Shown: positions 1-64,000 of the stretch, one piece after another
Position numbering within the stretch: position 1 is the first letter of the stretch
How the letters are laid out: every line of letters begins with the position of its first letter
Notes under the pieces: generated by a model
The model's input: the letters and a program-made list of their open reading frames with translations, nothing else
Database searches by the model: none
What the model was told of the DNA's origin: nothing
Program-made: the position numbers and the translations under genes
Source: a phage
DNA: 64,000 nucleotides
Assembly (NCBI GenBank): GCA_012813795.1
Contig: GCA_012813795.1_4087.1
Reading direction: 5' to 3' (one strand)

Positions 1-1287
<1,287 letters not shown>

Positions 1288-1319
1288 CTATAGGGACACC
1301 ATACGGTATCCCTCTCCAG

Positions 1320-2805
<1,486 letters not shown>

Positions 2806-2900
2806 TTATCGGTGATGGATGTTACCATTCTGGATGCCATGAAAATCCATTTTTCGTGTTTTTCGTTAATAATTATAGCACATATAAATGTCTCTTCCCA

Positions 2901-2979
2901 TAATTGATAAATAATAGCATATAATCAAGGAAAGAAAATCACTTATTATGTGGGTGCTTTTAAATAATTGATAAATAAT
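2901..2979 (+). repeat. two exact copies of TAATTGATAAATAAT (2901-2915, 2965-2979) upstream of gene 3023
   Basis: read directly; contains the GATAAATAAT late-promoter-like core. Confidence 0.8.
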
Positions 2980-3022
2980 CTTAAGCAGGAGAGTCCTGCA
3001 CAAAATTGACAAGGAGATTTTT

Positions 3023-3622
3023 ATGAGTCTTAATTCTTTTAACCGTAACTATGGTATGTCTGCTAACTCCCGTGAGTACTGGGGTGGTGATAATGGTTTT
3101 GTAACCATCGTTGTTGATCTACCAGCAGATGTTGAAGTTGGTGCTACCAAAGTAACTTCCGATGGTTCTGAACTACAAGATGAAGCACTACAAACTGCGA
3201 TCACTAACGCACAATACAACCAATTCATGCTAACCCAACTACTACAACAACGTGCTGTTCTAGTTACTACTTCTGTACTAGCTCTTGACACTGACGTAGT
3301 AATCCCAGCGGATTTCAAAACTGTTGGCGGTAACGTAGTTGCTTTCGGTACTTCTGGTGCTGATGTTGCTGGCGGTGCTGGTTCTGTTGCACTAACCTTC
3401 ATCTGCGAACGTCAAGACGTTTTCGCTAAACAAGATGTTCGTCCAGGTGCTGCTTACTCTGTTCCAGTTGATCCAACTGTTGAACTAGCTAAAGTAATCG
3501 CTCAAGCTAAATTCTTCCGTACTAAATCTTTCGTAGATGTTACTACTGATGGTGTTGGTGATGCTGAAGCTGCTAAAGCTGTAGCTATTAAAGTTCGTGC
3601 TGCTCTACCAGTTCAACTATAA
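3023..3622 (+). CDS. hypothetical abundant late protein (paralog of 3638..4330)
   Basis: extreme codon bias (CTA, CGT, GGT, ACT, GTT), AAGGAG RBS, shares QQRAVLVTTS and TF(I/L)xER motifs with its neighbour. Confidence 0.8.
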   Translation: MSLNSFNRNYGMSANSREYWGGDNGFVTIVVDLPADVEVGATKVTSDGSELQDEALQTAITNAQYNQFMLTQLLQQRAVLVTTSVLALDTDVVIPADFKTVGGNVVAFGTSGADVAGGAGSVALTFICERQDVFAKQDVRPGAAYSVPVDPTVELAKVIAQAKFFRTKSFVDVTTDGVGDAEAAKAVAIKVRAALPVQL

Positions 3623-3637
3623 TATAAGGAGATTAAC

Positions 3638-4330
3638 ATGTCTAATATTAATACTTCTTTTGAACGAATTAACGGTTATTCTTTTGACAAAATTCTAGGT
3701 TATTTCTGTGGTACTAACGCCCTAGCTTCTATCGCTGTTAGTAAACTAGGTGACGTTAACGTGCGTGTTACTGGTGCAGTTGGTTCTTTTGCTGGTCTAC
3801 AACGTTTTCTAAACACTGATATTCCTGAAGTTATTACCGAATATCTAAATGACAAAGGTATCATCCGTATCGACGGTACTCCATTCGAAGTTGCCACTGT
3901 TGAAGCTGATTACAATGCTTCCTACGCTGCTCAAACTAACGTTAAACGTCTAGTTGATGTTGTTCAACAACGTGCAGTTGTTCTAAGTACTTCTGAAATC
4001 GGTGGTAATGATGCTTCCGCTCCACTAGCAGTCGAAGGTTTCACTAACGCAGTTGATGGTGTACTAAGTGTTGGTACTGTTGATATTGCAAGTGCTTCTG
4101 TTGTTACTTTCCTAGTTGAGCGTGCGAACGTATTTGACAAAGACCTCGTATCTTTCCAAGGCGTTCCAAGTACTGAAATCGAAGAAGGTCGCCTACTTAT
4201 CGACGATCTAACTGGTATCCCAATGCTTGCAAAAGATGGCGTTACTGAAGTCTTCCTAAAATCCCAAGCTGCTGATGCTGCTGGTGATTTCGGTATCAAG
4301 ATGTTCAAATCTATCCCAGCAATGGTTTAA
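3638..4330 (+). CDS. hypothetical abundant late protein (paralog of 3023..3622)
   Basis: same codon bias; shared motifs QQRAVVLSTS and TFLVERANVFDKD; followed by a terminator. Confidence 0.8.
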   Translation: MSNINTSFERINGYSFDKILGYFCGTNALASIAVSKLGDVNVRVTGAVGSFAGLQRFLNTDIPEVITEYLNDKGIIRIDGTPFEVATVEADYNASYAAQTNVKRLVDVVQQRAVVLSTSEIGGNDASAPLAVEGFTNAVDGVLSVGTVDIASASVVTFLVERANVFDKDLVSFQGVPSTEIEEGRLLIDDLTGIPMLAKDGVTEVFLKSQAADAAGDFGIKMFKSIPAMV

Positions 4331-4342
4331 TAAATTAATACA

Positions 4343-4376
4343 AGAAAAGGAGAACATATTGTTCTCCTTTTTTTTA
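4343..4376. terminator. bidirectional rho-independent terminator
   Basis: GGAGAAC-atatt-GTTCTCC hairpin flanked by an A-run and a T-run. Confidence 0.7.
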
Positions 4377-5123
4377 TTTGTATGATTTGAAACCTTCAGG
4401 TAAACCAGGTAGATTCTCTAACCCTGCGTTCGCACTCACTAGCTTTGCATCTTCGTTATCACTATAATCATCAGTAGCTAATTTGCGACCCAAATCACGA
4501 ACAAAGTTATCAATAATCTCTTCTTCATCCGTTCCTGGGTGACCTTCGGCTTTTAATTTCTTCCAAAAGTATTCATTGTAATCAAATACAAATTCTACTT
4601 CGTTTGTATCAGGATTCAAAATTACATCCAAATCAATCCAAGGCTCTTTACGTAATGTATAGATTTCCTTTGAATACTCTTGTTGTGTAATTTCATCATA
4701 CTTATACGCATACTCAATGGCTTTCAATCGTTTATCATCACCTTCAGGCATTAACTCGATTACTTCCATATCATACTCTTTTTGAGTAATAGTATCAGTA
4801 CTTAACTTTGCGTCAAGTACTTTTAAATCGTACTCTTCACGTGTAATCTTAGAGTACTTTAATTCGACAGCCGCCTGTTCAATTAGATATTTTAGTGTAT
4901 CTACAACACCATATTTCTTTTTAATATCCAATTGTGCAACATCAACTTCATATTCAGTAAGATATGTTAGTTCTGCAACTTTCAAATCTGCTTCATAATC
5001 GTCATTATAATAGTATGCTTTAGCAATCTCTTTCGCTTTACCAGAAAGTCCCCAATGGGCGGGGACCATCCAGAAAGGTAATAACCTTTTCTTAGCCATT
5101 TTTCTTTCCAAAGATTTCTTCAA
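4374..5123 (-). CDS. hypothetical protein with three SHOCT-like ITxxEY repeats
   Basis: repeats ITREEYDLKV / ITQKEYDMEV / ITQQEYSKEI; true start may be the internal Met at about 5099. Confidence 0.5.
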   Translation of the reverse strand: MKKSLERKMAKKRLLPFWMVPAHWGLSGKAKEIAKAYYYNDDYEADLKVAELTYLTEYEVDVAQLDIKKKYGVVDTLKYLIEQAAVELKYSKITREEYDLKVLDAKLSTDTITQKEYDMEVIELMPEGDDKRLKAIEYAYKYDEITQQEYSKEIYTLRKEPWIDLDVILNPDTNEVEFVFDYNEYFWKKLKAEGHPGTDEEEIIDNFVRDLGRKLATDDYSDNEDAKLVSANAGLENLPGLPEGFKSYK

Positions 5124-5391
5124 TTTTCATTACATAGTATGTATCTTCACCACCACCAAGATCTTCAGTCAGGGGGGTGTTCAGAGAAGAACGACCAAAA
5201 ACAACCATATCACCCTCACGAATGTTATGTTCAGCGATTTGACCATTTGGTAGTACTTTACCTTCACCAACAGAAATAACCATACCAACACATGGAGGCT
5301 CTACATTACCGAGGATAATACCACCAGTACTTTTGTTTTGTGCTTCAATCTGACGAACAAGAACATAATCGTTAATCATTTTTAGTTTCAT
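5092..5391 (-). CDS. GroES-like co-chaperonin (Cpn10; functional analog of T4 gp31)
   Basis: MKLKMINDYVLVRQ...KSTGGIIL...VISVGEGKVLPNGQ...IREGDMVVF aligns along E. coli GroES; GGAGG RBS 9 nt upstream of the ATG at 5391. Confidence 0.8.
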   Translation of the reverse strand: MKLKMINDYVLVRQIEAQNKSTGGIILGNVEPPCVGMVISVGEGKVLPNGQIAEHNIREGDMVVFGRSSLNTPLTEDLGGGEDTYYVMKIEEIFGKKNG

Positions 5392-5392
5392 A

Positions 5393-5599
5393 TTAGTAAC
5401 CTCCAGTGTTTGCAAACCATTTACCACGGAAATAAAGATTAGCCCCTTTATCACCTGGAGTGAACAATTCCAATTTCATGGTTTTTTCACCATTACAAAT
5501 AGGACAATCGTGTGGTTCTTCACGATTTGCGATTTTTACAATTTTATCCATACTGTGTTTACAGTCTTCTTTTTCACAACGATATGTATATAGTGGCAT
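5393..5599 (-). CDS. small zinc-ribbon protein
   Basis: CxxxxC...CPIC; start refined to the internal ATG at 5599 (AAGGAAG RBS) because the hairpin at 5631-5648 lies upstream of it. Confidence 0.5.
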   Translation of the reverse strand: MPLYTYRCEKEDCKHSMDKIVKIANREEPHDCPICNGEKTMKLELFTPGDKGANLYFRGKWFANTGGY

Positions 5600-5620
5600 T
5601 TTATATCTTCCTTTACTTTT

Positions 5621-5648
5621 AAAACCAAAAGGGGAACTCCAGTTCCCC
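5621..5648 (-). terminator. rho-independent terminator after the clamp gene
   Basis: GGGGAAC-tcca-GTTCCCC hairpin followed on the minus strand by TTTTGGTTTT. Confidence 0.6.
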
Positions 5649-5658
5649 TGTACTTTTA

Positions 5659-6390
5659 TTAACAACCAGTTACATAGATTTTGTATACTGCGATACCAGT
5701 ATCTAATGTAACGTTCATCATACCAGTCTTGGTTAAACCAAGTGTTACTGATTCTGCATTAGATACACGAGCTAATGCTTGAAGAACACGGTCAATGTTA
5801 TAACCAAAGCCCAAACCTAATTCACCTTCAGTTTTAGAGAAAGCTAGAGCACCAACGTGGTTACTCTTGTTCTTCTCACCAACGTGGAAGTGAAGGGTGT
5901 CACCTTCAGTGTATGGGGTAACTAGTGAACTGAAAGATTTAAACACACCAGAGAAACTCTTTAGTTCCTGAACTTTAGCTGCACTAGGTGTAACCTGTAC
6001 GTCATATGGTTGTTCAGTAAAACGTGGTTGTGGTGGAATTAGTTTTTCAGCTTGTACCATAAAGGTAGTGCTTGCTTCTTCAGATTTGAATGCTAGGCTT
6101 TTAACAACACCATCTTTCAAATTAGAAGTGATAGTAGTACCTTCAGTACTGTAAGTCTTTAGGGACATTAGACCTTGTAGAAGACCCAAGTTACCTAGAC
6201 CAAAACGACCTTGAACTTCAGGAACGTCTTCTTTAGTGTATGCACGCATAACCAAAGTGCGGTCATCGGTATATGCTTCCATGTAAACGCGTTGACCTTC
6301 GCCACGGTCTTCACTGCTGATTGCGATACAAGAAAAATCAATACCGCTAGTGGTGTTAACTAGGTCACGTAGTACATTGCGTAGATCCAT
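5659..6390 (-). CDS. 45: sliding clamp (T4 gp45-like)
   Basis: N-terminus and RFGLGNLGLLQGLMSL resemble T4 gp45 (IYDLNGFLGILSL); GGAG RBS before the ATG at 6390; near the DNA polymerase. Confidence 0.55.
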   Translation of the reverse strand: MDLRNVLRDLVNTTSGIDFSCIAISSEDRGEGQRVYMEAYTDDRTLVMRAYTKEDVPEVQGRFGLGNLGLLQGLMSLKTYSTEGTTITSNLKDGVVKSLAFKSEEASTTFMVQAEKLIPPQPRFTEQPYDVQVTPSAAKVQELKSFSGVFKSFSSLVTPYTEGDTLHFHVGEKNKSNHVGALAFSKTEGELGLGFGYNIDRVLQALARVSNAESVTLGLTKTGMMNVTLDTGIAVYKIYVTGC

Positions 6391-6483
6391 TATATATTCT
6401 CCGTTTATTGTTTTATTCGTTAATGTCAAGTCTATGACAAGCACCATTATATCTCGTTAACAGTGCTTGTCTCAATTATTTTA

Positions 6484-6798
6484 TCAGAATTTTGTATCCC
6501 ACTTACGTAGGTACGCTAAGTTATCAGTGAAGCTTCCAAGACCAATGTTGTGTTTTTCTCTGAAGTTTTTTAAGTTATCAAGCGACCAATTACTATCGTC
6601 AATAAAAACAACATTACGTTTTTTCTGTAATGTATAGACGTCCACAATTTCACCATCAATATCAACTGAACCAGTACGGGTAAAACCCGCACCTTTCAGA
6701 ACTTCTTCATCATCATTACTATATGCTAGTACTGAGTTGATAACATTATTACCTTCCAGTACTTCACCAATACGTTTGTAAACATTACTCATGGTCAT
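6484..6798 (-). CDS. hypothetical protein
   Basis: ORF between polymerase and clamp. Confidence 0.45.
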   Translation of the reverse strand: MTMSNVYKRIGEVLEGNNVINSVLAYSNDDEEVLKGAGFTRTGSVDIDGEIVDVYTLQKKRNVVFIDDSNWSLDNLKNFREKHNIGLGSFTDNLAYLRKWDTKF

Positions 6799-6940
6799 CC
6801 CCCTGAGTAGTAGCCCACTTCACATATACTTCCCATGCCGAATTCAAATCGTCTTCAGTAATTTCAAGTTCTGCGTTTGAATATACATCATATACTTCAT
6901 TGTAGCTTAGTTCTACTTCATCATTTACTAATTTAGTCAT
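6785..6940 (-). CDS. small hypothetical protein
   Basis: ATG at 6940 with AAGGAT RBS just after the polymerase stop; the longer listed ORF overlaps the polymerase 3' end. Confidence 0.35.
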   Translation of the reverse strand: MTKLVNDEVELSYNEVYDVYSNAELEITEDDLNSAWEVYVKWATTQGDDHE

Positions 6941-6950
6941 AATATTATCC

Positions 6951-9900
6951 TTACCAAGAGAAGAAACCATTGTTAACTGCTGCTGTACTTTTCTCATGAA
7001 TACCAATATCCATATCGAGAATACCAAAGATGTTTTCTAATTTCTTAGTTAAAACTATCTCTTCCATTTTCTCACTATCAAACGGTAATTCTAAGAACCA
7101 TTCCGGTAGATACTCTACACAGTCAATTGGATATCCTACAGCTTTAATTCCCATTGGGTTATCTTTTAGATTACACACGATAACTTTTGTACCATCAGTA
7201 ACTTCTGGTACTGACTTGTCATCATACACTTCACGTAGACGGTTCCATTGAATACCTGCCAATACGTGTCCTACTTTACACTTACCAGTAGTGTTATATT
7301 CCGCTTCCAGATTAGTGTAGTTCTTAACTGTTCGCGGAGAACCTTTCTCGTGTACTGGAATGTCTTTAAATACCGCTTTAAAGTCACGTACACGCTGTTT
7401 TAGTTCTTCCTCTGACTCCCCTACCAGTAGGGCGATTAGAGTCTCTTCTAGGAAGTTCTGGATGTATTTTGGCGTATCTGAACGTTTAATCTCAAGACCC
7501 ATTGCCTTGATTTCACCAGGTTTACCATCAACATCTTTACGGAAACCATCTTCCCAGTACTTCAGAATTGCATAACGTTTCTTCTTCAGGAACAATCCAC
7601 GAGAACCTACCATCTCAAGGTCAGCACCTACAATCTTACCTTTCTCAATTCCAGTGTTGAACATCTGATGCATAAAAGATGGGAAGGACTCACCAACTTC
7701 ATCACCAATTTTAATGTACATATCAACAATTTCTTCTTTAGATAGATTGTACGGAATACCTTGTTCTTTCAAGTAATGGGTTACACTGAAGTATACGGAG
7801 TCAGTATCACCATAAATTACAGAACCACCCTGGTGATTGTAAACACCAGTTGTAATTTCATTGATACGACTCGCCATGTGTTTAGTCATAGAACGACCAG
7901 TTAAGGTAACAGACTGACCCAAACGCTTATCAAAGAAACGTGAACCTTTGTTCAATAGTGCACCATATAGACTGTTTAGAAGAATCTTACGAATCTGCTG
8001 GTTCTGTTTCCAGAATGCACTTTGTTGTTTGAAATATGCTTTATCTTCTTTAGAACAGAAAATTCTTCCGTCTTTTAGTTCTAAACCATTTTCAACAATT
8101 AGTTTAGCTACATCTTCCCATTGACCTTTACCAATTGCAATACGCAATAGATAAACAGGATCATTTTCATGTAAGTTGGTGCGGAACATTGTACCAGGAG
8201 TATAGTTGGATAGAAGTGGTTCTACTTTCTCATAACCATTAAATTCCCAACCATCACTATACATGTGTTTGTAATCAATTACCATCTTTTGTTGTGCTTT
8301 ACGTTCAGAATACCATTGAGTTAGAATGTCTGGAATTACACCATACTTAGACTTGTCAAATAGTGTTCCGTTAGCACTTAGAACAATAGTACTGTCCTCG
8401 GCAAAGATTATATCATACAACTCTTTACCTGTTGCCTGGAAAGAACTTCCATCTTCCAAATCAACAATGATTGTTTGATCTGATTTCTCATGAACCATTG
8501 TAAACTCAACAGCAGCAAACAAACCATGCCATGCAGCAGTCCAGTCTGGTTCGAACGATTTAGATTTTGATTTGGCCTTTTGCTCTTGAATTTTTGCAGC
8601 AAGATACGCATCAGTGTAATCCTGACGAAGTTGCCCAAGAATGCATTCAGTACTCATACCTAATGTACGAAGTACAGTTGGATACAGTGAGTTAAAGTCA
8701 GTACATCCCAAATCACTCACCAAACCTAGTACTGGATCTTGTACCCATGCACCAGCAGCTTTAGCACTAATTTTCTCATCTGCTTCATCATCTTCATCTT
8801 CATATGATTCTGTTTCATAATCAACTTCAAAATCATCTTTAGGTGCTTTGTTGAATACCACTTCACCACGACTATGTGCAAGGTTAATAATTGCAGTATC
8901 AATCAGAGCTACCGAACCCATTGTAGTACTAATTAGTACACACTCTTTATGAGCAAGACGGTTGTGCAGGTTGATAAAGTCACATACAGCATCAATTTTC
9001 TTCAGAAGAATACTATCCTGTTTAGAATAACGCAAGAATGTAATGTAATCTTCACGATATAGTTTATCCAAAGAACCTTCATAAGATACTTTATTCTCTT
9101 TAGTTACTTTCTCTGCAATGTAATCTAGTTTATATGATTGTTCAACTTGACCAGCATGTTTCTTATAAAGAGCAAGATAATCTAAGTGAACACGTCCAAC
9201 TAAATCATAGGTTACTACAGTTTTACCAAAGTTATCTGCTTCACGAGCATTAGGTTTCTTATTCCACAAGCACCAACGAGCAGTGGTTGCTTCATTGAAG
9301 ATTTTCTTTGTGCGGTTAATCATGTATGGAATATCAAAGAACTCACTATTCCACCCTGATAATACATCAGAATCATCAATAAGACTAAAGAATTCCATAA
9401 ACATTTCTTTTTCATCCGTATAAAGGATGACAGTACTGTTAGGATCATTTGTCTCTTCGTTCAAACGTCGAACAATGTCTTGTGCTTCGTAAATTTCCAT
9501 GTCAACTGGTGGTAGTGTTAAAACATAATCCTTACCAGTCCATGATTGATACAAAGAAATTGCTGTTACTCGGTTGAACGGATCTGATGGTGGTGCATAA
9601 CCAAACTTCTTATGGAAGTCGGTTTCGATATCGAAGAATGCAATATTAAGGTCAGGTGAACCATTACCCATGTATTCCTTCGCTAACGTTTTAAATGTAA
9701 TGTTACAGTCACTTTCAAAAATACGTAGACCTTCACTTTTGTGTTGTTCTACACTTTTGTTCATTTGAGCCTGTGAAGAAAACTCAAGATGTTGTGCCAT
9801 TGTACCATATACAGTTTTGTGTGTACCTAATGGTGATTCTACATAATACTCAAATACTGGCTCCAGTTCACGGAGAATACGCTTCCCGTTTTTACGTTCA

Positions 9901-9956
9901 ACTACGTGAAGAATATCACCAGTACGTTTACGTTCCATATAAGCATCGATATACAT
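6951..9956 (-). CDS. 43: DNA polymerase, family B (T4 gp43-like)
   Basis: DFNSLYPT (motif A), KILLNSLYGAL (motif B), VIYGDTDSVYF (motif C); AAGGA RBS. Confidence 0.95.
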   Translation of the reverse strand: MYIDAYMERKRTGDILHVVERKNGKRILRELEPVFEYYVESPLGTHKTVYGTMAQHLEFSSQAQMNKSVEQHKSEGLRIFESDCNITFKTLAKEYMGNGSPDLNIAFFDIETDFHKKFGYAPPSDPFNRVTAISLYQSWTGKDYVLTLPPVDMEIYEAQDIVRRLNEETNDPNSTVILYTDEKEMFMEFFSLIDDSDVLSGWNSEFFDIPYMINRTKKIFNEATTARWCLWNKKPNAREADNFGKTVVTYDLVGRVHLDYLALYKKHAGQVEQSYKLDYIAEKVTKENKVSYEGSLDKLYREDYITFLRYSKQDSILLKKIDAVCDFINLHNRLAHKECVLISTTMGSVALIDTAIINLAHSRGEVVFNKAPKDDFEVDYETESYEDEDDEADEKISAKAAGAWVQDPVLGLVSDLGCTDFNSLYPTVLRTLGMSTECILGQLRQDYTDAYLAAKIQEQKAKSKSKSFEPDWTAAWHGLFAAVEFTMVHEKSDQTIIVDLEDGSSFQATGKELYDIIFAEDSTIVLSANGTLFDKSKYGVIPDILTQWYSERKAQQKMVIDYKHMYSDGWEFNGYEKVEPLLSNYTPGTMFRTNLHENDPVYLLRIAIGKGQWEDVAKLIVENGLELKDGRIFCSKEDKAYFKQQSAFWKQNQQIRKILLNSLYGALLNKGSRFFDKRLGQSVTLTGRSMTKHMASRINEITTGVYNHQGGSVIYGDTDSVYFSVTHYLKEQGIPYNLSKEEIVDMYIKIGDEVGESFPSFMHQMFNTGIEKGKIVGADLEMVGSRGLFLKKKRYAILKYWEDGFRKDVDGKPGEIKAMGLEIKRSDTPKYIQNFLEETLIALLVGESEEELKQRVRDFKAVFKDIPVHEKGSPRTVKNYTNLEAEYNTTGKCKVGHVLAGIQWNRLREVYDDKSVPEVTDGTKVIVCNLKDNPMGIKAVGYPIDCVEYLPEWFLELPFDSEKMEEIVLTKKLENIFGILDMDIGIHEKSTAAVNNGFFSW

Positions 9957-9985
9957 CTATTGTATTCCTTTACATTGTATTAAGT

Positions 9986-10013
9986 TAAAATAAAAGCCCC
10001 CAACATTGGAGGC
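9986..10013 (-). terminator. rho-independent terminator upstream of the polymerase gene
   Basis: GCCTCC-aatgtt-GGGGGC hairpin then TTTTATTTT on the minus strand. Confidence 0.55.
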
Positions 10014-10042
10014 TCATAAATTTTTAAAGTGTTCAGTACTGA

Positions 10043-10345
10043 TTAATAATCATCAGCTTGTGGTAGATTATTAGTTACGCTTAGGATAGTTTCGATGTTG
10101 TCTAGTTTGTTTTGCTTATCAAAGTAATCACCTTTGTAAATGCGTTGTGCAGCTTGTTTGATATCGGATGCATCAATACCTAGCTCATCAGAAAGAGAGT
10201 TGATGAAATCAGTATAGGAAGCTTTGGTATCATCAATAAAGGTTAGCTGTACCACTGCATTGTTTAGACCATCACTTAGACGTTTACGTTGTTCGTCGTT
10301 TAGGTCACGAATTTCTACTTTTGCTTCTTTTTTAGACTTAGCCAT
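10043..10345 (-). CDS. hypothetical protein
   Basis: ATG at 10345 with GGAGAT RBS; followed by a terminator. Confidence 0.5.
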   Translation of the reverse strand: MAKSKKEAKVEIRDLNDEQRKRLSDGLNNAVVQLTFIDDTKASYTDFINSLSDELGIDASDIKQAAQRIYKGDYFDKQNKLDNIETILSVTNNLPQADDY

Positions 10346-10444
10346 TGTTTTATCTCCATGTGTTAATGAAAAAAATAGACACTCCACAATGTTCCTCGTG
10401 GAATGTCTCTATTATATCAGTACTTCTCAATGTGTCCCAAATTT

Positions 10445-10900
10445 TTAAAGAAGGTTTAAAACTTCTTTAAGATCAGCGATTAGCTTCTCGTACTCAGCAG
10501 CTTCTTCAGTACTCAACATATCGAATTCTTTCTTCATGTCCAGTACTTTTTTGCGTTCACTCAAAAGATTGAATACTTGTTGTGCAGATAGTTGGCGTGG
10601 TGGTCTTTCGGAGAAAGTGCCGTTAACTTCGTTGTAAATTTTACCAACTAGTTCAGATTTATCCCCTGTATATTCAATTTCATATACACTATCATCTAAT
10701 GGACAGAGCATAGTAACATCATACGATGCACTAGTTACCATACCATTTTTATCTACTGTTATTTTTAATGTATCTTCTGAAAATAATTTATGTGAATCAT
10801 ACCAATCCATTCCACACTCAGAAATATAATATGCAATATTCATTCCTTTCAATTCAGGTTCATTACCTTCATATTTTTTAAAGTTTTTTAAAGTTATCAT
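10445..10900 (-). CDS. putative tail fiber assembly protein / chaperone
   Basis: about 150-aa ORF immediately downstream of a tail fiber gene; by position only. Confidence 0.35.
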   Translation of the reverse strand: MITLKNFKKYEGNEPELKGMNIAYYISECGMDWYDSHKLFSEDTLKITVDKNGMVTSASYDVTMLCPLDDSVYEIEYTGDKSELVGKIYNEVNGTFSERPPRQLSAQQVFNLLSERKKVLDMKKEFDMLSTEEAAEYEKLIADLKEVLNLL

Positions 10901-10903
10901 ATA

Positions 10904-12514
10904 TCACCCATCAATAGTTTTCCATGAACCATTAACTAAAATTTGCAAATATTTATAGTATACACCACCAATGTTATCAGCAGAGTTTTTACCAACATCC
11001 TGCACAATTATACCACTAAGCATTGCACCAGATGGACAGATGAAAGTCCAAGATATTTCGTTGTGGCCTGGATTAAATAATTTTTGCTCAATATAGCGGG
11101 CATCTTGTACTGAACCGGTAGTGATTGTTACATTACCATTACCATCTGCCCATGCACCATTAACTGTTCTCACGATAGGTTTACCACCAACAGATGCGGA
11201 ATTGGCATTAACTGTTAATGAACCTGGAATATACAAAGAACCACCACTGTTAACTGTTACAGCACCACCACCAGCACGAAGTCTTAGTTCATTACCTTGG
11301 AAGTATACTGCGGCACGTTCACCACCACTAGCGTTCTGGAAGAATAAGTACAAATCACCACCACCACGAATACCAGCACGGTTAGCAATGTATAATTCAC
11401 CAGACATTGTATCACCAGTTTTACGAACAAAACGATCATTTGCAGTATTTTCGCTCATCGCAACTGATGGTTCGGAAATGTTATACAAAATTGCAGTGTT
11501 AAAGTGTGGTACGTCAATACCTGTTACTGTATGGTTATGGGTAATTGTACGTGCGTTCGCATCATCATAAATTGGTTGTGAAGTTGATAATGCAGTTGCT
11601 GCATTGTTACCATCTACACTAAATTCCATACGGGCATTCTTATCACCAAAGATTGCTGGACCACGATAGCCTCTACCATCATTCCATGCTCTACCACTAA
11701 TGAAAACAGCATCATCTGCATCACTACCGTTAGTACCTAGCATTTTACCAGTTCCATGAATATGGTCTGGAATAGTGAAAGTACTCGGTGTTAATGAACC
11801 ACCACCTGCAATAATTGCGTCAGTTTTGGTTATACCACTAGTGGTGATACTTCTTAAATATCCATCACGGTTCAAGTTTGGTACTTGTTTGGTTATTGTA
11901 CCATTAGCACCTTGCCACTGCCACCACATACCATCAGCAAAACACCAACCATCGGATGTTTTCCACGGTTTAGCTTGGGAGCCGTCACGACCACTCTGTC
12001 CACCAGTACTACCCGACATTTGTTCACGTATACTAGCAACGGTTTGTCCAGATGTCAAGCTATAATGCATAATACATCCAGGTTTAGCACTCGTGTACAA
12101 ACCATTAGCACCTTGAATTGATGAAGGTGTTGGGAATATAATATTCAATGTAGTTCCGCTAATAGAAGCAGTTGGAATTGATGACATTGAATAGGTTACT
12201 CTATCAACCTTAGTTCCAAGTATAGAATTGATATCCTGAATCTGTTGTTCAATTGGTGCAACTACATCGGCAGCACTTAACATTTCAATCCAGTTAGTAC
12301 CATCATGATACTTCAAAGTAAGAGTGTTTTTGTCAAATACTATCGCCCCTGCTTCACCAACAGGTAAATCCTGAACAGGTAGTATTACCGATGAAGAATT
12401 CATTCTAATTGGTCGAGGATTAGTTGGTGTACCACCTAGTACTATTAGATTCAATGAACCATTTTCCGCAGTACTGGTTACAGTATTCTGTGGATGATTA
12501 AAACTTATGCTCAT
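10904..12514 (-). CDS. tail fiber protein (gp12/gp37-like distal region with HxH motifs)
   Basis: Gly/Ser/Thr/Asn-rich; IPDHIHGTG and THNHTV motifs as in T-even fiber tips. Confidence 0.7.
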   Translation of the reverse strand: MSISFNHPQNTVTSTAENGSLNLIVLGGTPTNPRPIRMNSSSVILPVQDLPVGEAGAIVFDKNTLTLKYHDGTNWIEMLSAADVVAPIEQQIQDINSILGTKVDRVTYSMSSIPTASISGTTLNIIFPTPSSIQGANGLYTSAKPGCIMHYSLTSGQTVASIREQMSGSTGGQSGRDGSQAKPWKTSDGWCFADGMWWQWQGANGTITKQVPNLNRDGYLRSITTSGITKTDAIIAGGGSLTPSTFTIPDHIHGTGKMLGTNGSDADDAVFISGRAWNDGRGYRGPAIFGDKNARMEFSVDGNNAATALSTSQPIYDDANARTITHNHTVTGIDVPHFNTAILYNISEPSVAMSENTANDRFVRKTGDTMSGELYIANRAGIRGGGDLYLFFQNASGGERAAVYFQGNELRLRAGGGAVTVNSGGSLYIPGSLTVNANSASVGGKPIVRTVNGAWADGNGNVTITTGSVQDARYIEQKLFNPGHNEISWTFICPSGAMLSGIIVQDVGKNSADNIGGVYYKYLQILVNGSWKTIDG

Positions 12515-12554
12515 GTAAAAATCCTTTTTTGTTTAATATATATCATATTTATAT

Positions 12555-12863
12555 CTATAGTAAATCATTTTCCATATCATCCAATACGGAATCAATAATA
12601 TTTGCAGCTAACTTTTTAGGCATCTTGAACCATTCAGAGTTAGGTTGCCTTGTTGCATTCATTTGCTTTAATCTCTTATGCACTTCCTTTTCTGCTGTTC
12701 GTGCATCGTCAAACATAACCTGATGGTATACCTCAAAATCCCTGAATGGTGAAGCAGTCTGGTAAACACCTAAACGCTCTTTCATCTCTGATTTTGTAGT
12801 GAAGCCTATCTTTACATATTCAGGCCATGCACTATTAGTGATTACATAACATATTTGTGACAT
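12555..12863 (-). CDS. T5orf172 (MUG113)-like domain protein
   Basis: CYVITN...YVKIGFT...EWF pattern typical of the GIY-YIG-related T5orf172 domain. Confidence 0.6.
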   Translation of the reverse strand: MSQICYVITNSAWPEYVKIGFTTKSEMKERLGVYQTASPFRDFEVYHQVMFDDARTAEKEVHKRLKQMNATRQPNSEWFKMPKKLAANIIDSVLDDMENDLL

Positions 12864-12893
12864 AGATATCTCCTAGTATGGAGATATTTATTA

Positions 12894-13244
12894 TTAACTA
12901 ATTCTGAAGTTTACACCCGCATCTATCAGGCGTTGAAATGGATTTTGAGGATCAAACTCGGATGGGGTTTTAGGAGTGTTCAGTACTGGAGCATCAGCAT
13001 GTAACTTCGACATGCGTTCTTTGTATTTGTCAATATATTCTTCATACAACATGTCTTCTGAATCAGTACTCAATATATCTTCTATAAAATGATCAGTACT
13101 GTAATCCAGACGATCATCATTGTAATACAACGTCTCCGTAGCCTCATCATAACCCACCAACGTTCCATAAGGAACATTGATCTCAATTTTTGAGTACTGA
13201 CTCTTTAAGTACTCTTCTTTTTTAAAAATGTATACAGTTAACAT
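12894..13244 (-). CDS. hypothetical protein
   Basis: ORF within the endonuclease-like island. Confidence 0.4.
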   Translation of the reverse strand: MLTVYIFKKEEYLKSQYSKIEINVPYGTLVGYDEATETLYYNDDRLDYSTDHFIEDILSTDSEDMLYEEYIDKYKERMSKLHADAPVLNTPKTPSEFDPQNPFQRLIDAGVNFRIS

Positions 13245-13268
13245 AGTGAAAGCTTCCCTGCTTAGTGT

Positions 13269-14381
13269 TTATTCAAATGTATTTACAATCTCCAGTACTG
13301 TTTCAAGATACTTAGCATCAAAAGTTTCTGTGAATCCTGATGGCAACTCTTCAGTACTTACTACACCACTATCAATGTATTGTTTCAAAAACTTTTCCAG
13401 TACTAATGGTTTATGTCCATCTTCAAAGTAACGTTCTACCAGTACAGTGTGTTTAAAATCAGAATGACGACTTTGCTCATTTACACGGCGTTTCATATCG
13501 CCAGTGATTCCATACTTGTACACTGTCTTATCTTTATTAGTTAGTTTTTGAACATAGAAATATCCAGGTTTTGATGGCTGATATCCGTATTCACCACAAC
13601 CAGGACATCCCCTACCAGCAATGTGGGATTTTGGTGACTGTTGAAATATGCCATGTGTAGGACACGTTATTTTTACTGGAACAATACTACTTTCATACTC
13701 TACCGTACTGTAATCATACTTGTGACCATGAACTAGTTTTGCTTCAGAAATAAATTGTTCTGTTGTTCTTCCACCTTTACCAGAACATACACCACAACCT
13801 GATTTACCAAGTATCAATGTTTTTGGATCAACTTCCCAATCATGTTTCCCTTCATTACAATGTACTGTTACTTTAGTTGCTCTGTTAACATACTTTGTTT
13901 TTGAGAAACTAAGTTTATCACCATAGTTACGTTTGACAATTTTTATAAATTCGTCATTTGTATGCACAGTATTAATATTACAAACGTTACACCCAGCACC
14001 AGTTAATAACTTGTTCGGTGTTATGTCAAAATACCCACCATGTTCAGTACAGAATATTGAAACTTTAGTTTTTGCATTTACATAATTCAATTTATCAAAT
14101 TTAAATTTGTCAGCACCAAATTTTTTTTCAACTTTAGAAATGAAATCATCATTGTTTGAACGCTGTGACATGTTACTGTAACAATTTGAACATGTACATG
14201 AAATATGACGAATCGCTGATTTTGTATTTTCAATACCACATTTATTACATTTTAATGTAGTTTTACTTGATTTAAAAATCATTGAATCAAAATCAAACTC
14301 ACCATACATTCCGTATTTTTTAATCATATTTTCTTTAAAGTTTTTAATTAACATTTTATTCATCTCGGTGATTGTCTTCAA
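13269..14381 (-). CDS. homing-endonuclease-like protein: four tandem zinc-ribbon modules plus a C-terminal GIY-YIG/T5orf172-like domain
   Basis: repeats ...CxxHGxF...LxGxGCxxC x4; C-terminal GYFYV...YKYGIT...R..E. Confidence 0.6.
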   Translation of the reverse strand: MKTITEMNKMLIKNFKENMIKKYGMYGEFDFDSMIFKSSKTTLKCNKCGIENTKSAIRHISCTCSNCYSNMSQRSNNDDFISKVEKKFGADKFKFDKLNYVNAKTKVSIFCTEHGGYFDITPNKLLTGAGCNVCNINTVHTNDEFIKIVKRNYGDKLSFSKTKYVNRATKVTVHCNEGKHDWEVDPKTLILGKSGCGVCSGKGGRTTEQFISEAKLVHGHKYDYSTVEYESSIVPVKITCPTHGIFQQSPKSHIAGRGCPGCGEYGYQPSKPGYFYVQKLTNKDKTVYKYGITGDMKRRVNEQSRHSDFKHTVLVERYFEDGHKPLVLEKFLKQYIDSGVVSTEELPSGFTETFDAKYLETVLEIVNTFE

Positions 14382-14420
14382 TGTGATAATTATATATAAT
14401 TAAATTTACCATGTCAAGCT

Positions 14421-14454
14421 TTTTTGTAAAAGAAAAGGGACTCCGAAGAGTCCC
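14421..14454 (-). terminator. terminator after the major capsid gene (UUCG tetraloop)
   Basis: GGGACTC-ttcg-GAGTCCC on the minus strand followed by TTTTCTTTT. Confidence 0.7.
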
Positions 14455-14477
14455 TAGTATATTTAAATTCTTTGTTA

Positions 14478-15653
14478 TTACATGAAAGTAACGTTTTTGA
14501 TAGCGATTTTGCTGTAGTAGTCAGCAGCATTACCCAAACTTGAAGTTGAGTCAGTGAGTTGCACGTAGCCATAGCGTGTTAAAAATGTCGTGACCAATTC
14601 TCCAGTGTTAGGGTCCATTACAGTACCAGAAGCCATTAGTGGGATGTATGGGCAATAGAATACACCAGCATCAGTTTCTGCATTACCTTTATAACCAATT
14701 AGAATATCTTCTACATCTGAGGCGTAAGTATCGACAAATATACGCATGGTGCTGTTTAGAGTACCAACGAATTTAACGTTAGTTGGTGCTTCAAAAGTAC
14801 CTTCAGTAGTACGTGCAAAGCTGGAAGTAGTTGCAGACTGTAGAATGGTTAGAGCAGTTGGGGAAACAACAGCCCAGTTCGCAGCACCACGTTTGGTACG
14901 ACGAGCAACTTCGTTCGCTTGACGGTTGATTAGGGTAGCTAGAGCAGCGTGCTCATCACCTACGAAGGTTGCAACGCCAGTAACTTTAGATTGGTCATAA
15001 GTTACAGCAGCAGCACCAGGTAGTGCACGTAGACGGCTTAGTAGCTCTTGGTCGATTTCAACGGTAACTTCTTGAGCGATAGCAGCCATTAGTTCAGCTT
15101 CAACGTCGATACCATGTTGAGATTGTGCATCTTGTGCAGATTCAACAGTCCAACGTGCAGATAGACGACGAGATTTCGCTTCAACAGTTTCACGTAGGAT
15201 ACGGATGTTAACGCGACGACCCATAGTACCTTCTAGTTGGCTAGTAGGAGCAGCTTGTGGGTTACTGTTGTCAGAGTTTAGCTCACCAGTGTAAGATTTA
15301 GCAATCTTGAATGGAGATAGCATTTCTTCGCCAGCTACAACACCTGGTGCGTTGTCAGCGTATTGAACACGTAGAGTGTGGATTTGACCAACTGGGCCAG
15401 TCATTGGTTGAACACCGATGATTTCGTTAGCGATAACGGTTGGCATTACACGACGCATAATTGGTAGAATCACTTTGTTTAGAGTAGCGATGTTACCAGC
15501 AGAAGTTGCACCAGAGGTTGCAGATTCTTGTAGCATAACTTTGCGATGGTTATCAAGTACGGTTTCCATTACAGATTTACGAGTACCTTGAAGACCTTCA
15601 ACTAGTTTCTCTTTAACTGCTACCCATTTGGATTCATTTAGTAGTTGTGACAT
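14478..15653 (-). CDS. 23: major capsid protein (T4 gp23-like)
   Basis: IGVQPM, VEAKSRRL, GYKGNAETDAGVFYCPY align to T4 gp23; strong CTA/CGT/GGT bias. Confidence 0.9.
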   Translation of the reverse strand: MSQLLNESKWVAVKEKLVEGLQGTRKSVMETVLDNHRKVMLQESATSGATSAGNIATLNKVILPIMRRVMPTVIANEIIGVQPMTGPVGQIHTLRVQYADNAPGVVAGEEMLSPFKIAKSYTGELNSDNSNPQAAPTSQLEGTMGRRVNIRILRETVEAKSRRLSARWTVESAQDAQSQHGIDVEAELMAAIAQEVTVEIDQELLSRLRALPGAAAVTYDQSKVTGVATFVGDEHAALATLINRQANEVARRTKRGAANWAVVSPTALTILQSATTSSFARTTEGTFEAPTNVKFVGTLNSTMRIFVDTYASDVEDILIGYKGNAETDAGVFYCPYIPLMASGTVMDPNTGELVTTFLTRYGYVQLTDSTSSLGNAADYYSKIAIKNVTFM

Positions 15654-15682
15654 TATATTATCTCCTTAAAGATGTTATATTC

Positions 15683-15718
15683 GTTTTTCAGTATGTTATT
15701 ATTTATGGTACTGAAAAA
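15683..15718 (-). promoter_or_regulatory. late-promoter-like CATAAATAAT plus flanking inverted repeat upstream of the capsid gene
   Basis: minus strand TTTTTTCAGTACCATAAATAATAACATACTGAAAAA; about 45 nt before the ATG. Confidence 0.4.
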
Positions 15719-15745
15719 ATTGATTATTAAAATGCTTTAAAATGT

Positions 15746-16864
15746 TTATTTTTTATTGATACCAGAAAGAACGTCGAGTTCTTTTAGGAATGCCATATCG
15801 TCAGCGGTCATTTCTTCGCTTTCAACAATAGCCTGACGGTTGCCAGTGATTACTTTACCTTCTGCTAGGGTTGTTTTCTTCGCTGAAGGTTGAACTGCTT
15901 GACGAGTGGTAGCAGATTCATTTACTTTAGTACCGTTAAGTACAGACTTATGGTACTTGCTGAAATCTTCTTTAAGCTTTTCTGTTGGAGAAGCAGCTAG
16001 AAGGGATTCCATAATTTGTTTTTGTTGACTAGTCAAAGGCTTAACCAATTCAGACATAATCGCATTGCGTGCCTGTGTATCTTCCATGATACGTAGTTTT
16101 GATTGAACTTCTTTAACTGCGTTAACAGATTCATTTAGTTCTTGTTTAACTTGAGCAATCTCATCTTCTTTAGATTTGATTGATTCAGTCAAAGAACGAA
16201 GTAGTGAATTCTCATTAAATTGTTTGGTATTAAATTCTTGAGCAAATGCTTCAAAGATTTTACGACCGAACATATTTTGTTTAGCTTCAGCAAGATCTTG
16301 TTTCAAAGCGTAAAGATTTTTCTGAGTGGTTTCTGCAATATATTTAGCAGCACTTTCAGAGGTACGTTTGATAAAGTTATTACGTGCTTCTGCAATTTGA
16401 CGAGAACCTTCAGCAAGTAGTTTTACACGAGCTTCTACTAGTTGACGTTTTTCGCTGTGGAATTCTTTTAGTTCTTCAGCTAGGATACCGTTAGAGAAAT
16501 TAACGAATTTACCGAGGCTTTCTTGAACTAGTTTACGTTCGTTACGCATTTGTTTAACTTCTTCAGCTAGTACTGAATTAGCGAATTCAGAGAAGTTACC
16601 AAGAGTTTTACGGAGGGTAACGCGGTCTTCAACGAGACGTTTTTTCTCGTCATATACTGCACCCATTTCTTCAGCGATAACTTGAGTAACCATAGTGTTA
16701 AGACCTTCTGTTAGTTCAGCTAGGTCTTGTTTATAACGGCCTTTCATTTCTTCACGCATTTCAGCGGCTAGTGTGTTCTTTTCTTCATTCCATGCTTCCT
16801 GAATTAGCTGTTTTGCTTCATCAGAAAGAGATGATTCTTTTAGAAGCTTTTCTAATTTAGACAT
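15746..16864 (-). CDS. 22: prohead core scaffold protein (gp22-like)
   Basis: charged coiled-coil-like protein between protease and capsid genes; TATAAATA upstream. Confidence 0.65.
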   Translation of the reverse strand: MSKLEKLLKESSLSDEAKQLIQEAWNEEKNTLAAEMREEMKGRYKQDLAELTEGLNTMVTQVIAEEMGAVYDEKKRLVEDRVTLRKTLGNFSEFANSVLAEEVKQMRNERKLVQESLGKFVNFSNGILAEELKEFHSEKRQLVEARVKLLAEGSRQIAEARNNFIKRTSESAAKYIAETTQKNLYALKQDLAEAKQNMFGRKIFEAFAQEFNTKQFNENSLLRSLTESIKSKEDEIAQVKQELNESVNAVKEVQSKLRIMEDTQARNAIMSELVKPLTSQQKQIMESLLAASPTEKLKEDFSKYHKSVLNGTKVNESATTRQAVQPSAKKTTLAEGKVITGNRQAIVESEEMTADDMAFLKELDVLSGINKK

Positions 16865-16913
16865 TCTGTTCTCTCCTTTAAGTACTGAAATATCTGTACT
16901 TCAAATATACAAA

Positions 16914-16921
16914 TATTTATA
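16914..16921 (-). promoter_or_regulatory. T4-type late promoter TATAAATA upstream of the scaffold gene
   Basis: exact TATAAATA on the minus strand about 50 nt upstream of the start at 16864. Confidence 0.45.
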
Positions 16922-16932
16922 ATTTTAAAATG

Positions 16933-17553
16933 TTAACCTTTTAATTTCTTGAAAAAATCATAAATTTCAGAATCTAGTTTATTTACTGATTTAGATTCTG
17001 CGATTTTTTTAGGTCCATTGCAAGGTGAGCCGTACTTACTCATCAAAGACTCAAATACCGCTGTTGGGTACGCTTCGGGAGCACTAGGTTGAGCAACAAT
17101 ATCAATTGTGATAATTTCGAAATCAGAAACTATTCCATTATAATCAACGTTACCGGAACCACGAGAACTTACACCAAGTTTTACACCTGCTTCGAGCATT
17201 TTACGAATATTTTGACCATGTGCAGTATCAAGTAATTTGATTTCTGCCATCCCATTAGAACCTTCCATCCAGACTTTAGTAATCATTGCTGCTACACGGT
17301 CAAGGTTAATAGTCAAAGTTTCAGGGTGGTCACATTCTACTAGAATGCTTTCGCCTTTAGCCAAACGTTGAGCCATATTATTAACAGCTTTAGCAATTTC
17401 GGCTAAAGGGTAAATTCTTTCGTTCAAATTACGCTGGTCAGCTTGAATTGCGATACCACGAAGATAGCAATCGCGACCTCCCAGCCCATTTTCACGATGT
17501 TCCATAACAATTTGTGAATCATTGAATGAAGACCATTCACGAATCATACTCAT
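16933..17553 (-). CDS. 21: prohead core protease (gp21-like)
   Basis: size and position; VECDHPE motif; synteny portal-core-protease-scaffold-capsid. Confidence 0.7.
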   Translation of the reverse strand: MSMIREWSSFNDSQIVMEHRENGLGGRDCYLRGIAIQADQRNLNERIYPLAEIAKAVNNMAQRLAKGESILVECDHPETLTINLDRVAAMITKVWMEGSNGMAEIKLLDTAHGQNIRKMLEAGVKLGVSSRGSGNVDYNGIVSDFEIITIDIVAQPSAPEAYPTAVFESLMSKYGSPCNGPKKIAESKSVNKLDSEIYDFFKKLKG

Positions 17554-17583
17554 AATGATCTCCTTTCTTTGTTTTATTTATTA

Positions 17584-18426
17584 TTAGAATTTTGGTTGTG
17601 ATTTTGGTAGTGGGGAACGAGACTTAGAAGAACCAGTGGTTACTTTCTTAACGTCTTTCATTACGCCTTTGCCGCTATCCATAACATTATTCATGTCGTC
17701 TGGTACAGTGTGAGATTCAGTGTCTACGCCATCAAATTTGTCATCAACTACTGGAGTTGAGCTTTTAGCGATTTTTACTGGAGCTACGCCTTGTACTGGA
17801 GATTTAGCTTGGGAAGCGACTGGGGATTTAGTATTTGCACCAGCTTTTTCTTTCTTATCAACATCAGCAACTGCTTTTAGTTTGAAAGACTCACCAACTT
17901 TTTCATCACCGAATTGAACATCAGCAAAATCATCACCGCCGTCTTCGGAACCAACTTCTAGATCAACTTCTTCTTCGCCACCTACTGGTTCTTCAGCGTC
18001 TAGGTCAACTTCACCTTCGCCGGAGATTTCATCAAACATTTGTTGTAGGCCACGGAAAGCATCTTGAATGGAAGCCCATTGGTCTTCGGAAGGGACTTCT
18101 TCACCTTCTGCACCAACTTCACCTTCAGAATCTTCTTCACCAGCTTGGAATTCGATATCATCTTCAGCACTCTTGTCTTCTTCACCAAGAGAATATTCGA
18201 TTTGACTATTAAGACCAGCATCTGGGGAAACGTCGAAGTCTTCTTCTAGTTTCTCTTCTTTGTCGTCTTCATCGCAGCATTCTTCGTCGTCCATGCTTTC
18301 TTCTAGTTCTTTGTTAATTTCTTGTGCTTGTTCAACAAAGTACTTACGCATTTTTTTATCAGCTACATCTTGCTCGCCGTTAGCAAAAGCTTCGATTGCT
18401 TCTTGTAGTAGTTTTAAATTAGCCAT
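17584..18426 (-). CDS. acidic prohead core / internal head protein
   Basis: Asp/Glu-rich; ATG at 18426 with GGAGGA RBS; late-promoter-like motif upstream. Confidence 0.55.
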   Translation of the reverse strand: MANLKLLQEAIEAFANGEQDVADKKMRKYFVEQAQEINKELEESMDDEECCDEDDKEEKLEEDFDVSPDAGLNSQIEYSLGEEDKSAEDDIEFQAGEEDSEGEVGAEGEEVPSEDQWASIQDAFRGLQQMFDEISGEGEVDLDAEEPVGGEEEVDLEVGSEDGGDDFADVQFGDEKVGESFKLKAVADVDKKEKAGANTKSPVASQAKSPVQGVAPVKIAKSSTPVVDDKFDGVDTESHTVPDDMNNVMDSGKGVMKDVKKVTTGSSKSRSPLPKSQPKF

Positions 18427-18460
18427 TATATCCTCCAAAGATATATTTAATTCCTATAAA

Positions 18461-18490
18461 GTATGATATTATTTAGTACTGAAAAAATTC
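18461..18490 (-). promoter_or_regulatory. late-promoter-like CTAAATAAT with conserved flank upstream of the core protein gene
   Basis: minus strand TTTTTTCAGTACTAAATAATATCATACTT, near-identical to the element upstream of the capsid gene. Confidence 0.4.
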
Positions 18491-18530
18491 GTCATTTTTA
18501 AAAGCTTAAAAAATAGCGATTTTTAAGGTA

Positions 18531-18818
18531 TTACATCATTCCGGCATTCGCATCGGGTGCTGGTGCTGGAGCATAAACAACAGCGACTACATTATTTCTA
18601 CGCTGTTCTTCATTTGCTTTAAATTCTCTGTACTTACGCAAATTGTTAAGTACTTGCAATGTGAGTTTGGGTTTTCTGGAATCCGTAATTTTATATACGG
18701 TCTGATCATCTTCAGGGTCGTACATAGAATCAGAATTCGATTCAAAGATATCCTTTAACATGCTATCTCCTTGCATTAATATGAAGGGAATTTTTACGTT
18801 CCCTTCATTTATATACAT
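18531..18818 (-). CDS. small head-associated protein (gp67/68 position)
   Basis: position between portal and core genes only. Confidence 0.4.
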   Translation of the reverse strand: MYINEGNVKIPFILMQGDSMLKDIFESNSDSMYDPEDDQTVYKITDSRKPKLTLQVLNNLRKYREFKANEEQRRNNVVAVVYAPAPAPDANAGMM

Positions 18819-18830
18819 TGTTATTTATTA

Positions 18831-20558
18831 TTAAAAAGATTCACCTAAATTATTAGGGTCAAAAGAGCCATTTCCTTGCTGATTTTGGTATTCAGCGTCC
18901 GCACTTTCAAGATTACCTTCTGCATCCAATCCTAGGTCCATACCAGGGTCATTAGGGGAGTCGATACCAACTGACTGTAATCCAGCAACATCTTCTTGAT
19001 GTGGTGCATTAGAATCTTGTGGATTCTCTTGTAGCCATAGCTGTTCGTTTTTAACAATATCTTTCTGGGAGAAGCCCATTTTTTCAAGGATAGTTTGTTT
19101 AGCCATATATGGTAATTCATTAAGTGGCATATAAGTATTAATGAGTTTCGCATCCAATTCTGCCTTACGATACGAAGCTAAGTTAATTGGTGGATTCATA
19201 ATAACTTCAAAAGAAGAAGTACTAATGTTATATCCGCTTTTTACCATGAAACGCTTAAATTCAGCATCGAAAATTTTTGCTACTAGACGCTGATAACGCA
19301 TACATTGGTTATTAAAACGTAATTCACTTGCCATTGCTTGAGTTGCACCATCACCGAATAGTGATACACCACCGTCATCTGGGCCTTGTGGAAGGTAAGA
19401 TGCAGGTATTTGCAATCCGCGAATTAGTTTATTGTTGAAATATCTCAAGTCATCAATCTGACCCAAGTTATCGCCGCCAGGTAGTGTTTGAACATCTGAA
19501 CCACGACCTTCTGAAGTTTGTGGGAAGAAGTAGTCTTCCAGAATACTTAGTGGGTTATATGCTGCATCCATCAATGAAGTACTACCACCTTTATTAGAAG
19601 GTATACGTCTTTGGTGGATTTCATTTTTAAAGCGTTCAACATAGGCCATTGCTTGGTGAGTTTGCATATCCCCAACATCAATTTTGAATACACGGCGTTC
19701 TGGAGCACGTTGTACACGATAGATAATAATACTATCTTCAAGAAGTTCTTTTTGTTTGTAGACTTTAAAGACATCTTCTAGTATACTTGTACCGAAAGGC
19801 CAAACTCCATCTTGTCCTGTATTTAGTGACAGATGAATTACGTGTTCTGCACCGACTGGTAGGATATCCATACGACCACTGGTATTAAATGGATCGGAAC
19901 TATTACCTTGGTTGGTAAAGCCGGATGCACCACCTGCTGCAACTTGACCACCACCACCTAATGTATTAGGTACTGCACCTGGGTATGAAGCTTTATCGAA
20001 ACCAATTTGAAGGTTACTAAAAACTTTATCTTTAAGGTTAAGAGATACATCTCTTATGTAGTATATTACTGGAGTTTTTCCGGTTGCTTCGTTAACAAAA
20101 ACCTGTTCGACATTTTTTGGGTTCACCCAATACCAGTCGAATGTTTCGGGATCACGAATAAAGAACTGGTCACCGTACTTAAGTAGTCCGCGAACAATTT
20201 CATACATTCTTGTTTTGAAATCATTCTGTTCGGTCCATGCATCTAAGCGATCTTCAATAGTGGTTACTTCCGTATCACCAATATTATCTTTATATTTAAT
20301 TTTATATGGTAGACCAAAATCTTCAGTACTCTGTGTACAAAAGTCAGCAATAATGTTTAGTGCCGTTCTGATTTCTGGGTCTTGATCCATCTGGTCGTAT
20401 TGACTGTAACGGTCAGTACGGTTTGCTAATCCATTATAAACCACCGGAAGGTAGGAAGCAAAATTAGTTTTGCTCCCAGTGGATTTATTACTATTGGATT
20501 GCTGGGGTACGATCGATAATTTTGATCTTCCCATAGTCATGTGACGTTTCCAACTCAT
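18831..20558 (-). CDS. 20: portal protein (T4 gp20-like)
   Basis: IIYRVQRAPERRVFKIDVGDM aligns to T4 gp20 ([21 protein letters not shown]). Confidence 0.85.
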   Translation of the reverse strand: MSWKRHMTMGRSKLSIVPQQSNSNKSTGSKTNFASYLPVVYNGLANRTDRYSQYDQMDQDPEIRTALNIIADFCTQSTEDFGLPYKIKYKDNIGDTEVTTIEDRLDAWTEQNDFKTRMYEIVRGLLKYGDQFFIRDPETFDWYWVNPKNVEQVFVNEATGKTPVIYYIRDVSLNLKDKVFSNLQIGFDKASYPGAVPNTLGGGGQVAAGGASGFTNQGNSSDPFNTSGRMDILPVGAEHVIHLSLNTGQDGVWPFGTSILEDVFKVYKQKELLEDSIIIYRVQRAPERRVFKIDVGDMQTHQAMAYVERFKNEIHQRRIPSNKGGSTSLMDAAYNPLSILEDYFFPQTSEGRGSDVQTLPGGDNLGQIDDLRYFNNKLIRGLQIPASYLPQGPDDGGVSLFGDGATQAMASELRFNNQCMRYQRLVAKIFDAEFKRFMVKSGYNISTSSFEVIMNPPINLASYRKAELDAKLINTYMPLNELPYMAKQTILEKMGFSQKDIVKNEQLWLQENPQDSNAPHQEDVAGLQSVGIDSPNDPGMDLGLDAEGNLESADAEYQNQQGNGSFDPNNLGESF

Positions 20559-20573
20559 TATATTATTAATCCT

Positions 20574-22745
20574 TTAACTATTGCGTTCACCTTGTGTATT
20601 TTCAGAAATTGTTCTTAAGTAATTATTTGTCTGATTTGTTGCTGCGAGTGATTGTTCACTCATTTCTGCTAGACGTTTAAAAATTTCTTTGATCTCTTCT
20701 GAACTCATGTCATTATTTATAGTTCCGTTTTGAGGCGTTACCAGAGATTTTATATCACGATCTGGTTCTGGTGGGAATGGTGCTTCACCAGGTTTCCATG
20801 CGGATTTATCATAATGTTTACGAGTTAATTCCATCATAGGTGGTGTATTTGGCATTACTGTAGTCTGGGCGTTTTTAGGTGGTTCATAGCCCAAGACTCG
20901 ATATGCATTATCTACGTTAAATGGTCTAGGTGGTGTATATAATTTAGAAGATTTCCATTTTTGGAAGTCAAGTGTTTTTTCTTCTACAAATTTTGTGAAA
21001 TCGTCTACTGAATTACCAATAGAATCCCAGAAAGATGTAGCTTTCTCTTCTATTTTCTTTTTAGGTTCTTCTTGTTTTTCAGATTTATCATCTGAACCAA
21101 ACCATCCTTTTACTTTATCCCATAACTTTCCAGGTAAATCCATGAGATTCTTCATGAAGTCATCGAATGCTTTTGAAACTTGAGTATATGTGTCCCCAAA
21201 TATGTCAGAACCCAATCCCTCAAGCCATAATACAAATTCTTCACCAATACGGTCAACATAAGAAACCGCATCCTTGAATATTGGAACTAACCCAAATCCA
21301 TCTTTAGCCAATTCCCAAATAAATCCCCATGCACTATCGGTACGATCTGCAATTGCTGTCAAATAATCAACAACATTATTTTGAACATCAGCATACATTT
21401 TATTGAATGGAGCAACAAATTCAGTACTGACCCATCTGTTCAATCTATCAGTAAATTCTGCGATTTTATCTGCTGGTCGATTTTTGTCAGCATTAATTGC
21501 AGCTTCCATATCTAACATTTGCTTAGCAAATGCGGCAGCGGTGAAGTTTTGACTTCGTTGCATATCTTCCATATCTTTTTCAACGCGTTTTCTGTTTTTC
21601 TTCACCCACTGATATTGTGCTTCACGTATAGCTTTTGCATCGGTTACACCAGACTTAACCATGTTCTCACCAAGGTCAGCGAATTCGCTAATCATTGGAG
21701 ATAATAAATCATCAGGAACACCACCAATTGATATTCTGTGGCTAATCAATCTTAGGAAATCAGTACCCATATCCCCCATACCACCTGCCGCTTCGGTAAG
21801 TGCTTTAGTGGTTAATGTTGCGGTTTCTTCTGATAGTCCCACCCAGTTGTTTAGTGTAGTTTTTAGTATTCTTGCATCAAATGATTTATCAAGTGATTGT
21901 GTCTTTTTAAGTAATTCATCAATTGACATACCCATTGTCTTACTAAAAGTAGACATAGTTTTAATTAACTCTTGGGTACTTTGTGCTTGGTTTATATTCC
22001 TTACTAGTTCTGCACCACCAAATTGTTTTTGAATTTTGATGTTACGTGCTGCTAAATCTGATAAAGTTTTTTGTGACATACCATATAGGCCAAGTTTATC
22101 TTGGGCATTTTGAACTACACCTAACAATTTACCAAATTCCTTAACGCCATCTCCATACGAACCATCCAATTGTGCAATAACATCACTATGAGTTGATATT
22201 ACTTCACTGAATAGATCCATAGACATTAACGCTGAACCTGAACCTTTTAGCAAAGAGCCATAACCTTCAGCAAGAGAAACACCCGCACTGTTGACTCTGT
22301 TGTACATTTCAAGCTGGGCGTTCATTACGTTATATACTGCCATCCCTACATCAGCAACCATTTTAAATGCTGATGCTGCCATTCCTACAGGACCAGGGAT
22401 CATAGAAAGAGAGCCAGCTACGGATGATGCACTCATACCCATTGAGTTAATGACAGTACTGACATTCGCTGAAGTACTCATCATTGTTTTACCAACGTTT
22501 GTCATTTCACTGGACATTACTCTGAACATTTTACCCATAGAGGATGAATTACCACGAGAACCGCGTCCACCACCACTTGGTCCAGATGAATCGCCAGGTG
22601 ATGGGTTACCACCACCATTATTTTTCTTTTTATCATTCTTTAAACTTTCTGCTAACAATTCACGTATAGCTGAAAGACCATCTACGGTATCATTAGATTT
22701 ATTCACTATCTGTTGTAGTAAGTAATCACTGTTGTTTACAGCCAT
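20574..22745 (-). CDS. tape-measure-like / internal virion protein
   Basis: Gly/Ser-rich N-terminus followed by a Met/Ala/Ser-rich hydrophobic region; 723 aa; AGGA RBS. Confidence 0.45.
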   Translation of the reverse strand: MAVNNSDYLLQQIVNKSNDTVDGLSAIRELLAESLKNDKKKNNGGGNPSPGDSSGPSGGGRGSRGNSSSMGKMFRVMSSEMTNVGKTMMSTSANVSTVINSMGMSASSVAGSLSMIPGPVGMAASAFKMVADVGMAVYNVMNAQLEMYNRVNSAGVSLAEGYGSLLKGSGSALMSMDLFSEVISTHSDVIAQLDGSYGDGVKEFGKLLGVVQNAQDKLGLYGMSQKTLSDLAARNIKIQKQFGGAELVRNINQAQSTQELIKTMSTFSKTMGMSIDELLKKTQSLDKSFDARILKTTLNNWVGLSEETATLTTKALTEAAGGMGDMGTDFLRLISHRISIGGVPDDLLSPMISEFADLGENMVKSGVTDAKAIREAQYQWVKKNRKRVEKDMEDMQRSQNFTAAAFAKQMLDMEAAINADKNRPADKIAEFTDRLNRWVSTEFVAPFNKMYADVQNNVVDYLTAIADRTDSAWGFIWELAKDGFGLVPIFKDAVSYVDRIGEEFVLWLEGLGSDIFGDTYTQVSKAFDDFMKNLMDLPGKLWDKVKGWFGSDDKSEKQEEPKKKIEEKATSFWDSIGNSVDDFTKFVEEKTLDFQKWKSSKLYTPPRPFNVDNAYRVLGYEPPKNAQTTVMPNTPPMMELTRKHYDKSAWKPGEAPFPPEPDRDIKSLVTPQNGTINNDMSSEEIKEIFKRLAEMSEQSLAATNQTNNYLRTISENTQGERNS

Positions 22746-22776
22746 ATAATAATTCCTACATTAAGTTTATATAGGA

Positions 22777-22785
22777 ATATTTATG
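22777..22785 (-). promoter_or_regulatory. late-promoter-like CATAAATAT upstream of the tape-measure-like gene
   Basis: about 32 nt upstream of the start at 22745, inside a 7-bp inverted repeat ATTCCTA/TAGGAAT. Confidence 0.3.
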
Positions 22786-22795
22786 AAATGCAATG

Positions 22796-22845
22796 CATAA
22801 AAAAAGCCCACATGGATATTAACCATATGGGCTTTGATTTTATTT
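22796..22845 (-). terminator. terminator-like hairpin upstream of the tape-measure-like gene
   Basis: 10-bp imperfect stem (GCCCACATGG / CCATATGGGC) with flanking A- and T-runs. Confidence 0.5.
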
Positions 22846-22852
22846 AATTATT

Positions 22853-23395
22853 TTAGTATCGTGGTTCCAGTACTGCACTATAGGTTCGTTTTGGTGAACC
22901 GTCACTAACATTTTTATTACTGAATATGATAGAGTTTGTTTCTCTATTAACATACAATGTACCTTCAAGTTTTACTGTCTTTTGAACACCGCCGACAGTA
23001 TAAGTGAAGTCGTTAATGTTGTAATAAACATCATATCCAGATGCAGTACTTCCAATATAACTCCATGATTCATATGTCTGACCCATCAGTACTTCATCAC
23101 CGTTAACAGTGAATTGGATGAATGTCCATTTTAAATGTTCCTCGTTAGGATCTTCGTTATACAGTTTACCTTTGTAGCTAACAATTTGTGTTGGTAATTC
23201 ACGTTTAGTTAACTGCTCTTTGTACTCTGATTCTTTAGTTGTGGATGTTTCGCTTTTCGGAACAATCATACCGATTACTAACATAACAACCATAAAGATA
23301 CCAAAGGCTTGGAACAAACGTTTGATTGTTGTCTTTATCATAAAATATTCCTCTTGGGTGATTTTGAAGTTTTGAACATACATAAATACTTTCAT
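22853..23395 (-). CDS. putative membrane-anchored protein
   Basis: N-terminal hydrophobic segment FGIFMVVMLVIGMIV. Confidence 0.4.
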   Translation of the reverse strand: MKVFMYVQNFKITQEEYFMIKTTIKRLFQAFGIFMVVMLVIGMIVPKSETSTTKESEYKEQLTKRELPTQIVSYKGKLYNEDPNEEHLKWTFIQFTVNGDEVLMGQTYESWSYIGSTASGYDVYYNINDFTYTVGGVQKTVKLEGTLYVNRETNSIIFSNKNVSDGSPKRTYSAVLEPRY

Positions 23396-23400
23396 AATTA

Positions 23401-24288
23401 TTGCATGGAGAAAGTATTATGTCAATGAACCCGTTAGCAAAATACACAAAAATCGAAGAAATTAGTACTAAACTCGTCACTAACAACATTTTCCAGTACA
23501 AAGATGGTGTATTGGGGAGCAAAGGCATTAAATGTGGTGTCTGTGCTCGTAGTGCTCGTGACGAAATGATGCTCAATACACCTGATATGTTACTCAATGG
23601 TAGTGCAGTGTCATCTGTTATCGAAAACTGTGTACCAAACATTCTAAACGCAGAAGAGCTTTATGTCAATGACGTTGAGCAAATTCTTATTGCTATCAAG
23701 TTAGCATCCAAAGAAACCAGTTATGATATCAATGTCGTATGTCCATCCTGTTCAAAAGAAGGGCGTTTTGAACGTGACCTTTCTTATCTATTGGAAACGG
23801 CTGAATCTTTTACTGAAATTCCGAGTATTGATCTTATTAATGGTTTATCTCTCCAGTTTAGACCACTTACTTGGAAAGAATATTCAGAGTTTTCTCAACG
23901 TATGTTAGCTGAACAACAAAAAACTAAGTATCTTGAGAGTACTATTGATATTTCAGAAGATGATAAAATTAAAATGTTTTCTGAAGTATTTGAAAACATG
24001 GCACAACTAAACTTTGATATGATTGCTGGAGTTATTGATAAAGTAATTACTCCTGATGGTGATGAAGTATCAGATAAGAAATTCATAAGTGAATGGTTAG
24101 GTACTCAATCAAAAGAAGTGATCAAGCAAATCAGAGAGAAAATGGATGAAGTACTAGAAATTGGTGTATCACATACTATGGAAGTTGAATGTATTGAATG
24201 TCAGCATCAATGGGAACTTACTGGATTAAAGTATGACCCTACTCATTTTTTCGATCTCAGCTTCTCTTCTCAAACCCAGAAGAAATAA
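23401..24288 (+). CDS. zinc-finger protein (three CxxC pairs); possible C-terminal extension via -1 frameshift to 24466
   Basis: CGVC, CPSC, CIEC; T_TTT_TTC heptamer at 24246-24252; the -1 frame stays open for 63 codons beyond the 0-frame stop. Confidence 0.6.
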   Translation: MHGESIMSMNPLAKYTKIEEISTKLVTNNIFQYKDGVLGSKGIKCGVCARSARDEMMLNTPDMLLNGSAVSSVIENCVPNILNAEELYVNDVEQILIAIKLASKETSYDINVVCPSCSKEGRFERDLSYLLETAESFTEIPSIDLINGLSLQFRPLTWKEYSEFSQRMLAEQQKTKYLESTIDISEDDKIKMFSEVFENMAQLNFDMIAGVIDKVITPDGDEVSDKKFISEWLGTQSKEVIKQIREKMDEVLEIGVSHTMEVECIECQHQWELTGLKYDPTHFFDLSFSSQTQKK

Positions 24289-24478
24289 AAGAACTTCTGG
24301 ATGATATGGAGTTGAATAAATCAGATATTAAAAATGCCCTTATGGATGCTGCTGTTTATGTAGATAATGTCGATTATGCAACTCTACTTAATATGCCAGT
24401 AAATGACAGAGATATGCTTATTAAGGCATACAATAAGAAAGTAAAGAAGATGAACGAGAAGCACTAATACTCATAAGA

Positions 24479-24510
24479 AGCCAGCACATTGTTGCTGGTT
24501 TTTTTGTTTT
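24479..24510 (+). terminator. rho-independent terminator after the 23401 gene
   Basis: CCAGCA-cattgt-TGCTGG followed by a long T-run. Confidence 0.7.
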
Positions 24511-25361
24511 TGTTTTTTGGGTTTTTACTTACAAAGTAGATGAAAGAAATTATGATCTTAAAAGATTTATTCTTGAAGGAATTCATTTGATTTATATTGA
24601 ACTCATCTAACTCATTTCATTCGTTAGCTGAAGAATATTCGTTAACTACGTTAACTCATATTCATTTTAATATAATTATAAAGAACTTTAAATGATTTAA
24701 TACTTGACGGGATTTGTTGAGGATATTTCATCCCCCCGCAGGGGAATGAAGATAATAAAAAAGAGACAATTAAGTCTCTGTTTCTTGACGCTGATGGCAT
24801 CGGTATTATTGTATTGCGAATTTCTTAAAATTTAAACGTAATTATATTGTAAAAATATTAAGAACGAAAGCGGGTTGCTCTGTTTCTCTCTATCGCAGTC
24901 ATGTGCAACGGTCGTCAGTCTTAAACATCCTGACACTCACCTGAAAGTCTATACAATCAAACTTCAGGCTGTTTAATGAAATGAATCATCAAACTCCCTT
25001 AGCAAATCTGGTAAGGTGCGATCCTTATACATCTATCGAGGAACTCTCTGTATGCTTATCGGAGTTCTTTATTGAGCCGTGTCGCCGTGAGGGGTTCATA
25101 ATATGCCCACATCTAACGGGTTTCTTTTGCTCATCGCACTGTTGAACTGCTCATCTACCCTCTACATTTTCGAGTGGATTAGGTTCTAATTTATATGCAT
25201 TTCTGCATTCAACAGGATTGTCAGTACTACATAAAACATTATAGCACGCAATTTAAAAGTGTCTCAAAATATCTAATCTTTTTTATAAAAAAGTACTTAA
25301 AAATTTCTTAGGAATGTATTTCATAAATATTTCATAAACTAACTTAGATCTAAGGCACATT

Positions 25362-25853
25362 ATGAAACGAAGACTTAAAGATAGTAAGGAAGCTGCTACG
25401 TACAGAAATGAATTATTAAAAAAGCAAAAAGGTATTGATCCTATAATCAAAGAACCGATTAAGAAACCAGTACTCGACCACTATCACTTCGAAAACCAGC
25501 ATTGTAGAGAAGTTCTACAAAATGAGGTTAACGCATGGGAAGGTAAGGTGCAGAACTCTTTCAATCGATACTTGCGTCATTTAACTGATAAACCTCTTCA
25601 TGAAGTACTAAGAAATCTGGCAGATTATCTTGAAAAGAACAATAATATTCCACCAGAAGAGCAAGTGATTCATCACACGGCATTAACTGTGGATGTTAAT
25701 AAGTTTAAAAGGCTCCCAGCAACGCAGCAAAACGCGATTCTGGAAGGGTTAGGAGTTGTCCCTGGTAGCAACACTACTGCTCGTGTAAAACAGGCTAGGA
25801 AGCTTATTAAGGACGGCAAATTAAACATGTTAGATATAAAAAAAGGGAGCTAA
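25362..25853 (+). CDS. endonuclease VII (gp49)-like His-Me finger protein lacking the zinc-binding cysteines
   Basis: LDHYHFE...NEVNAWEGKVQNSFNRYL resembles T4 endo VII (LDHDHE...CNLCNAAEGQMKHKFNR). Confidence 0.45.
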   Translation: MKRRLKDSKEAATYRNELLKKQKGIDPIIKEPIKKPVLDHYHFENQHCREVLQNEVNAWEGKVQNSFNRYLRHLTDKPLHEVLRNLADYLEKNNNIPPEEQVIHHTALTVDVNKFKRLPATQQNAILEGLGVVPGSNTTARVKQARKLIKDGKLNMLDIKKGS

Positions 25854-25873
25854 GGCTCCCTTTATTCATTATA

Positions 25874-28021
25874 TTAGAAAATATCATCAAGAGTAGCATA
25901 TTCAACAGTACTGAAACCGTCTTCTTTAACAACTTTAAGGATTTTTTCTGTTTTAGATAGTAATTCTTCTCTGTGAGATATTGCATATACGTTTTTACCA
26001 CGTACAGCAGCCATATCCTGGAAGATTGACCATACTCTTAGAACACCACTTGAATCAAGACCCTGATCTATCATCTCATCTATGATAAGAATATTAATAC
26101 TTTGATATAATGATTCATAAGTATCGCGGAAAGCACATGATAATGCAATATTAACACGTGTTCGTTCCCCACGACTCAATTGTTTGTAGTCAAAGTACTG
26201 TCCACTCTTCTCAATCTCAACACTAAGGTCATTCAAGAAGACCACATTGTGTTCTGAACCACACATATCAATATAGTACTGCAATCTGGAGTTCAAATAT
26301 GAGATATTTTGTTCAATGATACGTTTACGAACATAACTATCCTTATTGAGCAATAGTTTAACTAAGAAATCTTGGTGATTAGCCAATTTTTCAAGGTTAT
26401 TGAAGTCAGTATAATCAATAGGAACCAACGAATCGGTTGTTAAAGTATTAATCTGACTAATAAACGTATTAGTTGTGTTCATTTCGCGTTCAAGTTGTTG
26501 AGTAAGTGAGTTAAATGTCATTTCTAACTCTTTAACTTCTGATTTATTCAACGCATCTGGAACTTCCTTTACTTCTAATGCATCAAGAGCCTCATAAGAA
26601 GACATTAGTTCATCACGGTAGATGTTAATTTGTTCTTCCTCACTCTTTTTAATAAGTTCTTGTAGCTTATGGTCATGCATTTGGGCTTCGGTAAGGGTAT
26701 TATAGAAAGTTACAGGTTTAGGGGGCATATCAAATATCTCAATTGCATTGATTTCATCTGATAGTGTTGCAATTTCCAACTCAACCTTACTTATATTTTC
26801 TCTGATTAGACGAATAGTATCATTAATCTTATCTTTTATACCATTACCATGCTCATTATGCTCCAACTCTGATAAACAAAGTGGACATTTACTATCCTCA
26901 ACTGATTTTAATTTCTCTTCTTCTGCTGTAAGAGATTTAATATGAGCATTCAACGAAAGATTTAGTGAATTTAGTTTCTGTGTTTTGAAATTCTTTTGCA
27001 ACTGATTATCTTTTAAGATAGATTCTAGTTGTTTCCACAGTTCCATTTCTTCATGGTTTTTTAATTCAGATTCAATATCAATAGTTTTTAATTTATCGAT
27101 ACTATGCTGAATAATATTTTTATTAGTGGCTAGTTCTCTATCGTACTGATCATATTTCACTGCAAGTTCTTGAACTCTACGTTCGAGTTGTAAACGTTTA
27201 GAGATGTGTAGAAGTGCTTCTTCTTTCTCTTCAGCAGCAGCATATAAATCAGAAAATACAAAAGTACTGTATTCTTCCAATTCACTTTTTAGTTTTTGCA
27301 CTCTATTAGCCTTATCAATTTCAAACTTATTAGCCTGTTCCTGTAAGGTTTCAATGCTGCGTTGAATGCGTTCATTACTTGCTGCAACTGTTTCAATTTT
27401 AAACTTCTCTTGGTCAGCTAAACGTTTTGACTCTTTGTTCATATCCTTTAACAGTTCAGCTTTCTCTGTTAATTGGGTAATACCTAATAGCTCTTCAATC
27501 ATATCACGTTGTTTCTGTGAAGAAAGAGCAAGGAAAGGTTCAACGTTAGCATTCAGTACTACAATGTGCTCAAAAAGTAATTGAGAGATTCCTAGAATTT
27601 CATTTAGATCTTCTTGTGTATCTTTCTTTTCACCTCTTGATTCATCGAGAACTTTATTGTCCTGACCAAGAGTGATGAAATTGAAATATGTGGGACTACG
27701 CCCACGCTCAACAAGGTATTGTATACCGTCTTTCTCGAACTCAACGGTAACTTCACAATTTTTAGCATTTGTTTTATTAACTAAGTTTGGAATTTTAATA
27801 TCGTTACCAATACTTTTTCCAAATAGTCCAAAAACAAGACCTTGAATAATTGCACTTTTACCTACACCGTTACGACGACCAGAACTATCACCACCTTCAA
27901 TGACAGCATCATTGTTTTGACCGAGTACTAAAGATATGTCAGCACCATTTAAATCAATAACTTGTGGTGCATTACCAAAGGAAAAGAAATTCCTCATTGT
28001 TATACGTGTAATGTTTAACAT
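25874..28021 (-). CDS. 46: recombination nuclease ATPase subunit (SbcC/Rad50-like, T4 gp46)
   Basis: N-terminal Walker A RRNGVGKS; long coiled-coil middle; adjacent to gp47. Confidence 0.85.
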   Translation of the reverse strand: MLNITRITMRNFFSFGNAPQVIDLNGADISLVLGQNNDAVIEGGDSSGRRNGVGKSAIIQGLVFGLFGKSIGNDIKIPNLVNKTNAKNCEVTVEFEKDGIQYLVERGRSPTYFNFITLGQDNKVLDESRGEKKDTQEDLNEILGISQLLFEHIVVLNANVEPFLALSSQKQRDMIEELLGITQLTEKAELLKDMNKESKRLADQEKFKIETVAASNERIQRSIETLQEQANKFEIDKANRVQKLKSELEEYSTFVFSDLYAAAEEKEEALLHISKRLQLERRVQELAVKYDQYDRELATNKNIIQHSIDKLKTIDIESELKNHEEMELWKQLESILKDNQLQKNFKTQKLNSLNLSLNAHIKSLTAEEEKLKSVEDSKCPLCLSELEHNEHGNGIKDKINDTIRLIRENISKVELEIATLSDEINAIEIFDMPPKPVTFYNTLTEAQMHDHKLQELIKKSEEEQINIYRDELMSSYEALDALEVKEVPDALNKSEVKELEMTFNSLTQQLEREMNTTNTFISQINTLTTDSLVPIDYTDFNNLEKLANHQDFLVKLLLNKDSYVRKRIIEQNISYLNSRLQYYIDMCGSEHNVVFLNDLSVEIEKSGQYFDYKQLSRGERTRVNIALSCAFRDTYESLYQSINILIIDEMIDQGLDSSGVLRVWSIFQDMAAVRGKNVYAISHREELLSKTEKILKVVKEDGFSTVEYATLDDIF

Positions 28022-28030
28022 CCGTGTCCC

Positions 28031-29062
28031 TTATAATGATCTATAGATTTGTATTAGTAGATTCTTGTCGAACATTGGAGAATCAATTTCCATGATTTGT
28101 TGTAAAACTATCTCATCAACTGATTCAGTACTTTCAAAGTGTTCACCTTCTTCCAAAAGTTCTTTGATACTTTGTTTACTTGTAACAACGTTAAACTCAC
28201 GAATATTATAAAGTTTAGTAAAAGTATCACGAATAAAACTAATCTCATCAGTTGTGATTGGAATATCAACCTGAACTTTCGAGATAGAGTTATCTTGTAA
28301 GTAATAACTTGGATCAGTTAGTAGCTCTGACAAAGTAAATGTTCTGTATTTCGGTGCAGCATCCCATGATTTGAATGTTGGTTCTGAACCGTGTTCAAGA
28401 ATCATAACACCTCTAGCATCATCCCATGTGTCTGAGAAGTTATGAGGGAAACAGTTACCAGTATAAATTACACGAGTTCCTTTAGATGTGAGTTTGGACT
28501 GTCGTTTATGGAAATGCCCACTAAAAACATACTCACAACCACCAAAAGAACCTTCAGTCTCTTTACCATGATCTGGCATTTCTACCATTTTGTTAAGCAA
28601 ATATCCAGGCAATTCAAGATGACCAAATACATATTTGCTTTGTAATTTAGGTAGCATTTTGTATTCATCTTCAATCATAAATGGGATGAAAGTACAATCA
28701 TCAATTGTTGTAATTTCATTAATGAACTCGATGTTTTCATAAACTTGTGCCATATTAATACTTGTAATATCGCGTTTGTTTTTATGATACATGTCATGGT
28801 TCCCAACTAAGAAGTAAACTTTATCAAAGTTGTCATTTAGTAATTGGAGAATTTGTAAACCATAGTTTAATGTTTGAATATTAATGTTGCTGCGGTTATG
28901 GAAGTAATCTCCCATAAACACACATACTTTAATACCTTTCTTTTTGGCTTCATCAATCATAAATTTAATGAAGTTCAAACAATCTTCGTTGTGCTGCTTA
29001 CTGTTATTCTTTAATCCTAAATGAATATCAGTGAATGTAATTGCTTTATCAAATAGTGCCAT
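28031..29062 (-). CDS. 47: recombination nuclease subunit (SbcD/Mre11-like, T4 gp47)
   Basis: phosphoesterase motifs DIHLG, GDYFH, GNHD; start refined to the ATG at 29062. Confidence 0.85.
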   Translation of the reverse strand: MALFDKAITFTDIHLGLKNNSKQHNEDCLNFIKFMIDEAKKKGIKVCVFMGDYFHNRSNINIQTLNYGLQILQLLNDNFDKVYFLVGNHDMYHKNKRDITSINMAQVYENIEFINEITTIDDCTFIPFMIEDEYKMLPKLQSKYVFGHLELPGYLLNKMVEMPDHGKETEGSFGGCEYVFSGHFHKRQSKLTSKGTRVIYTGNCFPHNFSDTWDDARGVMILEHGSEPTFKSWDAAPKYRTFTLSELLTDPSYYLQDNSISKVQVDIPITTDEISFIRDTFTKLYNIREFNVVTSKQSIKELLEEGEHFESTESVDEIVLQQIMEIDSPMFDKNLLIQIYRSL

Positions 29063-29888
29063 CGTCATTTTTCCTTTCAATCATATTCATTTCGATTTCA
29101 ATCTGTCTTGTATGTGATGGTGTAAAACCATGCATCTCAAGAAGGTCGTCGCGAATGTTACGTACATTCTTCTCACTGTTCAAAATAGAACGGAAGCTAT
29201 TGTTAACGAATGACGTATAGTATGAGAAAGGATTTAGTTGGACAGCAGGTTTATCTTTCTTATACAAGATACTCTCTTTGAAGAGAAGTGCATTTTTAAC
29301 TAATTGTATTCTAGCATCACCCATCATTTCATCCAAATACGTATAATTTCTGTAGTTAGATTTGTGAGAGATCTCTTCGGCTAGTTTAATGAACATTTTA
29401 CCGAGTTCATTTGTGATTTTACCATGTGTTAAGTAGAAATCGCCATCTTCCAAGTCGCCTTTCCAATGTGAACGAACAACTTCATACAGAATACCTTCAT
29501 TATCAACGATATAATGTTTAAATGGTTCAAAATTCACTCGTGTATCTGGTGGAATGTGCTCATCAGTGATAACTCTAATCACCACTTCATCCAGTGGTAC
29601 ATCATTTACGAATAGACCGTGCTCATCAGCATATTCCTTTGCTTTCTTAGCACTCATATTCTCTTTTTCGCGAACACTATCAAGCATTTCATTATTCAAA
29701 CGTTTGATTCGTGCTGCTTTTGCCTTTTCAAGTAATTCTTCTGTGATTTCAGACTCATGAAACACAATATAATCATACATACCATAACTTTTATCCAAAA
29801 GCCAGCAGTATGATATCTTACTTTTATGTATTTCACGTAATAAGTCTGCGTTATTCAGATACTTCTTACGCTTCGGCTTGTTTATCAT
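29049..29888 (-). CDS. 55: late-transcription sigma factor (gp55-like) with insertion
   Basis: YLNNADLLREI and NPFSYYTSFVNNSFRSIL resemble T4 gp55; 55-47-46 order as in T4; GGAGAG RBS. Confidence 0.5.
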   Translation of the reverse strand: MINKPKRKKYLNNADLLREIHKSKISYCWLLDKSYGMYDYIVFHESEITEELLEKAKAARIKRLNNEMLDSVREKENMSAKKAKEYADEHGLFVNDVPLDEVVIRVITDEHIPPDTRVNFEPFKHYIVDNEGILYEVVRSHWKGDLEDGDFYLTHGKITNELGKMFIKLAEEISHKSNYRNYTYLDEMMGDARIQLVKNALLFKESILYKKDKPAVQLNPFSYYTSFVNNSFRSILNSEKNVRNIRDDLLEMHGFTPSHTRQIEIEMNMIERKNDDGTI

Positions 29889-29972
29889 TGTAACTCTCCA
29901 TGTAATGACCAATAGGCACAATCCGTGTGCCATCGCTAATATTATAGCACTAAAATCAGCTTTGTCCCACCT

Positions 29973-29980
29973 ATAAATAC
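29973..29980 (+). promoter_or_regulatory. T4-type late promoter TATAAATA for the baseplate operon
   Basis: exact TATAAATA about 33 nt upstream of the ATG at 30013. Confidence 0.45.
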
Positions 29981-30012
29981 TTCAAATGTTTCCTTGTAAT
30001 GGAGTAACACAA

Positions 30013-30744
30013 ATGATTGATCGTCGAATCCGACTAAGACCTAAAGCCGCTGGTGCTAACTATGTGTATGGGGATTTTGGTGACGGAGCCAACCCAACAC
30101 TACTATCGTTTTTGCGTCCAACCAATGGTTTGGTATGGACCGTAACGCCCACAATCACAGAACAAAGAAGTATTCAGTATGAAACACAGTCTCCTGTGCA
30201 TTCAAATAGTAACTATAACAACTATAAAAATACAAGTAATACTATTTTCACGATACAAGGTGAATTTTATGCAAATACTGCTGCTGAAGCTCTATACACT
30301 TTAGCATGTATGCATTTTATTCGCTCTGTATCATTGATGGATTTTGGTAGAAAAGCTGCATCAGCTAATAACCCCGATTTAGCTGTTCCTGGTGCACCAC
30401 CACCAATCCTATTACTAAGTGGGTATGGTCGTTATACATATAATGATATTCCTGTAGTAATGAAATCATATAATTTTACCTATCCAAATGATGTTTCTTA
30501 TATTCAAGTACCATTGGATAGTAGTAACAGTACTTTTAATTTGTCCGATATGGATAGTAGACAATTTTTTGAACAATTAAGAAGTTCTGGGTACATGAAT
30601 CCACAAGATGAAGTGTGGGTTCCACAAAAGATATCGGTAACTATTCAATTAGAAGAGCAACCAACATCAGAATTTATGACTAAGAAGTTTAATCTTAACG
30701 CATTTAAGCGTGGTGATATGCTTCGCAATGGAGGATTCATTTAA
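30013..30744 (+). CDS. putative baseplate protein
   Basis: first gene of the baseplate operon; TATAAATA at 29973-29980; GGAG RBS. Confidence 0.45.
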   Translation: MIDRRIRLRPKAAGANYVYGDFGDGANPTLLSFLRPTNGLVWTVTPTITEQRSIQYETQSPVHSNSNYNNYKNTSNTIFTIQGEFYANTAAEALYTLACMHFIRSVSLMDFGRKAASANNPDLAVPGAPPPILLLSGYGRYTYNDIPVVMKSYNFTYPNDVSYIQVPLDSSNSTFNLSDMDSRQFFEQLRSSGYMNPQDEVWVPQKISVTIQLEEQPTSEFMTKKFNLNAFKRGDMLRNGGFI

Positions 30745-31058
30745 TGTCAAACTATAGTCAATATTCACCTTATGCAAAAGTTAAACAAACATGGTATCTG
30801 GATTATAACTTACCTCGTGACATAATTCCAGCAGATACTGATGATTTTTATGAAATACCTGCAAAGTACAACCACCAACCGTGGCGTTTAGCGTATGAAA
30901 TGTATGGCAATGAGCGTTTGTATTACGTATTTGCATTACTTAACCCTGATTTATTGGGTGAAGACCCTATTTACAACTTTCAAACTGGAATAACTATTAG
31001 AATACCTTCAAGTCAACGCATTCAAGCATACCTGAATGGTACACGCAGTGTAGGTTAA
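30744..31058 (+). CDS. 53: baseplate wedge protein with LysM-like fold (gp53-like)
   Basis: LAYEMYGNERLYYVFALLNPDLL resembles T4 gp53 (LANAIYGNPQLYWVLLMCND). Confidence 0.5.
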   Translation: MSNYSQYSPYAKVKQTWYLDYNLPRDIIPADTDDFYEIPAKYNHQPWRLAYEMYGNERLYYVFALLNPDLLGEDPIYNFQTGITIRIPSSQRIQAYLNGTRSVG

Positions 31059-31069
31059 TGGAGTAACAC

Positions 31070-33220
31070 ATGGATACTAAAATTGGACTAGACCCTAGTC
31101 AGAGTAACAAATATGGTGCTAAAGTAAGTAATGTACAATCAAAACCAATCCAAAGCACACATACTGATAGAATTTATGACGATAAAAAGATTTCTGATTT
31201 TATTATTGACAATGAAAATGTTTTATTAAAATACAATTCAGCAACGTGGCACTTTACCTTGTTTGCCTTAGATAAAGATGACTTTAAGATGTTCTGGGAA
31301 AATCCAGATGCTGAAGTCCAACGTTATGTAATCACTGAAAGTGGCGTTACTGGTAAGTATAATATCACAAATGTTCAGATGACGCAAGCTGGACCGTCAA
31401 CACCTGGTATGACAACTAACTATACATTTAATACTGCTTCAATAAGTATGTCAGAAAACAATAGTATGAGTTTTTATGATGAGTTGATATCATTAAGTAA
31501 TAAACTTCGTTATCATAAATTTATGGATTTACCATTAATACTTGAACTCAAGTTTATTGGATACAATGAAGATGGCGTGCCACAAGTTATACCAAATACA
31601 ACAAAACGTTGGTCTGTTAAGATTAATAACGTTAAAGCAAGTGCTAGTGCAACTGGTAGTACAATGTTATATACCATTAACTTAGTACACAATCGTGCCG
31701 CTTTAGTCGATAACATTGAATGGACATTAAAAGAAACATTCTCATGCACTGCTGCACAATTTGGTACATTTTGTTATGACTTAGAAGATAAGTTAAATGA
31801 AATGTCAGAACAACAGTATGGTTATTTGTGTATGAAATTTCCAGAACTTGCAGATGGTAAATTTTTTGAATTTAAAGTTGCACCTGAACTAGCTGATATG
31901 TTCATAAACTATGATTCTAAACAAATGACTGAAGTAACTTCAACAAAAAATGGTTCACAGGGTTCTAAAAACTTTTCATGGAATCCAAGTACACCAATAT
32001 CAAGAATAATTGATGATGTTATCGATGCATGTACCGTTCGTGAAGGTGACAGTACTAGCGTTCGTCAATTTGTTAATATAATCCCACTTAAACAATATGT
32101 TGGTTTTGATAATTTACGTAACACATCAGTATATAAAGTTATTTTTAATATTGTTCGTTTTCGTATTGGTGATGTTGTCCATGAATCCGATTTACAGCCA
32201 GAAAACTTTAACTTCGAGACATTCCTAGAAAACTCTGAACGTTATCTTGACCCTAGAGATAATGAAGAAAAGTTAAGAATGAAAATATACAATTATCAAT
32301 TCAGTGGATTGAATAATGAAATATTAGATTTGGATATGAATTTCGACCAACAATTTTATGTAGCTACTACACGTAACCCAGGCCCAATACAAGACCAAGG
32401 TAACAGAAGTGGTACACATGCATCACAAGAATTGACCATACAAGGGGTTCAATATAGTAACCCGTTGGATGCTTGGAATAAAACTAGTGATATAAGAAAA
32501 GCACGAAGTAAAGGTGAAATTATAACACAAGCCCAAACAGCTTTACTTAATGAAATAGATGAGCAATTAAAAAATGCAATGGGTGTGGGTAATCAAGCAG
32601 AACAAGATGCTTATATGAATTATAAAGTTCATGTCCTTCCTGAATACATTGAAGATTATCGTAGTGTATATGAAGAAAATGATATGGGTGCTGATGGTAT
32701 TGGCGACCGTAGAGGTGAAATATTCACTATACCAACTGAAGCAACAAATAACCATACAACCTTATCAGCATCTGATAACGATAATAGCAGTACATATGAA
32801 ATGGACAGACGTAAAATACGCGACAACTATTATAACCGTCCATTTATGTGTAAGTTGGATATGCGTGTTATTGGTGACCCATATTGGTTGGGATGGGGTG
32901 ATCATGCATATCTTCAATATTTGGATATGTTGGTGAATGGTGAAGCATTATATATAAATCCAGAGGATTTCAAATATGCAAATTATATTTCAACCGAAGC
33001 ATATTTGTTATTGAAATTGCAACCTGTAGTTTCAATTAATGATAATACTGGTATTTTGGATATAACCACACCAACTACATTCAACGAAACAATCTATCGC
33101 GTAAACAAAATAATTCATGATTTTGGTACAAACGGCACTTTCACACAACAAATTCAAGGTGCTATTGTCGCTCGTGCACTTAAACGTAAAGATAGTATAA
33201 TAAACCCAGGTGGTGAGTAA
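31070..33220 (+). CDS. putative baseplate hub protein (gp27-like by position)
   Basis: large ORF immediately upstream of the gp5-like spike, overlapping TAATG junction. Confidence 0.35.
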   Translation: MDTKIGLDPSQSNKYGAKVSNVQSKPIQSTHTDRIYDDKKISDFIIDNENVLLKYNSATWHFTLFALDKDDFKMFWENPDAEVQRYVITESGVTGKYNITNVQMTQAGPSTPGMTTNYTFNTASISMSENNSMSFYDELISLSNKLRYHKFMDLPLILELKFIGYNEDGVPQVIPNTTKRWSVKINNVKASASATGSTMLYTINLVHNRAALVDNIEWTLKETFSCTAAQFGTFCYDLEDKLNEMSEQQYGYLCMKFPELADGKFFEFKVAPELADMFINYDSKQMTEVTSTKNGSQGSKNFSWNPSTPISRIIDDVIDACTVREGDSTSVRQFVNIIPLKQYVGFDNLRNTSVYKVIFNIVRFRIGDVVHESDLQPENFNFETFLENSERYLDPRDNEEKLRMKIYNYQFSGLNNEILDLDMNFDQQFYVATTRNPGPIQDQGNRSGTHASQELTIQGVQYSNPLDAWNKTSDIRKARSKGEIITQAQTALLNEIDEQLKNAMGVGNQAEQDAYMNYKVHVLPEYIEDYRSVYEENDMGADGIGDRRGEIFTIPTEATNNHTTLSASDNDNSSTYEMDRRKIRDNYYNRPFMCKLDMRVIGDPYWLGWGDHAYLQYLDMLVNGEALYINPEDFKYANYISTEAYLLLKLQPVVSINDNTGILDITTPTTFNETIYRVNKIIHDFGTNGTFTQQIQGAIVARALKRKDSIINPGGE

Positions 33221-35883
33221 TGGCAGATACAAGTAAAAAGTTTGCAAAGGAACAGTTGGGTCGTTTTGACCCATCTTATCCACAATTAGCAACCGTTATG
33301 GATAACCGAGATCCTACGAAATCTGGTAAGCTAAAAGTATGGATACAAGGTTCACAAAGTGATAAAAACTCTAAAGATTCATGGATTGAAGCTTCATATA
33401 TGGCCCCGTTTGCTGGTAAAACCCCAGGAATACCAAGTGCAGATAGTTATGGACAGTATCCAAAAGGTTATGGTTTTTGGGCCGTACCACCAGATGTGGG
33501 ATGTACAGTTGTTGTTATTTTTGCACAAGCACGTACATTCCAAGCTTACTGGATTGGGTGTGTTTATGACCAGCGTATGAATACGATGGTTCCTGGTATG
33601 GCAACTGCTGATACAAATTACAATGGCACAGATATGCCATTACCAGTAACTGACTATGATCGTAACACAATCACAACTGACATGCAAGACAAATATATTA
33701 ACGTTCCTGCTGTTGAAGGATTGAAAAAACAAAACTTATTATACGATGATGAAGCAGGTGTTGCAAACCGCAGCAGTACTCGTCAAACAACCAGTACTGT
33801 ATATGGTATGAGTACACCTCGTGGTAATAGTTTTATTCTTGATGATGGATATACAGAAGAAGAATTGACCAAGCCAACATGGGATCAAGACCCTGATGGA
33901 TACCAAGACACACAATTTAACAACCCAGTTAATGACACTCGTGTTGGTTCCCGAAAGAATGAAGGTATTGTTATTAAAACACGTAGTGGTGCACAACTTC
34001 TTATTTCTGAAACCACTGGTAATGTTTTATTAATTAACCGTGATGGTACGGCTCGTATTAAATTCACTGGCGATGGTGATATTGAAATGCACTGTGATAA
34101 AAACATAAACATTCGTGCAGGTCAAGATATTAACATGGTTGCAGGTCGTTCTTATAATATTGAAAGTGGGCAAGACTTCAATACTCGTGTTGGTGGAAAT
34201 ACCAAACTGGAATTGGTCGGTAATTTGGATGCTAAGGTCAATGGTCAGGTTGTAATTAATTCTGGTGCTGATCTTCGTTTGGTTACTGGTGCTTCATTAC
34301 GTCTTCAAAGTGGTAGCAGTACTGATATTACGGCTGGCTCAACAGCATCTGTTAAAGGTTCATCCTCTGCAAACGTTATTGGTGGCTCATCCGTTAACAT
34401 TAGTGGTGGTGGTCAAAACCTAACAGTTGATAGTGCTGGTAACAGTGGTAGTGCTGCATTCATGGCTCCTGATTTTAAAACACCATCAGTGGGTCTTAAT
34501 GATCACATTCATATGATTGCTAACTGGAAAGATGCAGAAAACCACGGTGATAGAGTTGATCCTGGTATAAGTGGTGGTGGTCAAGGTAGTACAACATCTC
34601 CAGTTGAGCCACAACCAGCAAATGATGTTCAACCTACACTTGCAGAGCAACAAGAAACAGACGCAATTCAATTTGTAAATTATGCCCCAGAGACAAGTGA
34701 AGTTCAAACACAAGATTTAATGGCGGCTGAACCAGGAATGACTGGTTATTCGCAGACATTTGAAGGTTTGCATATGCTTATGCCATGTAGCGGTACTATT
34801 CGCCAGAATGGTTATTGGGGTAAGGGTGTAACGACCGAGAATGGAACCAAGCGTGATAGTAGTGGATGGGAAATTCAAGCCCGTGGAAGTGTGGTTGCAC
34901 CAGATGGTGGGATTGTTGGTATCAGTGGTGATGCTCTTATTATTGAACATAAATCTGGTTATAAATCTGTTTTCTATGGTTTAACTTCTGACCTATTCAA
35001 TAAAGATGTTGTTGAAAAAGGACAAGTAATAGGAACTGCTAATGGTATATTACGATTTGAAATAAGAGTTCGCTCATCTAATATCTATGGTTTTAGTGGT
35101 TCAGTTGATCCTGGATTATTCTACACAACTGTAACTGGTCAGGGTTCTGCTGCGGCGAACAAAACATTAATTGGTGGTCAACCATCAACACAAAATAACC
35201 CTAAAGATGTGGTAAGACCATCTGCTGATAGTGATGAATTAGTAATATCAACTCGAATCCGAACAATTGGAACTGGATATTCACAACGTGGTTCACGACA
35301 TGTTCCGCGTCGTAGGGAACGTAAACCTCGAAATGCAGGAACTGCACCAAAAGCAGAACAAAATTATAACGTAGGTAATGTTGATAAAACAGCAGTTGGG
35401 TGGAAAGTTGCCCCAGGTGATTCACAGTTTGTATCTGAACTTAAAGAACATGAAGGTACGATCCAATATCAAACTGCACTTGGATATTTCAGAAATGGAA
35501 AATTCTGGCGTTATATTGATAGTCGTGGTTTTCCTACAATTGGATATGGACATCTTATTGATGGTGGTGAAGATTTCTCTGGTGGTATAACTGAAGCAGA
35601 AGCTGATGCAATGCTAGTACGAGACAGTACTCAAGCAATCAATGATGCAAAATCAATATATGCTGCATGGGATTTAAAAACACCAGTTATTGCTCAACAA
35701 GTACTATGTCAAATGGTATTCCAAATGGGCAAATACAAAGTACAAAAATTCAAGGGTATGCTTGGGTGTTTAGCTAAAGGTGATTATCGTGGTGCTGCTG
35801 CTCATATTCGAAGTTCCGCTTGGTATCGTCAAACAACTCGTCGTGCTGAGTTAATGGCACGTAGAATTGAGGCATGTCAATAA
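33220..35883 (+). CDS. 5: baseplate central spike (gp5-like): N-terminal OB region, beta-helix repeats, degenerate LytM-like domain, C-terminal lysozyme
   Basis: KLKVWIQG N-terminus; G-rich repeats; M23-like pattern without catalytic His; C-terminal TIGYGHL...VFQMGK...SAWYRQTTRRAE lysozyme. Confidence 0.75.
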   Translation: MADTSKKFAKEQLGRFDPSYPQLATVMDNRDPTKSGKLKVWIQGSQSDKNSKDSWIEASYMAPFAGKTPGIPSADSYGQYPKGYGFWAVPPDVGCTVVVIFAQARTFQAYWIGCVYDQRMNTMVPGMATADTNYNGTDMPLPVTDYDRNTITTDMQDKYINVPAVEGLKKQNLLYDDEAGVANRSSTRQTTSTVYGMSTPRGNSFILDDGYTEEELTKPTWDQDPDGYQDTQFNNPVNDTRVGSRKNEGIVIKTRSGAQLLISETTGNVLLINRDGTARIKFTGDGDIEMHCDKNINIRAGQDINMVAGRSYNIESGQDFNTRVGGNTKLELVGNLDAKVNGQVVINSGADLRLVTGASLRLQSGSSTDITAGSTASVKGSSSANVIGGSSVNISGGGQNLTVDSAGNSGSAAFMAPDFKTPSVGLNDHIHMIANWKDAENHGDRVDPGISGGGQGSTTSPVEPQPANDVQPTLAEQQETDAIQFVNYAPETSEVQTQDLMAAEPGMTGYSQTFEGLHMLMPCSGTIRQNGYWGKGVTTENGTKRDSSGWEIQARGSVVAPDGGIVGISGDALIIEHKSGYKSVFYGLTSDLFNKDVVEKGQVIGTANGILRFEIRVRSSNIYGFSGSVDPGLFYTTVTGQGSAAANKTLIGGQPSTQNNPKDVVRPSADSDELVISTRIRTIGTGYSQRGSRHVPRRRERKPRNAGTAPKAEQNYNVGNVDKTAVGWKVAPGDSQFVSELKEHEGTIQYQTALGYFRNGKFWRYIDSRGFPTIGYGHLIDGGEDFSGGITEAEADAMLVRDSTQAINDAKSIYAAWDLKTPVIAQQVLCQMVFQMGKYKVQKFKGMLGCLAKGDYRGAAAHIRSSAWYRQTTRRAELMARRIEACQ

Positions 35884-35917
35884 ATATTTTATCCAATAAA
35901 TATTATAGGAGAAGTAT

Positions 35918-36406
35918 ATGAGTAAATGGGAAATTAAACCTGATGATGCACAGTATTTGAAAGAAATTAAAGAGTTTGAAGGTACTATTGCTTTCCAAAC
36001 TAAATTAGGTTATTTCAAGAATGGTAAATTCAGAGTTTATAAAGATAGCCTAGGACTAGATACCATTGGTTACGGTCACTTAGTACTAAAAGGTGAAAAT
36101 TTCAGTGCAGGGCTAACTGAAGCAGAAGCAGAAGCACTACTTCAAAAAGATTCCCTAAATGCATACAGAGAAGCTAACGAGATTTATGATCAATTCGGTA
36201 TGTCTGCACCAATTCAGGTACAACGTGTACTTTGGATGATGATATTCCAAATGGGTAAATCTCGTGTATTGAACTTTAAGAAAGCGATGGCAGCATTGGG
36301 TTGTGGTGATTATAAAACCGCTGGCAAAGAAATGCGTGATTCCGCTTGGTATCGTCAAACAACTTCTCGTGCTGAAAAAATGGCAAGGATTGTTGAATCC
36401 GTATAA
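35918..36406 (+). CDS. e: lysozyme (T4 e-like, GH24)
   Basis: EFEG...YKDSLGLDTIGYGHL...MIFQMGKSRV...SAWYRQTTSRAEKMA aligns to T4 lysozyme. Confidence 0.9.
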   Translation: MSKWEIKPDDAQYLKEIKEFEGTIAFQTKLGYFKNGKFRVYKDSLGLDTIGYGHLVLKGENFSAGLTEAEAEALLQKDSLNAYREANEIYDQFGMSAPIQVQRVLWMMIFQMGKSRVLNFKKAMAALGCGDYKTAGKEMRDSAWYRQTTSRAEKMARIVESV

Positions 36407-36419
36407 ATGAGGAAAGTCT

Positions 36420-36815
36420 ATGGCAATAGTTTTTAAAGGTTTCTCTACTCCTGTTGTGGGTAAAACACAAACTCTGTATGATGCTGAGTTGGTGAGACAG
36501 GATTTGATGAACCACTTCAATACAAAGAAAGGTGAAAGAGCATTTGATGCTGATTATGGTTTCATTGCTTGGGATTTGATTTTTGAACTTGATGGTTATA
36601 ATACAAAAAATCTTTTAGAAGCTGACGCTCGTAGAATTATTTCATTAGACCCACGTTTGAATTTAAAAAATCTAACAGTTAGTAATGTTGAATATGGTTA
36701 TCGTTTGGACATAATTTTAGAGTATGTAATGCTTGATAAATTAGAACAACTTACTATAGTATTCGATGCCAGAAGTAATAATAGGATGGCAACGTTTACA
36801 ACATCTAAATTATAA
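36420..36815 (+). CDS. 25: baseplate wedge protein gp25-like (gpW family)
   Basis: 131 aa; KGERAFDADYGF resembles T4 gp25 KGSRPFDPEFGC; followed by a terminator. Confidence 0.7.
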   Translation: MAIVFKGFSTPVVGKTQTLYDAELVRQDLMNHFNTKKGERAFDADYGFIAWDLIFELDGYNTKNLLEADARRIISLDPRLNLKNLTVSNVEYGYRLDIILEYVMLDKLEQLTIVFDARSNNRMATFTTSKL

Positions 36816-36822
36816 TTTACTA

Positions 36823-36848
36823 AGCACTCTTCGGAGTGCTTTTCTTTT
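36823..36848 (+). terminator. terminator after gp25 (UUCG tetraloop)
   Basis: AGCACTC-ttcg-GAGTGCT followed by TTTTCTTTT. Confidence 0.7.
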
Positions 36849-36849
36849 G

Positions 36850-36885
36850 GATAAATATTTCTATATAAAATTTCAGTACTGACCC
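36850..36885 (+). promoter_or_regulatory. late-promoter-like GATAAATAT / TATATAAAA followed by TTTCAGTACT upstream of gp6
   Basis: motifs read directly upstream of the gene starting at 36915. Confidence 0.35.
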
Positions 36886-36914
36886 AGTACTTTATTGGCT
36901 TAAAGGATTAATAA

Positions 36915-39900
36915 ATGTCACAACAAAAAAGACAATCTAATTTATACGCGGGGGAAGACTGGACCCAGGTATATGAAAGTTTCTATAAAATCAATCTGAC
37001 AGCTTATGACTTCGACACTATACGTCAAAGTATGATTGATTATTTGCGTCAAACATATCCTGATTCATTCAATGACTGGATTGAGAATGACCAGTTTATC
37101 TTCATTTTAGATACTATTGCAATGCTAGGACAAAACTTAGCGTTTCGTATGGATTTAAACACGCGTGAAAACTTCCTAGATACTGCTAGTCGTCGTGCAT
37201 CTGTGCTTAAATTAGCTAAAATGATCTCCTATTCACCTCGTCGTGCATATCCAGGGCGAGCAACAGCAAAACTAACTGAAATTAAAACGAACCAAGACGT
37301 TCGCAACAGCTATAACGAATCACTTAAAGATAAAATTATCCGTTGGAATGACCCAATGGACTCTAACTGGTATGAGAACTTTATTCTGGTAATGAATAGT
37401 GCATTTGTCAGTACTAACCAGTTTGGTAACCCAGTAAAACGTTTGGATATTAATGGTGTATCTCGTCATTTATATAGAATGAACACTTTACCTATGTCTG
37501 CACCTAATTTACCATTCACGGCTACTGTAAATGGTGAATCCATGACATTTGAGGTCGTAAACCCTGATATTAACGTTATTGGTGTTGATGAAAGACACCC
37601 TGAGCCACAAGAACAGAAATATATTGTGTATCAGAATGATGGTAATGGTTTTAGTTCACCTAATACCGGATTCTTTGTTTATTTTATTCAAGGAACATTG
37701 CAATATCAGGATTTCCAGTACGATGTTAGACAAGAAAACCGTATTCAGGATATTAACGTAGATAATATTAACGAAACTGACGTATGGGTACAGGAAATCA
37801 CAGAAGATGGCATAGTTCGCACTAAATGGACTAAGGTTCCATCAATGGAAAGTATTGCATATAACACAGTAACACGTCAACTTAAAACAATTTATGCTGT
37901 AACTACCCGTGACCGTGACCAAATCAGTATTAAGTTCCCTGATTCACGTAGTGGTGTTGTTCCGCGTGGAACATATCGTGTTTGGTATCGTGTAAGTAAT
38001 GGTGAAACATACAATATCAAAACTGCTGACATTCAAAACAAAAGTGTTAAGTACATTTACAGAACTAAATCACAATCTAACTATGAAAATAGTACATTAG
38101 ATATTAAATTTAGTTTACAATTTGAATCCGACCGTGCACAAAGTGCCGAAACCCTTGAACAAATAAAAGCTCGTGCACCACAAATGTATTATACTCAAAA
38201 CCGTTTTGTGAATGGTGAAGATTATAACATTGCACCATTGAGTCAAGGCAACGCAGTACTGAAATCTAAGGCGATTAACAGGATTTATAGTGGACAATCA
38301 AGATTTATTGATATAAATGACCCAACAGGTAAGTATCAGAACACCGATGTGTTTAGTGATGATGGTGCAATGTACAAAAATGTCACCAAATACAATAAAT
38401 CTGTAAATTTACCAAGTACTAAATCTAATTCTAGTATTGTTATTGATGATATTCAACCATTAATTGGTGAAAATGCTGTTATTCAGAAGTATCAAGCATA
38501 TCCACAGAATACAGTACGTGTTGAATTACAACAAAACTGGGTTCCATCATATAGTTCAAGCTATGCAACTAACACTTATGGTCGTATTGTTGGGGCAACT
38601 GGTACAATTTATGGTGATTATAAAGTTGGTACATTGATTAAATTTGGTAGTAGCTCAAATAATATCGTATGGGCTAGTATTGTTAATGTGTTACCAAACG
38701 GTTTTTATGTTCTAAGTACACCAATTTCTTCCTCAATGCAGATCCAAGAGTATATTAGTCCATATAGAACTCGTTTCAACACTGTTGAAGTTCAAAATAT
38801 AGCTGCAATGTTAGATAAGAAAACAAACTTCATTCTAATTTATGATATTGTATCCACTGCATGGGTTCCTTTGGAGATTACAACTACTAGTGATACTATA
38901 ACATACAATGGTTCGTTGGTGCAGGTGATGGTTAACATCCAATATACTGCTGAAACATGGGAATTTGATTCCAACGGTGTTGAATATGTCTTTGTTGGTG
39001 GTGAAAAAGTTCGTTTTTACTTTGTAAGCTCTAAGAAAATCACTGATATTAGTTCTGGTTCAGTGCAAAGTGATAAAATTGAGATTCTTTCATCGAACTC
39101 TACTAGTACTAGTAACGTAGGTCTAACCAATAACATTGATTTCCAGATTCTGGATACAATAAAACAAGAAAATGGTTATTTGGATGGTTCCAGAGTTGTA
39201 ATTACATCTGAAAGTATGGATAGTAATGGTATTCCATTAAATCCTAACCAATTTCAATCTATCGTCCCTGATTGGACTGGTGAAGATTCTAGAAAGTATG
39301 GTGGTATCTTGGTATTCCAACAAAATGAAGATTTCACTATTTCTTCATTGCCATTACCAAATTCATCCTTCACTATAATGGATTCAACATGGAATTATAC
39401 AATGGATCAGGCATTAGCTGAAACTAATGCGTATAAGAGACAGGAATTCATTCGTAATAATGAAATTCGTTCAACTACATTGAGTGAAGTATATAGTAAA
39501 GGTACGGGTTTTATTATTGCATTCCAATACGAAGGACAATATTACTTCATAGAACAAACCGTTGGTAATAACAATGACCGTTTGGGTGTTCTAATTCAGA
39601 ATATGACTGAAGTTACTGATCCAAGTGCTGCTACACCAGAAACTGCATTCTATCGTTGTATTAAAAACATGGGTACAAGTGTTGACACTAATAAAAAGCT
39701 TAATTATTATGGTTATAAGGATATTACATCTGAACTTACTATAAAAACTAATGCTAGAACGTCCATTAACTTTCACTGGAAACACTATGCACCAGATGAT
39801 AACCGAATCGACCCAAGCAGAACCAACTTAATTGATATGTATGTTTTAACAAACTCATATAAGACTGAAGTTGATATTTGGTTGAAGAATGGTGCTAAGG

Positions 39901-40379
39901 GTGATATGCCGAAACCACCAACCTCTGTTGAATTACAAGATATCTTCAAAGATGTTGAGAAGAAAACAGTAATTAGTGATAGTTTGATATGGCATAGTGC
40001 TGAATACTTACCATTGTTTGGTAATAGTGCTGCACCGGATTATAAAGCTGATTTCAAAGTAGTGAAATTACCGAATAGTACAATGAGTGATGACGAAATT
40101 CGACAAAGTATAGTTTCATTAACTAACCAGTACTTTGCAGTTGAGAACTGGGATTTTGGAGAAAGCTTTTATTATACTGATTTGTGTACATACCTTCATA
40201 CACAACTTGGTAGACATATTAGTACTGTCGTAATTGTAGCTCAAAATCCTAATTCTAAGTTTGGTTCATTGTTCGAGATACCTTCTAGACCTGACCAAAT
40301 ATTCATTAGTACTGCAACAGTTGATAACGTACAAATCGTTAACTCTCTTGCGAAAAGTAATATTAATATTGGTTTTTAA
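36915..40379 (+). CDS. 6: baseplate wedge protein, gp6 / baseplate J-like, enlarged (1154 aa)
   Basis: N-terminal region resembles T4 gp6; position after gp25. Confidence 0.65.
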   Translation: MSQQKRQSNLYAGEDWTQVYESFYKINLTAYDFDTIRQSMIDYLRQTYPDSFNDWIENDQFIFILDTIAMLGQNLAFRMDLNTRENFLDTASRRASVLKLAKMISYSPRRAYPGRATAKLTEIKTNQDVRNSYNESLKDKIIRWNDPMDSNWYENFILVMNSAFVSTNQFGNPVKRLDINGVSRHLYRMNTLPMSAPNLPFTATVNGESMTFEVVNPDINVIGVDERHPEPQEQKYIVYQNDGNGFSSPNTGFFVYFIQGTLQYQDFQYDVRQENRIQDINVDNINETDVWVQEITEDGIVRTKWTKVPSMESIAYNTVTRQLKTIYAVTTRDRDQISIKFPDSRSGVVPRGTYRVWYRVSNGETYNIKTADIQNKSVKYIYRTKSQSNYENSTLDIKFSLQFESDRAQSAETLEQIKARAPQMYYTQNRFVNGEDYNIAPLSQGNAVLKSKAINRIYSGQSRFIDINDPTGKYQNTDVFSDDGAMYKNVTKYNKSVNLPSTKSNSSIVIDDIQPLIGENAVIQKYQAYPQNTVRVELQQNWVPSYSSSYATNTYGRIVGATGTIYGDYKVGTLIKFGSSSNNIVWASIVNVLPNGFYVLSTPISSSMQIQEYISPYRTRFNTVEVQNIAAMLDKKTNFILIYDIVSTAWVPLEITTTSDTITYNGSLVQVMVNIQYTAETWEFDSNGVEYVFVGGEKVRFYFVSSKKITDISSGSVQSDKIEILSSNSTSTSNVGLTNNIDFQILDTIKQENGYLDGSRVVITSESMDSNGIPLNPNQFQSIVPDWTGEDSRKYGGILVFQQNEDFTISSLPLPNSSFTIMDSTWNYTMDQALAETNAYKRQEFIRNNEIRSTTLSEVYSKGTGFIIAFQYEGQYYFIEQTVGNNNDRLGVLIQNMTEVTDPSAATPETAFYRCIKNMGTSVDTNKKLNYYGYKDITSELTIKTNARTSINFHWKHYAPDDNRIDPSRTNLIDMYVLTNSYKTEVDIWLKNGAKGDMPKPPTSVELQDIFKDVEKKTVISDSLIWHSAEYLPLFGNSAAPDYKADFKVVKLPNSTMSDDEIRQSIVSLTNQYFAVENWDFGESFYYTDLCTYLHTQLGRHISTVVIVAQNPNSKFGSLFEIPSRPDQIFISTATVDNVQIVNSLAKSNINIGF

Positions 40380-40386
40380 TAAAATC

Positions 40387-40413
40387 GTGGCGGCCTTCGG
40401 GTCGCCTTTTTTA
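40387..40413 (+). terminator. terminator after the gp6-like gene (UUCG tetraloop)
   Basis: GGCGGCC-ttcg-GGTCGCC followed by TTTTTT. Confidence 0.7.
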
Positions 40414-40416
40414 TAG

Positions 40417-40426
40417 CATAAATAAA
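40417..40426 (+). promoter_or_regulatory. late-promoter-like CATAAATAAA upstream of the giant gene
   Basis: about 35 nt upstream of the ATG at 40461. Confidence 0.3.
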
Positions 40427-40460
40427 TCAAATGAATGAACGAATTTATGGAGTCCTATAC

Positions 40461-43400
40461 ATGACTAATAATTTTAAGTTTCTACCAACTAAAACGGCAG
40501 AAGCAGTACAACAGAAGCTTTTCATTAAAAGATTACCTGAATGGATGCAAGGCTTAGAAGACATTCAAAAGGTTAGTGATGATGTAATTCAACAATGGTT
40601 CAATCCAGCGGATAATGAAATCGTTGATGGATATATTGGTGATATGGGTTCTCCTGCTGCATCTGCTAAGATTTTCCTTGACGAATCAACCGTTGAACGT
40701 CAGCTATATCAATTATCAACAGCATATGTGTCTCGTAATGATGACACAAGCATTCGTTCGCTTCAATTTTATGATGATTTGGTTGGCTACATGGAACACT
40801 ATGGCACGTTAACTTCAAACGAGAGCCGTCTATTTTCTGGTAAGTTCTATTCTTGGACACCACCAATTAACCCAAACAAAATGACCAACTATAGTTCTTA
40901 TTTGTGGGATAGTAAAAATAGTTTTGGTATCACATCACCTGACTTTATTGTTATGGAACGTGGTGCTGATAACGGTAACACTTGGTCACTACAGAACTTT
41001 TGGTATACTATTGGACAAACCCTAGAAGATGGTACAGTACTAACTGCTGACATGACGCAGGATACTCGTTTTATTCGTGCACAAGCACCAATCATCGAAT
41101 ATAATAAAAACATCGAATTAATCAACTACGGAACAAATTTCCGTGGTATTGTTGACCTATTCTCTGATACAGTTAAACCAGAAGATATCGTTCAAAAGGA
41201 CGTTAACGATGGTATTCGTATCGATGGTATCATTCCACAAGATGGTATGCGTATTCTATTCACCAGTATCGGTAACGTTGGTGAAAACAACCGCATTTAT
41301 AAAGTTTTTATAAAGAAAATGCAAGATGGTTCTCGTACCTATGGTTTGGCACTAGATCCTGACGAGGAATCAGAAGAACGCCCAAGTGGTGAACCCCATA
41401 ACGGTGATGTAATTTTGGTGCGTGATGGTAATGTATATAAAAATACATCCATGTACTGGAATGGTGTTGATTGGGTTAGAGCACAAACCAAATCTGGTAT
41501 CAACGTGTTCCCACAATTCCAATTGTATGACCGTGATGGTTTCAAATTAAACGACACTACTATGTATCCATCAAGTAATTTCGTTGGATCATCACTATTT
41601 GGTTTCAAAATTAACTATAATTATGGCACTGATAAAGTATACGGTTATAATATTGAATTAGGTAATTATAATTACTACATGTACGAAAACTTTCTTCAAA
41701 GTGTTCGTTATACATATGATCATTTGGGTGTTGAAACAGAAATTTCTGGATTATATTACTATAATGTAGTTGGTAAAGATAATGAACTTCACCTTAAGAC
41801 CGATTGGGTTCGCTCAAAGGAAGATTCAAAACAATTTGTTAAACAAACACCACAAATCGAACATACTGATATGTATCGTGTATTCAATACTGTATTTGAA
41901 ATGGAAAACTTCAAAACTCCATTAGAAGGTATGTATGCATATGTCATTGAAGTTGATCGTACCTATCAATATTACAAAGAAGAACGTCAAACCTATATGG
42001 ATTGGCATGTAATTAGTGGTGAAGGTATTCAAAGTGAACGTTTCAATCGCACATTTGAATTAGCCCAGAAAATTATTGATGGTAAGAGTACTGAAATCAT
42101 TGAAATTCAAGTTGATGGTGTGGATGTAACCGATTATACACGTCATGTATATAATAACAAGGTTCAAAGCATCACTTTAGGGGAAGACGTTACTCTTAAA
42201 GATGAATCAGTAATTCAAATTAGAACATATAGCAGTACGGAAGTACCAAATAAAGAGTTGGGTGCATATGAAATCCCAATTAACTTACAAAATAACCCAT
42301 ACAACGATAATATTCTTTATATCAACCAAAGTAATTTTACATTACATTTTAAAGATATCATTCAAAAGAATATTACCAGTGGTTCAGTTGATGATTTCAA
42401 TGACTACGAAGAGCGTTTGTCTAAAGGTTTAGTAGATAACTCTGTAGGTACTAAGATTATCCAAAACGAAGCATCTATGCTACCGTTAATGGCACATTCT
42501 GCAAATGAAGACATTGACCTATTTGAATCTGTATTGTTTATGCAATCAGAGTACTTTCGTTTTGTAAACAAGTTCAATACACAAATGATTCGTTTGTATA
42601 ATGAGAACCCAGCAAACTTCTTAGCTAATAATGCTTCTAATATTGTTGATGAAATTCTAACAATTATTAATATGGGTCATGATAATACATTCCCATTCTA
42701 TTATGACAACGTGGCAAGTACTTCTGGTTTCATTCGTGCTTTTGTACCACCAACTCCACAGTTCTTAGGTATTTTAAAAGCTCACGTTCCAGAAAAAGCA
42801 ACATTTTTGAATGCTGGTAGTAAGCAAAGCTGCTATAACATCAGCCATACTGGTGCAATCACCAAAGCATACCGTGTAATTAACGGTGTTGATAAAATGG
42901 ATGACGTTATATATGAATTAGAAAATCGAATCTTCAATAGTATTGATGTTATTTTCAAAGATGAAGATTACCAACCTAAGCTAGATGCTTCTGACCTTTT
43001 CCCTACTCCGTATTTTAGAGATACAGAGTATAATGATGAAGAGAAGAAGAACTTACTACTACGTGGTTACATTAACTTCATCGCAACCAATGGTATCAGT
43101 AACAGTTCGCATGATTATGATCCAAATAACTGGATGACTTGGAATTATACTGGAACTTATTACATTGTTAATGGTCAACAAACACAAATACCAGCACGTG
43201 GTTCATGGCGAGCAATCTACACTGACCAATTTGGTACATATCGCCCAGCAACCCATCCGTGGGAAATGTTTGGATTCTCCCAACGTCCGGTTTGGTGGAA
43301 CCAAGAGTACGAACCAACAGCAGTTCAAGTTGGTGAACGCGACAGTGATGTTGTTTATGTATATGAGGCATTGGTTCTCAACGAACAAGGTAACATGGTC

Positions 43401-46400
43401 CCTAGTGGGTTGTGGGATGTTGGTAATGAGAAAGGTGATAGCTCAACTGGAACTATCTTATTTGGTGCACGTAAAGGCCAATATGACAAGTATAAACGTT
43501 TTGGTACACAACCATTCAAGATCACCAAAACAGGCAAGCAGACTGCTTCTGGTGTTGATATTTGCGTTATTGAGTACATTGCACCTGAAGTATTAGGTCT
43601 TGTTTATGGTAGTTTGAATCATCGTGCTGAACCTTGGACCTATGGTGACATGGGTGACATGGAATTCACATACATGAACACCTCAATGTTCGCATATGAT
43701 GAATTAATGTTGTTATTCAAAGCTAAACCTGCACAATTCACCAACTATTTCTGGAATACTCGAAATAATACATTAAAAACTGTATCTGGTAACGAACCAC
43801 AGTTTTTATATGGTGATACTCGTTTACGTTTGAACTTTAACAGTGATACAATAGTACATGGTGAGAATAGCACTCGTGTTATTGGTTATCAAATGATTGT
43901 TAGTAACTATTTGATGTATCAAAACAAAAACATCACTACTAAGTACGGTGAAGTTGTTCGTTCTTCTCATATTAATGTTGGTCATAAACTAGGTGGATTC
44001 ACTAAAGCTGACCAATTAACATTTACGTCAGAAGCAACTGGTCTAATTTCACAAGAAAACCAATCTATCGGGTTAGTTCGTTCTAATAATATTAGAAATG
44101 AGCAAATGAGTGCAATTAAAATTACTTGGACTGGTAGTGCTTACCAAATTGATGGTTATGATTTAGTTTCTGCAACATTCAATTATAAATTGCCTGTTAA
44201 AAACGGTCATAAAGTAACTTTGAAAGTTGATAATCGTAATGTTGTTCATTATAATGAGTGGAAAAATGATGCATCAATCCCTTACGGAACTTTGATGAAT
44301 ACATTCCAAGAAGTTTACACATTTATTTGTGGTTATGGTGAGTATCTCAAACAACATGGTTGGATTTTTGAAGAAGTTGATGAATCTGGTATCCAACAGG
44401 ACTGGAATACAATTGCAAAAGACTTTTTAATCTGGAGTCAACAACAATTGAGTACTGGTGAATTCATTTCATGTACTCCATCTGCAATTAAAGCCAAATT
44501 TGGTACAGATTTTGGTTCAGTACAGTCAATTACACAAAATAGTGGTGGTGTTTGGTCACTATTAGATGATTCAAACCAAGGTATCCGTCAATTTGAGATT
44601 GAAACATCTCGTATTGGTAATATATTCACGGTGAGAACTACTGAAGAATCAAATAAACGCATGGCACTTATTCGTTTAAGTATCAGTTCATATGAACATG
44701 CTGTTATTTTTGATGATCAGACTATTTTCGGTGACTATATCTACGAACCAACCTATGGTGCAGTTCAAGAATTGATTAAATTGTATGGATATATCACTGG
44801 TTCATGGTCTGGTCGCTTACAAGCTCCTGGATTTATCATCCTAGAAGCTGGAACATTACCATCATTTGAAACATTGGTATCAAATTTCCAACAGTATTAT
44901 GATAATGAAACTCCAGTTAGTGATGTTCAATTGAATGAACTATCAAATCACTTAATTGGTTATCAGTCTCGCGATTACTTACAACGTATGATCACCAACG
45001 AGCCTGGTAGAATTGATTTCTATAAAGGTTTCATCCACGATAAAGGTACTAACCAAGTACTAGAAAAAGTACTACGTGTATCTAAATCATATAATACTGA
45101 TGAGTATAAAGCATTACAAGAATGGGCATTCCGAGTTGGTTCTTATGGTAACATTGATGGGGTTAAAAATCTTCAATTTAAACTAATTAATAATGAGTTT
45201 AAACAACAACCACAAATGATTTCGTTTGACCGCTATGCTGATAAGGTAGAGTCAGAGAATGAGATCGTATATTATGGTGAAATTGGTGAAGATTCACGCT
45301 GGATTAGTCGTCCTAAAGGTAAATTCTCATTACCTATGCGTAGTGGAAGAAGTGAGAACATCCAATTACCTAATATTGGCCCAGTAACCTTAGATGAAAT
45401 TGATTATACCACATTGAATTATGAAACGGCTAATCAAGATCGCATTAGTTACACGAATAACTTTGGCAAAATACCAACATCTGTTTGGATGTTCCAAGAT
45501 ATTAATAACGAATGGAATATATATGATTTGGTAGACACTGGTATTACAATGGTTTCCATTACACCAATAGAGAATAGCGACCCATATGCTGAGCAATATT
45601 GTAAAGTACTATTGTCTGATGACATCCCACTAATGGATGGTGATTATTACTATTTCGTTGATGAAACAAACTTTATGCCTGACGCACTACGTGAAGAAGG
45701 TCAATATTACACTTCTGGACTAAATCCAAAAGTTATGGTTGTGCCATTTGACACTTCTATCACTATTGACTTCTCAACTGTAGAATCAGCACCACGTTTG
45801 TATCGTTATGTTAGTAGATTCAGCACTCAACAAGAACGTGATGATTATATTGCTAAAAAATACAGTTACAGTGCACCTGAAAGTACTTTGTTTGACCGTC
45901 CTACTACGTATGATGAAAGAACAAACATCACTGCATTGTATTTGAATGTGTTTGACCCAATCAATGGTGTTATTCCTGGTGTAGCAATGCAAGATGTTGA
46001 TTTCATCTCCCCTGTTGATCCAGCACAATATAGCAGTAATGGTGAACTATTACAAGCATGGGGTGCTGAAAAGGTAGGTAAGGTATGGTGGAACACTAGT
46101 ACTGCATTCTATCTGGATTATACCCGTCCAATCTTTGATGAGGATGGAAACGTTGATGTAAAAGCAACTAATGAATATAAGCGTTATAATTGGGGTAAAT
46201 TATTACCACACAGTGTTATTGATGTTCTAGAATGGGTTAGTTCACCAGTAGAACCATACAACTGGGAAAAATATTGTGCAGAACAAGCCAATAAAAATAA
46301 AAACAACACCATGTATCTCCCAAGTGGGGTTGCGATGGATGATAACTATAGTTCATCTATGGAATATGATCCAATCACCGATACATATGTAGTTCGTTAT

Positions 46401-49400
46401 TATTTCTGGGTTCGTAATACAATTTATGTTCCACCAATGACTACTCGTAGTAAGTCTTGTACTGATATTGCACGTATTATTCAAGATCCAACACAATTGA
46501 ATGTTCCTTGGTTTGCACCTATTAACGAAAATAGTTTCATTCTAAGTAATATGCAATTTGAAGTTAATGATGATACAAGCATTTTGACAATTTCATATAG
46601 AAATGACAATATTGAAGTCCTGAAGCATGACCAATATCAACTTTGTAAAGAAGGTGATAGTTATGACTTTAACCCAGATATTTGGAATTCTCTATGGAAC
46701 TCACTAATTGGTCAAGAAACTACTTCAACTGGTGTTGTAAATGAAATAGTTTATCCTAAAGTTGAAACTGGTTTGGGTTCTAATAAAACTTGGTTCCAGA
46801 ATGTTATTGAAGCTCGTCGTGCGTTTGTTGAGAGTGCTAATAACTTTTACCGTTCACATAACATCACAACTAACAGTGTTGTTATGAATGATGTCTTTAA
46901 TGTTAAAACATTAAAAATGAACCCGAATGATATTACATTCCGTGTTCTATCATTTAACAATGAATTGGTAATTGCACCAGAAGACAACCGCTTCAAAGAG
47001 AATGATGCAGTATTTGTAAGTTCCATTGGAACATTACCAGCACCATTATCTTCAAGTTCTGTATATTTTGTTCACATTGATCCAAATGGATACATTCAAT
47101 TGATGAACAGTCCAAGCACAGTTGGTAGTACTGTCACAATCACTCTAGAAAATAGAGGCGAAGGTCAACACAAGATGATTAAACAAGCTGACTTCATTGA
47201 ATCACTTGGTACATCGTTGGATATGACACAGTACTGGAATCTAGCTGATTGGTACGATACTGGATACGATAGTAACACTGAATATACACAAGAAGTTAGT
47301 TTAGATGACGCAAACACTAAAAATTACCAAATTGGTGATATTATCCGTGTAACTGATAGTGATGGCGTTTGGACATTATACATCAAGACTGCATCTCGCA
47401 ATAATGTATACTGGAGAGCTATTGGACGTGAGAATAGTACTGTTGAATTGAATTCAATGTTATATTCTAGTTACAATGTTTATAATGATGATGGTTCTTT
47501 GAATTCTCATGAGGTTAACGTTCGTAATGCGTTAGCGTTGTTGAAAAATTCATTCGATTTATATCAAAGTAATATTGTATTTGATATGGTTAAGTACGTG
47601 CACACTGAACAAAGTGTTGTTGATTGGGTATTCAAAACCTCCTATATCTATATCGTAGGTTTGGAGCAATCACTAGTACAGAACTACTCAAATGACAACT
47701 TGATTAATCAAATTGTTGAGTACTTCGAGGAAGTTAAACCATACAGAACCAAAATCCGTTCTCAAATCGAACAGAAAACTTCTGATGATGATTTGATTAA
47801 TGGTATTAGTAATGACCTTGACCCAGATGGCTATATTTTAGTTGATGGTGTGTGGGTTAAGACTGAAAAAGACATTTGGGATTTAGAATATGCACAATTC
47901 AATGATGTAACTCAACGTTGGGAAAAGATTGGTTCACTACCAAGTGACTTTATCACACCTAATAGACGATTCCAAGAAATAGACGTTATTATGCATTATG
48001 ATAATATTCAATGTGAACAGTATGATAGTAATTATACAATTGATGAGTTGAAATCAACCAATAGTAAGTATCAATCCAACGAGGCTGATGTAGGTAATAA
48101 TTATGAATTACAGAGATATGTTTATACATTCCCTGAATATGATAATAATACCTTAATTTCACAAATTGGTATTGAAATGACTACCAAATATTCAGATTTG
48201 GATATTAGTAATGGTGTTATTAAAGGAATTGATGCATGGTATAAAGCACATTCAACTGATATCGCATCAACTGACCAATTTACTACTGATTTGGAGCAGG
48301 TAACTGCTGATACAAACAATAGTAATATTTTAGAAGATGTTAAAAAATATATTCAATATAATACATTAGCAACTCGTGTGAAAATGTTTAATAATATATC
48401 TGATGATATGGTTTCTAATGAGATTGGTTGTCCGTTTAAGGGTACAAACTATAATGATAATCCTAATACTCGCCTCCCATTCGGGTTTAGTGCAAGTAGT
48501 GATTATAACTATGGTTATTTTGAGATTAGTATTGAACTATATGAAAAATATGTCGATATGATCAAGAAAAATCACCCAGAGTTTACAAACGAAGACCAAA
48601 TTCGTAACATTCTTGAAATAGAATATGGTGTTTATTGCTACAAGTATGATACCACATTAAATGACCGTTATTATTCTGATACCGTTCATGTTTTATCTGC
48701 TATGCGACAAACATTTAATAAGAATATTCTAGATCATTATTATGTTGCTAGAGAAATCTTAAGTAATCGTTCAGTTGAGAAGTATGCTTTTGTTATGATG
48801 CCAAGAAAGTATGTGTATGTTGTGAATGCGGCGGGTGAATATCTACCGATTCCTGAAAGTTACAGCATATCTGATTTCATGGAAGACTTGTTCATAACAA
48901 CCGGAGAATCAGTTGTATTGGCTGAAATTGATTTAAATGATTTACCACAAGACCAGAATAATCCTATGTATTCTGCATACATTGAAGTACTGGAAAGTAT
49001 TAATACCGCGAAATATTTCAATGATATGAACGCATTCGATAACTTGGCATTGGAATCACAAACCAAGTCCATTAAATGGGAAGTTAAAGATAGTGAGATT
49101 GATCCTTATATCATCGACATTTCTGAACTAAACCCATCAGGAAGAACAATGGCACAATTGCGTTTCACTGTTGATGGTTATGGTTTCGATGAAGTTGCTC
49201 AAGAGCAATTAAAAGACACGAGTAGATTCCAAATTGAGGGTATGATCGTACAGAACCCTTACAATATGTCAGAAGCAATTGTAAGTATTCCATCATATGA
49301 TATTGTCATCGAGAATATGGGTAAAGATGTGTTTAAAGATTCAGAAAAATACTTCTTCCCAATTTCAGAAATTAAAACAATTACTGAAATCAAGGTTCAT

Positions 49401-50438
49401 GATGAAGGATTGAAAAATGGTGATAAGGTTGTGATTTTCACACCAGATGGTGAAGATTATGTACGATTCCAAGATGGTGAATGGGTAACTATACTAAGTG
49501 CTAGTAAAATCCAAACCTCCAAAAAACCAAAACTGTACACTGTGCGTGTATTGGGTAACGGAAACGTTGAGTTGGTTGATGGTAACGGTGTTGCATTGAT
49601 GTTTGATAGTGTAACTAAGCGTGAAAGTAATGAGCGTTTTTATACATTATCAATGAACTTAGTTAGAATCCGCACTTTCCAAGACCCTGAGTTTGATGAC
49701 AATGGCCTTAAACTATATGAAAATAATCGTCATTATAGTATACATGCATTGAACTATGAAGTATTCTATGACGAAACATTATATGGTGGTAAATTCAATG
49801 ATGGTATCACATCTGATGAGATTGATTTGTGGTTAGTTTCCAATGAGATTTTTGAAGTTGATGGTATTACAATTGATAATGGTTATAATCAACCAATCAC
49901 TGGTAAAGGTGTTCTAGGTGAACTAGTACGAGCTAAAATGACTGATGGTATTGAAATCACTGTATTTGAATACGATGTTGATGTTATTCAACCAGTACTA
50001 AGTTATGATCGCGTGTGGCAGTATGCACAACCAGTGGTCAATAACACGTTCATCAAAGAGGTAGGATGTAATGTTATTAACATTACAACTGTTGAAGATG
50101 AGGCAATCACTTATGTTGCTAAACCTCGTTCAATAAGCCCATATATCATTACTGATTCAGTACTGTCAGGTGCTGCGGCACAGAATGATGATATTATTGT
50201 GGTTGGATATGAGAAGGTTCAGGTAAGAAATACTGATCGTCTATTACGTGGTGTCATGTATAGTGCGGAGCATAATTTCACAAAAGGAACTTCTTATAGC
50301 TTCAATGGATTGAACTTAGGAAGCATTGATAAGTTTACTCAATATCAAAACTTCTATCCACCAATTCCATTAGAGACATTCAGAAATGGATTGTCAATTA
50401 CTGGAACCGATATCGAAAAACTTTTGAATATTCAATAA
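40461..50438 (+). CDS. giant virion structural protein (about 3325 aa) at the gp7 position
   Basis: single uninterrupted frame; GGAG RBS before the ATG at 40461 (first in-frame ATG at 40431 lacks an RBS); terminators on both sides. Confidence 0.8.
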   Translation: MTNNFKFLPTKTAEAVQQKLFIKRLPEWMQGLEDIQKVSDDVIQQWFNPADNEIVDGYIGDMGSPAASAKIFLDESTVERQLYQLSTAYVSRNDDTSIRSLQFYDDLVGYMEHYGTLTSNESRLFSGKFYSWTPPINPNKMTNYSSYLWDSKNSFGITSPDFIVMERGADNGNTWSLQNFWYTIGQTLEDGTVLTADMTQDTRFIRAQAPIIEYNKNIELINYGTNFRGIVDLFSDTVKPEDIVQKDVNDGIRIDGIIPQDGMRILFTSIGNVGENNRIYKVFIKKMQDGSRTYGLALDPDEESEERPSGEPHNGDVILVRDGNVYKNTSMYWNGVDWVRAQTKSGINVFPQFQLYDRDGFKLNDTTMYPSSNFVGSSLFGFKINYNYGTDKVYGYNIELGNYNYYMYENFLQSVRYTYDHLGVETEISGLYYYNVVGKDNELHLKTDWVRSKEDSKQFVKQTPQIEHTDMYRVFNTVFEMENFKTPLEGMYAYVIEVDRTYQYYKEERQTYMDWHVISGEGIQSERFNRTFELAQKIIDGKSTEIIEIQVDGVDVTDYTRHVYNNKVQSITLGEDVTLKDESVIQIRTYSSTEVPNKELGAYEIPINLQNNPYNDNILYINQSNFTLHFKDIIQKNITSGSVDDFNDYEERLSKGLVDNSVGTKIIQNEASMLPLMAHSANEDIDLFESVLFMQSEYFRFVNKFNTQMIRLYNENPANFLANNASNIVDEILTIINMGHDNTFPFYYDNVASTSGFIRAFVPPTPQFLGILKAHVPEKATFLNAGSKQSCYNISHTGAITKAYRVINGVDKMDDVIYELENRIFNSIDVIFKDEDYQPKLDASDLFPTPYFRDTEYNDEEKKNLLLRGYINFIATNGISNSSHDYDPNNWMTWNYTGTYYIVNGQQTQIPARGSWRAIYTDQFGTYRPATHPWEMFGFSQRPVWWNQEYEPTAVQVGERDSDVVYVYEALVLNEQGNMVPSGLWDVGNEKGDSSTGTILFGARKGQYDKYKRFGTQPFKITKTGKQTASGVDICVIEYIAPEVLGLVYGSLNHRAEPWTYGDMGDMEFTYMNTSMFAYDELMLLFKAKPAQFTNYFWNTRNNTLKTVSGNEPQFLYGDTRLRLNFNSDTIVHGENSTRVIGYQMIVSNYLMYQNKNITTKYGEVVRSSHINVGHKLGGFTKADQLTFTSEATGLISQENQSIGLVRSNNIRNEQMSAIKITWTGSAYQIDGYDLVSATFNYKLPVKNGHKVTLKVDNRNVVHYNEWKNDASIPYGTLMNTFQEVYTFICGYGEYLKQHGWIFEEVDESGIQQDWNTIAKDFLIWSQQQLSTGEFISCTPSAIKAKFGTDFGSVQSITQNSGGVWSLLDDSNQGIRQFEIETSRIGNIFTVRTTEESNKRMALIRLSISSYEHAVIFDDQTIFGDYIYEPTYGAVQELIKLYGYITGSWSGRLQAPGFIILEAGTLPSFETLVSNFQQYYDNETPVSDVQLNELSNHLIGYQSRDYLQRMITNEPGRIDFYKGFIHDKGTNQVLEKVLRVSKSYNTDEYKALQEWAFRVGSYGNIDGVKNLQFKLINNEFKQQPQMISFDRYADKVESENEIVYYGEIGEDSRWISRPKGKFSLPMRSGRSENIQLPNIGPVTLDEIDYTTLNYETANQDRISYTNNFGKIPTSVWMFQDINNEWNIYDLVDTGITMVSITPIENSDPYAEQYCKVLLSDDIPLMDGDYYYFVDETNFMPDALREEGQYYTSGLNPKVMVVPFDTSITIDFSTVESAPRLYRYVSRFSTQQERDDYIAKKYSYSAPESTLFDRPTTYDERTNITALYLNVFDPINGVIPGVAMQDVDFISPVDPAQYSSNGELLQAWGAEKVGKVWWNTSTAFYLDYTRPIFDEDGNVDVKATNEYKRYNWGKLLPHSVIDVLEWVSSPVEPYNWEKYCAEQANKNKNNTMYLPSGVAMDDNYSSSMEYDPITDTYVVRYYFWVRNTIYVPPMTTRSKSCTDIARIIQDPTQLNVPWFAPINENSFILSNMQFEVNDDTSILTISYRNDNIEVLKHDQYQLCKEGDSYDFNPDIWNSLWNSLIGQETTSTGVVNEIVYPKVETGLGSNKTWFQNVIEARRAFVESANNFYRSHNITTNSVVMNDVFNVKTLKMNPNDITFRVLSFNNELVIAPEDNRFKENDAVFVSSIGTLPAPLSSSSVYFVHIDPNGYIQLMNSPSTVGSTVTITLENRGEGQHKMIKQADFIESLGTSLDMTQYWNLADWYDTGYDSNTEYTQEVSLDDANTKNYQIGDIIRVTDSDGVWTLYIKTASRNNVYWRAIGRENSTVELNSMLYSSYNVYNDDGSLNSHEVNVRNALALLKNSFDLYQSNIVFDMVKYVHTEQSVVDWVFKTSYIYIVGLEQSLVQNYSNDNLINQIVEYFEEVKPYRTKIRSQIEQKTSDDDLINGISNDLDPDGYILVDGVWVKTEKDIWDLEYAQFNDVTQRWEKIGSLPSDFITPNRRFQEIDVIMHYDNIQCEQYDSNYTIDELKSTNSKYQSNEADVGNNYELQRYVYTFPEYDNNTLISQIGIEMTTKYSDLDISNGVIKGIDAWYKAHSTDIASTDQFTTDLEQVTADTNNSNILEDVKKYIQYNTLATRVKMFNNISDDMVSNEIGCPFKGTNYNDNPNTRLPFGFSASSDYNYGYFEISIELYEKYVDMIKKNHPEFTNEDQIRNILEIEYGVYCYKYDTTLNDRYYSDTVHVLSAMRQTFNKNILDHYYVAREILSNRSVEKYAFVMMPRKYVYVVNAAGEYLPIPESYSISDFMEDLFITTGESVVLAEIDLNDLPQDQNNPMYSAYIEVLESINTAKYFNDMNAFDNLALESQTKSIKWEVKDSEIDPYIIDISELNPSGRTMAQLRFTVDGYGFDEVAQEQLKDTSRFQIEGMIVQNPYNMSEAIVSIPSYDIVIENMGKDVFKDSEKYFFPISEIKTITEIKVHDEGLKNGDKVVIFTPDGEDYVRFQDGEWVTILSASKIQTSKKPKLYTVRVLGNGNVELVDGNGVALMFDSVTKRESNERFYTLSMNLVRIRTFQDPEFDDNGLKLYENNRHYSIHALNYEVFYDETLYGGKFNDGITSDEIDLWLVSNEIFEVDGITIDNGYNQPITGKGVLGELVRAKMTDGIEITVFEYDVDVIQPVLSYDRVWQYAQPVVNNTFIKEVGCNVINITTVEDEAITYVAKPRSISPYIITDSVLSGAAAQNDDIIVVGYEKVQVRNTDRLLRGVMYSAEHNFTKGTSYSFNGLNLGSIDKFTQYQNFYPPIPLETFRNGLSITGTDIEKLLNIQ

Positions 50439-50439
50439 C

Positions 50440-50475
50440 AAAAAAGGAGAGCCAATGGCTCTCCTTTTCTTTTTC
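50440..50475. terminator. bidirectional terminator between the giant gene and clpA
   Basis: AAAAA-GGAGAGCC-aat-GGCTCTCC-TTTTCTTTTTCTT. Confidence 0.75.
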
Positions 50476-52761
50476 TTACACTACAGATGGGGTTTTAACT
50501 TGACGCTTTGGTTTGATAGCCAATTTGCCGTTAATTACATCAAATGTTACGTTTCCACCATTTACCAGAGAACCACACAGCATTTCTTTAGCCAGAGGAA
50601 CACGGATATTTTGTTCAATGGTACGTTTCATTGGACGTGCACCCATTCCAGGCTGAACACCATTTGCTTCTAACCATTCACGGGCCGCTTTAGTAATAGT
50701 TACTTTCACGCCACGTTCTTTGATTTGTTCATTTAGACCAGCCATGAACTTATCGATAACACTTTGGATAGCTTCACTAGATAGCTCATTGAACTTCACG
50801 ATACTATCGATACGGTTTAGGAATTCAGGTGGTAGGAAAGCTTTCACTGCTTTCTCTTGTGCAGTTTCACCACCACTTAAACCCAGACTGCGTTTGTTTG
50901 CATCTGCTGCACCTAGGTTGGTAGTCATAATAACTGTTACGTTGTTAAAGTAAACAGTTTTACCTTGAGAACCAGTTAGATGACCTTCATCCAGAACCTG
51001 TAGGAAGGTTAGCAGTACTTTAGGGTGAGCTTTCTCAATTTCGTCCAGAAGTAGGACAGCATTTGGGAATTGCTCAATCTTATCCAACAGTAGACCATTA
51101 CCAGTGTCATGACCAACATAACCTGGAGGTGAACCAATTAGTTTTGCAACGGTATGTTCTTGTGAAAATTCAGACATATCGAAGCGAATCAGTTCAGACC
51201 CCATTGCATCTGCTAGTGCTTTGGTAATTTCAGTTTTACCAGTACCAGATGGACCGACAAACATGAATGCACCTTGAACACTTGCTTTCTCACGCAGACC
51301 TGCACGGGCAACCATTACGTTATCTACCAATTTCTCAACTGCTTCTTCTTGACCGAATACACGGCTACGAAGTGCTGCTGGTAGTGACTTCATGCGTTCA
51401 GTTTCAGTACATGCCACTACGTTGATATCCAAGTTTGCAATTCCAGAAACAACTTCTTGAATTGTGCGTAGTGAAATTACGTTATCAGAATCATCACGTG
51501 AACGTTTCTTAGCTGCTGCTGCATCCATCAGGTCGATTGCTTTGTCTGGGAAGTGCTTGTTCTTCAGGAACTTATCACTCAAAGACACAATCGCATCCAT
51601 TGCTTCAGCACTGAAAGTTACGTTATGGAATTTCTCATAAGTACCTTGTAGACCATTTACAATCGCACGAGTTTCTTCAATTGTTGGCTCAACTACGTCA
51701 ATTTTCATGAAACGACGAGTTAGTGCACTATCTTTCTCGATATTTTTACGGTATTCATCGTAAGTAGTTGCACCGATTACACGAATCTCACCACGAGATA
51801 GTGCTGGTTTCAACATATTACTCATGTCCATTGAGCCGTTGCTTGCAGAACCTGCACCAACCATGATATGGATTTCATCGATGAACACGATTGTATTTTC
51901 ACGCTTCTTCAGTTCTTTGAGAAGATTATCAATACGCTCTTCGAATTCACCACGGTACTTAGTTCCAGCAGTTAGTGCACCAACGTTGAGAGACAAAATC
52001 TCAATGTTTTGTAGATGTTCTGGTACATTACCATCAACGATTGCTTGTGCTAAACCATCAACAATCTGAGTTTTACCAACACCAGCTTCACCAGTAAGAA
52101 TAGCATTCTTTTTAGTTTTACGTGCTAATGTTTCAATCAGTGCGTCCAGTTCTTTTTGACGCCCAATCATTGGGTCCAGTTTGCCATCTTTAGCCAACTG
52201 TGTTAGGTTGGTCGTGTAATCTTCAATTGATTTCTGTTTTGATGCAGGTTGTTGTTGAGCCACCTTTTTCTCCCCAGTAGGTTCATCAGCGATGCTTTGT
52301 AGGTTAATTTCAGAATCAAGAGATTCTACATATTTCTGAAGAGTACGGGCCGCTTCAGTGCGAGTTACACCCTCTTCCAACAATGCTGCTTCTAATGCAG
52401 TGTTTGGGAATGACAAACATTCAAACAGTACAAAGAATGCATCAATTGAGAAATCGTCACGTTTGAGTTGTTCGATGACAGATTTCTTAGATAGTTCTTG
52501 CATTACACGATTGACGATTAGTGTAGTGCGATTAACTTCTTCCCCCATAGTGCTGCGTGGTGCGTGTGGAACATTGGTATTTTTCAGATATTCAATCAAG
52601 CGATCACGCACTTTCGTTGCGTCAACGTTCATTGTCCCAAATACATCAATAATGCTATCCACTGTCAGCACTGTAGCACTGATGTGATCGATTGTCAAGA
52701 AAGTATGACCCATAGAGGTTGCAAGGTCGTCGCTGCTTTTGAATAGCTGTGTTAAATTCAT
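50476..52761 (-). CDS. clpA: ClpA-type AAA+ unfoldase (Clp N-domain plus two AAA modules)
   Basis: Walker A GEAGVGKT and GPSGTGKTE; Walker B IVFIDEIH and LLLDEIEKAH; LTAGTKYRGEFEER; GSPPGYVGH; IGL-like loop SLGL; GGAGAG RBS. Confidence 0.9.
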   Translation of the reverse strand: MNLTQLFKSSDDLATSMGHTFLTIDHISATVLTVDSIIDVFGTMNVDATKVRDRLIEYLKNTNVPHAPRSTMGEEVNRTTLIVNRVMQELSKKSVIEQLKRDDFSIDAFFVLFECLSFPNTALEAALLEEGVTRTEAARTLQKYVESLDSEINLQSIADEPTGEKKVAQQQPASKQKSIEDYTTNLTQLAKDGKLDPMIGRQKELDALIETLARKTKKNAILTGEAGVGKTQIVDGLAQAIVDGNVPEHLQNIEILSLNVGALTAGTKYRGEFEERIDNLLKELKKRENTIVFIDEIHIMVGAGSASNGSMDMSNMLKPALSRGEIRVIGATTYDEYRKNIEKDSALTRRFMKIDVVEPTIEETRAIVNGLQGTYEKFHNVTFSAEAMDAIVSLSDKFLKNKHFPDKAIDLMDAAAAKKRSRDDSDNVISLRTIQEVVSGIANLDINVVACTETERMKSLPAALRSRVFGQEEAVEKLVDNVMVARAGLREKASVQGAFMFVGPSGTGKTEITKALADAMGSELIRFDMSEFSQEHTVAKLIGSPPGYVGHDTGNGLLLDKIEQFPNAVLLLDEIEKAHPKVLLTFLQVLDEGHLTGSQGKTVYFNNVTVIMTTNLGAADANKRSLGLSGGETAQEKAVKAFLPPEFLNRIDSIVKFNELSSEAIQSVIDKFMAGLNEQIKERGVKVTITKAAREWLEANGVQPGMGARPMKRTIEQNIRVPLAKEMLCGSLVNGGNVTFDVINGKLAIKPKRQVKTPSVV

Positions 52762-52869
52762 GTTCTCTCCTATGTGATTCTTCTCACTGTCATTAAAATC
52801 ATTATATCACATTCTTTCAGTTTGTCTACCTAGTAAATACAGATATACCGATTTATTTTGGAGAACAAA

Positions 52870-54366
52870 ATGGCATACAGAATGTGGAAAAAAGGTAGAA
52901 CCAATGATTATAAATTCATAGATTCTGCCATTGCTGAACAATACAATATTGGTGGCGTAGACATGTGGCTTTATGCCTTTGTCGGTGCTAAACCATCAAC
53001 AACTCCTAACGACTATTCTTACGGTGGTGATTATATCACTGATGGTTCCGCTGCGTCAAGTATTGGTGACCTAATTTTTGGTGAAACCTCAAATCGTAGT
53101 TACAATCTAGAGGCTATCACACTTAGTTGTGTTTATCAAGTACAAGAAGCAACACCTGATTTAAAAATTCCTGGGTTGTTCTTTAACTTCAACACAATGG
53201 ACATTACAGTTCATTATAACACAATGATGCAGCGATTGGGAAGAAAAATTATGCCTGGTGATGTAATTGAACTTCCAAACCTTCGTGATTTCGATGTTGT
53301 TGGTAAAGATTCAGGTTTAAACCGTTTTTACGTAGTTCAGGACGGCTTTAGAACATCTGAAGGTTACTCTGCAACATGGCAACATCACATTTACAAAATT
53401 CGTGTCAAGCCTATTACCGATTCACCTGAGTACGCGGACTTACTTACTAATAATGATTATCCAGACAACCCAGATGACCCAAATAATGGTAATGGTAACA
53501 GTGGTTCTAATGGTTCTTCACCAAACAGCAGTTATGATAACGAAATGGATATCATGAACCGTATTATAATGCAAGCTGATGATGAAGTCCCTTATATCCA
53601 CTTCACAAATGAACATATATACGATGATAGACCAGATACAACCGATTTGTCAAAGTTTGTTCTTAATGGATATGACTTCCCAGAAGAACCAGCTAACAAA
53701 ATGTACTTCTTGAAGAAAACTTTACCAGTACTGAAAGAGAAAGTCAACAATTCATGGGAAAATGTTTCAGTACCATATGGAACAACGTTTCCACGTAAAC
53801 CATCTGATGGTGATTTCTTCTATAAAGAGAATGATTCAGATGTTACGGGATATTCCCTGTATCAATATGACAAATCTGTCAAAAAGTGGCTCAATTGTGA
53901 TGTAGAATACTCAACAGGTGATGTTCCACCTAAAAATGCTGAAGATTTTTACATTCAATATGAAAAACCAACAATGTACCAGTACTTAGATGGTACATGG
54001 CAAGTTCCACCAGATACACATGTTAACTTACCTTTCAGTTCTAACAGTGTATATGGTAACATAGACTCGCAACAAGATTCAAGACCTAAAATTCCACCTG
54101 CTCGCGGCACTGTGCAAGAAGGGGACACGTTCCCATCTGATCCTACTGATGGTGAATACTTCTATCGCACGGATTACAACCCTGTAACTCTTTGGGAATA
54201 CAGTGAAGTTAAAAAGTCTTGGGTAATCTTTGATTATGGTGGACGTAAACCGTGGGAAGGTGCTGATTTGGCCCTAACCGAGTTCGTTAACAGTCCTAAT
54301 CGTGTCCCATTACACGACGCGGCAAAACCAAACACTCTATACCGTGCAAAAGGGGATAAAGAATGA
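52870..54366 (+). CDS. hypothetical (probably virion) protein with internal DG(D/E)(F/Y)FY...VKK(S)W repeats
   Basis: ATG at 52870 with GGAG RBS; repeat copies around aa 316-350 and 433-466. Confidence 0.5.
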   Translation: MAYRMWKKGRTNDYKFIDSAIAEQYNIGGVDMWLYAFVGAKPSTTPNDYSYGGDYITDGSAASSIGDLIFGETSNRSYNLEAITLSCVYQVQEATPDLKIPGLFFNFNTMDITVHYNTMMQRLGRKIMPGDVIELPNLRDFDVVGKDSGLNRFYVVQDGFRTSEGYSATWQHHIYKIRVKPITDSPEYADLLTNNDYPDNPDDPNNGNGNSGSNGSSPNSSYDNEMDIMNRIIMQADDEVPYIHFTNEHIYDDRPDTTDLSKFVLNGYDFPEEPANKMYFLKKTLPVLKEKVNNSWENVSVPYGTTFPRKPSDGDFFYKENDSDVTGYSLYQYDKSVKKWLNCDVEYSTGDVPPKNAEDFYIQYEKPTMYQYLDGTWQVPPDTHVNLPFSSNSVYGNIDSQQDSRPKIPPARGTVQEGDTFPSDPTDGEYFYRTDYNPVTLWEYSEVKKSWVIFDYGGRKPWEGADLALTEFVNSPNRVPLHDAAKPNTLYRAKGDKE

Positions 54367-55706
54367 AAGTAGAATACTACTATGATGGTCAATTTCGTCG
54401 AGTACTGAAACATCTTATCAGGATCTTTGGTGGATTTCAAGTACAAAATGGTGTTGATGACGAAGGTAAACCAAGATATAAACAAGTTCCATGCAGATAT
54501 GCAGATATTTCACGTTTAGCAGCAGCAGTTATTAATGGTAATAGTGAAAACGTAATGCCAACTGCTCCTATTATGACTATTAGTGTGAATCAATTGAAAT
54601 TGGATCGTAAAAGTATCCGTTCAAATGCGAACGAAACTATTATTATGGGGACAAATAAGTCCCCTGCACCAAATGAATTCACTCCTGAGTTGGATAAGCA
54701 GTATAAAATAACAAGACATAACCCTGTCCCTTGGACATTTACATTTGATTTAAACATATGGGTTACACAACTGCAAACAAAAATGGAATTATATGAGCAA
54801 ATCAGTACATTGTTTGCTCCAAGTGTTCAATTGCAACTATCTGATAACCCATTAGACTGGACGGCACAAAGTGATGTAGAATTAATTGACTGTCAATTCA
54901 GTACTCGTGGATTTCCACAAGGAACTGATACTGAACTTGATATTATGGTTCTTACATTTGAAACAACTATATGGTTATCATTACCTGCTATCGTTGAAAA
55001 GCCAAAGCTTATACAACAGATAACAACTAATATAGAAAGTGGTCGTGATGAATTGGATTTTGAAATAGGAAACTATCAGGATATAATTACTGATGTATTC
55101 ACTCCTAAAAATTTATGCATCAAAGTTGAAGAAATAACAGAAGCATCGGATAAAAACGCAGATACTTATGTCCTTACATTGGTAAGTCAAAGTATGAGTG
55201 AGAGAACATCCAACGGTGGTATATATTCTTGGGAGAAATATATTCAGTACTTAGAGCCTGAATACAAAGATAAGAAACTCGGTATTAAATTCCAACAAGC
55301 AATCGAAGAAAGTAATCCTTTGCGTGGAACTATAATATCAATGGGACACGAAGATAAGGCAAACAAGATTGTTGTTCAATTGGATAGTAGTAATTATGTT
55401 GTTGATTACTCAATCATAGCGTTGATATCCAAAGATGCAGAATTGTATTCAGCTATACCTGAACAATATTATGTAAATAATAGTGCAAGAGATTTAATTT
55501 ACAAAGACACAGTTATTCCACCAAATTATTTGTTCAAAATAACAAATGAAGGTGCTGAACTAATTGAACCGTCTTCAGTACTTAATTATGTTTACAATCG
55601 TCAAGACAGTCACTATTATAGATACAATGAAAAATTCAAATGGCATAAGAGTATTATGTCGCAATACCGTCAGGGATATTGGAAGATATCATTCACTGAC
55701 AAATAA
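54363..55706 (+). CDS. hypothetical protein
   Basis: ATGA overlap with the upstream gene; GGGGA RBS. Confidence 0.5.
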   Translation: MKVEYYYDGQFRRVLKHLIRIFGGFQVQNGVDDEGKPRYKQVPCRYADISRLAAAVINGNSENVMPTAPIMTISVNQLKLDRKSIRSNANETIIMGTNKSPAPNEFTPELDKQYKITRHNPVPWTFTFDLNIWVTQLQTKMELYEQISTLFAPSVQLQLSDNPLDWTAQSDVELIDCQFSTRGFPQGTDTELDIMVLTFETTIWLSLPAIVEKPKLIQQITTNIESGRDELDFEIGNYQDIITDVFTPKNLCIKVEEITEASDKNADTYVLTLVSQSMSERTSNGGIYSWEKYIQYLEPEYKDKKLGIKFQQAIEESNPLRGTIISMGHEDKANKIVVQLDSSNYVVDYSIIALISKDAELYSAIPEQYYVNNSARDLIYKDTVIPPNYLFKITNEGAELIEPSSVLNYVYNRQDSHYYRYNEKFKWHKSIMSQYRQGYWKISFTDK

Positions 55707-55715
55707 GGAGGATGT

Positions 55716-56180
55716 ATGAATGAGGCAGTAGGAGCAATATTTTTATCTAAAAGTACTGGTCATATGATGCTCAATCTTAGATCTGAAAGCAGTACCTATT
55801 CAAACAACTGGGCTTTTGTTGGTGGAAAACTCGAATACAACGAATCCCCTTTGCAAGCTTTACATCGTGAAATACGAGAAGAATTGGGAGATTCGTTACC
55901 TGATATAATTGATATTATACCCTTTGATGTATTTTGTACAAAGAATGGTAAGTTCAAATATTATTCTTTCGTTGTTGTTGTTGAAAATGAGTTTGTTCCT
56001 ATTCTCAATAAGGAAAGCTCTGGATATGCTTGGGTTAAAATTGGCTCATGGCCTAAACCACTACACCCTGGAGCTAAAAACACTTTATTAAATGTTAATT
56101 TGATGAAAGATTTTTATTCTTTGTGGGAAAGTATAAACGCTGGTACGCAATTTGTCAACAGCCTACCATATAGATATTAA
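55716..56180 (+). CDS. Nudix hydrolase
   Basis: Nudix box GGKLEYNESPLQALHREIREELG; AAGGAGG RBS. Confidence 0.85.
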   Translation: MNEAVGAIFLSKSTGHMMLNLRSESSTYSNNWAFVGGKLEYNESPLQALHREIREELGDSLPDIIDIIPFDVFCTKNGKFKYYSFVVVVENEFVPILNKESSGYAWVKIGSWPKPLHPGAKNTLLNVNLMKDFYSLWESINAGTQFVNSLPYRY

Positions 56181-56210
56181 AAAAAGGAGCCAATGGCTCC
56201 TTTTTCTTTT
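56179..56210. terminator. bidirectional terminator between the Nudix gene and the minus-strand operon
   Basis: AAAAAAA-GGAGCC-aat-GGCTCC-TTTTTCTTTT. Confidence 0.75.
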
Positions 56211-56213
56211 GTA

Positions 56214-57311
56214 TTACACACCAATGATTGGAATACCAGTAATGTTAAGAAGTACTGAAGCCTGAAGCTTAACACTTTGCCCAGTTCCTAAACCAGATAT
56301 TGAACCATCTATACGGAAACCTAAATGTTTACCAGTATTAAGGGAATTTATAACCCATGCTTCATAATCTGTTTTTGTCATTCCACCGGGATTTGGAATT
56401 GTAGGATCTACTCCATTAACTACCATATTAACATCCCATGTAGGTTGTGAACTGGTAATAACATCTTTAATAACTTCTAAACTTGTAATTCGACGTGGGT
56501 CTGGAATCTCACTACATGGTATAGAACCTGGCACAAAAGCACCTTCGTTGTCAATGTAGAATTGACCTTTGATGATAAATGTCTTGGAGTTGAATGGCAA
56601 TGAAACAACTTCACCAGTACTATCCTGTACTTCGCGAATCATAATTTTCAAATCATAGAAATAGTTACTTCCGAATTGGAAAACACCATTACCATTACTA
56701 AAGGATGTCCAGTTATCTGGATCTACCTTAGAACCACCACCTAAGTTGAAATATGCAAGTGTCTTAGTACTTTCAGTTTGGGTAAATTCAATATATTTCT
56801 TACCTAAATCATAGTTTATATCCAAAAGTGATGAATATTCTTTGTTTTCAGGACGAGATGTTTGAATTTCACGCCATTCTTTATTTTTCATCAAAACACG
56901 GAGTGAATCGCCGTTATTTGTCAAAACCATACGACCCATCACACTACTTTCACCATCAGGAATGGTGTTGAATATAGTGATCATTGGAATTGATGCCCAA
57001 TCTGACTCTGATGCAGTATCTATCGGTTGGCGTGCGTTATCTACTAGAGAAATAAGTAGTTCACCAATGTTACCAGTGTTTTTATACCAAATTTGTCCCT
57101 TAACACTACCACGAGGTGCAGATGGCCCACTAAAATGCTCAACTAAGTGTAGGAAGTTCTCGTTCCATGCCTGACCATAACCAACTTTATTACGACCAAC
57201 TAAGTTAATTGGGACTGGGTTGGTCCCTGGTTGATTAGGACCAAGGATGACGTTGTTTGGAATGGAAGCATAAATGCTCCCATCACTGCGATATATAGTA
57301 TAATTATTCAT
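56214..57311 (-). CDS. putative baseplate / fiber-associated structural protein
   Basis: late operon on the minus strand; Gly/Asn/Ser-rich. Confidence 0.45.
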   Translation of the reverse strand: MNNYTIYRSDGSIYASIPNNVILGPNQPGTNPVPINLVGRNKVGYGQAWNENFLHLVEHFSGPSAPRGSVKGQIWYKNTGNIGELLISLVDNARQPIDTASESDWASIPMITIFNTIPDGESSVMGRMVLTNNGDSLRVLMKNKEWREIQTSRPENKEYSSLLDINYDLGKKYIEFTQTESTKTLAYFNLGGGSKVDPDNWTSFSNGNGVFQFGSNYFYDLKIMIREVQDSTGEVVSLPFNSKTFIIKGQFYIDNEGAFVPGSIPCSEIPDPRRITSLEVIKDVITSSQPTWDVNMVVNGVDPTIPNPGGMTKTDYEAWVINSLNTGKHLGFRIDGSISGLGTGQSVKLQASVLLNITGIPIIGV

Positions 57312-57321
57312 TTACCACTCC

Positions 57322-57936
57322 TTACTGTAGTTGTACACGAACAGTATATTTTATTTGTAAAACACGATTCGCACTTTTCTCTACTGGGTGGAAAATAATA
57401 TGAGATAACGGCATACCATTATCACCATCAGTATATAAACCCAATTCATCAAATACGTAAGTACCATCCATATTAGTACTGGAACTTGTATTCTGATCAA
57501 CTGGTTCACCTAGACCTAAAGTGCAAATACAGACGATATCGGTATATGCTTGGCCTGGAATGTGAACAGTTGTGATGTTATTATACTGTGAATCAATACT
57601 ACTTGAGATTCTAGGGTTTATTTTCTTCAAATATGTTTGTGAATATAGACCACCAAATGAGGTTACACGTGGTTTTTTATATGTTACACGACCAGTACTT
57701 AATACAACAGTACCACCGTTACCAAAACGCATTTCTGATATTGACCCAACTGGGATACCGGAACTATCTTGGTTGTATGCTAGTGCGTTAGCAATTGCAG
57801 TACTCATGTTTTCTGGGTGAATTGCGTTCGATTTATCGAGTACAATTTTTTCATTCGCAGGATCAGTAACGTCAGTAATTAGTACATGACCCTTAACGAA
57901 CAGTTTTGGTTGTTCTGTTTCTAATTTCATTTCCAA
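57322..57936 (-). CDS. putative structural protein
   Basis: same operon; by position only. Confidence 0.45.
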   Translation of the reverse strand: MEMKLETEQPKLFVKGHVLITDVTDPANEKIVLDKSNAIHPENMSTAIANALAYNQDSSGIPVGSISEMRFGNGGTVVLSTGRVTYKKPRVTSFGGLYSQTYLKKINPRISSSIDSQYNNITTVHIPGQAYTDIVCICTLGLGEPVDQNTSSSTNMDGTYVFDELGLYTDGDNGMPLSHIIFHPVEKSANRVLQIKYTVRVQLQ

Positions 57937-57939
57937 TCC

Positions 57940-58437
57940 TTAAAAGTTTATTAAAATTTCTTCAATTTTTCCAGCCATACTCTTTTGAACATCTGATGGA
58001 TTCTGACTGATGTAATTACGGTCAATACCAACTTTCAAATATGTAAAATTGCCTGTTAGCGTCTCTGCAAATGTCCCAGTTGTACCATGCTCAAGCATAC
58101 TATCACCATTATTTGGATTGTATATTCTGGTATCAGTAAATTCCAGATAATAATTACATGATTCTGTAAATTTAATTGGGAACCAATCATCATCGGTTGG
58201 ATTACTAGCTAATGTTGCCAAAACATAAATTCGTCCAATAAATTCACGTAATGTGAAGGAAATTGTATGTAGACCTGTAGTACTACCATAGTAACCACCA
58301 CTTGCCATTGGTAATGTCACTTCGTTCCAGTGATAATCGTCATTTGATGGATACCAACTATCAGAATCTGGAAAATCCTGAATAGCTCCATCTTTTCCTT
58401 TGCGTTTGAAAAGAAAATTCTTTGATCTTAAAGCCAT
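57940..58437 (-). CDS. hypothetical protein (first gene of the minus-strand late operon)
   Basis: ATAAATAAAT-like motif upstream on the minus strand. Confidence 0.45.
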   Translation of the reverse strand: MALRSKNFLFKRKGKDGAIQDFPDSDSWYPSNDDYHWNEVTLPMASGGYYGSTTGLHTISFTLREFIGRIYVLATLASNPTDDDWFPIKFTESCNYYLEFTDTRIYNPNNGDSMLEHGTTGTFAETLTGNFTYLKVGIDRNYISQNPSDVQKSMAGKIEEILINF

Positions 58438-58503
58438 TGTTAAGCCCTTTTGTGTAGTGAACTTTCATTTATTTATTATTGGTCTTCGTTGCTGCATTGA
58501 ACA

Positions 58504-58512
58504 GATAAATAT
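58504..58512 (+). promoter_or_regulatory. late-promoter-like GATAAATAT upstream of the collagen-like fiber gene
   Basis: about 35 nt upstream of the ATG at 58547. Confidence 0.3.
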
Positions 58513-58546
58513 TCCTATATGATAACAATTCATAAAGGGAATAATT

Positions 58547-59674
58547 ATGACAATTTCATTCAACAATGGGTCTGGCGGTTCATGTAACAATTCTGGTATT
58601 AAGAGTTTAGTAATTAACTCTGCTGGTCATTTGATTGTAACATTCGCTGATAATACAATACAAGATTTGGGTCTAGTCGTTGGACATGACGGTACTAATG
58701 GTAAAAATTTCTATCCTGATGATGTTGGTATGGAAATACCAGACGGTACATTTGCAGTTGATAAACCAGAAGGTTGGTGTTATTTAAGTCTAGCAAATGG
58801 AACTGCAAAACTATATTTTAAAACAAATGATGCTGGTGTAGAACCAAGTACTTGGAACACAGTAGAATTTGGTAAAGGTGATACTGGTGCACCAGGTAAA
58901 TCATTTAAAATTGATTCTTCTGGTCCTGTTTTTCCAACCACTGGTCTATTTGACCAATATACTTTCTATAATACTTCCGATGGTAAAGTGTATTTTTATA
59001 ATCAAAAAGCTGGTTCATGGAGTAATGGTATTGATTTCCGTGGTGAACAAGGTCCACGTGGTCGTTTCCATATTGACAGTGACGGTCCTGCTTTCCCAAG
59101 TATTGATAACTTACCAGAAGATTATTGCTTTTATAACACGACTGATGGAAAACTATATTACGTAGATATTAATAAGCAAACCACCCCTCCAACAAAAGAA
59201 TGGAGTGAAGGTATTGAGTTCCGTGGTAAAGATGGTGAACCTGGTCCAGAAGGTAAGCAAGGTGATACGGGTCAGAATGGTAAAGATTCAATTATCGTTG
59301 TAAACACGATTGATCATTCATGGACCAACGCAGTATTGGTAATCGGTACATGCCCAGCAGGTTATGTAGTAACTAATATTGAAGTTGATATCACCCAAGC
59401 TTATATTGACCCTGTAACTGAAATGCACATTCGTGTAGGTGGGGAAGCACAAGAAGATATCGGCGGTACTATTATTGCACCAGTTGATTATTTTGATATC
59501 AACCGTGCACTACGCTTTATCGTTAATGAAACAAACCATGAACCGTCAGCAGAAGATGAAATCATTGCTTGTGTTTTTAATGAATCAGTTAATAACAGTA
59601 ATTATGGTCAAATGAAAGTAATTTGTACTCTAGCATGGCAAGCACCAATCCAACCAATTGAAAACAACATCTAA
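58547..59674 (+). CDS. fiber / whisker-like protein with collagen-like G-X-Y triplet runs
   Basis: GKGDTGAPGK, GEQGPRGR, GKDGEPGPEGKQGDTGQNGKD; repeated FxIDSxGPxFP...YNTxDGKxY unit; GATAAATAT upstream. Confidence 0.7.
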   Translation: MTISFNNGSGGSCNNSGIKSLVINSAGHLIVTFADNTIQDLGLVVGHDGTNGKNFYPDDVGMEIPDGTFAVDKPEGWCYLSLANGTAKLYFKTNDAGVEPSTWNTVEFGKGDTGAPGKSFKIDSSGPVFPTTGLFDQYTFYNTSDGKVYFYNQKAGSWSNGIDFRGEQGPRGRFHIDSDGPAFPSIDNLPEDYCFYNTTDGKLYYVDINKQTTPPTKEWSEGIEFRGKDGEPGPEGKQGDTGQNGKDSIIVVNTIDHSWTNAVLVIGTCPAGYVVTNIEVDITQAYIDPVTEMHIRVGGEAQEDIGGTIIAPVDYFDINRALRFIVNETNHEPSAEDEIIACVFNESVNNSNYGQMKVICTLAWQAPIQPIENNI

Positions 59675-59687
59675 GGGGGATTGATTA

Positions 59688-60056
59688 ATGGCAGTTTTTT
59701 CTAACTTTGAAGGGACAATTTTACACAAACAATCTGGGGGTAAATATGTAGTAACAGTAGCTGGTGCATTCGTAGGAAAATATGAACAGCTTAAAGCAGC
59801 AGTAGTTGGTGCTAAAACTATTAGAACACATAACACTGCATGGGGTACAAACCAATATGCTAAAGCAGCAGGTACAAGAATTGTAATTCCTGGTGCTGGT
59901 GAAAATGGAACTGATCTCCACACTCATATAACACGAGCTACATACGTGGTCAACTCGGTATTTTGCATTGATATAGCAGACGAAATAAAAACTGCTTTCC
60001 CTGATGAGACTCCATTGTTAGCCGAATCCCCAATTACATACATTACACTTCCATAA
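59688..60056 (+). CDS. small fiber-associated protein sharing an N-terminal module with the next gene
   Basis: N-terminus MAVFSNFEGT matches MAVFSNLEGT of 60074..60976. Confidence 0.5.
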   Translation: MAVFSNFEGTILHKQSGGKYVVTVAGAFVGKYEQLKAAVVGAKTIRTHNTAWGTNQYAKAAGTRIVIPGAGENGTDLHTHITRATYVVNSVFCIDIADEIKTAFPDETPLLAESPITYITLP

Positions 60057-60073
60057 TAAGGAGATATTTCAAA

Positions 60074-60976
60074 ATGGCAGTTTTTTCTAATTTAGAAGGA
60101 ACTTTGAAGAAGAAATTTATTCTAGGTAAAAATGGTGCACAATTCACGACAAATGGTGATATTGTGCAAATCCAAGATTATTCTGGAACAAGACTTCTTC
60201 CAGTTTCTGCTGGTGACCCAACCGCAAACACACACCTAGTAACCTTAGCATATTTTAATGCTCATGGTGGTAGTGGTGCAAGTGGTATTTTGCGTGGTGA
60301 TATCGCTCCTGCTGATACACTAGGAACTGATGGTGATGTTTATTTTATGGTTGATGCAACCAACATCGTTCAAATATATATTAAAGACCTTGGGATTTGG
60401 AAACCATTTAATGGTGGTGGTCCAGTAACCGATAGTCCTTATGTAACTTCATTCTCGGTCCCTGTTGCAGCATTTGTTCTTATTCCTGGAACAGTCGATG
60501 AATATACATATACCATTCCTGAATCACAACATGACCGTGGTCGTGACATTTTAGTTCAAATGGAAGATACACCAACAGACGGTAATCCAAATATTCGTAG
60601 TGTGGTTAATTCCGAAATTACATTGTCTGGATTTGGGGATATTACAATTAAAATGCTTGGCCTCCCAGATGGTATTACTGAGGTTAAAGTTAATATTATA
60701 GGAGCAACCGCTATGACTACCCCATACGGAAAATTGATTAACAAAGCAGACTGGATTGCTGCTGCTGATAAATTCACTTACACTGTCACTGCTGATACAC
60801 ATAAACAAAGTCCTGATTCTTTGTACGTGGCAATCTATGGTAATGATGTACCTGGTTCAACAGCATCTGCACCGTTTGATTTGGTATTCGTTGATACACA
60901 AATTGATACAGATGGTAATGTTACTTTTGTATCTGATGAACAATTCAGTGGTAAGATTGTTATCGCTGGGAAATAA
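60074..60976 (+). CDS. putative tail fiber / receptor-binding protein
   Basis: conserved MAVFSNLEGT N-terminus with a divergent C-terminal region; AGGAGA RBS. Confidence 0.55.
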   Translation: MAVFSNLEGTLKKKFILGKNGAQFTTNGDIVQIQDYSGTRLLPVSAGDPTANTHLVTLAYFNAHGGSGASGILRGDIAPADTLGTDGDVYFMVDATNIVQIYIKDLGIWKPFNGGGPVTDSPYVTSFSVPVAAFVLIPGTVDEYTYTIPESQHDRGRDILVQMEDTPTDGNPNIRSVVNSEITLSGFGDITIKMLGLPDGITEVKVNIIGATAMTTPYGKLINKADWIAAADKFTYTVTADTHKQSPDSLYVAIYGNDVPGSTASAPFDLVFVDTQIDTDGNVTFVSDEQFSGKIVIAGK

Positions 60977-61090
60977 GATTTATGCCAGGTATGGTGTCTT
61001 AGTGCCTGGCTTTTTCATATATACAAATAAATAATTACATATTAACACAGTTAATAAGTATTTTAATTTTACCCAAATGGAGGGAAATGA

Positions 61091-64000
61091 ATGTACTCGA
61101 TAAAAACAGATCTAGCAGTAACTGGTAATACTAATGTTGGTAAAGAATTATCAGTTAAAGGTAATGCGGTCTTCGATAAAAACGTAACCATTAAGGGGAC
61201 CGTTAGTTTCGCTGATGCTACCTTCACTGCAATTACAGTAGATCAAGCAACAATCAACACAACACTCGATGTTACAGGCAAAGCGTCACTGAAGGGTGGA
61301 ATGGATGTACTTGGTAATACAGTTATTGGTAATACTACTGCTGGTTCCGATACAGCAACTATTAATTCCAATGCTACTTTTAATGGCACTTCTACTTTTG
61401 CCAAAGATATTACACAAACATCAGGAAAAGCAATTTTTCAAGATACCACCACTTCTGCATTAGAAGTTAATGGTACAACAACATTAAATGGTAACCTCAC
61501 TGCTGCGGCAGCAACCACTGCAAGCTTTGATAAATTAACAGCTAATGAAGCAACCATTGCAACTGTATCAGCAACTGATATTACTGCAACTGGTGCAACC
61601 GTTGAGAATCTAACTGTAACTGGTAAATTAGATGGTGATTTCACACTAGGTGATGTAAACACTGACAATTTAGTTGTTAATAAATTATCAACACTAAAAG
61701 GTGCAGTAACTCTAGAATCAAACATCATTGGTACTAATTCCGTAGCCAACCTTAAAGCTGTATCTTTAGGTTCTAACGCTGCGGATACAACTACCCGTGT
61801 TGGTTTTGCATATACAGCACCAGGTCTACGCCCAACTGTAATTCTACAAAACGAAGTGCAGTCCGAGTTAATGACCCCAGCAAATCTAACAGTACTTAAA
61901 ACTGCTACATTTGGTGATGTATCAGCAGCAACCAATGGTATTACCGCAAAAGGCTTGAACTTATTTGATTACCTAACTCTTTCTGGTAACTCAATTCAAG
62001 ATCCAAATACACCTATTCTACGTGTAACTAAAGGTAAAACACAATTAACTGACCTACAAGTTGATGGAACTACTAATATTACTGGTAAAACTACTGTTGG
62101 TGATTTGGATATTACTGGAACACTATCAGGTAACTTTGTACTAAGTGATATTACTGCGGATAATTTAGTTGTTGAAAAACTAACTACACTAAAAGGTGCA
62201 TTAAACCTAGAATCTAATATTGTTGGTTCAACTGCGAATGCTAATTTAAAATCTGTCACTTTAGGTGGAAACGTAGCAGACACGAATGCTAAAGTTAACT
62301 TTACATATACTGCTCCTGGTTTACGTCCAACTGTAATTCTACAAAACGAAGTACAGTCCGAATTAATGACCCCAGCAAATCTAACAGTACTTAAAACTGC
62401 TACATTTGGTGATGTATCTGCATCTACCTACGGTATTACAGCAAAAGGTTTGAACCTATTTGATTATTTGAAAATAACTGGTAATGCGGTACAAGATCCG
62501 AATACCTTAACTCTCGATGTTGGTGGTAAAGCACAATTCAAAGACGTTAATTTCACTGGTACAGTTACTGGTTTTGTTCCAGACATTTCTGGTCAAGATA
62601 TTACACCTAAAGATGTTATTGCTTCTGGTAATATTAGTGGTGTTAATCTAGATGCTTCTGGTACACTAACAGTTGGTGGGGATTCCGTTCTAAAAGGCAC
62701 AACTATAACTGATTTGACTGTTACTGGAACTACAACTGGTATTACACTAGCTGGTCAAGACATTACTCCTAAAGATGTAACTGCATCTGGTAATGTTAAA
62801 GGTGTTGACGTAACTGCATCTGGAAACCTAAAAGTTAACGGTACTACCACATTGGCTGGTAACACGGTAGTTGATGGTTTATTTGAAGTTGTTGGTCAAA
62901 CAACCACTGTTAAAGATTTAAACGTTACTGGTACACTATCTGGTGCTGCAATTAAAGCAAACGTTGATGGTCTAGACATTCTACCTAATTCTGTAACCAC
63001 AACTGAAGAAGTTGCAGTGGGGACTAATCTAAGTGTTGGTGGAAACGCACTCTTTAGTGGCTTGAAAGTTGAAGTTACTGGTAAAGTTACTGGTGTTGGT
63101 TCTGATGCATTAGAAACTGGTTCAATTGAATCTGACGGTACTATCACTGCCCCAAATATCACAGCAACTACTAAAGTGACCGCAGCTTCCGCACAAATTA
63201 CCGGAACCGGAACTGGTCTAAGTGTAGATCATAATGCATCAGTTGGTGGTGATTTGAATGTTACTGGAACTTTAACTGCTGGCGTTATTGACCTACACGA
63301 TGCAGAAGTAACTGTTAAAAAACTTAATGTATCTGAAAGTGCACATGTTGGTGGTGACCTAACAGTTGACGGTACAGTTGACCTAAGTGCAGCTATTGTA
63401 ACTGTTAAATCTCTAACTAGTACTGGTCCAGTAATTAGTAAGGATACTACTGGAACTAACATTTTACCAAAATTACAAAGTACTGATATTACTACAACTA
63501 ACAGTACAACTGGTACAGCAACAGTAACTACAGCAAATATTTCTACATTAAATGTTACTGGTGAAAGTACATTGGCTGCTGTTTCTGCTGTTTCTGTTAC
63601 CACTCCTACTATTGTGAATACCGATGGTATTAATTTAGAAAATGACACAATTGCACATGGTAACCTAACTGTTAAAGGTACATTTACCCCTGAAGGTGGA
63701 TTAGATTTAAGCCCAGTTGATATCAGTTCTAAATCATTAACAACAACTGAAGGTGCAACCATTGGTGGAAGCTTAACTGTTGATGGTGCAATTAATGCTG
63801 CTGCGGCAGATCTAACTGTTAAATCACTAACATCTTCTGGTGTTATCACTGTTACTGAAAATACTGAACCAAGTATTCTACCAAAACTAACAAGTACTGA
63901 AGCAACCGCTGGTAAATTGAATGTTACTGGTGATGCAACAGTCGGTGGTAAAGCGACCGTTTCTGGTGCACTTGAAGTTACTGGTGCTTCAACATTTGGT
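61091..64000 (+). CDS. long repetitive tail fiber protein, 3' end beyond the window
   Basis: frame open from the ATG at 61091 (GGAGGG RBS) to the window edge; TG-rich repeats; about 500-bp tandem duplication; absent from the ORF track because no stop is reached. Confidence 0.75.
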   Translation, partial: MYSIKTDLAVTGNTNVGKELSVKGNAVFDKNVTIKGTVSFADATFTAITVDQATINTTLDVTGKASLKGGMDVLGNTVIGNTTAGSDTATINSNATFNGTSTFAKDITQTSGKAIFQDTTTSALEVNGTTTLNGNLTAAAATTASFDKLTANEATIATVSATDITATGATVENLTVTGKLDGDFTLGDVNTDNLVVNKLSTLKGAVTLESNIIGTNSVANLKAVSLGSNAADTTTRVGFAYTAPGLRPTVILQNEVQSELMTPANLTVLKTATFGDVSAATNGITAKGLNLFDYLTLSGNSIQDPNTPILRVTKGKTQLTDLQVDGTTNITGKTTVGDLDITGTLSGNFVLSDITADNLVVEKLTTLKGALNLESNIVGSTANANLKSVTLGGNVADTNAKVNFTYTAPGLRPTVILQNEVQSELMTPANLTVLKTATFGDVSASTYGITAKGLNLFDYLKITGNAVQDPNTLTLDVGGKAQFKDVNFTGTVTGFVPDISGQDITPKDVIASGNISGVNLDASGTLTVGGDSVLKGTTITDLTVTGTTTGITLAGQDITPKDVTASGNVKGVDVTASGNLKVNGTTTLAGNTVVDGLFEVVGQTTTVKDLNVTGTLSGAAIKANVDGLDILPNSVTTTEEVAVGTNLSVGGNALFSGLKVEVTGKVTGVGSDALETGSIESDGTITAPNITATTKVTAASAQITGTGTGLSVDHNASVGGDLNVTGTLTAGVIDLHDAEVTVKKLNVSESAHVGGDLTVDGTVDLSAAIVTVKSLTSTGPVISKDTTGTNILPKLQSTDITTTNSTTGTATVTTANISTLNVTGESTLAAVSAVSVTTPTIVNTDGINLENDTIAHGNLTVKGTFTPEGGLDLSPVDISSKSLTTTEGATIGGSLTVDGAINAAAADLTVKSLTSSGVITVTENTEPSILPKLTSTEATAGKLNVTGDATVGGKATVSGALEVTGASTFG
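61600..62592 (+). repeat. tandem duplication (period about 496 bp) inside the long fiber gene
   Basis: near-identical about 140-bp cores at 61832-61972 and 62328-62467. Confidence 0.8.

Follow-up and report, generated by a model that had tools for sequence, protein, structure and literature searches.

Low-resolution cryo-EM of the jumbo phages 121Q and phAPEC6 has described a T=28 shell built of a gp23-like capsid protein of 391 aa, together with an elongated protein in a 1:1 ratio to the capsid protein, a fibre-anchoring protein in the middle of every hexamer, and a further protein density at the vertex. The authors of the phAPEC6 study left room for the elongated density being a domain of the capsid protein itself, and the PDB holds no solved capsid of a RaK2-like phage. 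Two small proteins of these virions have been recorded in several proteomic studies. Measured as coverage of the sequence by peptides, which does not equal stoichiometry, phAPEC6 gp210 and gp211 reached 69.8% and 69.9%, respectively, beside 74.9% for the capsid protein and 68.0% for the sheath, and other small proteins of this phage were also well covered (gp347 75%, gp306c 66%, gp253 66%; PMC7247149). In CBB, coverage was 56.4% for CBB_271 and 91.3% for CBB_270, the maximum among 55 proteins (PMC5259590). In RaK2, gp106 and gp107 were among the five proteins labelled on an SDS gel, where they migrated at their predicted mass, and the authors described them as 'two distantly related proteins' (PMC3622015). 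From size, abundance and beta-strand propensity, the same authors proposed that one of the two forms the tail tube inside the contractile sheath (PMC3622015). The JP4 and fEgEco12 papers do not mention the two proteins. For late transcription, the motif ATAAATA was found by MEME upstream of 35 CBB structural genes and has also been reported for GAP32, with a comparison to the T4 late promoter TATAAATA; the CBB authors found a homologue of neither gp33 nor gp45 (PMC5259590).

Here we analysed a single stretch of phage DNA of 64 kb (the window, to which all coordinates refer) that encodes the orthologues of these two proteins side by side. The whole window is ~99% identical to Escherichia phage A4 (ON286972.1, 355 kb), a RaK2-like jumbo myovirus of the genus Asteriusvirus. 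The region 2800-4400 is 99.4% identical to A4, against 63-84% for 72 other RaK2-like jumbo phages, whose hosts are Escherichia, Klebsiella, Salmonella, Erwinia, Yersinia, Serratia, Pectobacterium, Cronobacter and Xanthomonas. Compared with ON286972.1, the window is ~730 bp shorter, the difference being located between 10.3 and 14.5 kb of the window. Elsewhere in the window, the 887-aa ORF at 33220..35883 corresponds to the baseplate hub/lysozyme; a sheath identity for this ORF was dropped, and the sheath gene lies outside the window. A reading made from the letters alone, hereafter the sequence-only reading, had singled out ORFs at 3023..3622 and 3638..4330 as a pair of abundant late proteins, and both ORFs are present there. 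The features of the locus are:

2900..2925 (+): distal late-promoter-like element, with repeat copy 1 at 2900-2915 and core ATAAATA at 2907-2913
2919-2925 (+): downstream block of the distal element, ATATAAT, 5 nt past the ATAAATA core
2964..2979 (+): proximal late-promoter-like element, repeat copy 2, with core ATAAATA at 2971-2977
2985..2999 (+): leader stem-loop, GCAGGA-gag-TCCTGC, 7 nt past the proximal element
3011..3016 (+): Shine-Dalgarno sequence AAGGAG of gene 1, with the ATG 6 nt on; conserved in all relatives
3023..3622 (+): gene 1, 199 aa, 20.9 kDa, pI 4.5, PHROG 9326; orthologues A4_26, RaK2 gp107, phAPEC6 gp210, CBB_271, GAP32_265 and 121Q 618
3626..3631 (+): Shine-Dalgarno sequence AAGGAG of gene 2, inside the 15-nt intercistronic spacer
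3638..4330 (+): gene 2, 230 aa, 24.4 kDa, pI 4.4, a paralogue of gene 1 by sequence, with a helical insertion that gene 1 lacks; orthologues A4_25, RaK2 gp106, phAPEC6 gp211, CBB_270, GAP32_264 and 121Q 617
4342..4376 (both strands): hairpin of an intrinsic terminator, its stem at 4342-4374, with eight U directly behind it on the + strand

The order of the locus, RNase H (-), gene 1 (+), gene 2 (+) and a third structural gene (-), is kept in all 73 records of related phages; G17, phAPEC6, RaK2, pEa_SNUABM_12, CBB, GAP32, XaC1 and 7t3 show it unchanged. Gene 1 diverges from the RNase H gene and gene 2 converges with the third structural gene, and the pair is surrounded by replication genes, away from the head module. 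A distant metagenomic contig of 311 kb (L033) keeps this order with proteins barely recognisable as relatives, while lineage L029 carries one gene-1-like copy only, with synteny unchanged. Identity to the orthologous proteins falls from 99% (A4) to ~55% (Eneladusvirus and Mimasvirus). In A4, gene 1 and gene 2 correspond to A4_26 and A4_25, both labelled 'structural protein' in GenBank, and the GAP32 orthologues are annotated as virion structural protein.

That the two genes share sequence motifs, as had been noted from the letters alone, is borne out by BLASTP between their products (34% identity over 86 aa, E 5e-5), in which the blocks QQRAV-x-x-TS and TF-x-x-ER-x-x-VF-x-K are common to both, and by full-length matches to PHROG 9326 'virion structural protein' (gene 1 E 9.6e-82, gene 2 E 1e-77). 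Profile-profile comparison between gene 1 and gene 2 gave a probability of 98.7% (E 1.9e-16, 190 columns) when no sequences were shared between the profiles, and 99.8% when two were. By these comparisons, genes 1 and 2 are true paralogues. Their codon bias, also claimed to be among the strongest in the window, ranks first and third among 50 ORFs of at least 90 aa: gene 1 has the lowest effective number of codons (26.9) and gene 2 the third lowest (31.3), compared with a median of 40.3 and with 33.2 for the major capsid protein gene. Both proteins are acidic (pI 4.5 and 4.4) and slightly hydrophobic.

The suggestion that these are abundant virion proteins, for which virion mass spectrometry had been named as the check, agrees with the published data on phAPEC6, CBB and RaK2, where the orthologues are among the best-covered or most visible proteins of the particle; these data contradict an absence from virions. 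Since RaK2 gp106 and gp107 migrate at their predicted mass, they are uncleaved. We conclude that the orthologues are abundant, unprocessed virion components, and by orthology the same probably holds for the phage of the window.

Upstream of gene 1, two exact copies of a 15-bp promoter-like motif had been reported. The duplication stands, and its length does not: the exact repeat ATAATTGATAAATAAT measures 16 bp, with copies at 2900-2915 and 2964-2979, 64 nt apart, and is the sole exact direct repeat of at least 16 nt within 150 bp in the 64-kb window. A search for a third copy with up to 2 mismatches returned none. The promoter-like character of the motif holds as well, its core ATAAATA being the published late-promoter motif of the clade. 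In the window, many ORFs, the capsid gene among them, have ATAAATA on the correct strand 3-57 nt before their start, and the longer pattern ATAAATA-N5-ATA is present at 9 sites where 0.82 would be expected, a count reached by no shuffle. All 9 sites precede an ORF on the same strand, and some of these are virion genes, for example the capsid gene. The window also carries an ORF for a gp55-like late sigma factor at 29049..29933 (-), which matches PHROG 12791 at 1.5e-150 and PHROG 234 'late sigma transcription factor' at 3.9e-17, and a sigma-70 promoter scan of the region gave matches no more frequent than expected by chance.

The T4 late promoters (TATAAATA), which are read by gp55 together with gp33 and the gp45 clamp, have their core at about -10, and 7/8 positions are identical to GATAAATA, a sequence present twice upstream of gene 1. 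As in T4, the elements of the window are without a -35 element, lie upstream of virion genes and are accompanied by a gp55-like sigma factor; unlike in T4, their first base is not fixed as T and a second conserved block, ATA, lies 5 nt downstream. With both the element and a cognate gp55-like sigma factor found in the window, we regard the two elements as putative T4-type late promoters. T4 late transcription starts 6-7 nt past the element, and by this geometry the predicted start sites lie at ~2919-2920 for the distal and ~2983-2984 for the proximal element.

Among 17 distinct upstream regions, 16 carry ATAAATA at 102-128 nt and again at 47-60 nt before the gene-1 ATG, typically at ~120 and ~55 nt; in all RaK2-like relatives, an ATAAATA element stands at 116-128 nt. 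The paired elements of the relatives are spaced 55-68 nt apart, the sequence between them is not conserved, and pairs persist down to 43% protein identity; the 311-kb contig has two elements, TATAAATA and TGATAAATA, and the most divergent relative, L030, has one element only, which is degenerate. As both elements recur across the relatives with an unconserved spacer between them, selection appears to act on both, and the tandem arrangement is, by its distribution, ancestral and under selection. It is conceivable, if rather doubtful, that the 16-bp duplication is functionless, with one ATAAATA serving as the active promoter and the other being a relic or put to another use. The exact 16-nt identity is indeed peculiar to the A4 lineage, while relatives share ~11-12 nt between the two elements (TTGATAAATAA). 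Moreover, the distal copy, and not the proximal one, conforms to the ATAAATA-N5-ATA pattern seen at other late promoters, and strongly conserved flanks occur only at the proximal copy, where TGATAAATAAC(A/T)TTAAGCAGG, at 52-60 nt before the ATG, is nearly invariant in Asteriusvirus, Alcyoneusvirus, Eneladusvirus, Mimasvirus, Xanthomonas phages and metagenomic relatives. A functionless second copy is, however, hard to reconcile with the finding of two similarly spaced elements, across an unconserved spacer, in all relatives that have both genes, L030 excepted.

Between the proximal element and gene 1, the leader folds into a stem-loop at -13.9 kcal/mol (z -2.4) in the window, and the RNAalifold consensus of the leader has 6 pairs, of which 3 are backed by compensatory changes. 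A short stem-loop stands 7 nt past the proximal element in every relative. Stems of other sequence occupy the same place in RaK2 (GTAAG/CTTAC), L029 (TTTAG/CTAAA), L030 (GGAC/GTCC) and the 311-kb contig (GGAAGAA/TTCTTCC), the last three having been read by eye, and the energy-minimised fold missed the L029 stem. The leaders of RaK2 and L030 fold no better than shuffled sequence, and the other late leaders checked in the window have no comparable 5'-end hairpin. An attenuator acting on transcripts of the distal promoter was ruled out, since no U run follows the hairpin on its 3' side. In E. coli, a 5'-terminal stem-loop protects mRNAs from 5'-end-dependent decay. The leader resembles the stabilising 5' stem-loops of the ompA type in being a short GC-rich hairpin, here predicted to lie 1-2 nt from the mRNA 5' end, in front of a very highly expressed gene. 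It differs from them in that the start site here is a predicted one and in the unusual conservation of its stem sequence, GCAGG/CCTGC, which makes a sequence-specific factor possible too.

At the other end of the unit, the strong terminator that had been claimed is confirmed, with a hairpin of -18.8 kcal/mol on the + strand (z -5.9, with 0/200 shuffles as stable) followed by the U run. On the - strand, it forms a weaker hairpin (-15.5 kcal/mol) for the convergent gene, and because the hairpin is common to both, the terminator is bidirectional. The annotation of phage G17 has a terminator at this position, and the orthologous loci share the terminator as they share gene order, paired paralogues and upstream elements. 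The compact high-expression unit proposed by the sequence-only reading is thus supported by paired elements, consensus ribosome-binding sites, codon bias and terminator. That the locus is a highly expressed late operon which encodes two paralogous, abundant proteins of the virion is, in our view, nearly certain.

The AlphaFold models (32-33 homologues each) have a mean pLDDT of 79 and a pTM of 0.75-0.76. In both, a disordered N-terminal segment of 20-24 residues precedes a two-layer alpha/beta sandwich with a 26-residue helix, and the gene 2 model has an additional helical insertion. The N-terminal arm, modelled at pLDDT below 50, is the most conserved segment, and R8, G11, G22 and N24 are invariant in both paralogues. 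The claim that the proteins do not resemble gp23 or gp24 is sustained: a PDB sequence search with both proteins returned nothing meaningful and structure searches gave no HK97-fold match, while the window's own capsid protein matches T4 gp23 in the PDB at 1e-39, gp23 being its sole match there. Foldseek against the PDB gave no match with E below 0.09, the structure searches gave no tube or Hcp match, and the search of BFVD retrieved uncharacterised phage proteins only. Neither homology nor a common fold was detected with the known decoration proteins (Soc, Hoc, gpD, Dec, Psu and others). Pfam has no family for either protein, its sole match being KdgT, far below threshold, and the label 'hemagglutinin repeat-containing' of phAPEC6 gp211 was set aside as unsupported, that sub-threshold KdgT match being all that Pfam gives. 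A PHROG 9326 profile search, made with both paralogues against 1.84 billion representative proteins, retrieved 41 clusters, every one of them unnamed and a member of PHROG 9326, and thus offers no link to any characterised family; distant members are again paired, with P0137 and P0134 adjacent on the 311-kb contig. The family, as far as these searches reach, is specific to the RaK2-like phage clade.

For the place of the two proteins in the particle, the sequence-only reading had allowed for decoration, internal or other virion proteins. We prefer, with a probability of about one half, an accessory role (decoration, cement or fibre anchor) at the outer surface of the T=28 capsid. Acidic, unprocessed proteins with a codon bias above that of the capsid gene and a conserved disordered arm have the profile expected of shell accessory proteins. 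Like T4 Soc and Hoc and lambda gpD, the two are small, acidic, unprocessed and very abundant late proteins with genes outside the main head cluster; unlike these, they show no sequence or fold similarity to a known decoration protein, and their binding to the capsid is a prediction. In gpD-like decoration proteins, a terminal arm typically orders on binding. Counted against a capsid role are the position of the genes outside the head module, a fold unlike that of known decoration proteins and the single paralogue of L029; phAPEC6 gp347, gp306c and gp253 are equally eligible for the decoration densities.

An internal location, for instance as building blocks of the 'inner body' that bubblegram imaging revealed in 121Q and phAPEC6, is unlikely. 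The inner body measures 91 x 18 nm and would require a small protein in hundreds of copies, and the tandem paralogy and abundance of the pair recall the inner-body genes of phiKZ, which encode tandem paralogous proteins. Yet acidic (pI 4.4-4.5), slightly hydrophobic proteins are unfavourable for packing inside DNA, and the internal proteins of T4 and phiKZ are processed by the prohead protease, whereas the present proteins keep their full predicted mass, uncleaved, and a search for a prohead-protease cleavage motif conserved in both paralogues found none. The phAPEC6 authors, moreover, preferred RCC1-like proteins as the inner body. The evidence favours decoration over an internal role. We consider it quite unlikely that the proteins belong to the tail surface or to fibres, as sheath decoration rings or as anchors of the 'hairy' whiskers on tail and head, even though phAPEC6, 121Q and CBB carry fibres and tail decoration proteins that await gene assignment. 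Tail decorations occur at two or three annular levels only, which implies a low copy number and fits poorly with the gel bands and with a codon bias above that of the capsid protein gene, and GAP32 has both genes although the CBB paper notes no whiskers in that phage (PMC5259590).

The tail-tube proposal of the RaK2 genome paper has in its favour a suitable size of 21-24 kDa, abundant gel bands and a predicted richness in beta-strands (PMC3622015). The sheath-adjacent tube candidates, furthermore, reach only 9-30% coverage in phAPEC6 if gp275c, gp274c and gp273c, equated by size only, are indeed the counterparts of RaK2 ORF042-044; given such low coverage, proteomics alone does not settle the tube question. 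Set against the proposal are a generic alpha/beta sandwich in which no gp19/Hcp-like tube fold was found, no sequence match to a tube family, and the presence of other tube homologues: RaK2 ORF042, 043 and 044, which follow immediately on the sheath gene, have matches to tail-tube families (PHROGs 4542 and 13438, and weakly 45). Homologues of ORF042 bear the RefSeq name 'tail tube protein' in RaK2 and PBECO4 and also occur in PA5oct, Atu_ph07 and RsoM2USA, while nucleotide-level matches of the gene-1/gene-2 pair are confined to 73 RaK2-like records. Because the fold is generic and separate tube homologues stand beside the sheath gene, the proposal is not supported, and we regard it as very unlikely that either protein builds the tail tube. 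CBB_112 'major tail protein', considered as the real tail tube, was rejected, as it proved to be only an Ig-domain (Big_2) protein.

Returning to the two proteins as accessory components of the outer shell, we propose a model in which host RNA polymerase with the gp55-like sigma factor would read the tandem ATAAATA elements to give a bicistronic late mRNA, which would encode two paralogous acidic proteins of ~21 and ~24 kDa and end at the intrinsic terminator. Transcripts from the proximal promoter would begin 1-2 nt before the leader stem-loop, and this 5'-terminal stem-loop may shield the mRNA from 5'-end-dependent decay and thereby raise the yield. The accessory place on the shell is the least certain step of the model: here the highly conserved N-terminal arm of 20-25 residues, disordered alone, might become ordered on the capsid lattice and so bring about binding. 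The two proteins could in this way account for the decoration densities of 121Q and phAPEC6, including the one equal in copies to the major capsid protein. A more tentative idea, which we hold to be possible but less likely than not, is that the paralogues are capsid cement of a class not described before, each clamped on by its conserved N-terminal arm, with tandem late promoters and a 5' hairpin that evolved for stoichiometric demand.

Gene annotation, repeated detection in virions, paralogy (2013) and the late motif (2014-2017) were already known for this locus. The architecture of tandem promoters and leader hairpin is an addition beyond the published literature, and our work further contributes evidence against the tail-tube assignment and a candidate assignment to the capsid decoration densities. 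The current picture of phage biology is unchanged by these results, and a published functional guess, the tail tube, is corrected. The conserved cassette of tandem late promoters, 5' hairpin and strong terminator may be reusable in phages of this group for late-gene expression or capsid display. RaK2-like jumbo phages (Asteriusvirus, Alcyoneusvirus and relatives) are under development for therapy against E. coli and Klebsiella, and the two proteins are the most obvious candidates for the decoration of their T=28 capsids; naming them would help to explain how such large shells are stabilised.

The late-promoter motif of this phage appears, from its recurrence in the sequence, to be bipartite, with the ATAAATA core followed after 5 nt by ATA(T/C). 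Exact matches in the window number 9, against 0.82 expected, and all nine lie upstream of an ORF on the correct strand, whereas the published description of the late motif gives ATAAATA and an A/T-rich region downstream, and nothing further.

Exact matches to the apparently bipartite late-promoter motif and the gp55-like late sigma factor gene
2907, 23382, 36851, 58505, 61027: putative bipartite late-promoter sites
12891, 15706, 16920, 22784, minus strand: putative bipartite late-promoter sites
29049..29933, minus strand: gp55-like late sigma factor, 294 aa (PHROG 12791, E 1.5e-150; PHROG 234, E 3.9e-17)

The sigma factor gene is surrounded by baseplate and structural genes.

Codon choice in the paralogous pair of virion protein genes is strongly skewed at leucine. 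CTA is the rarest leucine codon in E. coli, and by codon count it serves 12 of the 14 leucines of gene 1 (3023..3622) and 14 of the 17 of gene 2 (3638..4330). The major capsid gene (14478..15653, minus strand) uses it for 24/30 leucines, compared with 24/83 in the DNA polymerase gene. No tRNA genes were found in the 64-kb window, and none of the six tRNAs that the related phage fEgEco12 is reported to carry is a tRNA-Leu.

Between the two paralogues of L033, a distant 311-kb metagenomic contig, lies a GC-rich hairpin (5940..5985, AGCGGGT...ACCCGCT) followed by TTTAATT, which could act as an internal attenuator setting unequal expression of both paralogues. The spacer between gene 1 and gene 2 in the window is only 15 nt long and contains no hairpin.

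The pair shares its bidirectional terminator with a convergent neighbour:
4374..5123, minus strand: A4_24, 'virion structural protein' (PHROG 13349)

The A4_24 product is enriched in K, E and Y, with a pI of 4.6, and its gene is syntenic with the gene 1/gene 2 pair in every relative, the 311-kb contig among them. Its counterparts carry a structural annotation in GAP32, CBB and A4; the phAPEC6 counterpart, gp212c, was not detected in phAPEC6 virions (it is missing from Table 1 of the published proteomics). Another phAPEC6 protein, gp215c, was found in virions with 26% coverage, and by position and size it is the orthologue of an ORF situated within the replication-gene block:
5659..6447, minus strand: ORF of unknown function, 262 aa (PHROG 12062)

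Beyond window positions ~10,350..14,480 (ON286972.1 216,345..221,206), positions carried over from the A4 record are shifted by ~730 bp, so an indel of this length separates the phage in the window from the deposited A4 genome.

Two adjacent genes concern the baseplate hub:
33220..35883, plus strand: baseplate hub/lysozyme gene, 887 aa
35918..36406, plus strand: small ORF directly 3' of it, 162 aa

Since the small ORF matches the C-terminal lysozyme part of the hub/lysozyme family (profile positions 727-885), it is a duplicate of the hub lysozyme domain, carried as a separate small gene. ATAAATA elements of its own lie upstream.

The second-strongest codon bias of the window (Nc 29.7) belongs to a gene that, in the A4 record, has the portal and prohead-protease genes on either side:
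17584..18426, minus strand: 'virion structural protein', 280 aa (A4_7 in the A4 record; PHROG 15696)

Its likely phAPEC6 counterpart, matched by size and position only, is gp228c. Virion coverage of gp228c is just 16.7%, so the 280-aa product is possibly a scaffold or core protein, produced in bulk and largely removed.

Follow-up and report, generated by a model that had tools for sequence, protein, structure and literature searches.

ATAAATA motifs as probable T4-type late promoters in a 64-kb stretch of an Asteriusvirus genome

What marks the start of late transcription in this phage, and is it the octamer known from T4? The stretch of DNA analysed here, 64,000 nucleotides long and called the window throughout, comes from a giant E. 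coli phage of about 350 kb. It shares 97% identity with Escherichia phage A4 (Asteriusvirus, RaK2-like jumbo phage group), and other Asteriusvirus genomes, such as phAPEC6, are 84–86% identical to the window's genome. A sequence-only reading had proposed that late promoters follow a relaxed form of TATAAATA, exact upstream of only two late units, and had suggested examining positional enrichment 5′ of start codons. Our analysis indicates that the motif sites are very probably T4-type late promoters of Asteriusvirus, −10-like elements lacking a −35 that would be read by a gp55-family sigma factor.

Placement and orientation of ATAAATA

ATAAATA occurs 21 times in the window, below the 31 copies expected from shuffling, and 18 of these 21 copies lie in sense-oriented leaders, 15–109 nt 5′ of start codons. 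The leader set makes up only 2.2% of the search space, and the suggested enrichment test comes out strongly positive (hypergeometric p = 3e-28). ATAAATA ranks first among 7-mers for leader enrichment, and every one of the 18 leader copies points the same way as the downstream gene. Words one mismatch away were inspected for the same leader enrichment, and none was seen. The pattern could in principle be a compositional accident, since the leaders are A+T-rich intergenic DNA and the raw count falls short of the shuffle expectation. Against this stand the hypergeometric statistic, the uniform co-orientation, the lack of such placement for 20 other words of the same composition and for the single-mismatch words, and the invariance of the motif across diverged orthologous leaders. 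Placement, co-orientation and conservation already refute a compositional origin, to which we assign a negligible probability.

The motif also follows gene class. Among virion and morphogenesis leaders of at least 25 nt, 14 carry ATAAATA and two carry a variant at position 1, the sole exception being a 32-nt stretch (1288–1319) beside an interrupted terminase gene. It is absent from all nine leaders of the group that includes RNase H, DNA polymerase, ClpA and the sigma gene, and several of these nine have sigma70-like or extended −10 (TGnTATAAT) promoters instead. We infer from the sequence that the ATAAATA units are transcribed late.

Inside genes the motif is depleted. Synonymous-codon shuffles predict 8.7 ± 2.2 copies on the sense strand of coding DNA and 13.6 ± 3.3 on the antisense strand, against observed counts of two and zero, and ATAAATA is the rarest in coding DNA of 21 words with the same composition. 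It would be purged from both coding strands because seven bases suffice as a signal. This depletion bears on the proposal that ATAAATA is no promoter but an RNA-level leader element, acting for instance in RNA processing, stability or translation. The strict sense orientation and the distance to start codons would suit an mRNA element too, and some leaders contain conserved hairpins, but the antisense strand is purged as strongly as the sense strand, which an mRNA signal does not predict. Moreover, four motif sites lie directly 3′ of intrinsic terminators and five between divergent genes, where transcription has to begin; such sites need a promoter, and no other candidate is visible there, as at the pair beginning at 58470 and 58505. 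The motif, finally, matches the late promoter of the T4 family. We consider an RNA element very unlikely.

Sites along the window

All motifs cited in the sequence-only reading exist, lying 0–2 nt from the positions given. At the left end, two plus-strand copies preceded by G precede the virion gene 3023–3622: 2907–2913 (109 nt 5′ of the gene, followed by N4-CATATA) and 2971–2977 (45 nt 5′, without a YATAY box). With the base before them they form GATAAATA at 2906–2913 and 2970–2977, a word found again on the plus strand at 36850–36857 and 58504–58511.

The next sites are on the minus strand. A copy preceded by T at 10950–10956 lies within the 3′ end of the tail-fibre gene, 49 nt 5′ of the tail-assembly-chaperone start; it is absent from phage A4 and is a possible internal promoter. 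The copy at 12546–12552, also preceded by T, lies 31 nt 5′ of the tail-fibre gene and is invariant among nine distinct relatives. It adds a third leader with exact TATAAATA (12546–12553, minus strand) to the two that had been claimed as the only ones, both of which are present (16914–16921, minus; 29972–29979, plus). Two further exact copies are intragenic (10950–10957 and 20714–20721), and the five occurrences of the full octamer in the window compare with eight expected. At 12885–12891, ATAAATA preceded by A is placed 21 nt 5′ of a T5orf172-domain gene and followed by N4-CATAC.

The major capsid gene has its motif at 15700–15706, preceded by C (CATAAATA at 15700–15707), 46 nt upstream and followed by N4-CATACT; a 10-bp inverted repeat (15684–15718) encloses it in its loop. 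Upstream of the scaffold gene, a copy preceded by T (16914–16920) lies at a distance of 49 nt and is followed by N4-TATAT, and 21 nt 5′ of the prohead protease gene there is a copy preceded by A (17575–17581). The latter is retained in the closest relatives only and is a weaker candidate for a late promoter. The variant CTAAATA at 18470–18476, part of CTAAATAAT (18468–18476), lies 43 nt 5′ of the virion gene 17584–18426 and is followed by N4-CATACT; relatives have ATAAATA at the orthologous sites. Three more minus-strand copies follow: 18822–18828 (preceded by A), 60 nt 5′ of the small gene 18531–18761 and followed by a leader hairpin; the intragenic 20714–20720 (preceded by T), 155 nt 5′ of the portal gene, which is probably non-functional or else a weak internal promoter; and 22778–22784 (preceded by C; CATAAATA at 22778–22785), located after an intrinsic terminator, 32 nt 5′ of the virion gene 20574–22745 and followed by N4-TATATA.

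Plus-strand sites then predominate. Copies preceded by C lie in a divergent intergenic region 30 nt 5′ of the baseplate hub gene 23419–24288 (23382–23388) and 32 nt 5′ of the endonuclease VII gene (25323–25329), and one preceded by T (29973–29979) lies 33 nt 5′ of the virion gene 30013–30744, divergent from the sigma gene. Two copies within 35880–35902 (35880–35886 and 35896–35902) stand 31 and 15 nt 5′ of a gp5-like gene, the first sharing bases with the preceding gene's stop codon. After a terminator, the copy preceded by G at 36851–36857 lies 57 nt 5′ of a baseplate wedge gene and is followed by N4-TATATA; another, preceded by C (40418–40424; CATAAATA at 40417–40424), also follows a terminator and lies 36 nt 5′ of a virion gene encoding 3325 aa. 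The variant GTAAATA (52833–52839) occupies a divergent intergenic region 30 nt 5′ of the virion gene 52870–54366, with N4-TATAC after it. Two copies are arranged back to back, one on the minus strand (58470–58476, preceded by A), 32 nt 5′ of the virion gene 57940–58437, and the other on the plus strand (58505–58511, preceded by G), 35 nt 5′ of the virion gene 58547–59674 and followed by N4-TATAT. The last plus-strand copy, 61027–61033 (preceded by A, then N4-CATAT), comes after a terminator and 57 nt 5′ of the long-tail-fibre proximal subunit gene, which starts at 61091 and continues past the window end.

The leaders in the earlier list are thus real, but those at 12885, 17575, 18822, 23382, 25323, 35880/35896, 58470 and 61027 were missing from it, as was GTAAATA at 52833. 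Some sites may be inactive, namely 17575, 2971, 35880 and the intragenic 10950 and 20714. In orthologous leaders of relatives, whose downstream proteins are roughly 30–90% identical to those of the window, ATAAATA is invariant and the YATAY box is kept, while the base 5′ of the motif and the N4 spacer vary.

Flanking bases and the predicted start

The base that precedes the motif in the 20 leader sites is A in eight, C in five, G in four and T in three. In a T4 control handled identically, 13 of the 18 leader sites have T at this position (Fisher p = 0.002). The idea of a relaxed late consensus is upheld in that the sequence supports T4-type late promoters with a free −13, but 'relaxed' understates the case: the first position is uninformative, and the fact that A is its commonest base had gone unnoticed. 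Because the preceding base carries no information, the consensus is ATAAATA, with C/GTAAATA variants used by two late leaders. Upstream of it, no −35 element is found: all columns across the 20 sites reach at most about 0.4 bit, and a stop codon or terminator directly adjoins several of the sites. The classical sigma70 layout, in which a TTGACA −35 and a TATAAT −10 stand about 17 bp apart, does not occur at the motif sites.

Downstream, the sixth base is A in 16 of 20 sites (12 of 18 in the T4 control), in agreement with the start position of T4. We would place the transcription start at this conserved A, 6 nt past the motif; the Y-A-T-A-Y box seen at many sites would then span −1 to +4. The literature searched yielded neither mapped 5′ termini of transcripts nor timing data for the phage or other members of its genus. 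The box invites a different assignment, a bipartite promoter for another sigma70-family factor of phage or host, in which YATAYW is the true −10, ATAAATA is an upstream (spacer or extended) element and transcription starts about 17 nt after ATAAATA. ATAAATA-N4-YATAY occurs at eight sites against 0.18 expected, boxes such as CATACT, TATATT and CATAAT resemble TATAAT, and an RpoD-like sigma is encoded by the phage group, all of which this assignment would explain. Yet the box is missing at about eight of the 20 sites whereas ATAAATA is invariant, and T4 late promoters likewise show the +6 A and a TATA-like start region. The motif also corresponds to the segment read by gp55, whose pocket residues are conserved. 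At 35896, 12885 and 17575, moreover, the gap from motif to ATG is just 15–21 nt; transcripts beginning about 17 nt downstream would lack the ribosome-binding site, and these short leaders allow only a start that is no more than about 8 nt from the motif. The bipartite arrangement is accordingly rated as unlikely.

A gp55-family sigma factor and the comparison with T4 and its relatives

A gp55-family late sigma factor of 279 aa is encoded on the minus strand at 29049–29888, adjoining gp47- and gp46-like genes in the 55-47-46 order of T4. The protein matches the PHROG family 'late sigma transcription factor' (phrog_234) with E = 3e-17, and a profile of 23 homologues finds T4 gp55 (PDB 7d7c_F) as its best match (E = 1e-7); searches of Pfam and NCBIfam, and a single-sequence search of PDB, gave no matches. 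Identity to T4 gp55 is about 24%, and the N-terminal alignment around T4 N13 is ambiguous, two alignments disagreeing. The T4 adenine-pocket residues F86, Y97 and T99 are identical in the window sigma and invariant across the family, and other pocket positions are substituted (T4 L54 to I, R57 to K, R114 to K and H95 to F). The T4 open complex has a bubble extending from −12 to +2, with A−12, A−9 and A−8 lodged in gp55 pockets (PMC7892883).

These correspondences suggest how the element would work. Host core RNA polymerase carrying the phage sigma, the presumed reader of ATAAATA, would recognise the heptamer, rarely C/GTAAATA, as the equivalent of T4 late-promoter positions −12 to −6. This is the T4 stretch that is unwound and read as single-stranded non-template DNA, with the adenines at −12, −9 and −8 flipping into the gp55 pockets; the T4 −13 base remains double-stranded, and in the window phage −13 is left unspecified. 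The pairing of this sigma with the motif is itself deduced from sequence, and the sigma70-family (RpoD-like) factor that the phage group also encodes (PMC5259590) is another possible reader.

As in T4, where TATAAATA (−13 to −6) is served by gp55, gp33 and the gp45 clamp, the element is −10-like, lacks a −35 and lies 5′ of virion genes, sharing with T4 the core ATAAATA, the preference for A at the sixth downstream nucleotide, the adenine-pocket residues and the gene neighbourhood. It differs in the scarcity of T at −13 and in its distribution, three of 21 copies lying outside leaders in the window, while in T4 15 of 33 copies are intragenic. The sigma, too, is longer than that of T4 (279 against 185 aa) and has about 120 extra residues. 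The small ORFs of the window yielded no gp33-like protein. As for the clamp, gp45 is reported to be undetectable in RaK2 and CBB (PMC5259590), in conflict with a paper according to which group 2 jumbo phages possess gp33 and the clamp.

The remark that the first position is relaxed in some divergent T4-like phages is correct. In RB49, KVP40, S-PM2 and others, conservation of the T at −13 is poor: RB49 and KVP40 have A or T, the S-PM2 late promoter is NATAAATA with −13 = N, and Aeh1 has CTAAATA (PMC1524935, PMC2984593). The window shares the free position with these phages and the occasional C at −12 with Aeh1 (18470–18476). It departs from them in using all four bases at −13, which elsewhere is mostly A or T (N in S-PM2), and RB49, KVP40, S-PM2 and Aeh1 have recognisable gp33 and gp45 genes. 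The first T would be dispensable in many T4 relatives because the conserved core is the part that gp55 reads as single-stranded DNA.

Closest of all are the RaK2-like phages CBB and GAP32, in which ATAAATA has been predicted 5′ of structural genes, with A/T-rich sequence downstream and a gp55-like factor present (PMC5259590). Consensus, gene class, phage lineage and gp55-like factor are the same, and the genus, Asteriusvirus, differs; in both cases the promoters are predictions from sequence. The window motif is thus essentially another instance of an already known consensus, and the picture of late transcription is unchanged by it. The present analysis adds figures for placement and purging and shows that the motif is conserved in orthologous leaders; it also predicts a +1 A together with its YATAY box, records C and G as variants of position 1 and maps the element onto the structure of gp55. 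For annotation, late units of Asteriusvirus and RaK2-like phages could be scanned with ATAAATA instead of TATAAATA, with the predicted start at the A 6 nt downstream. The motif would represent an autonomous seven-base signal whose strength suffices to influence codon usage across the genome.

A more speculative version, which we think improbable, is that RaK2-like late transcription dispenses with the gp33/gp45 relay, a gp55-type sigma with its roughly 120-residue extra module reading only the seven melted bases. The major capsid gene is the most highly expressed late gene, and the inverted repeat at its promoter is conserved and co-varying; it could extrude as a hairpin that leaves the motif single-stranded, a structure-assisted opening.

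Separately, the palindrome AGTACT is about fourfold over-represented, by way of synonymous codon choice.

Distribution of ATAAATA across the window

Over a 10-kb piece, the window is 97% identical to Escherichia phage A4 (Asteriusvirus, 355 kb) and 84–86% identical to other Asteriusvirus coliphages. Using the A4 annotation and PHROG searches, we curated 52 genes with a coding fraction of 94.6%. The map comprises genes for the virion and its morphogenesis (major capsid, scaffold, protease, portal, baseplate, tail fibres, and a 3325-aa virion protein), genes for replication and repair (DNA polymerase, RNase H-like, and gp46/gp47-like nucleases), and a gene labelled ‘sigma factor for late transcription’ (29049–29888, minus strand). 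Neither Rfam nor tRNA scanning gave a hit in the window.

The heptamer ATAAATA, the proposed core of a T4-type late promoter, occurs 21 times in the window versus 31 expected from shuffling. Non-coding leaders hold eighteen of these copies, each on the same strand as the gene that follows and 15–109 nt from its start codon. With sense-oriented leaders accounting for 2.2% of the search space, the positional enrichment upstream of starts that a sequence-only reading had pointed to is borne out (p = 3e-28); ATAAATA is the most enriched 7-mer in sense leaders, ahead of Shine-Dalgarno words. Two more late leaders carry a variant with one base changed, in the same register, CTAAATA at 18470–76 (−) and GTAAATA at 52833–39 (+), giving 20 leader sites. 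The full T4 late-promoter 8-mer, TATAAATA, is present five times versus 8.0 expected from shuffling, with three copies in leaders, at 12546–53 (−), 16914–21 (−), and 29972–79 (+), and the remaining two within genes. Every motif named in the sequence-only reading is real and sits 0–2 nt from where it had been placed, but the inventory was incomplete, and the exact 8-mer, said there to precede only two late units, has a third leader copy.

The motif follows gene class closely. Among leaders of at least 25 nt before virion or morphogenesis genes, 14 contain ATAAATA and two a variant, the sole exception being a 32-nt stretch (1288–1319) next to the apparently interrupted terminase gene. The motif also has one site each before an endonuclease VII gene, a gene with a T5orf172 domain, and a small unknown gene. 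The nine leaders of RNase H, DNA polymerase, ClpA, sigma, HNH endonuclease, and similar genes all lack the motif, and several of them display TTGACA-N17-TATAAT or TGnTATAAT promoters instead. Specifically, a canonical TTGACA-N17-TATAAT promoter (14355–14477) stands before the HNH endonuclease gene (13269–14354), and a second promoter class, TGnTATAAT, is found at 2872–2880, 10411–10419, 29941–29949, and 52801–52809, all on the minus strand and three of them as GTGCTATAAT. The TGnTATAAT sites lead non-structural genes: RNase H-like, small regulator-like, the late sigma gene itself, and ClpA. In relatives, TGAAACG-N15-TGCTATAAT, which resembles the ‘divergent RpoD-like’ promoter of CBB, lies upstream of the orthologue of 12894–13244.

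Coding DNA is purged of the motif on both strands. The 60.6 kb of coding sequence holds two sense copies of ATAAATA versus 8.7 ± 2.2 expected and no antisense copies versus 13.6 ± 3.3 expected (200 synonymous-codon shuffles), and among 21 words of identical composition ATAAATA is the rarest in coding DNA. Chance placement, contradicted by both the enrichment and the purging statistics, is excluded. One-mismatch words of ATAAATA have 6–46 copies each in the window and almost never fall in leaders, save where they overlap a true ATAAATA site. Two-strand purging is expected of a short signal able to act alone as a promoter. Reading ATAAATA as an RNA-level element does not explain the antisense purging; it also leaves unaccounted for the sites directly 3′ of intrinsic terminators (22778, 36851, 40418, and 61027) and the five sites in divergent intergenic regions, including a back-to-back pair at 58470 (−) and 58505 (+).

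Extent of the predicted promoter and its conservation

The sequence-only reading described the first position of the T4 8-mer as relaxed. The term understates the result: in the 20 leader sites, the motif is preceded by A eight times, C five times, G four times, and T three times (~0.1 bit). As a control, the same procedure was applied to a 50-kb part of the T4 late region (AF158101, 70–120 kb), where T precedes the motif in 13 of 18 leader sites, a composition different from that of the window (Fisher p = 0.002). The first position is therefore unspecified in the window, and the consensus is the 7-mer. That reading had also mentioned a relaxed first position in some divergent T4-like phages, and a free −13 position has been described for RB49, KVP40, S-PM2 (NATAAATA), and others; in Aeh1 the form described is CTAAATA. 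The upstream columns all fall below 0.4 bit, and a −35 element is therefore lacking.

Counting downstream from the motif, A occupies the sixth position in 16 of 20 sites, as it does in 12 of 18 T4 sites, and G occupies the fifth in none of the 20. The extended arrangement ATAAATA-N4-YATAY is seen at eight sites versus 0.18 expected. Because the T4 late element spans −13 to −6 (PMC1524935), the conserved A is the predicted +1 and the YATAY box would cover −1 to +4. A bipartite promoter, with YATAYW as the true −10 and a start ~17 nt 3′ of ATAAATA, is disfavoured, as the box is absent at ~8 sites and ATAAATA at none, and three sites have just 15–21 nt between the motif and the ATG.

We fetched 80 IMG/VR loci around capsid-gene homologues and compared orthologous leaders in those relatives with at least 85% capsid protein identity to the window. 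In the leaders ahead of the tail-fibre, capsid, scaffold, and baseplate-hub genes and of two virion genes, ATAAATA is invariant, and the proteins downstream of these leaders range from ~30% to 90% identity. At these sites YATAY is kept, and there is free variation in the N4 spacer and in the base before the motif. The CTAAATA site of the window is ATAAATA in relatives, and the reverse substitution occurs at other sites. Relatives at ~65–70% capsid identity have no intergenic spacer or promoter before the capsid gene and are uninformative for that site.

A MEME analysis of structural-gene leaders in CBB and GAP32 (RaK2-like) gave ‘ATAAATA with A/T-rich downstream sequence’, read as a late promoter alongside a gp55-like factor (PMC5259590). 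The motif of the window thus belongs to a known kind; what is added here is its quantification, the purging result, the phylogenetic footprints, the predicted +1, and a structural rationale. In the literature searched, we found no transcript-start or promoter data for Asteriusvirus, RaK2, phAPEC6, or fEgEco12; the RNA-seq paper on PA5oct gives sigma70-like promoters only.

The gp55-family sigma factor and its probable recognition of the motif

The 279-aa product of 29049–29888 matches the PHROG ‘late sigma transcription factor’ (E = 3e-17) and shares 24% identity with T4 gp55 (E = 3e-4). A profile built from 23 homologues has T4 gp55 as its top PDB hit (7d7c chain F, E = 1.1e-7). Pfam, NCBIfam, and a single-sequence PDB search returned nothing, and T4 gp55 is reached only through PHROGs and the family profile. 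The sigma gene adjoins the gp47-like and gp46-like genes, an arrangement shared with T4.

The T4 open complex has its DNA melted between −12 and +2, and the non-template adenines at −12, −9, and −8 flip into gp55 pockets involving N13, L54, R57, F86, H95, Y97, and T99 (PMC7892883). Of these residues, F86, Y97, and T99 are identical in the window sigma factor and invariant across the family. Conservative changes are seen at L54 (Ile), R57 (Lys), and R114 (Lys), and T4 H95 is replaced by a phenylalanine that is invariant in the family. The window protein is longer than the 185-aa T4 gp55, and the segment of T4 N13 can be aligned in two ways, with either a ~120-residue N-terminal extension or an insert of that size. 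Pairwise BLASTP places the extra residues as an N-terminal extension; the family profile suggests an insert between a conserved N-terminal YLNNxxLL motif (T4 Y10–L17) and W142 (T4 W23). This additional module has no Pfam or PDB matches. We infer that the conserved 7-mer corresponds to the melted, pocket-read part of the T4 element, and the unspecified base to the base-paired one.

As for the partners of gp55, PHROG and PDB searches identified no gp33 among the small ORFs of the window. A tblastn search with T4 gp45 against phage records gave 2148 hits, those sampled being from genomes of 250 kb or less. Published reports describe gp45 as undetectable in both RaK2 and CBB; according to a comparative study, group 2 jumbo phages possess gp33 and a PCNA-type clamp.

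Inverted repeats, the AGTACT palindrome, and irregularities of the gene map

A perfect 10-bp inverted repeat, TTTTTCAGTA-ccATAAATAataaca-TACTGAAAAA (15684–15718, minus strand), holds the capsid-gene promoter in its loop. Of the 23 sites, this one alone has a stem exceeding 5 bp; in a shuffled-flank control, the probability of a stem of 10 or more is 2e-4. Inverted repeats were rejected as a general late-promoter feature, being confined to the capsid gene. The repeat is found in nine of nine distinct relatives with a stem of 5–10 bp, and its arms occur in two complementary versions, CAG/CTG and CTGT/ACAG. It may be an operator, a hairpin exposing a single-stranded promoter, or a hairpin at which read-through RNA is processed. 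A second hairpin, AAGTAC-N10-GTACTT (16880–16901, minus strand), is located in the scaffold-gene leader just 5′ of the ribosome-binding site and is kept in relatives with G-U-compatible changes (AAGTGC...GTACTT and GTGCAGATA...TATCTGTAC).

The palindrome AGTACT has 125 sites in the window (~1 per 512 bp) versus ~22 expected from base composition, and is often extended to CAGTACTG, as at 10033–10042, 21421–21430, and 36873–36882. Coding DNA contains 117 copies versus 29.9 ± 5.0 expected from synonymous-codon shuffles; codon choice is therefore bent to create the word. A 3.6–6.9 fold excess is common to A4 and the checked relatives with a capsid protein at least 85% identical, falls to 2.4 fold at 72% capsid identity, and is absent in more distant relatives; in T4, by contrast, AGTACT is depleted. 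Its sites persist at orthologous positions at about twice the rate of average hexamers. The literature searched offered no explanation for the excess; AGTACT may serve a clade-specific protein as a site for binding, modification, or nicking.

The large terminase gene (270–1287, minus strand), at the left window edge, looks interrupted: the match of ORF 270–608 is confined to residues 11–94 of a terminase large-subunit profile, and the adjacent ORF 583–1287 is a ‘large terminase subunit’ in the A4 annotation yet matches a PHROG of unknown function. The tail-fibre chaperone gene of A4 is missing between 10346 and 10444, and a colanic-acid-degradation-like gene (59688–60056) is much shorter in the window than in A4. 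An 894-nt stretch (24468–25361) is gene-free, likewise lacks an annotated gene in A4, and has no tRNA or Rfam matches. It opens with a terminator and may encode an unannotated RNA or small proteins, because an extended −10 promoter, GTGCTATAAT, lies within it at 25238–25246 (−).

Follow-up and report, generated by a model that had tools for sequence, protein, structure and literature searches.

The gene p370, which lies between the major capsid gene and the fibre gene of a jumbo coliphage, is probably a free-standing homing endonuclease gene (HEG) of the T5orf172 class, and its two small neighbours, p102 and p116, are best regarded as resident core genes that merely adjoin its insertion slot. 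The window (the whole 64 kb stretch of DNA that was analysed) derives from an Asteriusvirus-type jumbo phage of E. coli, the nearest relative being Escherichia phage A4. The features of the locus are as follows:

10904-12514: fibre gene (ORF listing).
12555-12863, minus strand: p102, a stand-alone T5orf172 protein of the GIY-YIG superfamily (Pfam match; synteny).
12894-13244, minus strand: p116, an acidic protein, syntenic core gene outside the mobile cassette (phrog_15724; synteny).
13245-14426, minus strand: mobile cassette, consisting of promoter, ORF and spacer to the p116 start (alignment with PBECO4 and fEgEco12).
13269-14381, minus strand: p370, probable free-standing T5orf172-type homing endonuclease gene (phrog_681; homologues; slot occupancy).
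13272-13583, minus strand: C-terminal nuclease domain of p370, residues 267-370, predicted GIY-YIG fold, T5orf172/MUG113-like.
13584-14360, minus strand: putative DNA-binding array of p370, four tandem zinc modules of ~65 residues (ligand positions; repeat alignment).
14389-14417, minus strand: cassette promoter, TTGACA-17 nt-TATAAT (12/12 match to the sigma-70 consensus; directly upstream of p370).
14436-14455, minus strand: intrinsic terminator of the capsid gene, upstream edge of the insertion slot (terminator scan).
14478-15653: major capsid gene (ORF listing).
14523-14597, minus strand: silent-site hot spot at the capsid 3' end, codons ~351-375 (comparison with phage A4).

An earlier note, made from the sequence alone, had counted three genes in the interval from the capsid terminator to the fibre gene; the ORF listing contains exactly three, all on the minus strand. 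The capsid protein is a T4-like gp23, but the phage itself is of the Asteriusvirus type and no T4-like phage proper. The capsid terminator (AGGGACTCTTCGGAGTCCCT followed by a T-run) has an 8-bp stem and a TTCG loop, and was unchanged in alignments of occupied and empty relatives. Between p370 and p116, p102 and the fibre gene, no terminator was found. Searches with phmmer (E <= 1) returned no paralogues of p102, p116 or p370 elsewhere in the 64 kb window, no RNA family of Rfam was detected in positions 10000-16000, and none of the three proteins had an NCBIfam match.

Occupancy of the slot varies among relatives. It is empty in PBECO4, fEgEco12, SD-6_S16 and Serratia BF, carries a 406-aa T5orf172 gene in Turkey5 and a 332-aa T5orf172 gene in JNE01 and SHEFM2K, is taken by an unrelated nuclease gene (532-552 aa, DUF7487/REase-like) in ph0011 and UE-S1, and holds a decayed 77-aa remnant in GAP32; in RaK2, a 408-aa relative lies directly behind the capsid gene. 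Where the slot is filled, four or more genes that are unrelated or only distantly related to one another are involved, and the flanks are otherwise ~100% identical between phages whose slots are empty, differ or contain a remnant. In the near-isogenic pairs (Ec-M-J/fEgEco12, 121Q/PBECO4, G17/121Q, SHEFM2K/PBECO4 and JNE01/Turkey5), the differences are essentially confined to the cassette and to flanking tracts of 0-600 bp. Divergent tracts of ~250-600 bp adjoin the cassette in 121Q/PBECO4, Ec-M-J/fEgEco12, G17/121Q and window/A4, with none in SHEFM2K/PBECO4; as aligned, these tracts fit co-conversion. Such sporadic presence and absence at a single locus among near kin is a hallmark of HEGs.

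The cassette, as delimited by alignment, measures ~1.18 kb and stands in place of the ~35-45 nt spacer of the empty-site phages. Its borders with the empty sites are sharp, at the capsid terminator on one side and at the p116 ribosome-binding site on the other. As in known HEGs, it is self-contained, has its own promoter and occupies an intergenic position beside a conserved gene, interrupting no host function. The promoter is the sole perfect sigma-70 match in the 64 kb window (chance expectation 0.17), and was found in the cassettes of A4, 121Q and Ec-M-J and was absent from the empty sites. The listed start codon of p370 (TTG, 14381) coincides with the predicted transcription start of this promoter; the likely true start is the ATG at 14354, giving a protein of 361 aa, as in the 96%-identical homologue P0001.

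p102 and p116 behave differently from p370. As the earlier note had proposed, p102 is a small T5orf172-domain protein, with Pfam scores of 49 bits for T5orf172 (cut-off 20) and 48.4 bits for MUG113; residues Y6, K18, G20, R30, E58 and E77 are invariant in 21 members of its family, and its homologue clusters (32/32) are all ~100 aa long, several of them on ~350 kb contigs. Synteny was surveyed in the GenBank phage collection (an IMG/VR scan returned five loci, too few for this purpose). All 63 related records found carry p102 and p116 in the same position, including phages with an empty p370 slot, and no relative without the pair was present among them; the records span Asteriusvirus, Mimasvirus and Eneladusvirus, as well as Yersinia, Erwinia and Xanthomonas jumbo phages. 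For p102, pN is ~0.1 and pS ~0.8, and the protein is 80% identical to its counterpart in Munch while the silent sites are saturated, a combination that indicates purifying selection; p116 (phrog_15724, 1.4e-52; pI 4.45) has a dN/dS of 0.04-0.11. Judged by these substitution patterns, purifying selection acts on both genes. Between the window and 121Q-type phages the two have diverged very strongly at silent sites; this was considered as a special feature and discarded, since it equals the non-structural background (e.g. the polymerase, ~82-84% identity).

The earlier note had taken p102, p116 and p370 together as one mobile homing-endonuclease island. Two of the three genes do encode GIY-YIG-superfamily domains, and all are neighbours in the same orientation, but a joint island is scarcely credible: the pair is fixed in 63 records of several genera, even beside empty slots, no relative without it was found, and p102 is conserved under purifying selection and contains no DNA-binding module. 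What survives of the proposal is the mobility of p370, which is present, absent or replaced among relatives. The comparison with related phages that the note had suggested divides the locus, with p370 variable and p102/p116 syntenic throughout. It is conceivable, though less likely than not, that p102 represents a stand-alone T5orf172 nuclease which has been domesticated for a core role throughout the Rak2-like jumbo phages.

The architecture reported for p370, four tandem zinc modules followed by a C-terminal nuclease-like domain, was borne out by zinc-ligand positions, repeat alignment and fold prediction. It had been called reversed, and this is no oddity: in the published standard layout of T5orf172 HEGs, repeated zinc fingers of the CapR/DUF723/DUF4379 kinds come first and the T5orf172 domain lies at the C-terminus (Barth, Dunham & Seed 2023, PMC10448857). 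The modules cover residues 8-72 (C4 type) and 73-138, 139-204 and 205-266 (C-H-C-C type), with zinc ligands C45/C48...C62-C64/C67, C111/H114...C131/C134, C175/H180...C196/C199 and C240/H243...C259/C262, respectively. In each of them the paired Cys/His ligands are ~20-26 residues apart, as in CapR/DUF723/DUF4379 modules. Modules 1-3 have invariant cysteines throughout 39 homologues, and the invariant positions include C111, C131, C134, C175, C196, C199, C240, C259 and C262. Shorter variants of p370 with three modules also exist. The array of p370 scores just under the Pfam cut-offs for DUF723 (20.2 bits, cut-off 20.9), DUF4379 (20.4, cut-off 24.5) and CapR (18.6, cut-off 24.2), and at E <= 0.001 the same 39 homologues match DUF4379 (28/39), DUF723 (10/39) and CapR (3/39). 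The model of the array has a pLDDT of 84.8. CapR-type modules bind DNA via their cysteines (Netter et al. 2021, PMC8096241); sequence-specific binding is known for CapR alone, and the p370 array would bind DNA likewise.

The C-terminal domain of p370, modelled separately, is predicted to adopt a GIY-YIG fold with a three-stranded sheet and flanking helices. Y276, Y288, R299 and E352, which occupy the Tyr, Tyr, Arg and distal Glu positions, are invariant in the 39 homologues, as are K289, G291, E329 and K333; the spacing of the first four suggests that they are the catalytic residues. R299 and E352 are 53 residues apart, and the matching Arg-to-Glu spacing in I-TevI is 48 residues. The Pfam check gave a split result: p102 lies well above the T5orf172 cut-off, but every Pfam match of p370 itself falls under the curated cut-off, including those of its C-terminus to PF10544/PF13455 (15.8 bits against 20 and 17.6 bits against 22.3). 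Relatives supply the clearer matches. The slot genes of JNE01 and SHEFM2K pass the T5orf172/MUG113 cut-off (26 bits), the Turkey5 homologue passes those for CapR (42 bits) and DUF723 (35 bits), and of the 39 homologues eight match MUG113 and two T5orf172 at E <= 0.001, so that the family collectively has matches to DUF4379, DUF723, CapR, MUG113 and T5orf172.

In PHROG, p370 matches phrog_681 'endonuclease' (E 8e-80). More than 1000 homologues are present in the databases, the same architecture is found again in more than 1000 database proteins and in 226 BFVD viral proteins, and the ICP1 'putative homing endonuclease' tcgB aligns with residues 213-369 at 33% identity (tblastn). Sequence searches of the PDB with p370 gave nothing meaningful (best E 0.59), and a Foldseek search of the PDB with the full-length model (beads-on-a-string, pTM 0.36) gave no significant or sensible match. 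Close kinship of the p370 C-terminus with the p102 family was also considered; the hhalign alignment of the two families has the expected register and is too weak to stand as evidence (E 0.011, probability 4%).

An intact-looking nuclease domain bears on whether p370 could instead be a domesticated CapR-like regulator of the capsid/fibre transcription unit, with an inactive nuclease. CapR-type modules can repress a capsid-operon promoter (PMC8096241), I-TevI also acts as a repressor, as discussed in PMC10448857, and p370 sits at the capsid/fibre junction with no terminator before p116, p102 and the fibre gene. We nevertheless hold this to be very improbable, as the Tyr, Tyr, Arg and Glu residues are invariant in 39/39 homologues, which would be unexpected for a dead domain. 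Moreover, relatives in which the slot is empty or houses an unrelated nuclease are viable, which means that no essential regulatory role is bound to the locus.

The homing endonuclease reading of p370 is further informed by the silent-site patch at the capsid 3' end, lying 45-120 nt ahead of the stop codon and within the final ~130 nt of that gene, where near-isogenic pairs show a hot spot of purely silent differences. The window and A4 differ at 33 positions in the 75 nt of the patch with zero amino-acid changes, whereas the remaining locus is 97-100% identical. Silent differences amount to 0.75 per codon in the patch against a gene mean of 0.19, and none of 5000 permutations (0/5000) reached 0.75. 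The patch haplotype tracks the endonuclease allele and not the capsid backbone: patch and zinc array change together in window/A4, G17/121Q and Ec-M-J/fEgEco12. This tracking is imperfect. The capsid genes of SHEFM2K and PBECO4 are identical despite the insertion, and the Logan contig L020 carries the zinc array of the window and shares its patch only in part; as a strict marker of endonuclease type, the patch haplotype was rejected on account of these two cases. Physical linkage alone could produce the co-variation. We infer from these alignments that 14523-14597 is a candidate cleavage or immunity region, and a candidate co-conversion tract, of p370.

The window and A4 share 99-100% identity, the exceptions being zinc array, promoter and silent capsid patch. 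L020 shows the opposite pattern with respect to the window, its zinc array being 97-100% and its nuclease domain 77-93% identical. By this comparison the p370 of the window is a recombinant, with a zinc array from one lineage and a nuclease domain from another (A4-like), and the junction falls exactly at the boundary between the two parts. It is conceivable, though we would sooner doubt it, that the near-isogenic pairs in which patch and array change together are, if the patch is the cleavage or immunity site, natural matched sets of target and DNA-binding array from which the recognition code of CapR/DUF723-type modules might be worked out.

An intact copy of p370 could yet be one that is no longer active. 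We consider it very unlikely that the element is already spent, that is, intact in appearance, fixed, without susceptible targets and drifting to decay. Such stages are predicted by the life cycle of homing elements, and the 77-aa remnant in the GAP32 slot and the three-module variants agree with them. Against this, the ORF is full-length with all conserved ligands and catalytic-type residues and has a perfect consensus promoter, potential targets in the form of relatives with an empty slot are co-circulating in E. coli and Salmonella, and the recent exchange of the zinc array argues for continuing activity.

If p370 is an active homing endonuclease, a cycle of the following kind may be proposed. 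The gene would probably be transcribed by the host RNA polymerase at an early stage of infection. When a second phage without the cassette, or with another allele of it, infects the same cell, the zinc array would recognise a long asymmetric site at the capsid 3' end or in the intergenic region of that phage, and the tethered GIY-YIG domain would cut close to the bound site. Recombinational repair from cassette-bearing genome copies would then bring in the cassette together with adjacent silent polymorphisms, and these co-copied polymorphisms would make the converted allele resistant. The diversity of occupants would reflect repeated invasion, module shuffling, decay and loss.

The promoter is of an early-type consensus, which would suit a weapon that acts early. 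p370 might thus serve mainly against competing phages or satellites, as Odn does, and be kept for its benefit to the phage. T5orf172 domains occur in candidate defence proteins (e.g. PDC-S57 and PD-Lambda-1), and in ICP1 anti-satellite immunity is reported to be provided by a T5orf172 nuclease whose DNA-binding domain has been swapped (PMC8263062; PMC10448857). This primary role appears unlikely for p370: at a single fixed slot beside an essential gene, occupants turn over, decay and disappear, and the flanking tracts change with the allele, which is the signature of a homing element. A Pfam search also detected neither RepA_N nor any domain derived from a satellite. The two roles are compatible, since an enzyme that cuts the capsid gene of a competitor also brings about marker exclusion.

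For annotation, these results tell a selfish cassette apart from two core genes, one of which shares its domain family. They also correct the database labels 'hypothetical protein', 'DNA polymerase II' (in CRJP21) and 'homing endonuclease' (on the small core gene of Ec-M-J). T5orf172 HEGs are abundant in phages and homing by them is still without demonstration. Among cultured E. coli phages with ~100% identity around the slot, some have it empty (PBECO4, fEgEco12), some have it occupied (121Q, Ec-M-J, G17, A4) and some carry other alleles; with such pairs and a candidate target confined to a short part of the capsid gene, a direct homing test is straightforward. Should the patch be the cleavage or immunity site, the near-isogenic pairs would make it possible to demonstrate T5orf172 homing experimentally for the first time, along with retargeting through module exchange at the junction of array and nuclease. 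The junction at the zinc-array/nuclease boundary shows how such enzymes may be retargeted, which is relevant to modular nuclease engineering.

Among known systems, p370 resembles I-TevI and SegA-G of T4 in that a GIY-YIG-fold domain is tethered to a separate DNA-binding region and encoded by a free-standing gene between conserved genes. The GIY-YIG homing endonucleases of T4 spread by double-strand-break repair with co-conversion of the flanks, and the host allele has protective polymorphisms. By analogy p370 would act like the I-TevI and Seg enzymes, and it is not a member of that group: its nuclease domain is C-terminal, and it has no match to PF01541 or NUMOD. p102 aligns with the first ~90 residues of the profiles of PDC-S57, a candidate defence protein of PADLOC (E 3.6e-16), but differs from PDC-S57 and PD-Lambda-1 in being a phage-encoded core gene product of 102 residues, located beside the fibre gene and without a partner domain. 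With CapR of the Vibrio cholerae satellite PLE (PF21817), p370 has in common a cysteine-dependent zinc module and an association with the capsid locus, whereas CapR is a repressor with a single module and no nuclease domain. Odn of ICP1 (Barth et al. 2021, PMC8263062) likewise combines a T5orf172 nuclease with an exchangeable DNA-binding domain and provides the precedent for activity, its nuclease activity being reported to depend on a conserved glutamate (cited in PMC10448857); unlike p370, it uses a RepA_N domain and is aimed at a satellite replication origin.

The closest counterparts are the T5orf172 HEGs of vibriophage ICP1 (e.g. gp165, gp174, tcgB) and other phages; the putative HEGs of ICP1 are the best-studied examples, and homing by them is experimentally unverified (PMC10448857). 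They share with p370 the N-terminal zinc modules, the C-terminal T5orf172 domain and the free-standing state, as well as a position beside capsid or essential genes, variability between isolates, shuffled repeats or domains and recombination boundaries at the gene; in T5orf172 HEGs at large, repeat shuffling has been described and capsid genes are close by in 31% of neighbourhoods (PMC10448857). p370 differs from the ICP1 genes in belonging to the Asteriusvirus/Rak2-like jumbo coliphage lineage, which is not highlighted in the survey of PMC10448857, in having four modules of which the first is of the C4 type, and in sharing only 25-35% identity with the genes of Vibrio phages. It is a further example of an HEG type already described, ordinary but unusually clean, and its locus goes beyond the ICP1 case in offering several near-isogenic occupied/empty pairs together with a hot spot of silent differences near the capsid 3' end.

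A 5.3 kb query taken around the locus was matched over its full length by Escherichia phage A4 (ON286972, 90% identity) and in part by about 70 Rak2-like jumbo phages; the source of the window is an Asteriusvirus-type jumbo coliphage. The earlier note described three genes between the capsid terminator and the fibre gene, and this description was accurate, since three minus-strand genes (p102, p116 and p370, named by ORF length) and a conserved capsid terminator were found there, as follows:

10904-12514, tail-fibre gene
12555-12863, minus strand, p102 (ORF listing)
12894-13244, minus strand, p116 (ORF listing)
13269-14381, minus strand, p370 (ORF listing)
14436-14455, hairpin terminator of the capsid gene, conserved
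14478-15653, gp23-type capsid gene (Pfam Gp23, E 5e-90)

p102 consists of a single T5orf172 domain (Pfam 49 bits, cut-off 20; MUG113 48 bits), and p116, a member of a PHROG without assigned function, is acidic (pI 4.45) with zero cysteines. Both were found at the same position in 63 records, covering Asteriusvirus, Mimasvirus, Eneladusvirus and jumbo phages of Yersinia, Erwinia, Xanthomonas, Pectobacterium and Cronobacter. The p102 family comprised 32 clusters, each of about 100 residues, with invariant GIY-YIG-type residues, a pN of about 0.1 and saturated silent sites. By sequence comparison, p102 and p116 are core genes and form no island. p116 evolves fast (30% identity to its Munch counterpart, against 80% for the adjacent p102 over the same evolutionary distance), and the GenBank record of vB_Ec-M-J labels p102 as 'homing endonuclease'.

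The site between the capsid terminator and the p116 start (the slot) was compared among relatives, as the earlier note had suggested, and was variously filled, empty or remnant-bearing. By region alignment, PBECO4 and fEgEco12 run from the capsid terminator through a spacer of ~40 nt to the p116 start, with the slot empty, as it also is in SD-6_S16 and Serratia phage BF; in the window, A4, 121Q and Ec-M-J, the slot holds ~1.18 kb consisting of a promoter and an ORF (the cassette). Other occupants were a 406-aa CapR/DUF723/T5orf172 protein in Turkey5 (38% identity to p370), a 332-aa T5orf172 protein in JNE01 and SHEFM2K (about 28% identity) and three-module versions of 304-308 aa in Munch and G17. 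The 532-552-aa protein of ph0011 (L013:1301-2899) and UE-S1 (L015:1755-3413; L numbers denote retrieved relative sequences) carries DUF7487, matches the restriction-endonuclease-like MTES_1575 weakly and has no relationship to T5orf172, so that a different nuclease family occupies the same insertion site there. A 77-aa ORF in the GAP32 slot (GAP32_251, L017:4317-4550) aligns with p370 residues 318-369 (37% identity, E 2e-12), in the latter half of the nuclease domain, and is what is left of a decayed T5orf172 endonuclease gene. RaK2 has a 408-aa relative immediately after its capsid gene.

Within the locus, only p370 thus appears mobile on sequence grounds. The homing-endonuclease reading held for p370, which is real, endonuclease-like and mobile, and did not extend to p102 and p116, which stay in place across several genera; a single mobile island of all three genes is effectively excluded. 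That p370 is a domesticated repressor is less well supported, because its catalytic-type residues are invariant and the slot is empty or otherwise occupied in viable relatives.

p370 matched PHROG 681 ('endonuclease') at 8e-80. Residues 1-266 form four tandem units of ~65 residues, mutually alignable in a repeat alignment, each with a zinc site (CxxC...CxCxxC in unit 1, C-x2-4-H...CxxC in units 2-4). The Pfam families DUF723, DUF4379 and CapR all scored slightly under their cut-offs for the window protein; in a set of 39 homologues, close and distant, 28 matched DUF4379, 10 matched DUF723 and 3 matched CapR, and the cysteines of zinc modules 1-3 were invariant. More than 1000 database proteins matched p370 at E <= 1e-10, and 226 structurally similar viral proteins were found in BFVD, with names including 'CapR homology domain-containing' and 'T5 Orf172 DNA-binding domain-containing'. 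GenBank annotation of the homologues is inconsistent ('DNA polymerase II' in vB_EcoM_CRJP21, 'hypothetical protein' in most records).

In the whole 64 kb window, the sigma-70 consensus is matched perfectly only by the cassette promoter (14389-14417, TTGACA-17-TATAAT), which was found in related cassettes and missing at empty sites. The TTG at 14381, listed as the p370 start, is the expected transcription start position; the true start is likely the ATG at 14354, giving 361 aa, as in P0001, a homologue with 96% identity. In Turkey5 (L004:5896-6009) and Munch (L005:5887-6001), terminator and cassette promoter overlap, since a -35-like TTGACG falls within the capsid terminator hairpin itself (loop and descending stem), with TATAAT 17 nt downstream.

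Near-isogenic pairs, about 100% identical across the neighbourhood, were compared. Ec-M-J differs from fEgEco12 by the cassette and a tract of 80-97% identity, 40-280 nt upstream of the capsid stop, and 121Q differs from PBECO4 by the cassette and tracts of ~600 bp (p116/p102 side) and ~250 bp (capsid side). The insertion in SHEFM2K relative to PBECO4 is clean, and between JNE01 and Turkey5 one endonuclease gene is cleanly replaced by another. G17 and 121Q share the backbone, nuclease domain and third zinc module, and differ in the first modules and the capsid 3' end. Cassette anatomy, occupancy pattern and flanking tracts are all directly visible in these genomes.

Over the stretch running from polymerase to protease gene, the window matches A4 at 99-100% identity except in three places: the fibre tip/chaperone, the p370 zinc array with its promoter (13599-14427, 56-74% identity) and a patch in the capsid gene. 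A Logan contig (L020) has a zinc array 97-100% identical to that of the window and a nuclease domain only 77-93% identical, and A4 shows the opposite pattern; recombination has therefore produced the window p370, with its junction at the boundary between array and nuclease, near 13584-13599. At 10400-11200, the fibre C-terminal tip and assembly chaperone are 63-87% identical to A4 despite the otherwise 99-100% identity, and A4 has 699 additional bases near 10400-10445, a second 'tail fiber chaperone' gene; this divergence looks like a host-range module swap.

The capsid patch (14523-14597, codons ~351-375) carries 33 differences from A4 in 75 nt, among them Ser codons switched completely from one family to the other (TCN to AGY), with zero amino-acid changes. 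Across 11 Asteriusviruses, silent differences peak here at 0.75 per codon against a gene mean of 0.19, a fourfold excess reached by 0 of 5000 permutations, with no replacements. A4, 121Q and Ec-M-J have an endonuclease allele in common and cluster within the patch at 92-99% identity, whereas their capsid backbones group differently; outside the patch, 121Q is 98% identical to PBECO4. We suggest that the patch may be the target or immunity region of the endonuclease, a reading about as likely as not. A weaker silent peak (about 0.4 per codon, against the same mean) lies at codons ~291-320 (~14694-14783), with slight amino-acid variation at codon 314.

p370 is probably a homing endonuclease gene that is, or recently was, active. 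From what is established for GIY-YIG homing endonucleases and from the ICP1 literature, the following mechanism can be proposed. The cassette promoter would drive early expression of p370. When a second phage without the cassette, or with a different allele, infects the same cell, the zinc array would recognise a long site in the capsid-3'-end/intergenic region of that phage's genome, and the attached GIY-YIG domain would introduce a cut nearby. Repair by recombination would then transfer the cassette together with neighbouring silent polymorphisms, which would protect the converted allele. Less well supported are a spent element and an Odn-like weapon, the latter compatible with homing and not mutually exclusive with it.

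The literature searched on Rak2-like phages mentions HNH and LAGLIDADG elements and not the p370 slot. The domain order, presented in the earlier note as "reversed", is the one already described as usual for T5orf172 homing endonuclease genes (HEGs). Of 229 such genes surveyed, 87% carried CapR, DUF723 or DUF4379 zinc fingers, often repeated, at the end away from the nuclease domain; a separate survey of gene neighbourhoods in that study placed a capsid gene in 31% of those around T5orf172 HEGs, and recombination inside the zinc-finger repeats was documented (PMC10448857). CapR binds DNA via its cysteines (PMC8096241). p370 probably works like the I-TevI/Seg enzymes but falls outside their family, its domain order being reversed and PF01541 and NUMOD matches absent; the ICP1 'tcgB putative homing endonuclease' is a direct sequence match. 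Homing by the ICP1 T5orf172 genes is so far without experimental verification (PMC10448857). p370 is a further T5orf172-type homing endonuclease gene, of a kind already described, and the value of the locus lies mainly in an unusually clean set of near-isogenic genomes, with the slot occupied, empty or swapped, and in its narrowly defined candidate target, which together make T5orf172 homing easy to test experimentally.

What the first reader, a model, noticed from the sequence alone, without database searches (positions are those of the whole stretch)
14478..15653. CUA is the preferred leucine codon in highly expressed late genes
The capsid, the paralog pair at 3023-4330 and the long fiber gene use CTA for most leucines, together with CGT, GGT, ACT and GTT, whereas the ClpA gene uses a mixed set. 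This points to a host with CUA-adapted translation or a phage tRNA-Leu(UAG) elsewhere in the genome, and to different expression class or origin for the less biased genes.
Basis: seen in the sequence. Interest (0 to 1): 0.4.

Follow-up and report, generated by a model that had tools for sequence, protein, structure and literature searches.

The report
Late genes favour host's rarest leucine codon
The most abundantly made proteins of this giant E. coli phage spell leucine almost only as CUA, the leucine codon absent from the E. coli ribosomal-protein genes sampled here, and neither the phage's own tRNA genes nor the host's known tRNA supply explains why.

Summary
The major capsid gene (14478-15653, minus strand) uses CTA for 24 of 30 leucines. 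The paralog pair uses it for 12/14 and 14/17, against 24.5% for the window. The 10-kb structural gene shows no excess (49/209). The ClpA-like gene is mixed (24 CTA, 19 CTG of 72).

The bias is in-frame and tracks expected protein abundance. CTG is avoided completely: 0 of 121 leucines in six top genes.

The window is an Asteriusvirus, a 121Q/RaK2-like jumbo coliphage. It is 100% identical over 15.4 kb to a contig from the E. coli read set SRR2034070.

Twenty-four E. coli ribosomal-protein genes have 0/231 CTA and 81% CTG. The tRNA island found in that same sample holds only Ser, Ser, Met, Asn and Thr. The closest complete relative, A4, has six tRNAs and none for leucine. Sister genera do carry tRNA-Leu(UAG) and show the same bias.

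Synonymous sites between tRNA-less lineages are saturated, yet CTA stays at 64-67%. The preference is therefore actively maintained. CUA presumably depends on the host's minor tRNA-Leu(UAG). Why it is favoured remains unexplained.

The parts
14478..15653 (-). Major capsid protein gene (T4 gp23-like), the core of the finding: CTA 24/30 Leu, CTG 0
   Evidence: PHROG 138 E = 6e-98; corrected p = 4e-9
3023..3622 (+). Virion structural protein, paralog B (PHROG 9326): CTA 12/14, CTG 0
   Evidence: corrected p = 9e-5
3638..4330 (+). Virion structural protein, paralog A (PHROG 9326): CTA 14/17, CTG 0
   Evidence: corrected p = 3e-5
10043..10345 (-). Small 100-aa protein (PHROG 12534, weak match to a transcription-regulator PHROG): CTA 8/9. 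The ORF lister extends it to 10387 with a GTG start.
   Evidence: corrected p = 4e-3
17584..18438 (-). Virion structural protein between portal and prohead protease (PHROG 15696): CTA 9/12
   Evidence: corrected p = 0.014
15746..16864 (-). Scaffolding protein gene (named from the A4 and 121Q annotation): CTA 17/38, CTT 12, CTG 0; a moderate bias
61091..64000 (+). The 5' 970 codons of a long tail-fibre gene that runs off the window end (homologue of A4_569): CTA 38/90, TTA 30, CTG 1; a moderate excess
   Evidence: p = 1.7e-4
40431..50438 (+). Counter-example: CTA 49/209, equal to the window mean
50476..52761 (-). ClpA/ClpB-family AAA+ gene. Contrast case: CTA 24, CTG 19 of 72, the highest CTG share in the window

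Best explanation
The CTA excess is an actively maintained translational codon preference of the most highly expressed genes of a RaK2/121Q-like jumbo coliphage (genus Asteriusvirus).

It belongs to a wider rule in these genes. They use the T-ending codons that E. coli also prefers (CGT, GGT, ACT, GTT). They never use the host's favoured G-ending codons CTG, CCG and CAG, and take the A-ending CTA, CCA and CAA instead.

In sister genera (Mimasvirus, Eneladusvirus) matching phage tRNAs exist: Leu-UAG, Pro-UGG and Gln-UUG. This phage's lineage has no tRNA-Leu(UAG). Its CUA codons must therefore be read by the host's single-copy minor tRNA-Leu(cmo5UAG), encoded by leuW.

Shown here: the bias, its link to expected abundance, its restriction to the reading frame, its persistence over saturated synonymous divergence, and the absence of the phage tRNA where I could look. 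Inferred: decoding by host leuW. Unresolved: what makes CUA fitter than CUG in the infected cell.
For: Size and significance of the bias in the window.

Frame restriction: CTG occurs 0 times in frame and 110 times in the +1 frame in the six top genes. The same holds in A4.

Link to abundance: the genome-wide ranking in A4 puts capsid 25/30, sheath 39/65, SSB 19/22 and the paralogs 15/17 and 12/14 at the top. Capsid (1620 copies) and sheath are the most abundant virion proteins of phAPEC6.

High set versus rest in A4:
- CTA .68 vs .18
- CTG 0/247 vs .09
- CCA .75, CAA .91, CGT .90

Host contrast: E. coli ribosomal-protein genes have CTA 0/231, CTG .81, CCG .64 and CAG .75. T2, an AT-rich myovirus of the same host, uses CTG 17/30 and CTA 0/30 in gp23.

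Identity of the genome: the window is 100% identical over 15,433 bp to Logan contig SRR2034070_28.

No phage tRNA-Leu(UAG): same-sample tRNA island, the whole A4 genome, EJP2, JNE01 and Turkey5 with Leu-UAA only, other contigs, and published tRNA lists.

Sister genera carry tRNA-Leu(UAG) and show the same bias.

Active maintenance: in five non-capsid top genes, codon identity at conserved 4/6-fold residues between the window and EJP2 is 0.51. That equals the 0.51 expected if codons were drawn independently. Yet CTA is 0.64-0.67 in all four tRNA-less genomes, against 0.37-0.67 in eight tRNA-rich-type relatives. Nine of 14 newly arisen leucines are CTA, and only 1 of 23 CTA losses went to CTG. 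In distant relatives the capsid's preferred leucine codon varies (CTA, TTA, TTG, CTT, or CTG up to 88%), so the trait is evolvable.
Against: By the usual supply argument CUA is the worst choice in E. coli. From my own knowledge: leuW is single-copy, its tRNA is the least abundant leucine acceptor (Dong et al. 1996), and leuW is added in CodonPlus-RIL/Rosetta strains because CUA limits expression of AT-rich genes.

A rough estimate makes host supply tight. It takes 1620 capsid copies, about 96 virions per burst and 24 CUA per copy. That gives several million CUA readings per cell on fewer than about 1000 tRNA molecules.

Only about 96 kb of this phage's roughly 358-kb genome was inspected.

Parsimony counts show more CTA losses (23 synonymous plus 10 residue losses) than gains (10 plus 9) inside the genus. 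This could mean slow decay, although the method is biased towards that result.

Expression levels are inferred from protein roles and from a relative's proteome, not measured for this phage.
Confidence: 0.55

Rival explanations
1. The phage encodes its own tRNA-Leu(UAG) in the part of the genome outside the window, and the late genes are tuned to it, as in phage CBB.
For: Sister genera carry exactly this tRNA, placed just after the peptidyl-tRNA hydrolase gene, and have the same capsid bias. tRNA islands in this genus vary between close relatives. About 260 kb of this phage's genome was not examined.
Against: - The tRNA island of the same sample holds five tRNAs and no Leu.
- A4-type hydrolase loci have abutting ORFs and no tRNA.
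- The closest complete genome, A4, has none by three methods and no BLAST remnant of the CBB tRNA.
- No examined or published Asteriusvirus has one.
Confidence: 0.07
2. This is an evolutionary-legacy explanation. The bias was set when an ancestor carried tRNA-Leu(UAG). The tRNA was lost recently and the codons have not yet drifted, so there is no present-day selection for CTA.
For: - Capsid synonymous sites are only 16-36% changed across the clade.
- Klebsiella phage RaK2, which is tRNA-poor, has shifted part-way to CTG (16 CTA, 7 CTG).
- Losses of CTA outnumber gains in the parsimony count.
Against: - In the other top genes, synonymous sites between the window lineage and EJP2 are saturated (0.51 observed, 0.51 expected), yet both keep 64-67% CTA.
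- The tRNA-less genomes have the highest CTA share of the 12 genomes compared.
- New leucines are mostly CTA, several needing two base changes.
- There is no drift to CTG or TTA, although such changes are common in less expressed genes.
Confidence: 0.08
3. This is avoidance rather than attraction. Late in infection the host's major C34 tRNAs (Leu-CAG, Gln-CUG, Pro-CGG) are unavailable. They could be cleaved by host anticodon nucleases, or inactivated by the phage as a host shut-off. Late genes have therefore purged CTG, CAG and CCG, and the U34-read A-ending codon is what remains.
For: - All three host-optimal G-ending codons are shunned together.
- In A4, CTG is 10-21% of leucines in regions of small, presumably early ORFs and 2-5% in the core and late modules.
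- The phage encodes RNA ligase, polynucleotide kinase/phosphatase, a CCA-adding enzyme and a peptidyl-tRNA hydrolase, a tRNA-repair-type toolkit.
- From memory only: T-even infection cleaves a host leucine tRNA (Kano-Sueoka and Sueoka 1960s; Yudelevich 1971).
Against: - No nuclease or target has been identified.
- G-ending codons are avoided in every codon family, including those with a single tRNA (AAG, GAG), so AT pressure plus a general preference for A/T endings may suffice.
- It does not explain why CTA beats CTT, TTA and TTG.
- T2 still uses CTG in gp23.
Confidence: 0.12
4. The natural host has CUA-adapted translation, and the phage simply mirrors the host's highly expressed genes.
For: For Arg, Gly, Thr, Val and Ile the top genes do mirror E. 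coli's optimal codons.
Against: - E. coli ribosomal-protein genes have CTA 0/231.
- All close relatives are isolated on E. coli or Salmonella.
- The window's DNA lies in an E. coli isolate data set.
- From my own knowledge, other Enterobacterales hosts of the clade also prefer CUG.
Confidence: 0.02
5. The bias is due to chance or base composition. CTA is common because the genome is AT-rich, and small leucine counts exaggerate it.
For: The genome is 34-40% G+C, and CTA is already 19-25% of leucines overall.
Against: - Corrected p values reach 4e-9.
- The mutationally favoured TTA falls from .31 to .04 in the top genes.
- The effect is restricted to the reading frame.
- It is reproduced in orthologues from 12 genomes.
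Confidence: 0.01

Closest known systems
Expression-class codon usage in T-even phages (Cowe and Sharp 1991, cited from my own knowledge; T2 tested here)
   Same: Both are AT-rich myoviruses of E. coli with a gp23-type capsid. Codon choice differs by gene class, and the most expressed structural genes are the most biased.
   Different: T2 gp23 follows the host: CTG 17/30, CTA 0, CAG 20/27, CCG 10/21. This phage does the reverse for Leu, Gln and Pro, with CTA 24/30, CTG 0, CAA 16/17 and CCA 11/14.
Phage tRNAs serving late structural genes whose codons are rare in the host (Shigella phage Sf14, PMC12482277; XacN1, PMC5852040; CBB, PMC5259590; the rule of Bailly-Bechet et al. 2007 from my own knowledge)
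   Same: The codon is frequent in phage late genes and rare in the host. The sister genera fit the model fully, with tRNA-Leu(UAG), Pro(UGG) and Gln(UUG) present.
   Different: In this lineage the cognate tRNA gene was not found, and the bias is as strong or stronger. The tRNAs it does carry (Ser-UGA, Thr-UGU, and Gly-UCC in relatives such as A4) read codons that the top genes avoid.
Rare-codon limitation in E. coli (AGA/AGG, AUA and CUA; leuW supplied in CodonPlus-RIL and Rosetta strains; my own knowledge)
   Same: The same codon and the same host tRNA are at issue.
   Different: In that setting CUA is a handicap for foreign genes. Here it appears to be selected for in genes that must be translated most.

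Membership tests
Translational selection on codon usage in highly expressed genes | Bias increases with expression level | tested here: met
   The top CTA genes are capsid, sheath, SSB, scaffold and virion paralogs. Abundance is supported by the phAPEC6 virion data. Expression was not measured for this phage.
Translational selection on codon usage in highly expressed genes | The effect is confined to the reading frame and so is not a DNA-motif or composition effect | tested here: met
   CTG occurs 0 times in frame and 110 times in the +1 frame in six top genes. The same holds in A4.
Translational selection on codon usage in highly expressed genes | Preferred codons match the host's codon choice in its highly expressed genes, used as a proxy for its most abundant tRNAs | tested here: not met
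   This is met for Arg, Gly, Thr, Val and Ile. It fails for Leu, Pro and Gln: the phage uses CTA, CCA and CAA, while E. coli ribosomal-protein genes use CTG .81, CCG .64 and CAG .75.
Translational selection on codon usage in highly expressed genes | The bias is maintained beyond what shared ancestry gives | tested here: met
   Synonymous sites are saturated between the window and EJP2 (0.51 observed, 0.51 expected), yet CTA stays at 0.64-0.67.
Phage-tRNA-compensated codon usage | The codon is common in the phage and rare in the host | tested here: met
   CTA is 24.5% of window leucines and 68% in the top genes, against 0/231 in host ribosomal-protein genes.
Phage-tRNA-compensated codon usage | The phage encodes the cognate tRNA, here anticodon UAG | tested here: not met
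   None was found in the window, in the same-sample tRNA island, in the whole A4 genome, or in EJP2, JNE01, Turkey5 and other contigs. About 260 kb of this genome was not seen. The feature is met in CBB, GAP32 and the Yersinia and Erwinia phages.
Asteriusvirus (121Q-like jumbo coliphages) | Close nucleotide similarity and synteny with type members | tested here: met
   Identity is 94.7% to phage A4 over 8 kb and 82-86% to 121Q, PBECO4 and BF17. Gene order matches A4, 121Q and EJP2.
Horizontally acquired, host-like gene (for the ClpA-like gene) | Codon usage and composition closer to the host than to the rest of the phage | tested here: inconclusive
   It has the highest CTG share (19/72) and the highest local G+C (0.405) in the window. 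It still has 24 CTA and is conserved in the clade (PHROG 4871). No phylogeny was made.

The most novel reading that the evidence does not exclude
Asteriusvirus infection may remodel leucine, glutamine and proline decoding. The host's dominant C34 tRNAs (Leu-CAG, Gln-CUG, Pro-CGG) would become unusable late in infection, through phage-directed shut-off or host anticodon nucleases. Alternatively, the pool of U34 tRNAs would be raised by a route not visible in the genome. Late genes would then have been purged of CTG, CAG and CCG and run on CUA, CAA and CCA without a phage tRNA for them. Sister genera that carry Leu-UAG, Pro-UGG and Gln-UUG genes would be solving the same problem in the ordinary way.
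Probability: 0.12. Interest if true: 0.75.

Novelty: new variant of a known kind. Interest (0 to 1): 0.5.

Why it matters
Codon bias in abundant phage proteins is normally explained in one of two ways. Either the phage copies the host's preferred codons, or it brings its own tRNA. Here a well-sampled group of E. coli phages apparently does neither.

Their most abundant proteins rely on a leucine codon absent from the host ribosomal-protein genes sampled, and they avoid the host's best one completely. This pattern holds over evolutionary distances at which silent sites have been fully reshuffled.

Sister genera with and without the matching tRNA carry the same bias. That is a natural experiment on what phage tRNAs are for, and on whether codon preference or tRNA gene comes first. 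It can be tested directly with cultivable phages such as 121Q, phAPEC6 and Sharanji on E. coli K-12.

The result also bears on engineering and producing these therapy-candidate phages, and on predicting hosts from codon usage. Codon-based host prediction would be misled for Leu, Pro and Gln.

Tried and rejected
1. Hidden or intron-containing tRNA-Leu in A4. ARAGORN with introns on the joined genome and Rfam covariance models both found the same six tRNAs. BLAST with the CBB tRNA-Leu(UAG) gave only 11-base chance hits.

2. 'tRNA-Leu' annotated in JNE01 and Turkey5. The anticodon is UAA. A 119-nt 'tRNA-Leu' annotated in Turkey5 is AT-rich sequence that neither tool calls a tRNA.

3. DNA-motif avoidance of CTG/CAG. 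Rejected, because CTG is abundant out of frame.

4. C34-to-U34 editing of host tRNAs by a phage deaminase. A4 has two zinc deaminases. One looks like a dCMP deaminase. The other (122 aa) has no specific family but is conserved in the tRNA-rich sister genera and in phiKZ-like phages. Its distribution therefore gives the idea no support.

5. Looking for the peptidyl-tRNA hydrolase neighbourhood in IMG/VR found nothing. IMG/VR has no close Asteriusvirus; its best capsid match is 92%.

6. Finding the window's phage in complete E. coli genomes gave no match. The exact 1154-aa baseplate protein is not on record.

7. Five full-text searches found no report of this bias.

8. My first gene list included two antisense artefact ORFs (61438-61935 and 63229-63849). 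They overlap the real fibre gene on the plus strand. Their effect on the background is negligible.
Full report
**What the window is**

The 64-kb window is 34-40% G+C and contains no tRNA gene. An 8-kb stretch around the finding is 94.7% identical to Escherichia phage A4 (Asteriusvirus, 355.5 kb, host E. coli LF82). It is 82-86% identical to 121Q, PBECO4, BF17 and other jumbo coliphages of the RaK2-like group.

The gene at 14478-15653 (minus strand) is the gp23-type major capsid protein. It matches PHROG 138 and is 99.7% identical to the A4 protein. Gene order matches A4, 121Q and EJP2.

The window's DNA is 100% identical over 15,433 bp to contig 28 of the Logan assembly of read set SRR2034070. 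Proteins from that sample also appear in an NCBI 'Escherichia coli' assembly, on a 357,761-bp contig with ABV23_ locus tags. The host is therefore E. coli.

**Checking the observation**

Per-gene leucine counts and leave-one-out binomial tests over 49 ORFs give these results:

| Gene | CTA / Leu | Corrected p |
|---|---|---|
| Capsid 14478-15653 | 24/30 | 4e-9 |
| Paralog 3638-4330 | 14/17 | 3e-5 |
| Paralog 3023-3622 | 12/14 | 9e-5 |
| 10043-10345 | 8/9 | 4e-3 |
| 17584-18438 | 9/12 | 0.014 |
| Scaffold 15746-16864 | 17/38 | not significant |

The window mean is 24.5% CTA.

In capsid plus paralogs they are CGT 31/36, GGT 53/62, ACT 53/70 and GTT 63/92. The CTA share correlates with them across genes (rho 0.57, p = 3e-5).

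It has 49/209 CTA, flat along its length. A second fibre gene is cut by the window end at 61091-64000 and has 38/90 CTA. The ClpA-family gene is mixed, with 24 CTA and 19 CTG of 72.

In the six top genes CTG is never used in frame but occurs 110 times in the +1 frame. The effect therefore acts on codons, not on DNA words or composition.

**The bias follows expected expression**

I assembled A4 from eight fetched pieces and called 568 ORFs. The genes most enriched in CTA were the following:
- a long tail-fibre subunit, 74/158
- capsid, 25/30
- tail sheath, 39/65
- ssDNA-binding protein, 19/22
- the two paralogs, 15/17 and 12/14
- a 100-aa protein, 8/9
- a virion protein, 9/12
- a tube-region protein, 13/23
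- scaffold, 17/38

In the relative phAPEC6, capsid (1620 copies) and sheath are the most abundant virion proteins. An unassigned decoration protein is present in as many copies as the capsid protein. The paralog pair are candidates for that role, but this is a guess.

Ten top genes against the rest of A4 compare as follows:

| Codon | Top genes | Rest |
|---|---|---|
| CTA | .68 | .18 |
| TTA | .04 | .31 |
| CTG | 0/247 | .09 |
| CGT | .90 | .49 |
| GGT | .78 | .64 |
| ACT | .67 | .44 |
| GTT | .67 | .43 |
| CCA | .75 | .55 |
| CAA | .91 | .72 |

*Host.* Twenty-four ribosomal-protein genes of E. coli K-12 use CTA 0/231, CTG 186/231, CCG .64 and CAG .75. They share CGT, GGT, ACT and GTT with the phage's top genes. 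The top genes thus copy the host for Arg, Gly, Thr, Val and Ile and invert it for Leu, Pro and Gln. T2 is another AT-rich myovirus of E. coli. Its gp23 uses CTG 17/30, CTA 0/30, CAG 20/27 and CCG 10/21.

*Phage tRNA.* The evidence against a tRNA-Leu(UAG) in this lineage is as follows:
- A4 has six tRNAs: Ser-UGA, Gly-UCC, Ser-GCU, Met/Ile-CAU, Asn-GUU and Thr-UGU. ARAGORN with and without introns and Rfam covariance models all find them in one island.
- For the window's own genome I traced two further contigs of SRR2034070 through homologues of island proteins. They carry Ser-UGA, Ser-ACU, Met-CAU and Asn-GUU on one contig and Thr-UGU at the very start of the next.
- EJP2, a deep branch of the genus, has Thr, Ser, Arg, Ser, Ser and Met.
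- JNE01 and Turkey5 have a tRNA-Leu, but with anticodon UAA.
- Five other contigs have none.
- Published lists for fEgEco12 and Sharanji have none.

By contrast, Pectobacterium phage CBB has tRNA-Leu(UAG) directly after its peptidyl-tRNA hydrolase gene. It also has two Pro-UGG, one Gln-UUG, two Leu-UAA and one Leu-CAA. Homologous tRNA-Leu genes lie at the corresponding position in GAP32, Yersinia fHe-Yen9-04, Erwinia phages and Xanthomonas XbC2. A4 and the window hold no remnant. A4-type hydrolase loci leave no room for one.

**The bias does not depend on the phage tRNA**

Capsid orthologues compare as follows:
- Without the tRNA: window 24/30, A4 25/30, 121Q 25/30, BF17 26/31, EJP2 25/30.
- With the tRNA: CBB 25/29, GAP32 24/29, Erwinia 22/29, Yersinia 17/29.
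- RaK2, which is tRNA-poor, has 16 CTA and 7 CTG.

Over four top genes, CTA is 0.64-0.67 in the four tRNA-less genomes. It is 0.37-0.67 in CBB and seven IMG/VR relatives of Mimasvirus or Eneladusvirus type. Over six top genes the shares are window 84/121, A4 86/120, 121Q 88/131, EJP2 75/111 and CBB 71/111.

**Inheritance or selection**

The capsid gene alone cannot decide, because only 16-36% of its 4/6-fold codons differ across the clade. The other top genes can.

At conserved 4/6-fold residues, the window and EJP2 share the same codon at 0.51 of sites. That is exactly what independent draws from their codon frequencies would give. For the window against CBB the figures are 0.59 observed and 0.53 expected. 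Silent sites are saturated, yet each lineage holds about two-thirds CTA.

Parsimony inside the genus shows the following:
- 9 of 14 new leucines are CTA, several needing two changes (ATG, GCT or GTT to CTA).
- CTA exchanges mostly with CTT: 16 of 23 losses and 7 of 10 gains.
- Only one loss went to TTA and one to CTG. In less expressed genes 12 of 36 losses went to TTA and 5 to CTG.
- Losses do outnumber gains (33 to 19, counting residue turnover). Polarising on one outgroup that is itself mostly CTA inflates losses, and the totals show no decline.

In more distant relatives (64-72% capsid identity) the favoured leucine codon is CTA in 39 of 78. In the others it is TTA, TTG, CTT, or CTG at up to 88%. 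The trait can therefore change when selection changes.

**What this means mechanistically**

- Shown: a frame-specific preference for CTA that tracks expected abundance and is actively maintained, with total exclusion of CTG, in a coliphage lineage where no tRNA-Leu(UAG) was found.
- Inferred: CUA is read by the host's tRNA-Leu(cmo5UAG). From my own knowledge this comes from the single-copy gene leuW, is the least abundant leucine acceptor, and is supplied in CodonPlus-RIL and Rosetta strains because CUA limits foreign expression.
- A rough demand estimate takes 1620 capsid copies, about 96 virions per burst in Sharanji and 24 CUA per copy. That is several million readings per cell for the capsid alone. 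Supply looks tight.
- Unresolved: why CUA is fitter than CUG in the infected cell.

One lead is that CTG, CAG and CCG are shunned together. In E. coli these are read by the dominant C34 tRNAs. In A4, CTG makes up 10-21% of leucines in regions of small, presumably early ORFs but 2-5% in the core and late modules. The phage also carries an RNA ligase, a polynucleotide kinase/phosphatase, a CCA-adding enzyme and a peptidyl-tRNA hydrolase. This fits a late-infection cell in which C34 tRNAs are unavailable.

It fits equally well a general preference for A/T-ending codons on an AT-rich background, because G-ending codons are low in every family. A phage deaminase editing C34 to U34 was considered. 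The candidate is conserved in tRNA-rich relatives and in phiKZ-like phages, so its distribution gives no support.

**Comparison with what is known**

The phenomenon belongs to translational selection on phage late genes. It matches the T-even paradigm in being tied to gene class and differs in direction. In the sister genera it matches the picture of phage tRNAs serving late structural genes (Sf14; XacN1; CBB). In this lineage it fails that family's defining feature, the cognate tRNA. Five full-text searches found no description of it.

**Verdict**

This is a new variant of a known kind. Interest is moderate (0.5). The counts are solid and the mismatch with both standard explanations is clear and testable. 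The cause is open, and about three-quarters of this phage's genome was not seen.

Noticed in passing
window 61091-64000 (+): An open frame of 970 codons starts at 61091 and runs off the window end. It is the 5' part of a long tail-fibre gene (homologue of A4_569, 1845 aa). The ORF lister omits it and instead shows two antisense ORFs (61438-61935 and 63229-63849, minus strand), which are probably artefacts.
   Followed up: partly
L117 4881-4972 (contig SRR2034070_259, same genome as the window); also L101 11200-11291, L107, L110, L111, L120 18657-18746: These loci carry a long-arm tRNA-Ser with an A at the wobble position (anticodon ACU). It is a different gene from the tRNA-Ser(GCU) of A4 and Turkey5, and EJP2 has both. 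From my own knowledge, A34 is rare in bacterial tRNAs outside tRNA-Arg(ACG). If it were deaminated to inosine it would also read AGA, an arginine codon.
   Followed up: partly
window 50476-52761 (-): The ClpA/ClpB-family AAA+ gene has the highest CTG share in the window (19/72) and sits in the window's most G+C-rich stretch (0.405). A4 also encodes ClpP-like proteases and a 'protease adapter'. Its origin and role were not examined.
   Followed up: no
proteins P0003, P0014, P0024, P0025, P0030, P0038, P0039, P0044, P0093-P0097: Asteriusvirus genomes appear as single 345-360-kb contigs in many NCBI assemblies labelled Escherichia coli, including this window's phage. This suggests frequent carriage of these lytic jumbo phages in cultured isolates, or contamination of those cultures.
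   Followed up: no
A4 (L001-L008), 10-kb bins: Leucine CTG use is 10-21% in the regions of small ORFs (0-90 kb and 290-340 kb of A4) and 2-5% in the 140-270 kb core and structural region. CAG/Gln follows the same trend. This is a module-level codon gradient opposite to the one described for T4.
   Followed up: partly
L116 1-74 and L117 end (contigs SRR2034070_88 and _259): The short-read assembly of the window's phage breaks exactly at tRNA-Thr(UGU). That tRNA is tandemly duplicated in JNE01 and Turkey5, so the break is probably a repeat-induced gap. This phage may therefore have two copies.
   Followed up: no
L003 5612-5980 (A4_486) and L002 41049-41528 (A4_461): A4 encodes two zinc-deaminase-fold proteins. 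One resembles dCMP deaminase (ComEB type). The other (122 aa) fits no curated family, yet it is conserved across the RaK2-like clade and in phiKZ-like and cyanophage genomes.
   Followed up: partly
L006 39300-42400 (A4 289.3-292.4 kb): The peptidyl-tRNA hydrolase neighbourhood of A4 has almost no nucleotide match in other GenBank Asteriusviruses; only its last 600 bp align. Near-identical copies exist in a few read-set assemblies, so this accessory region is highly variable.
   Followed up: no
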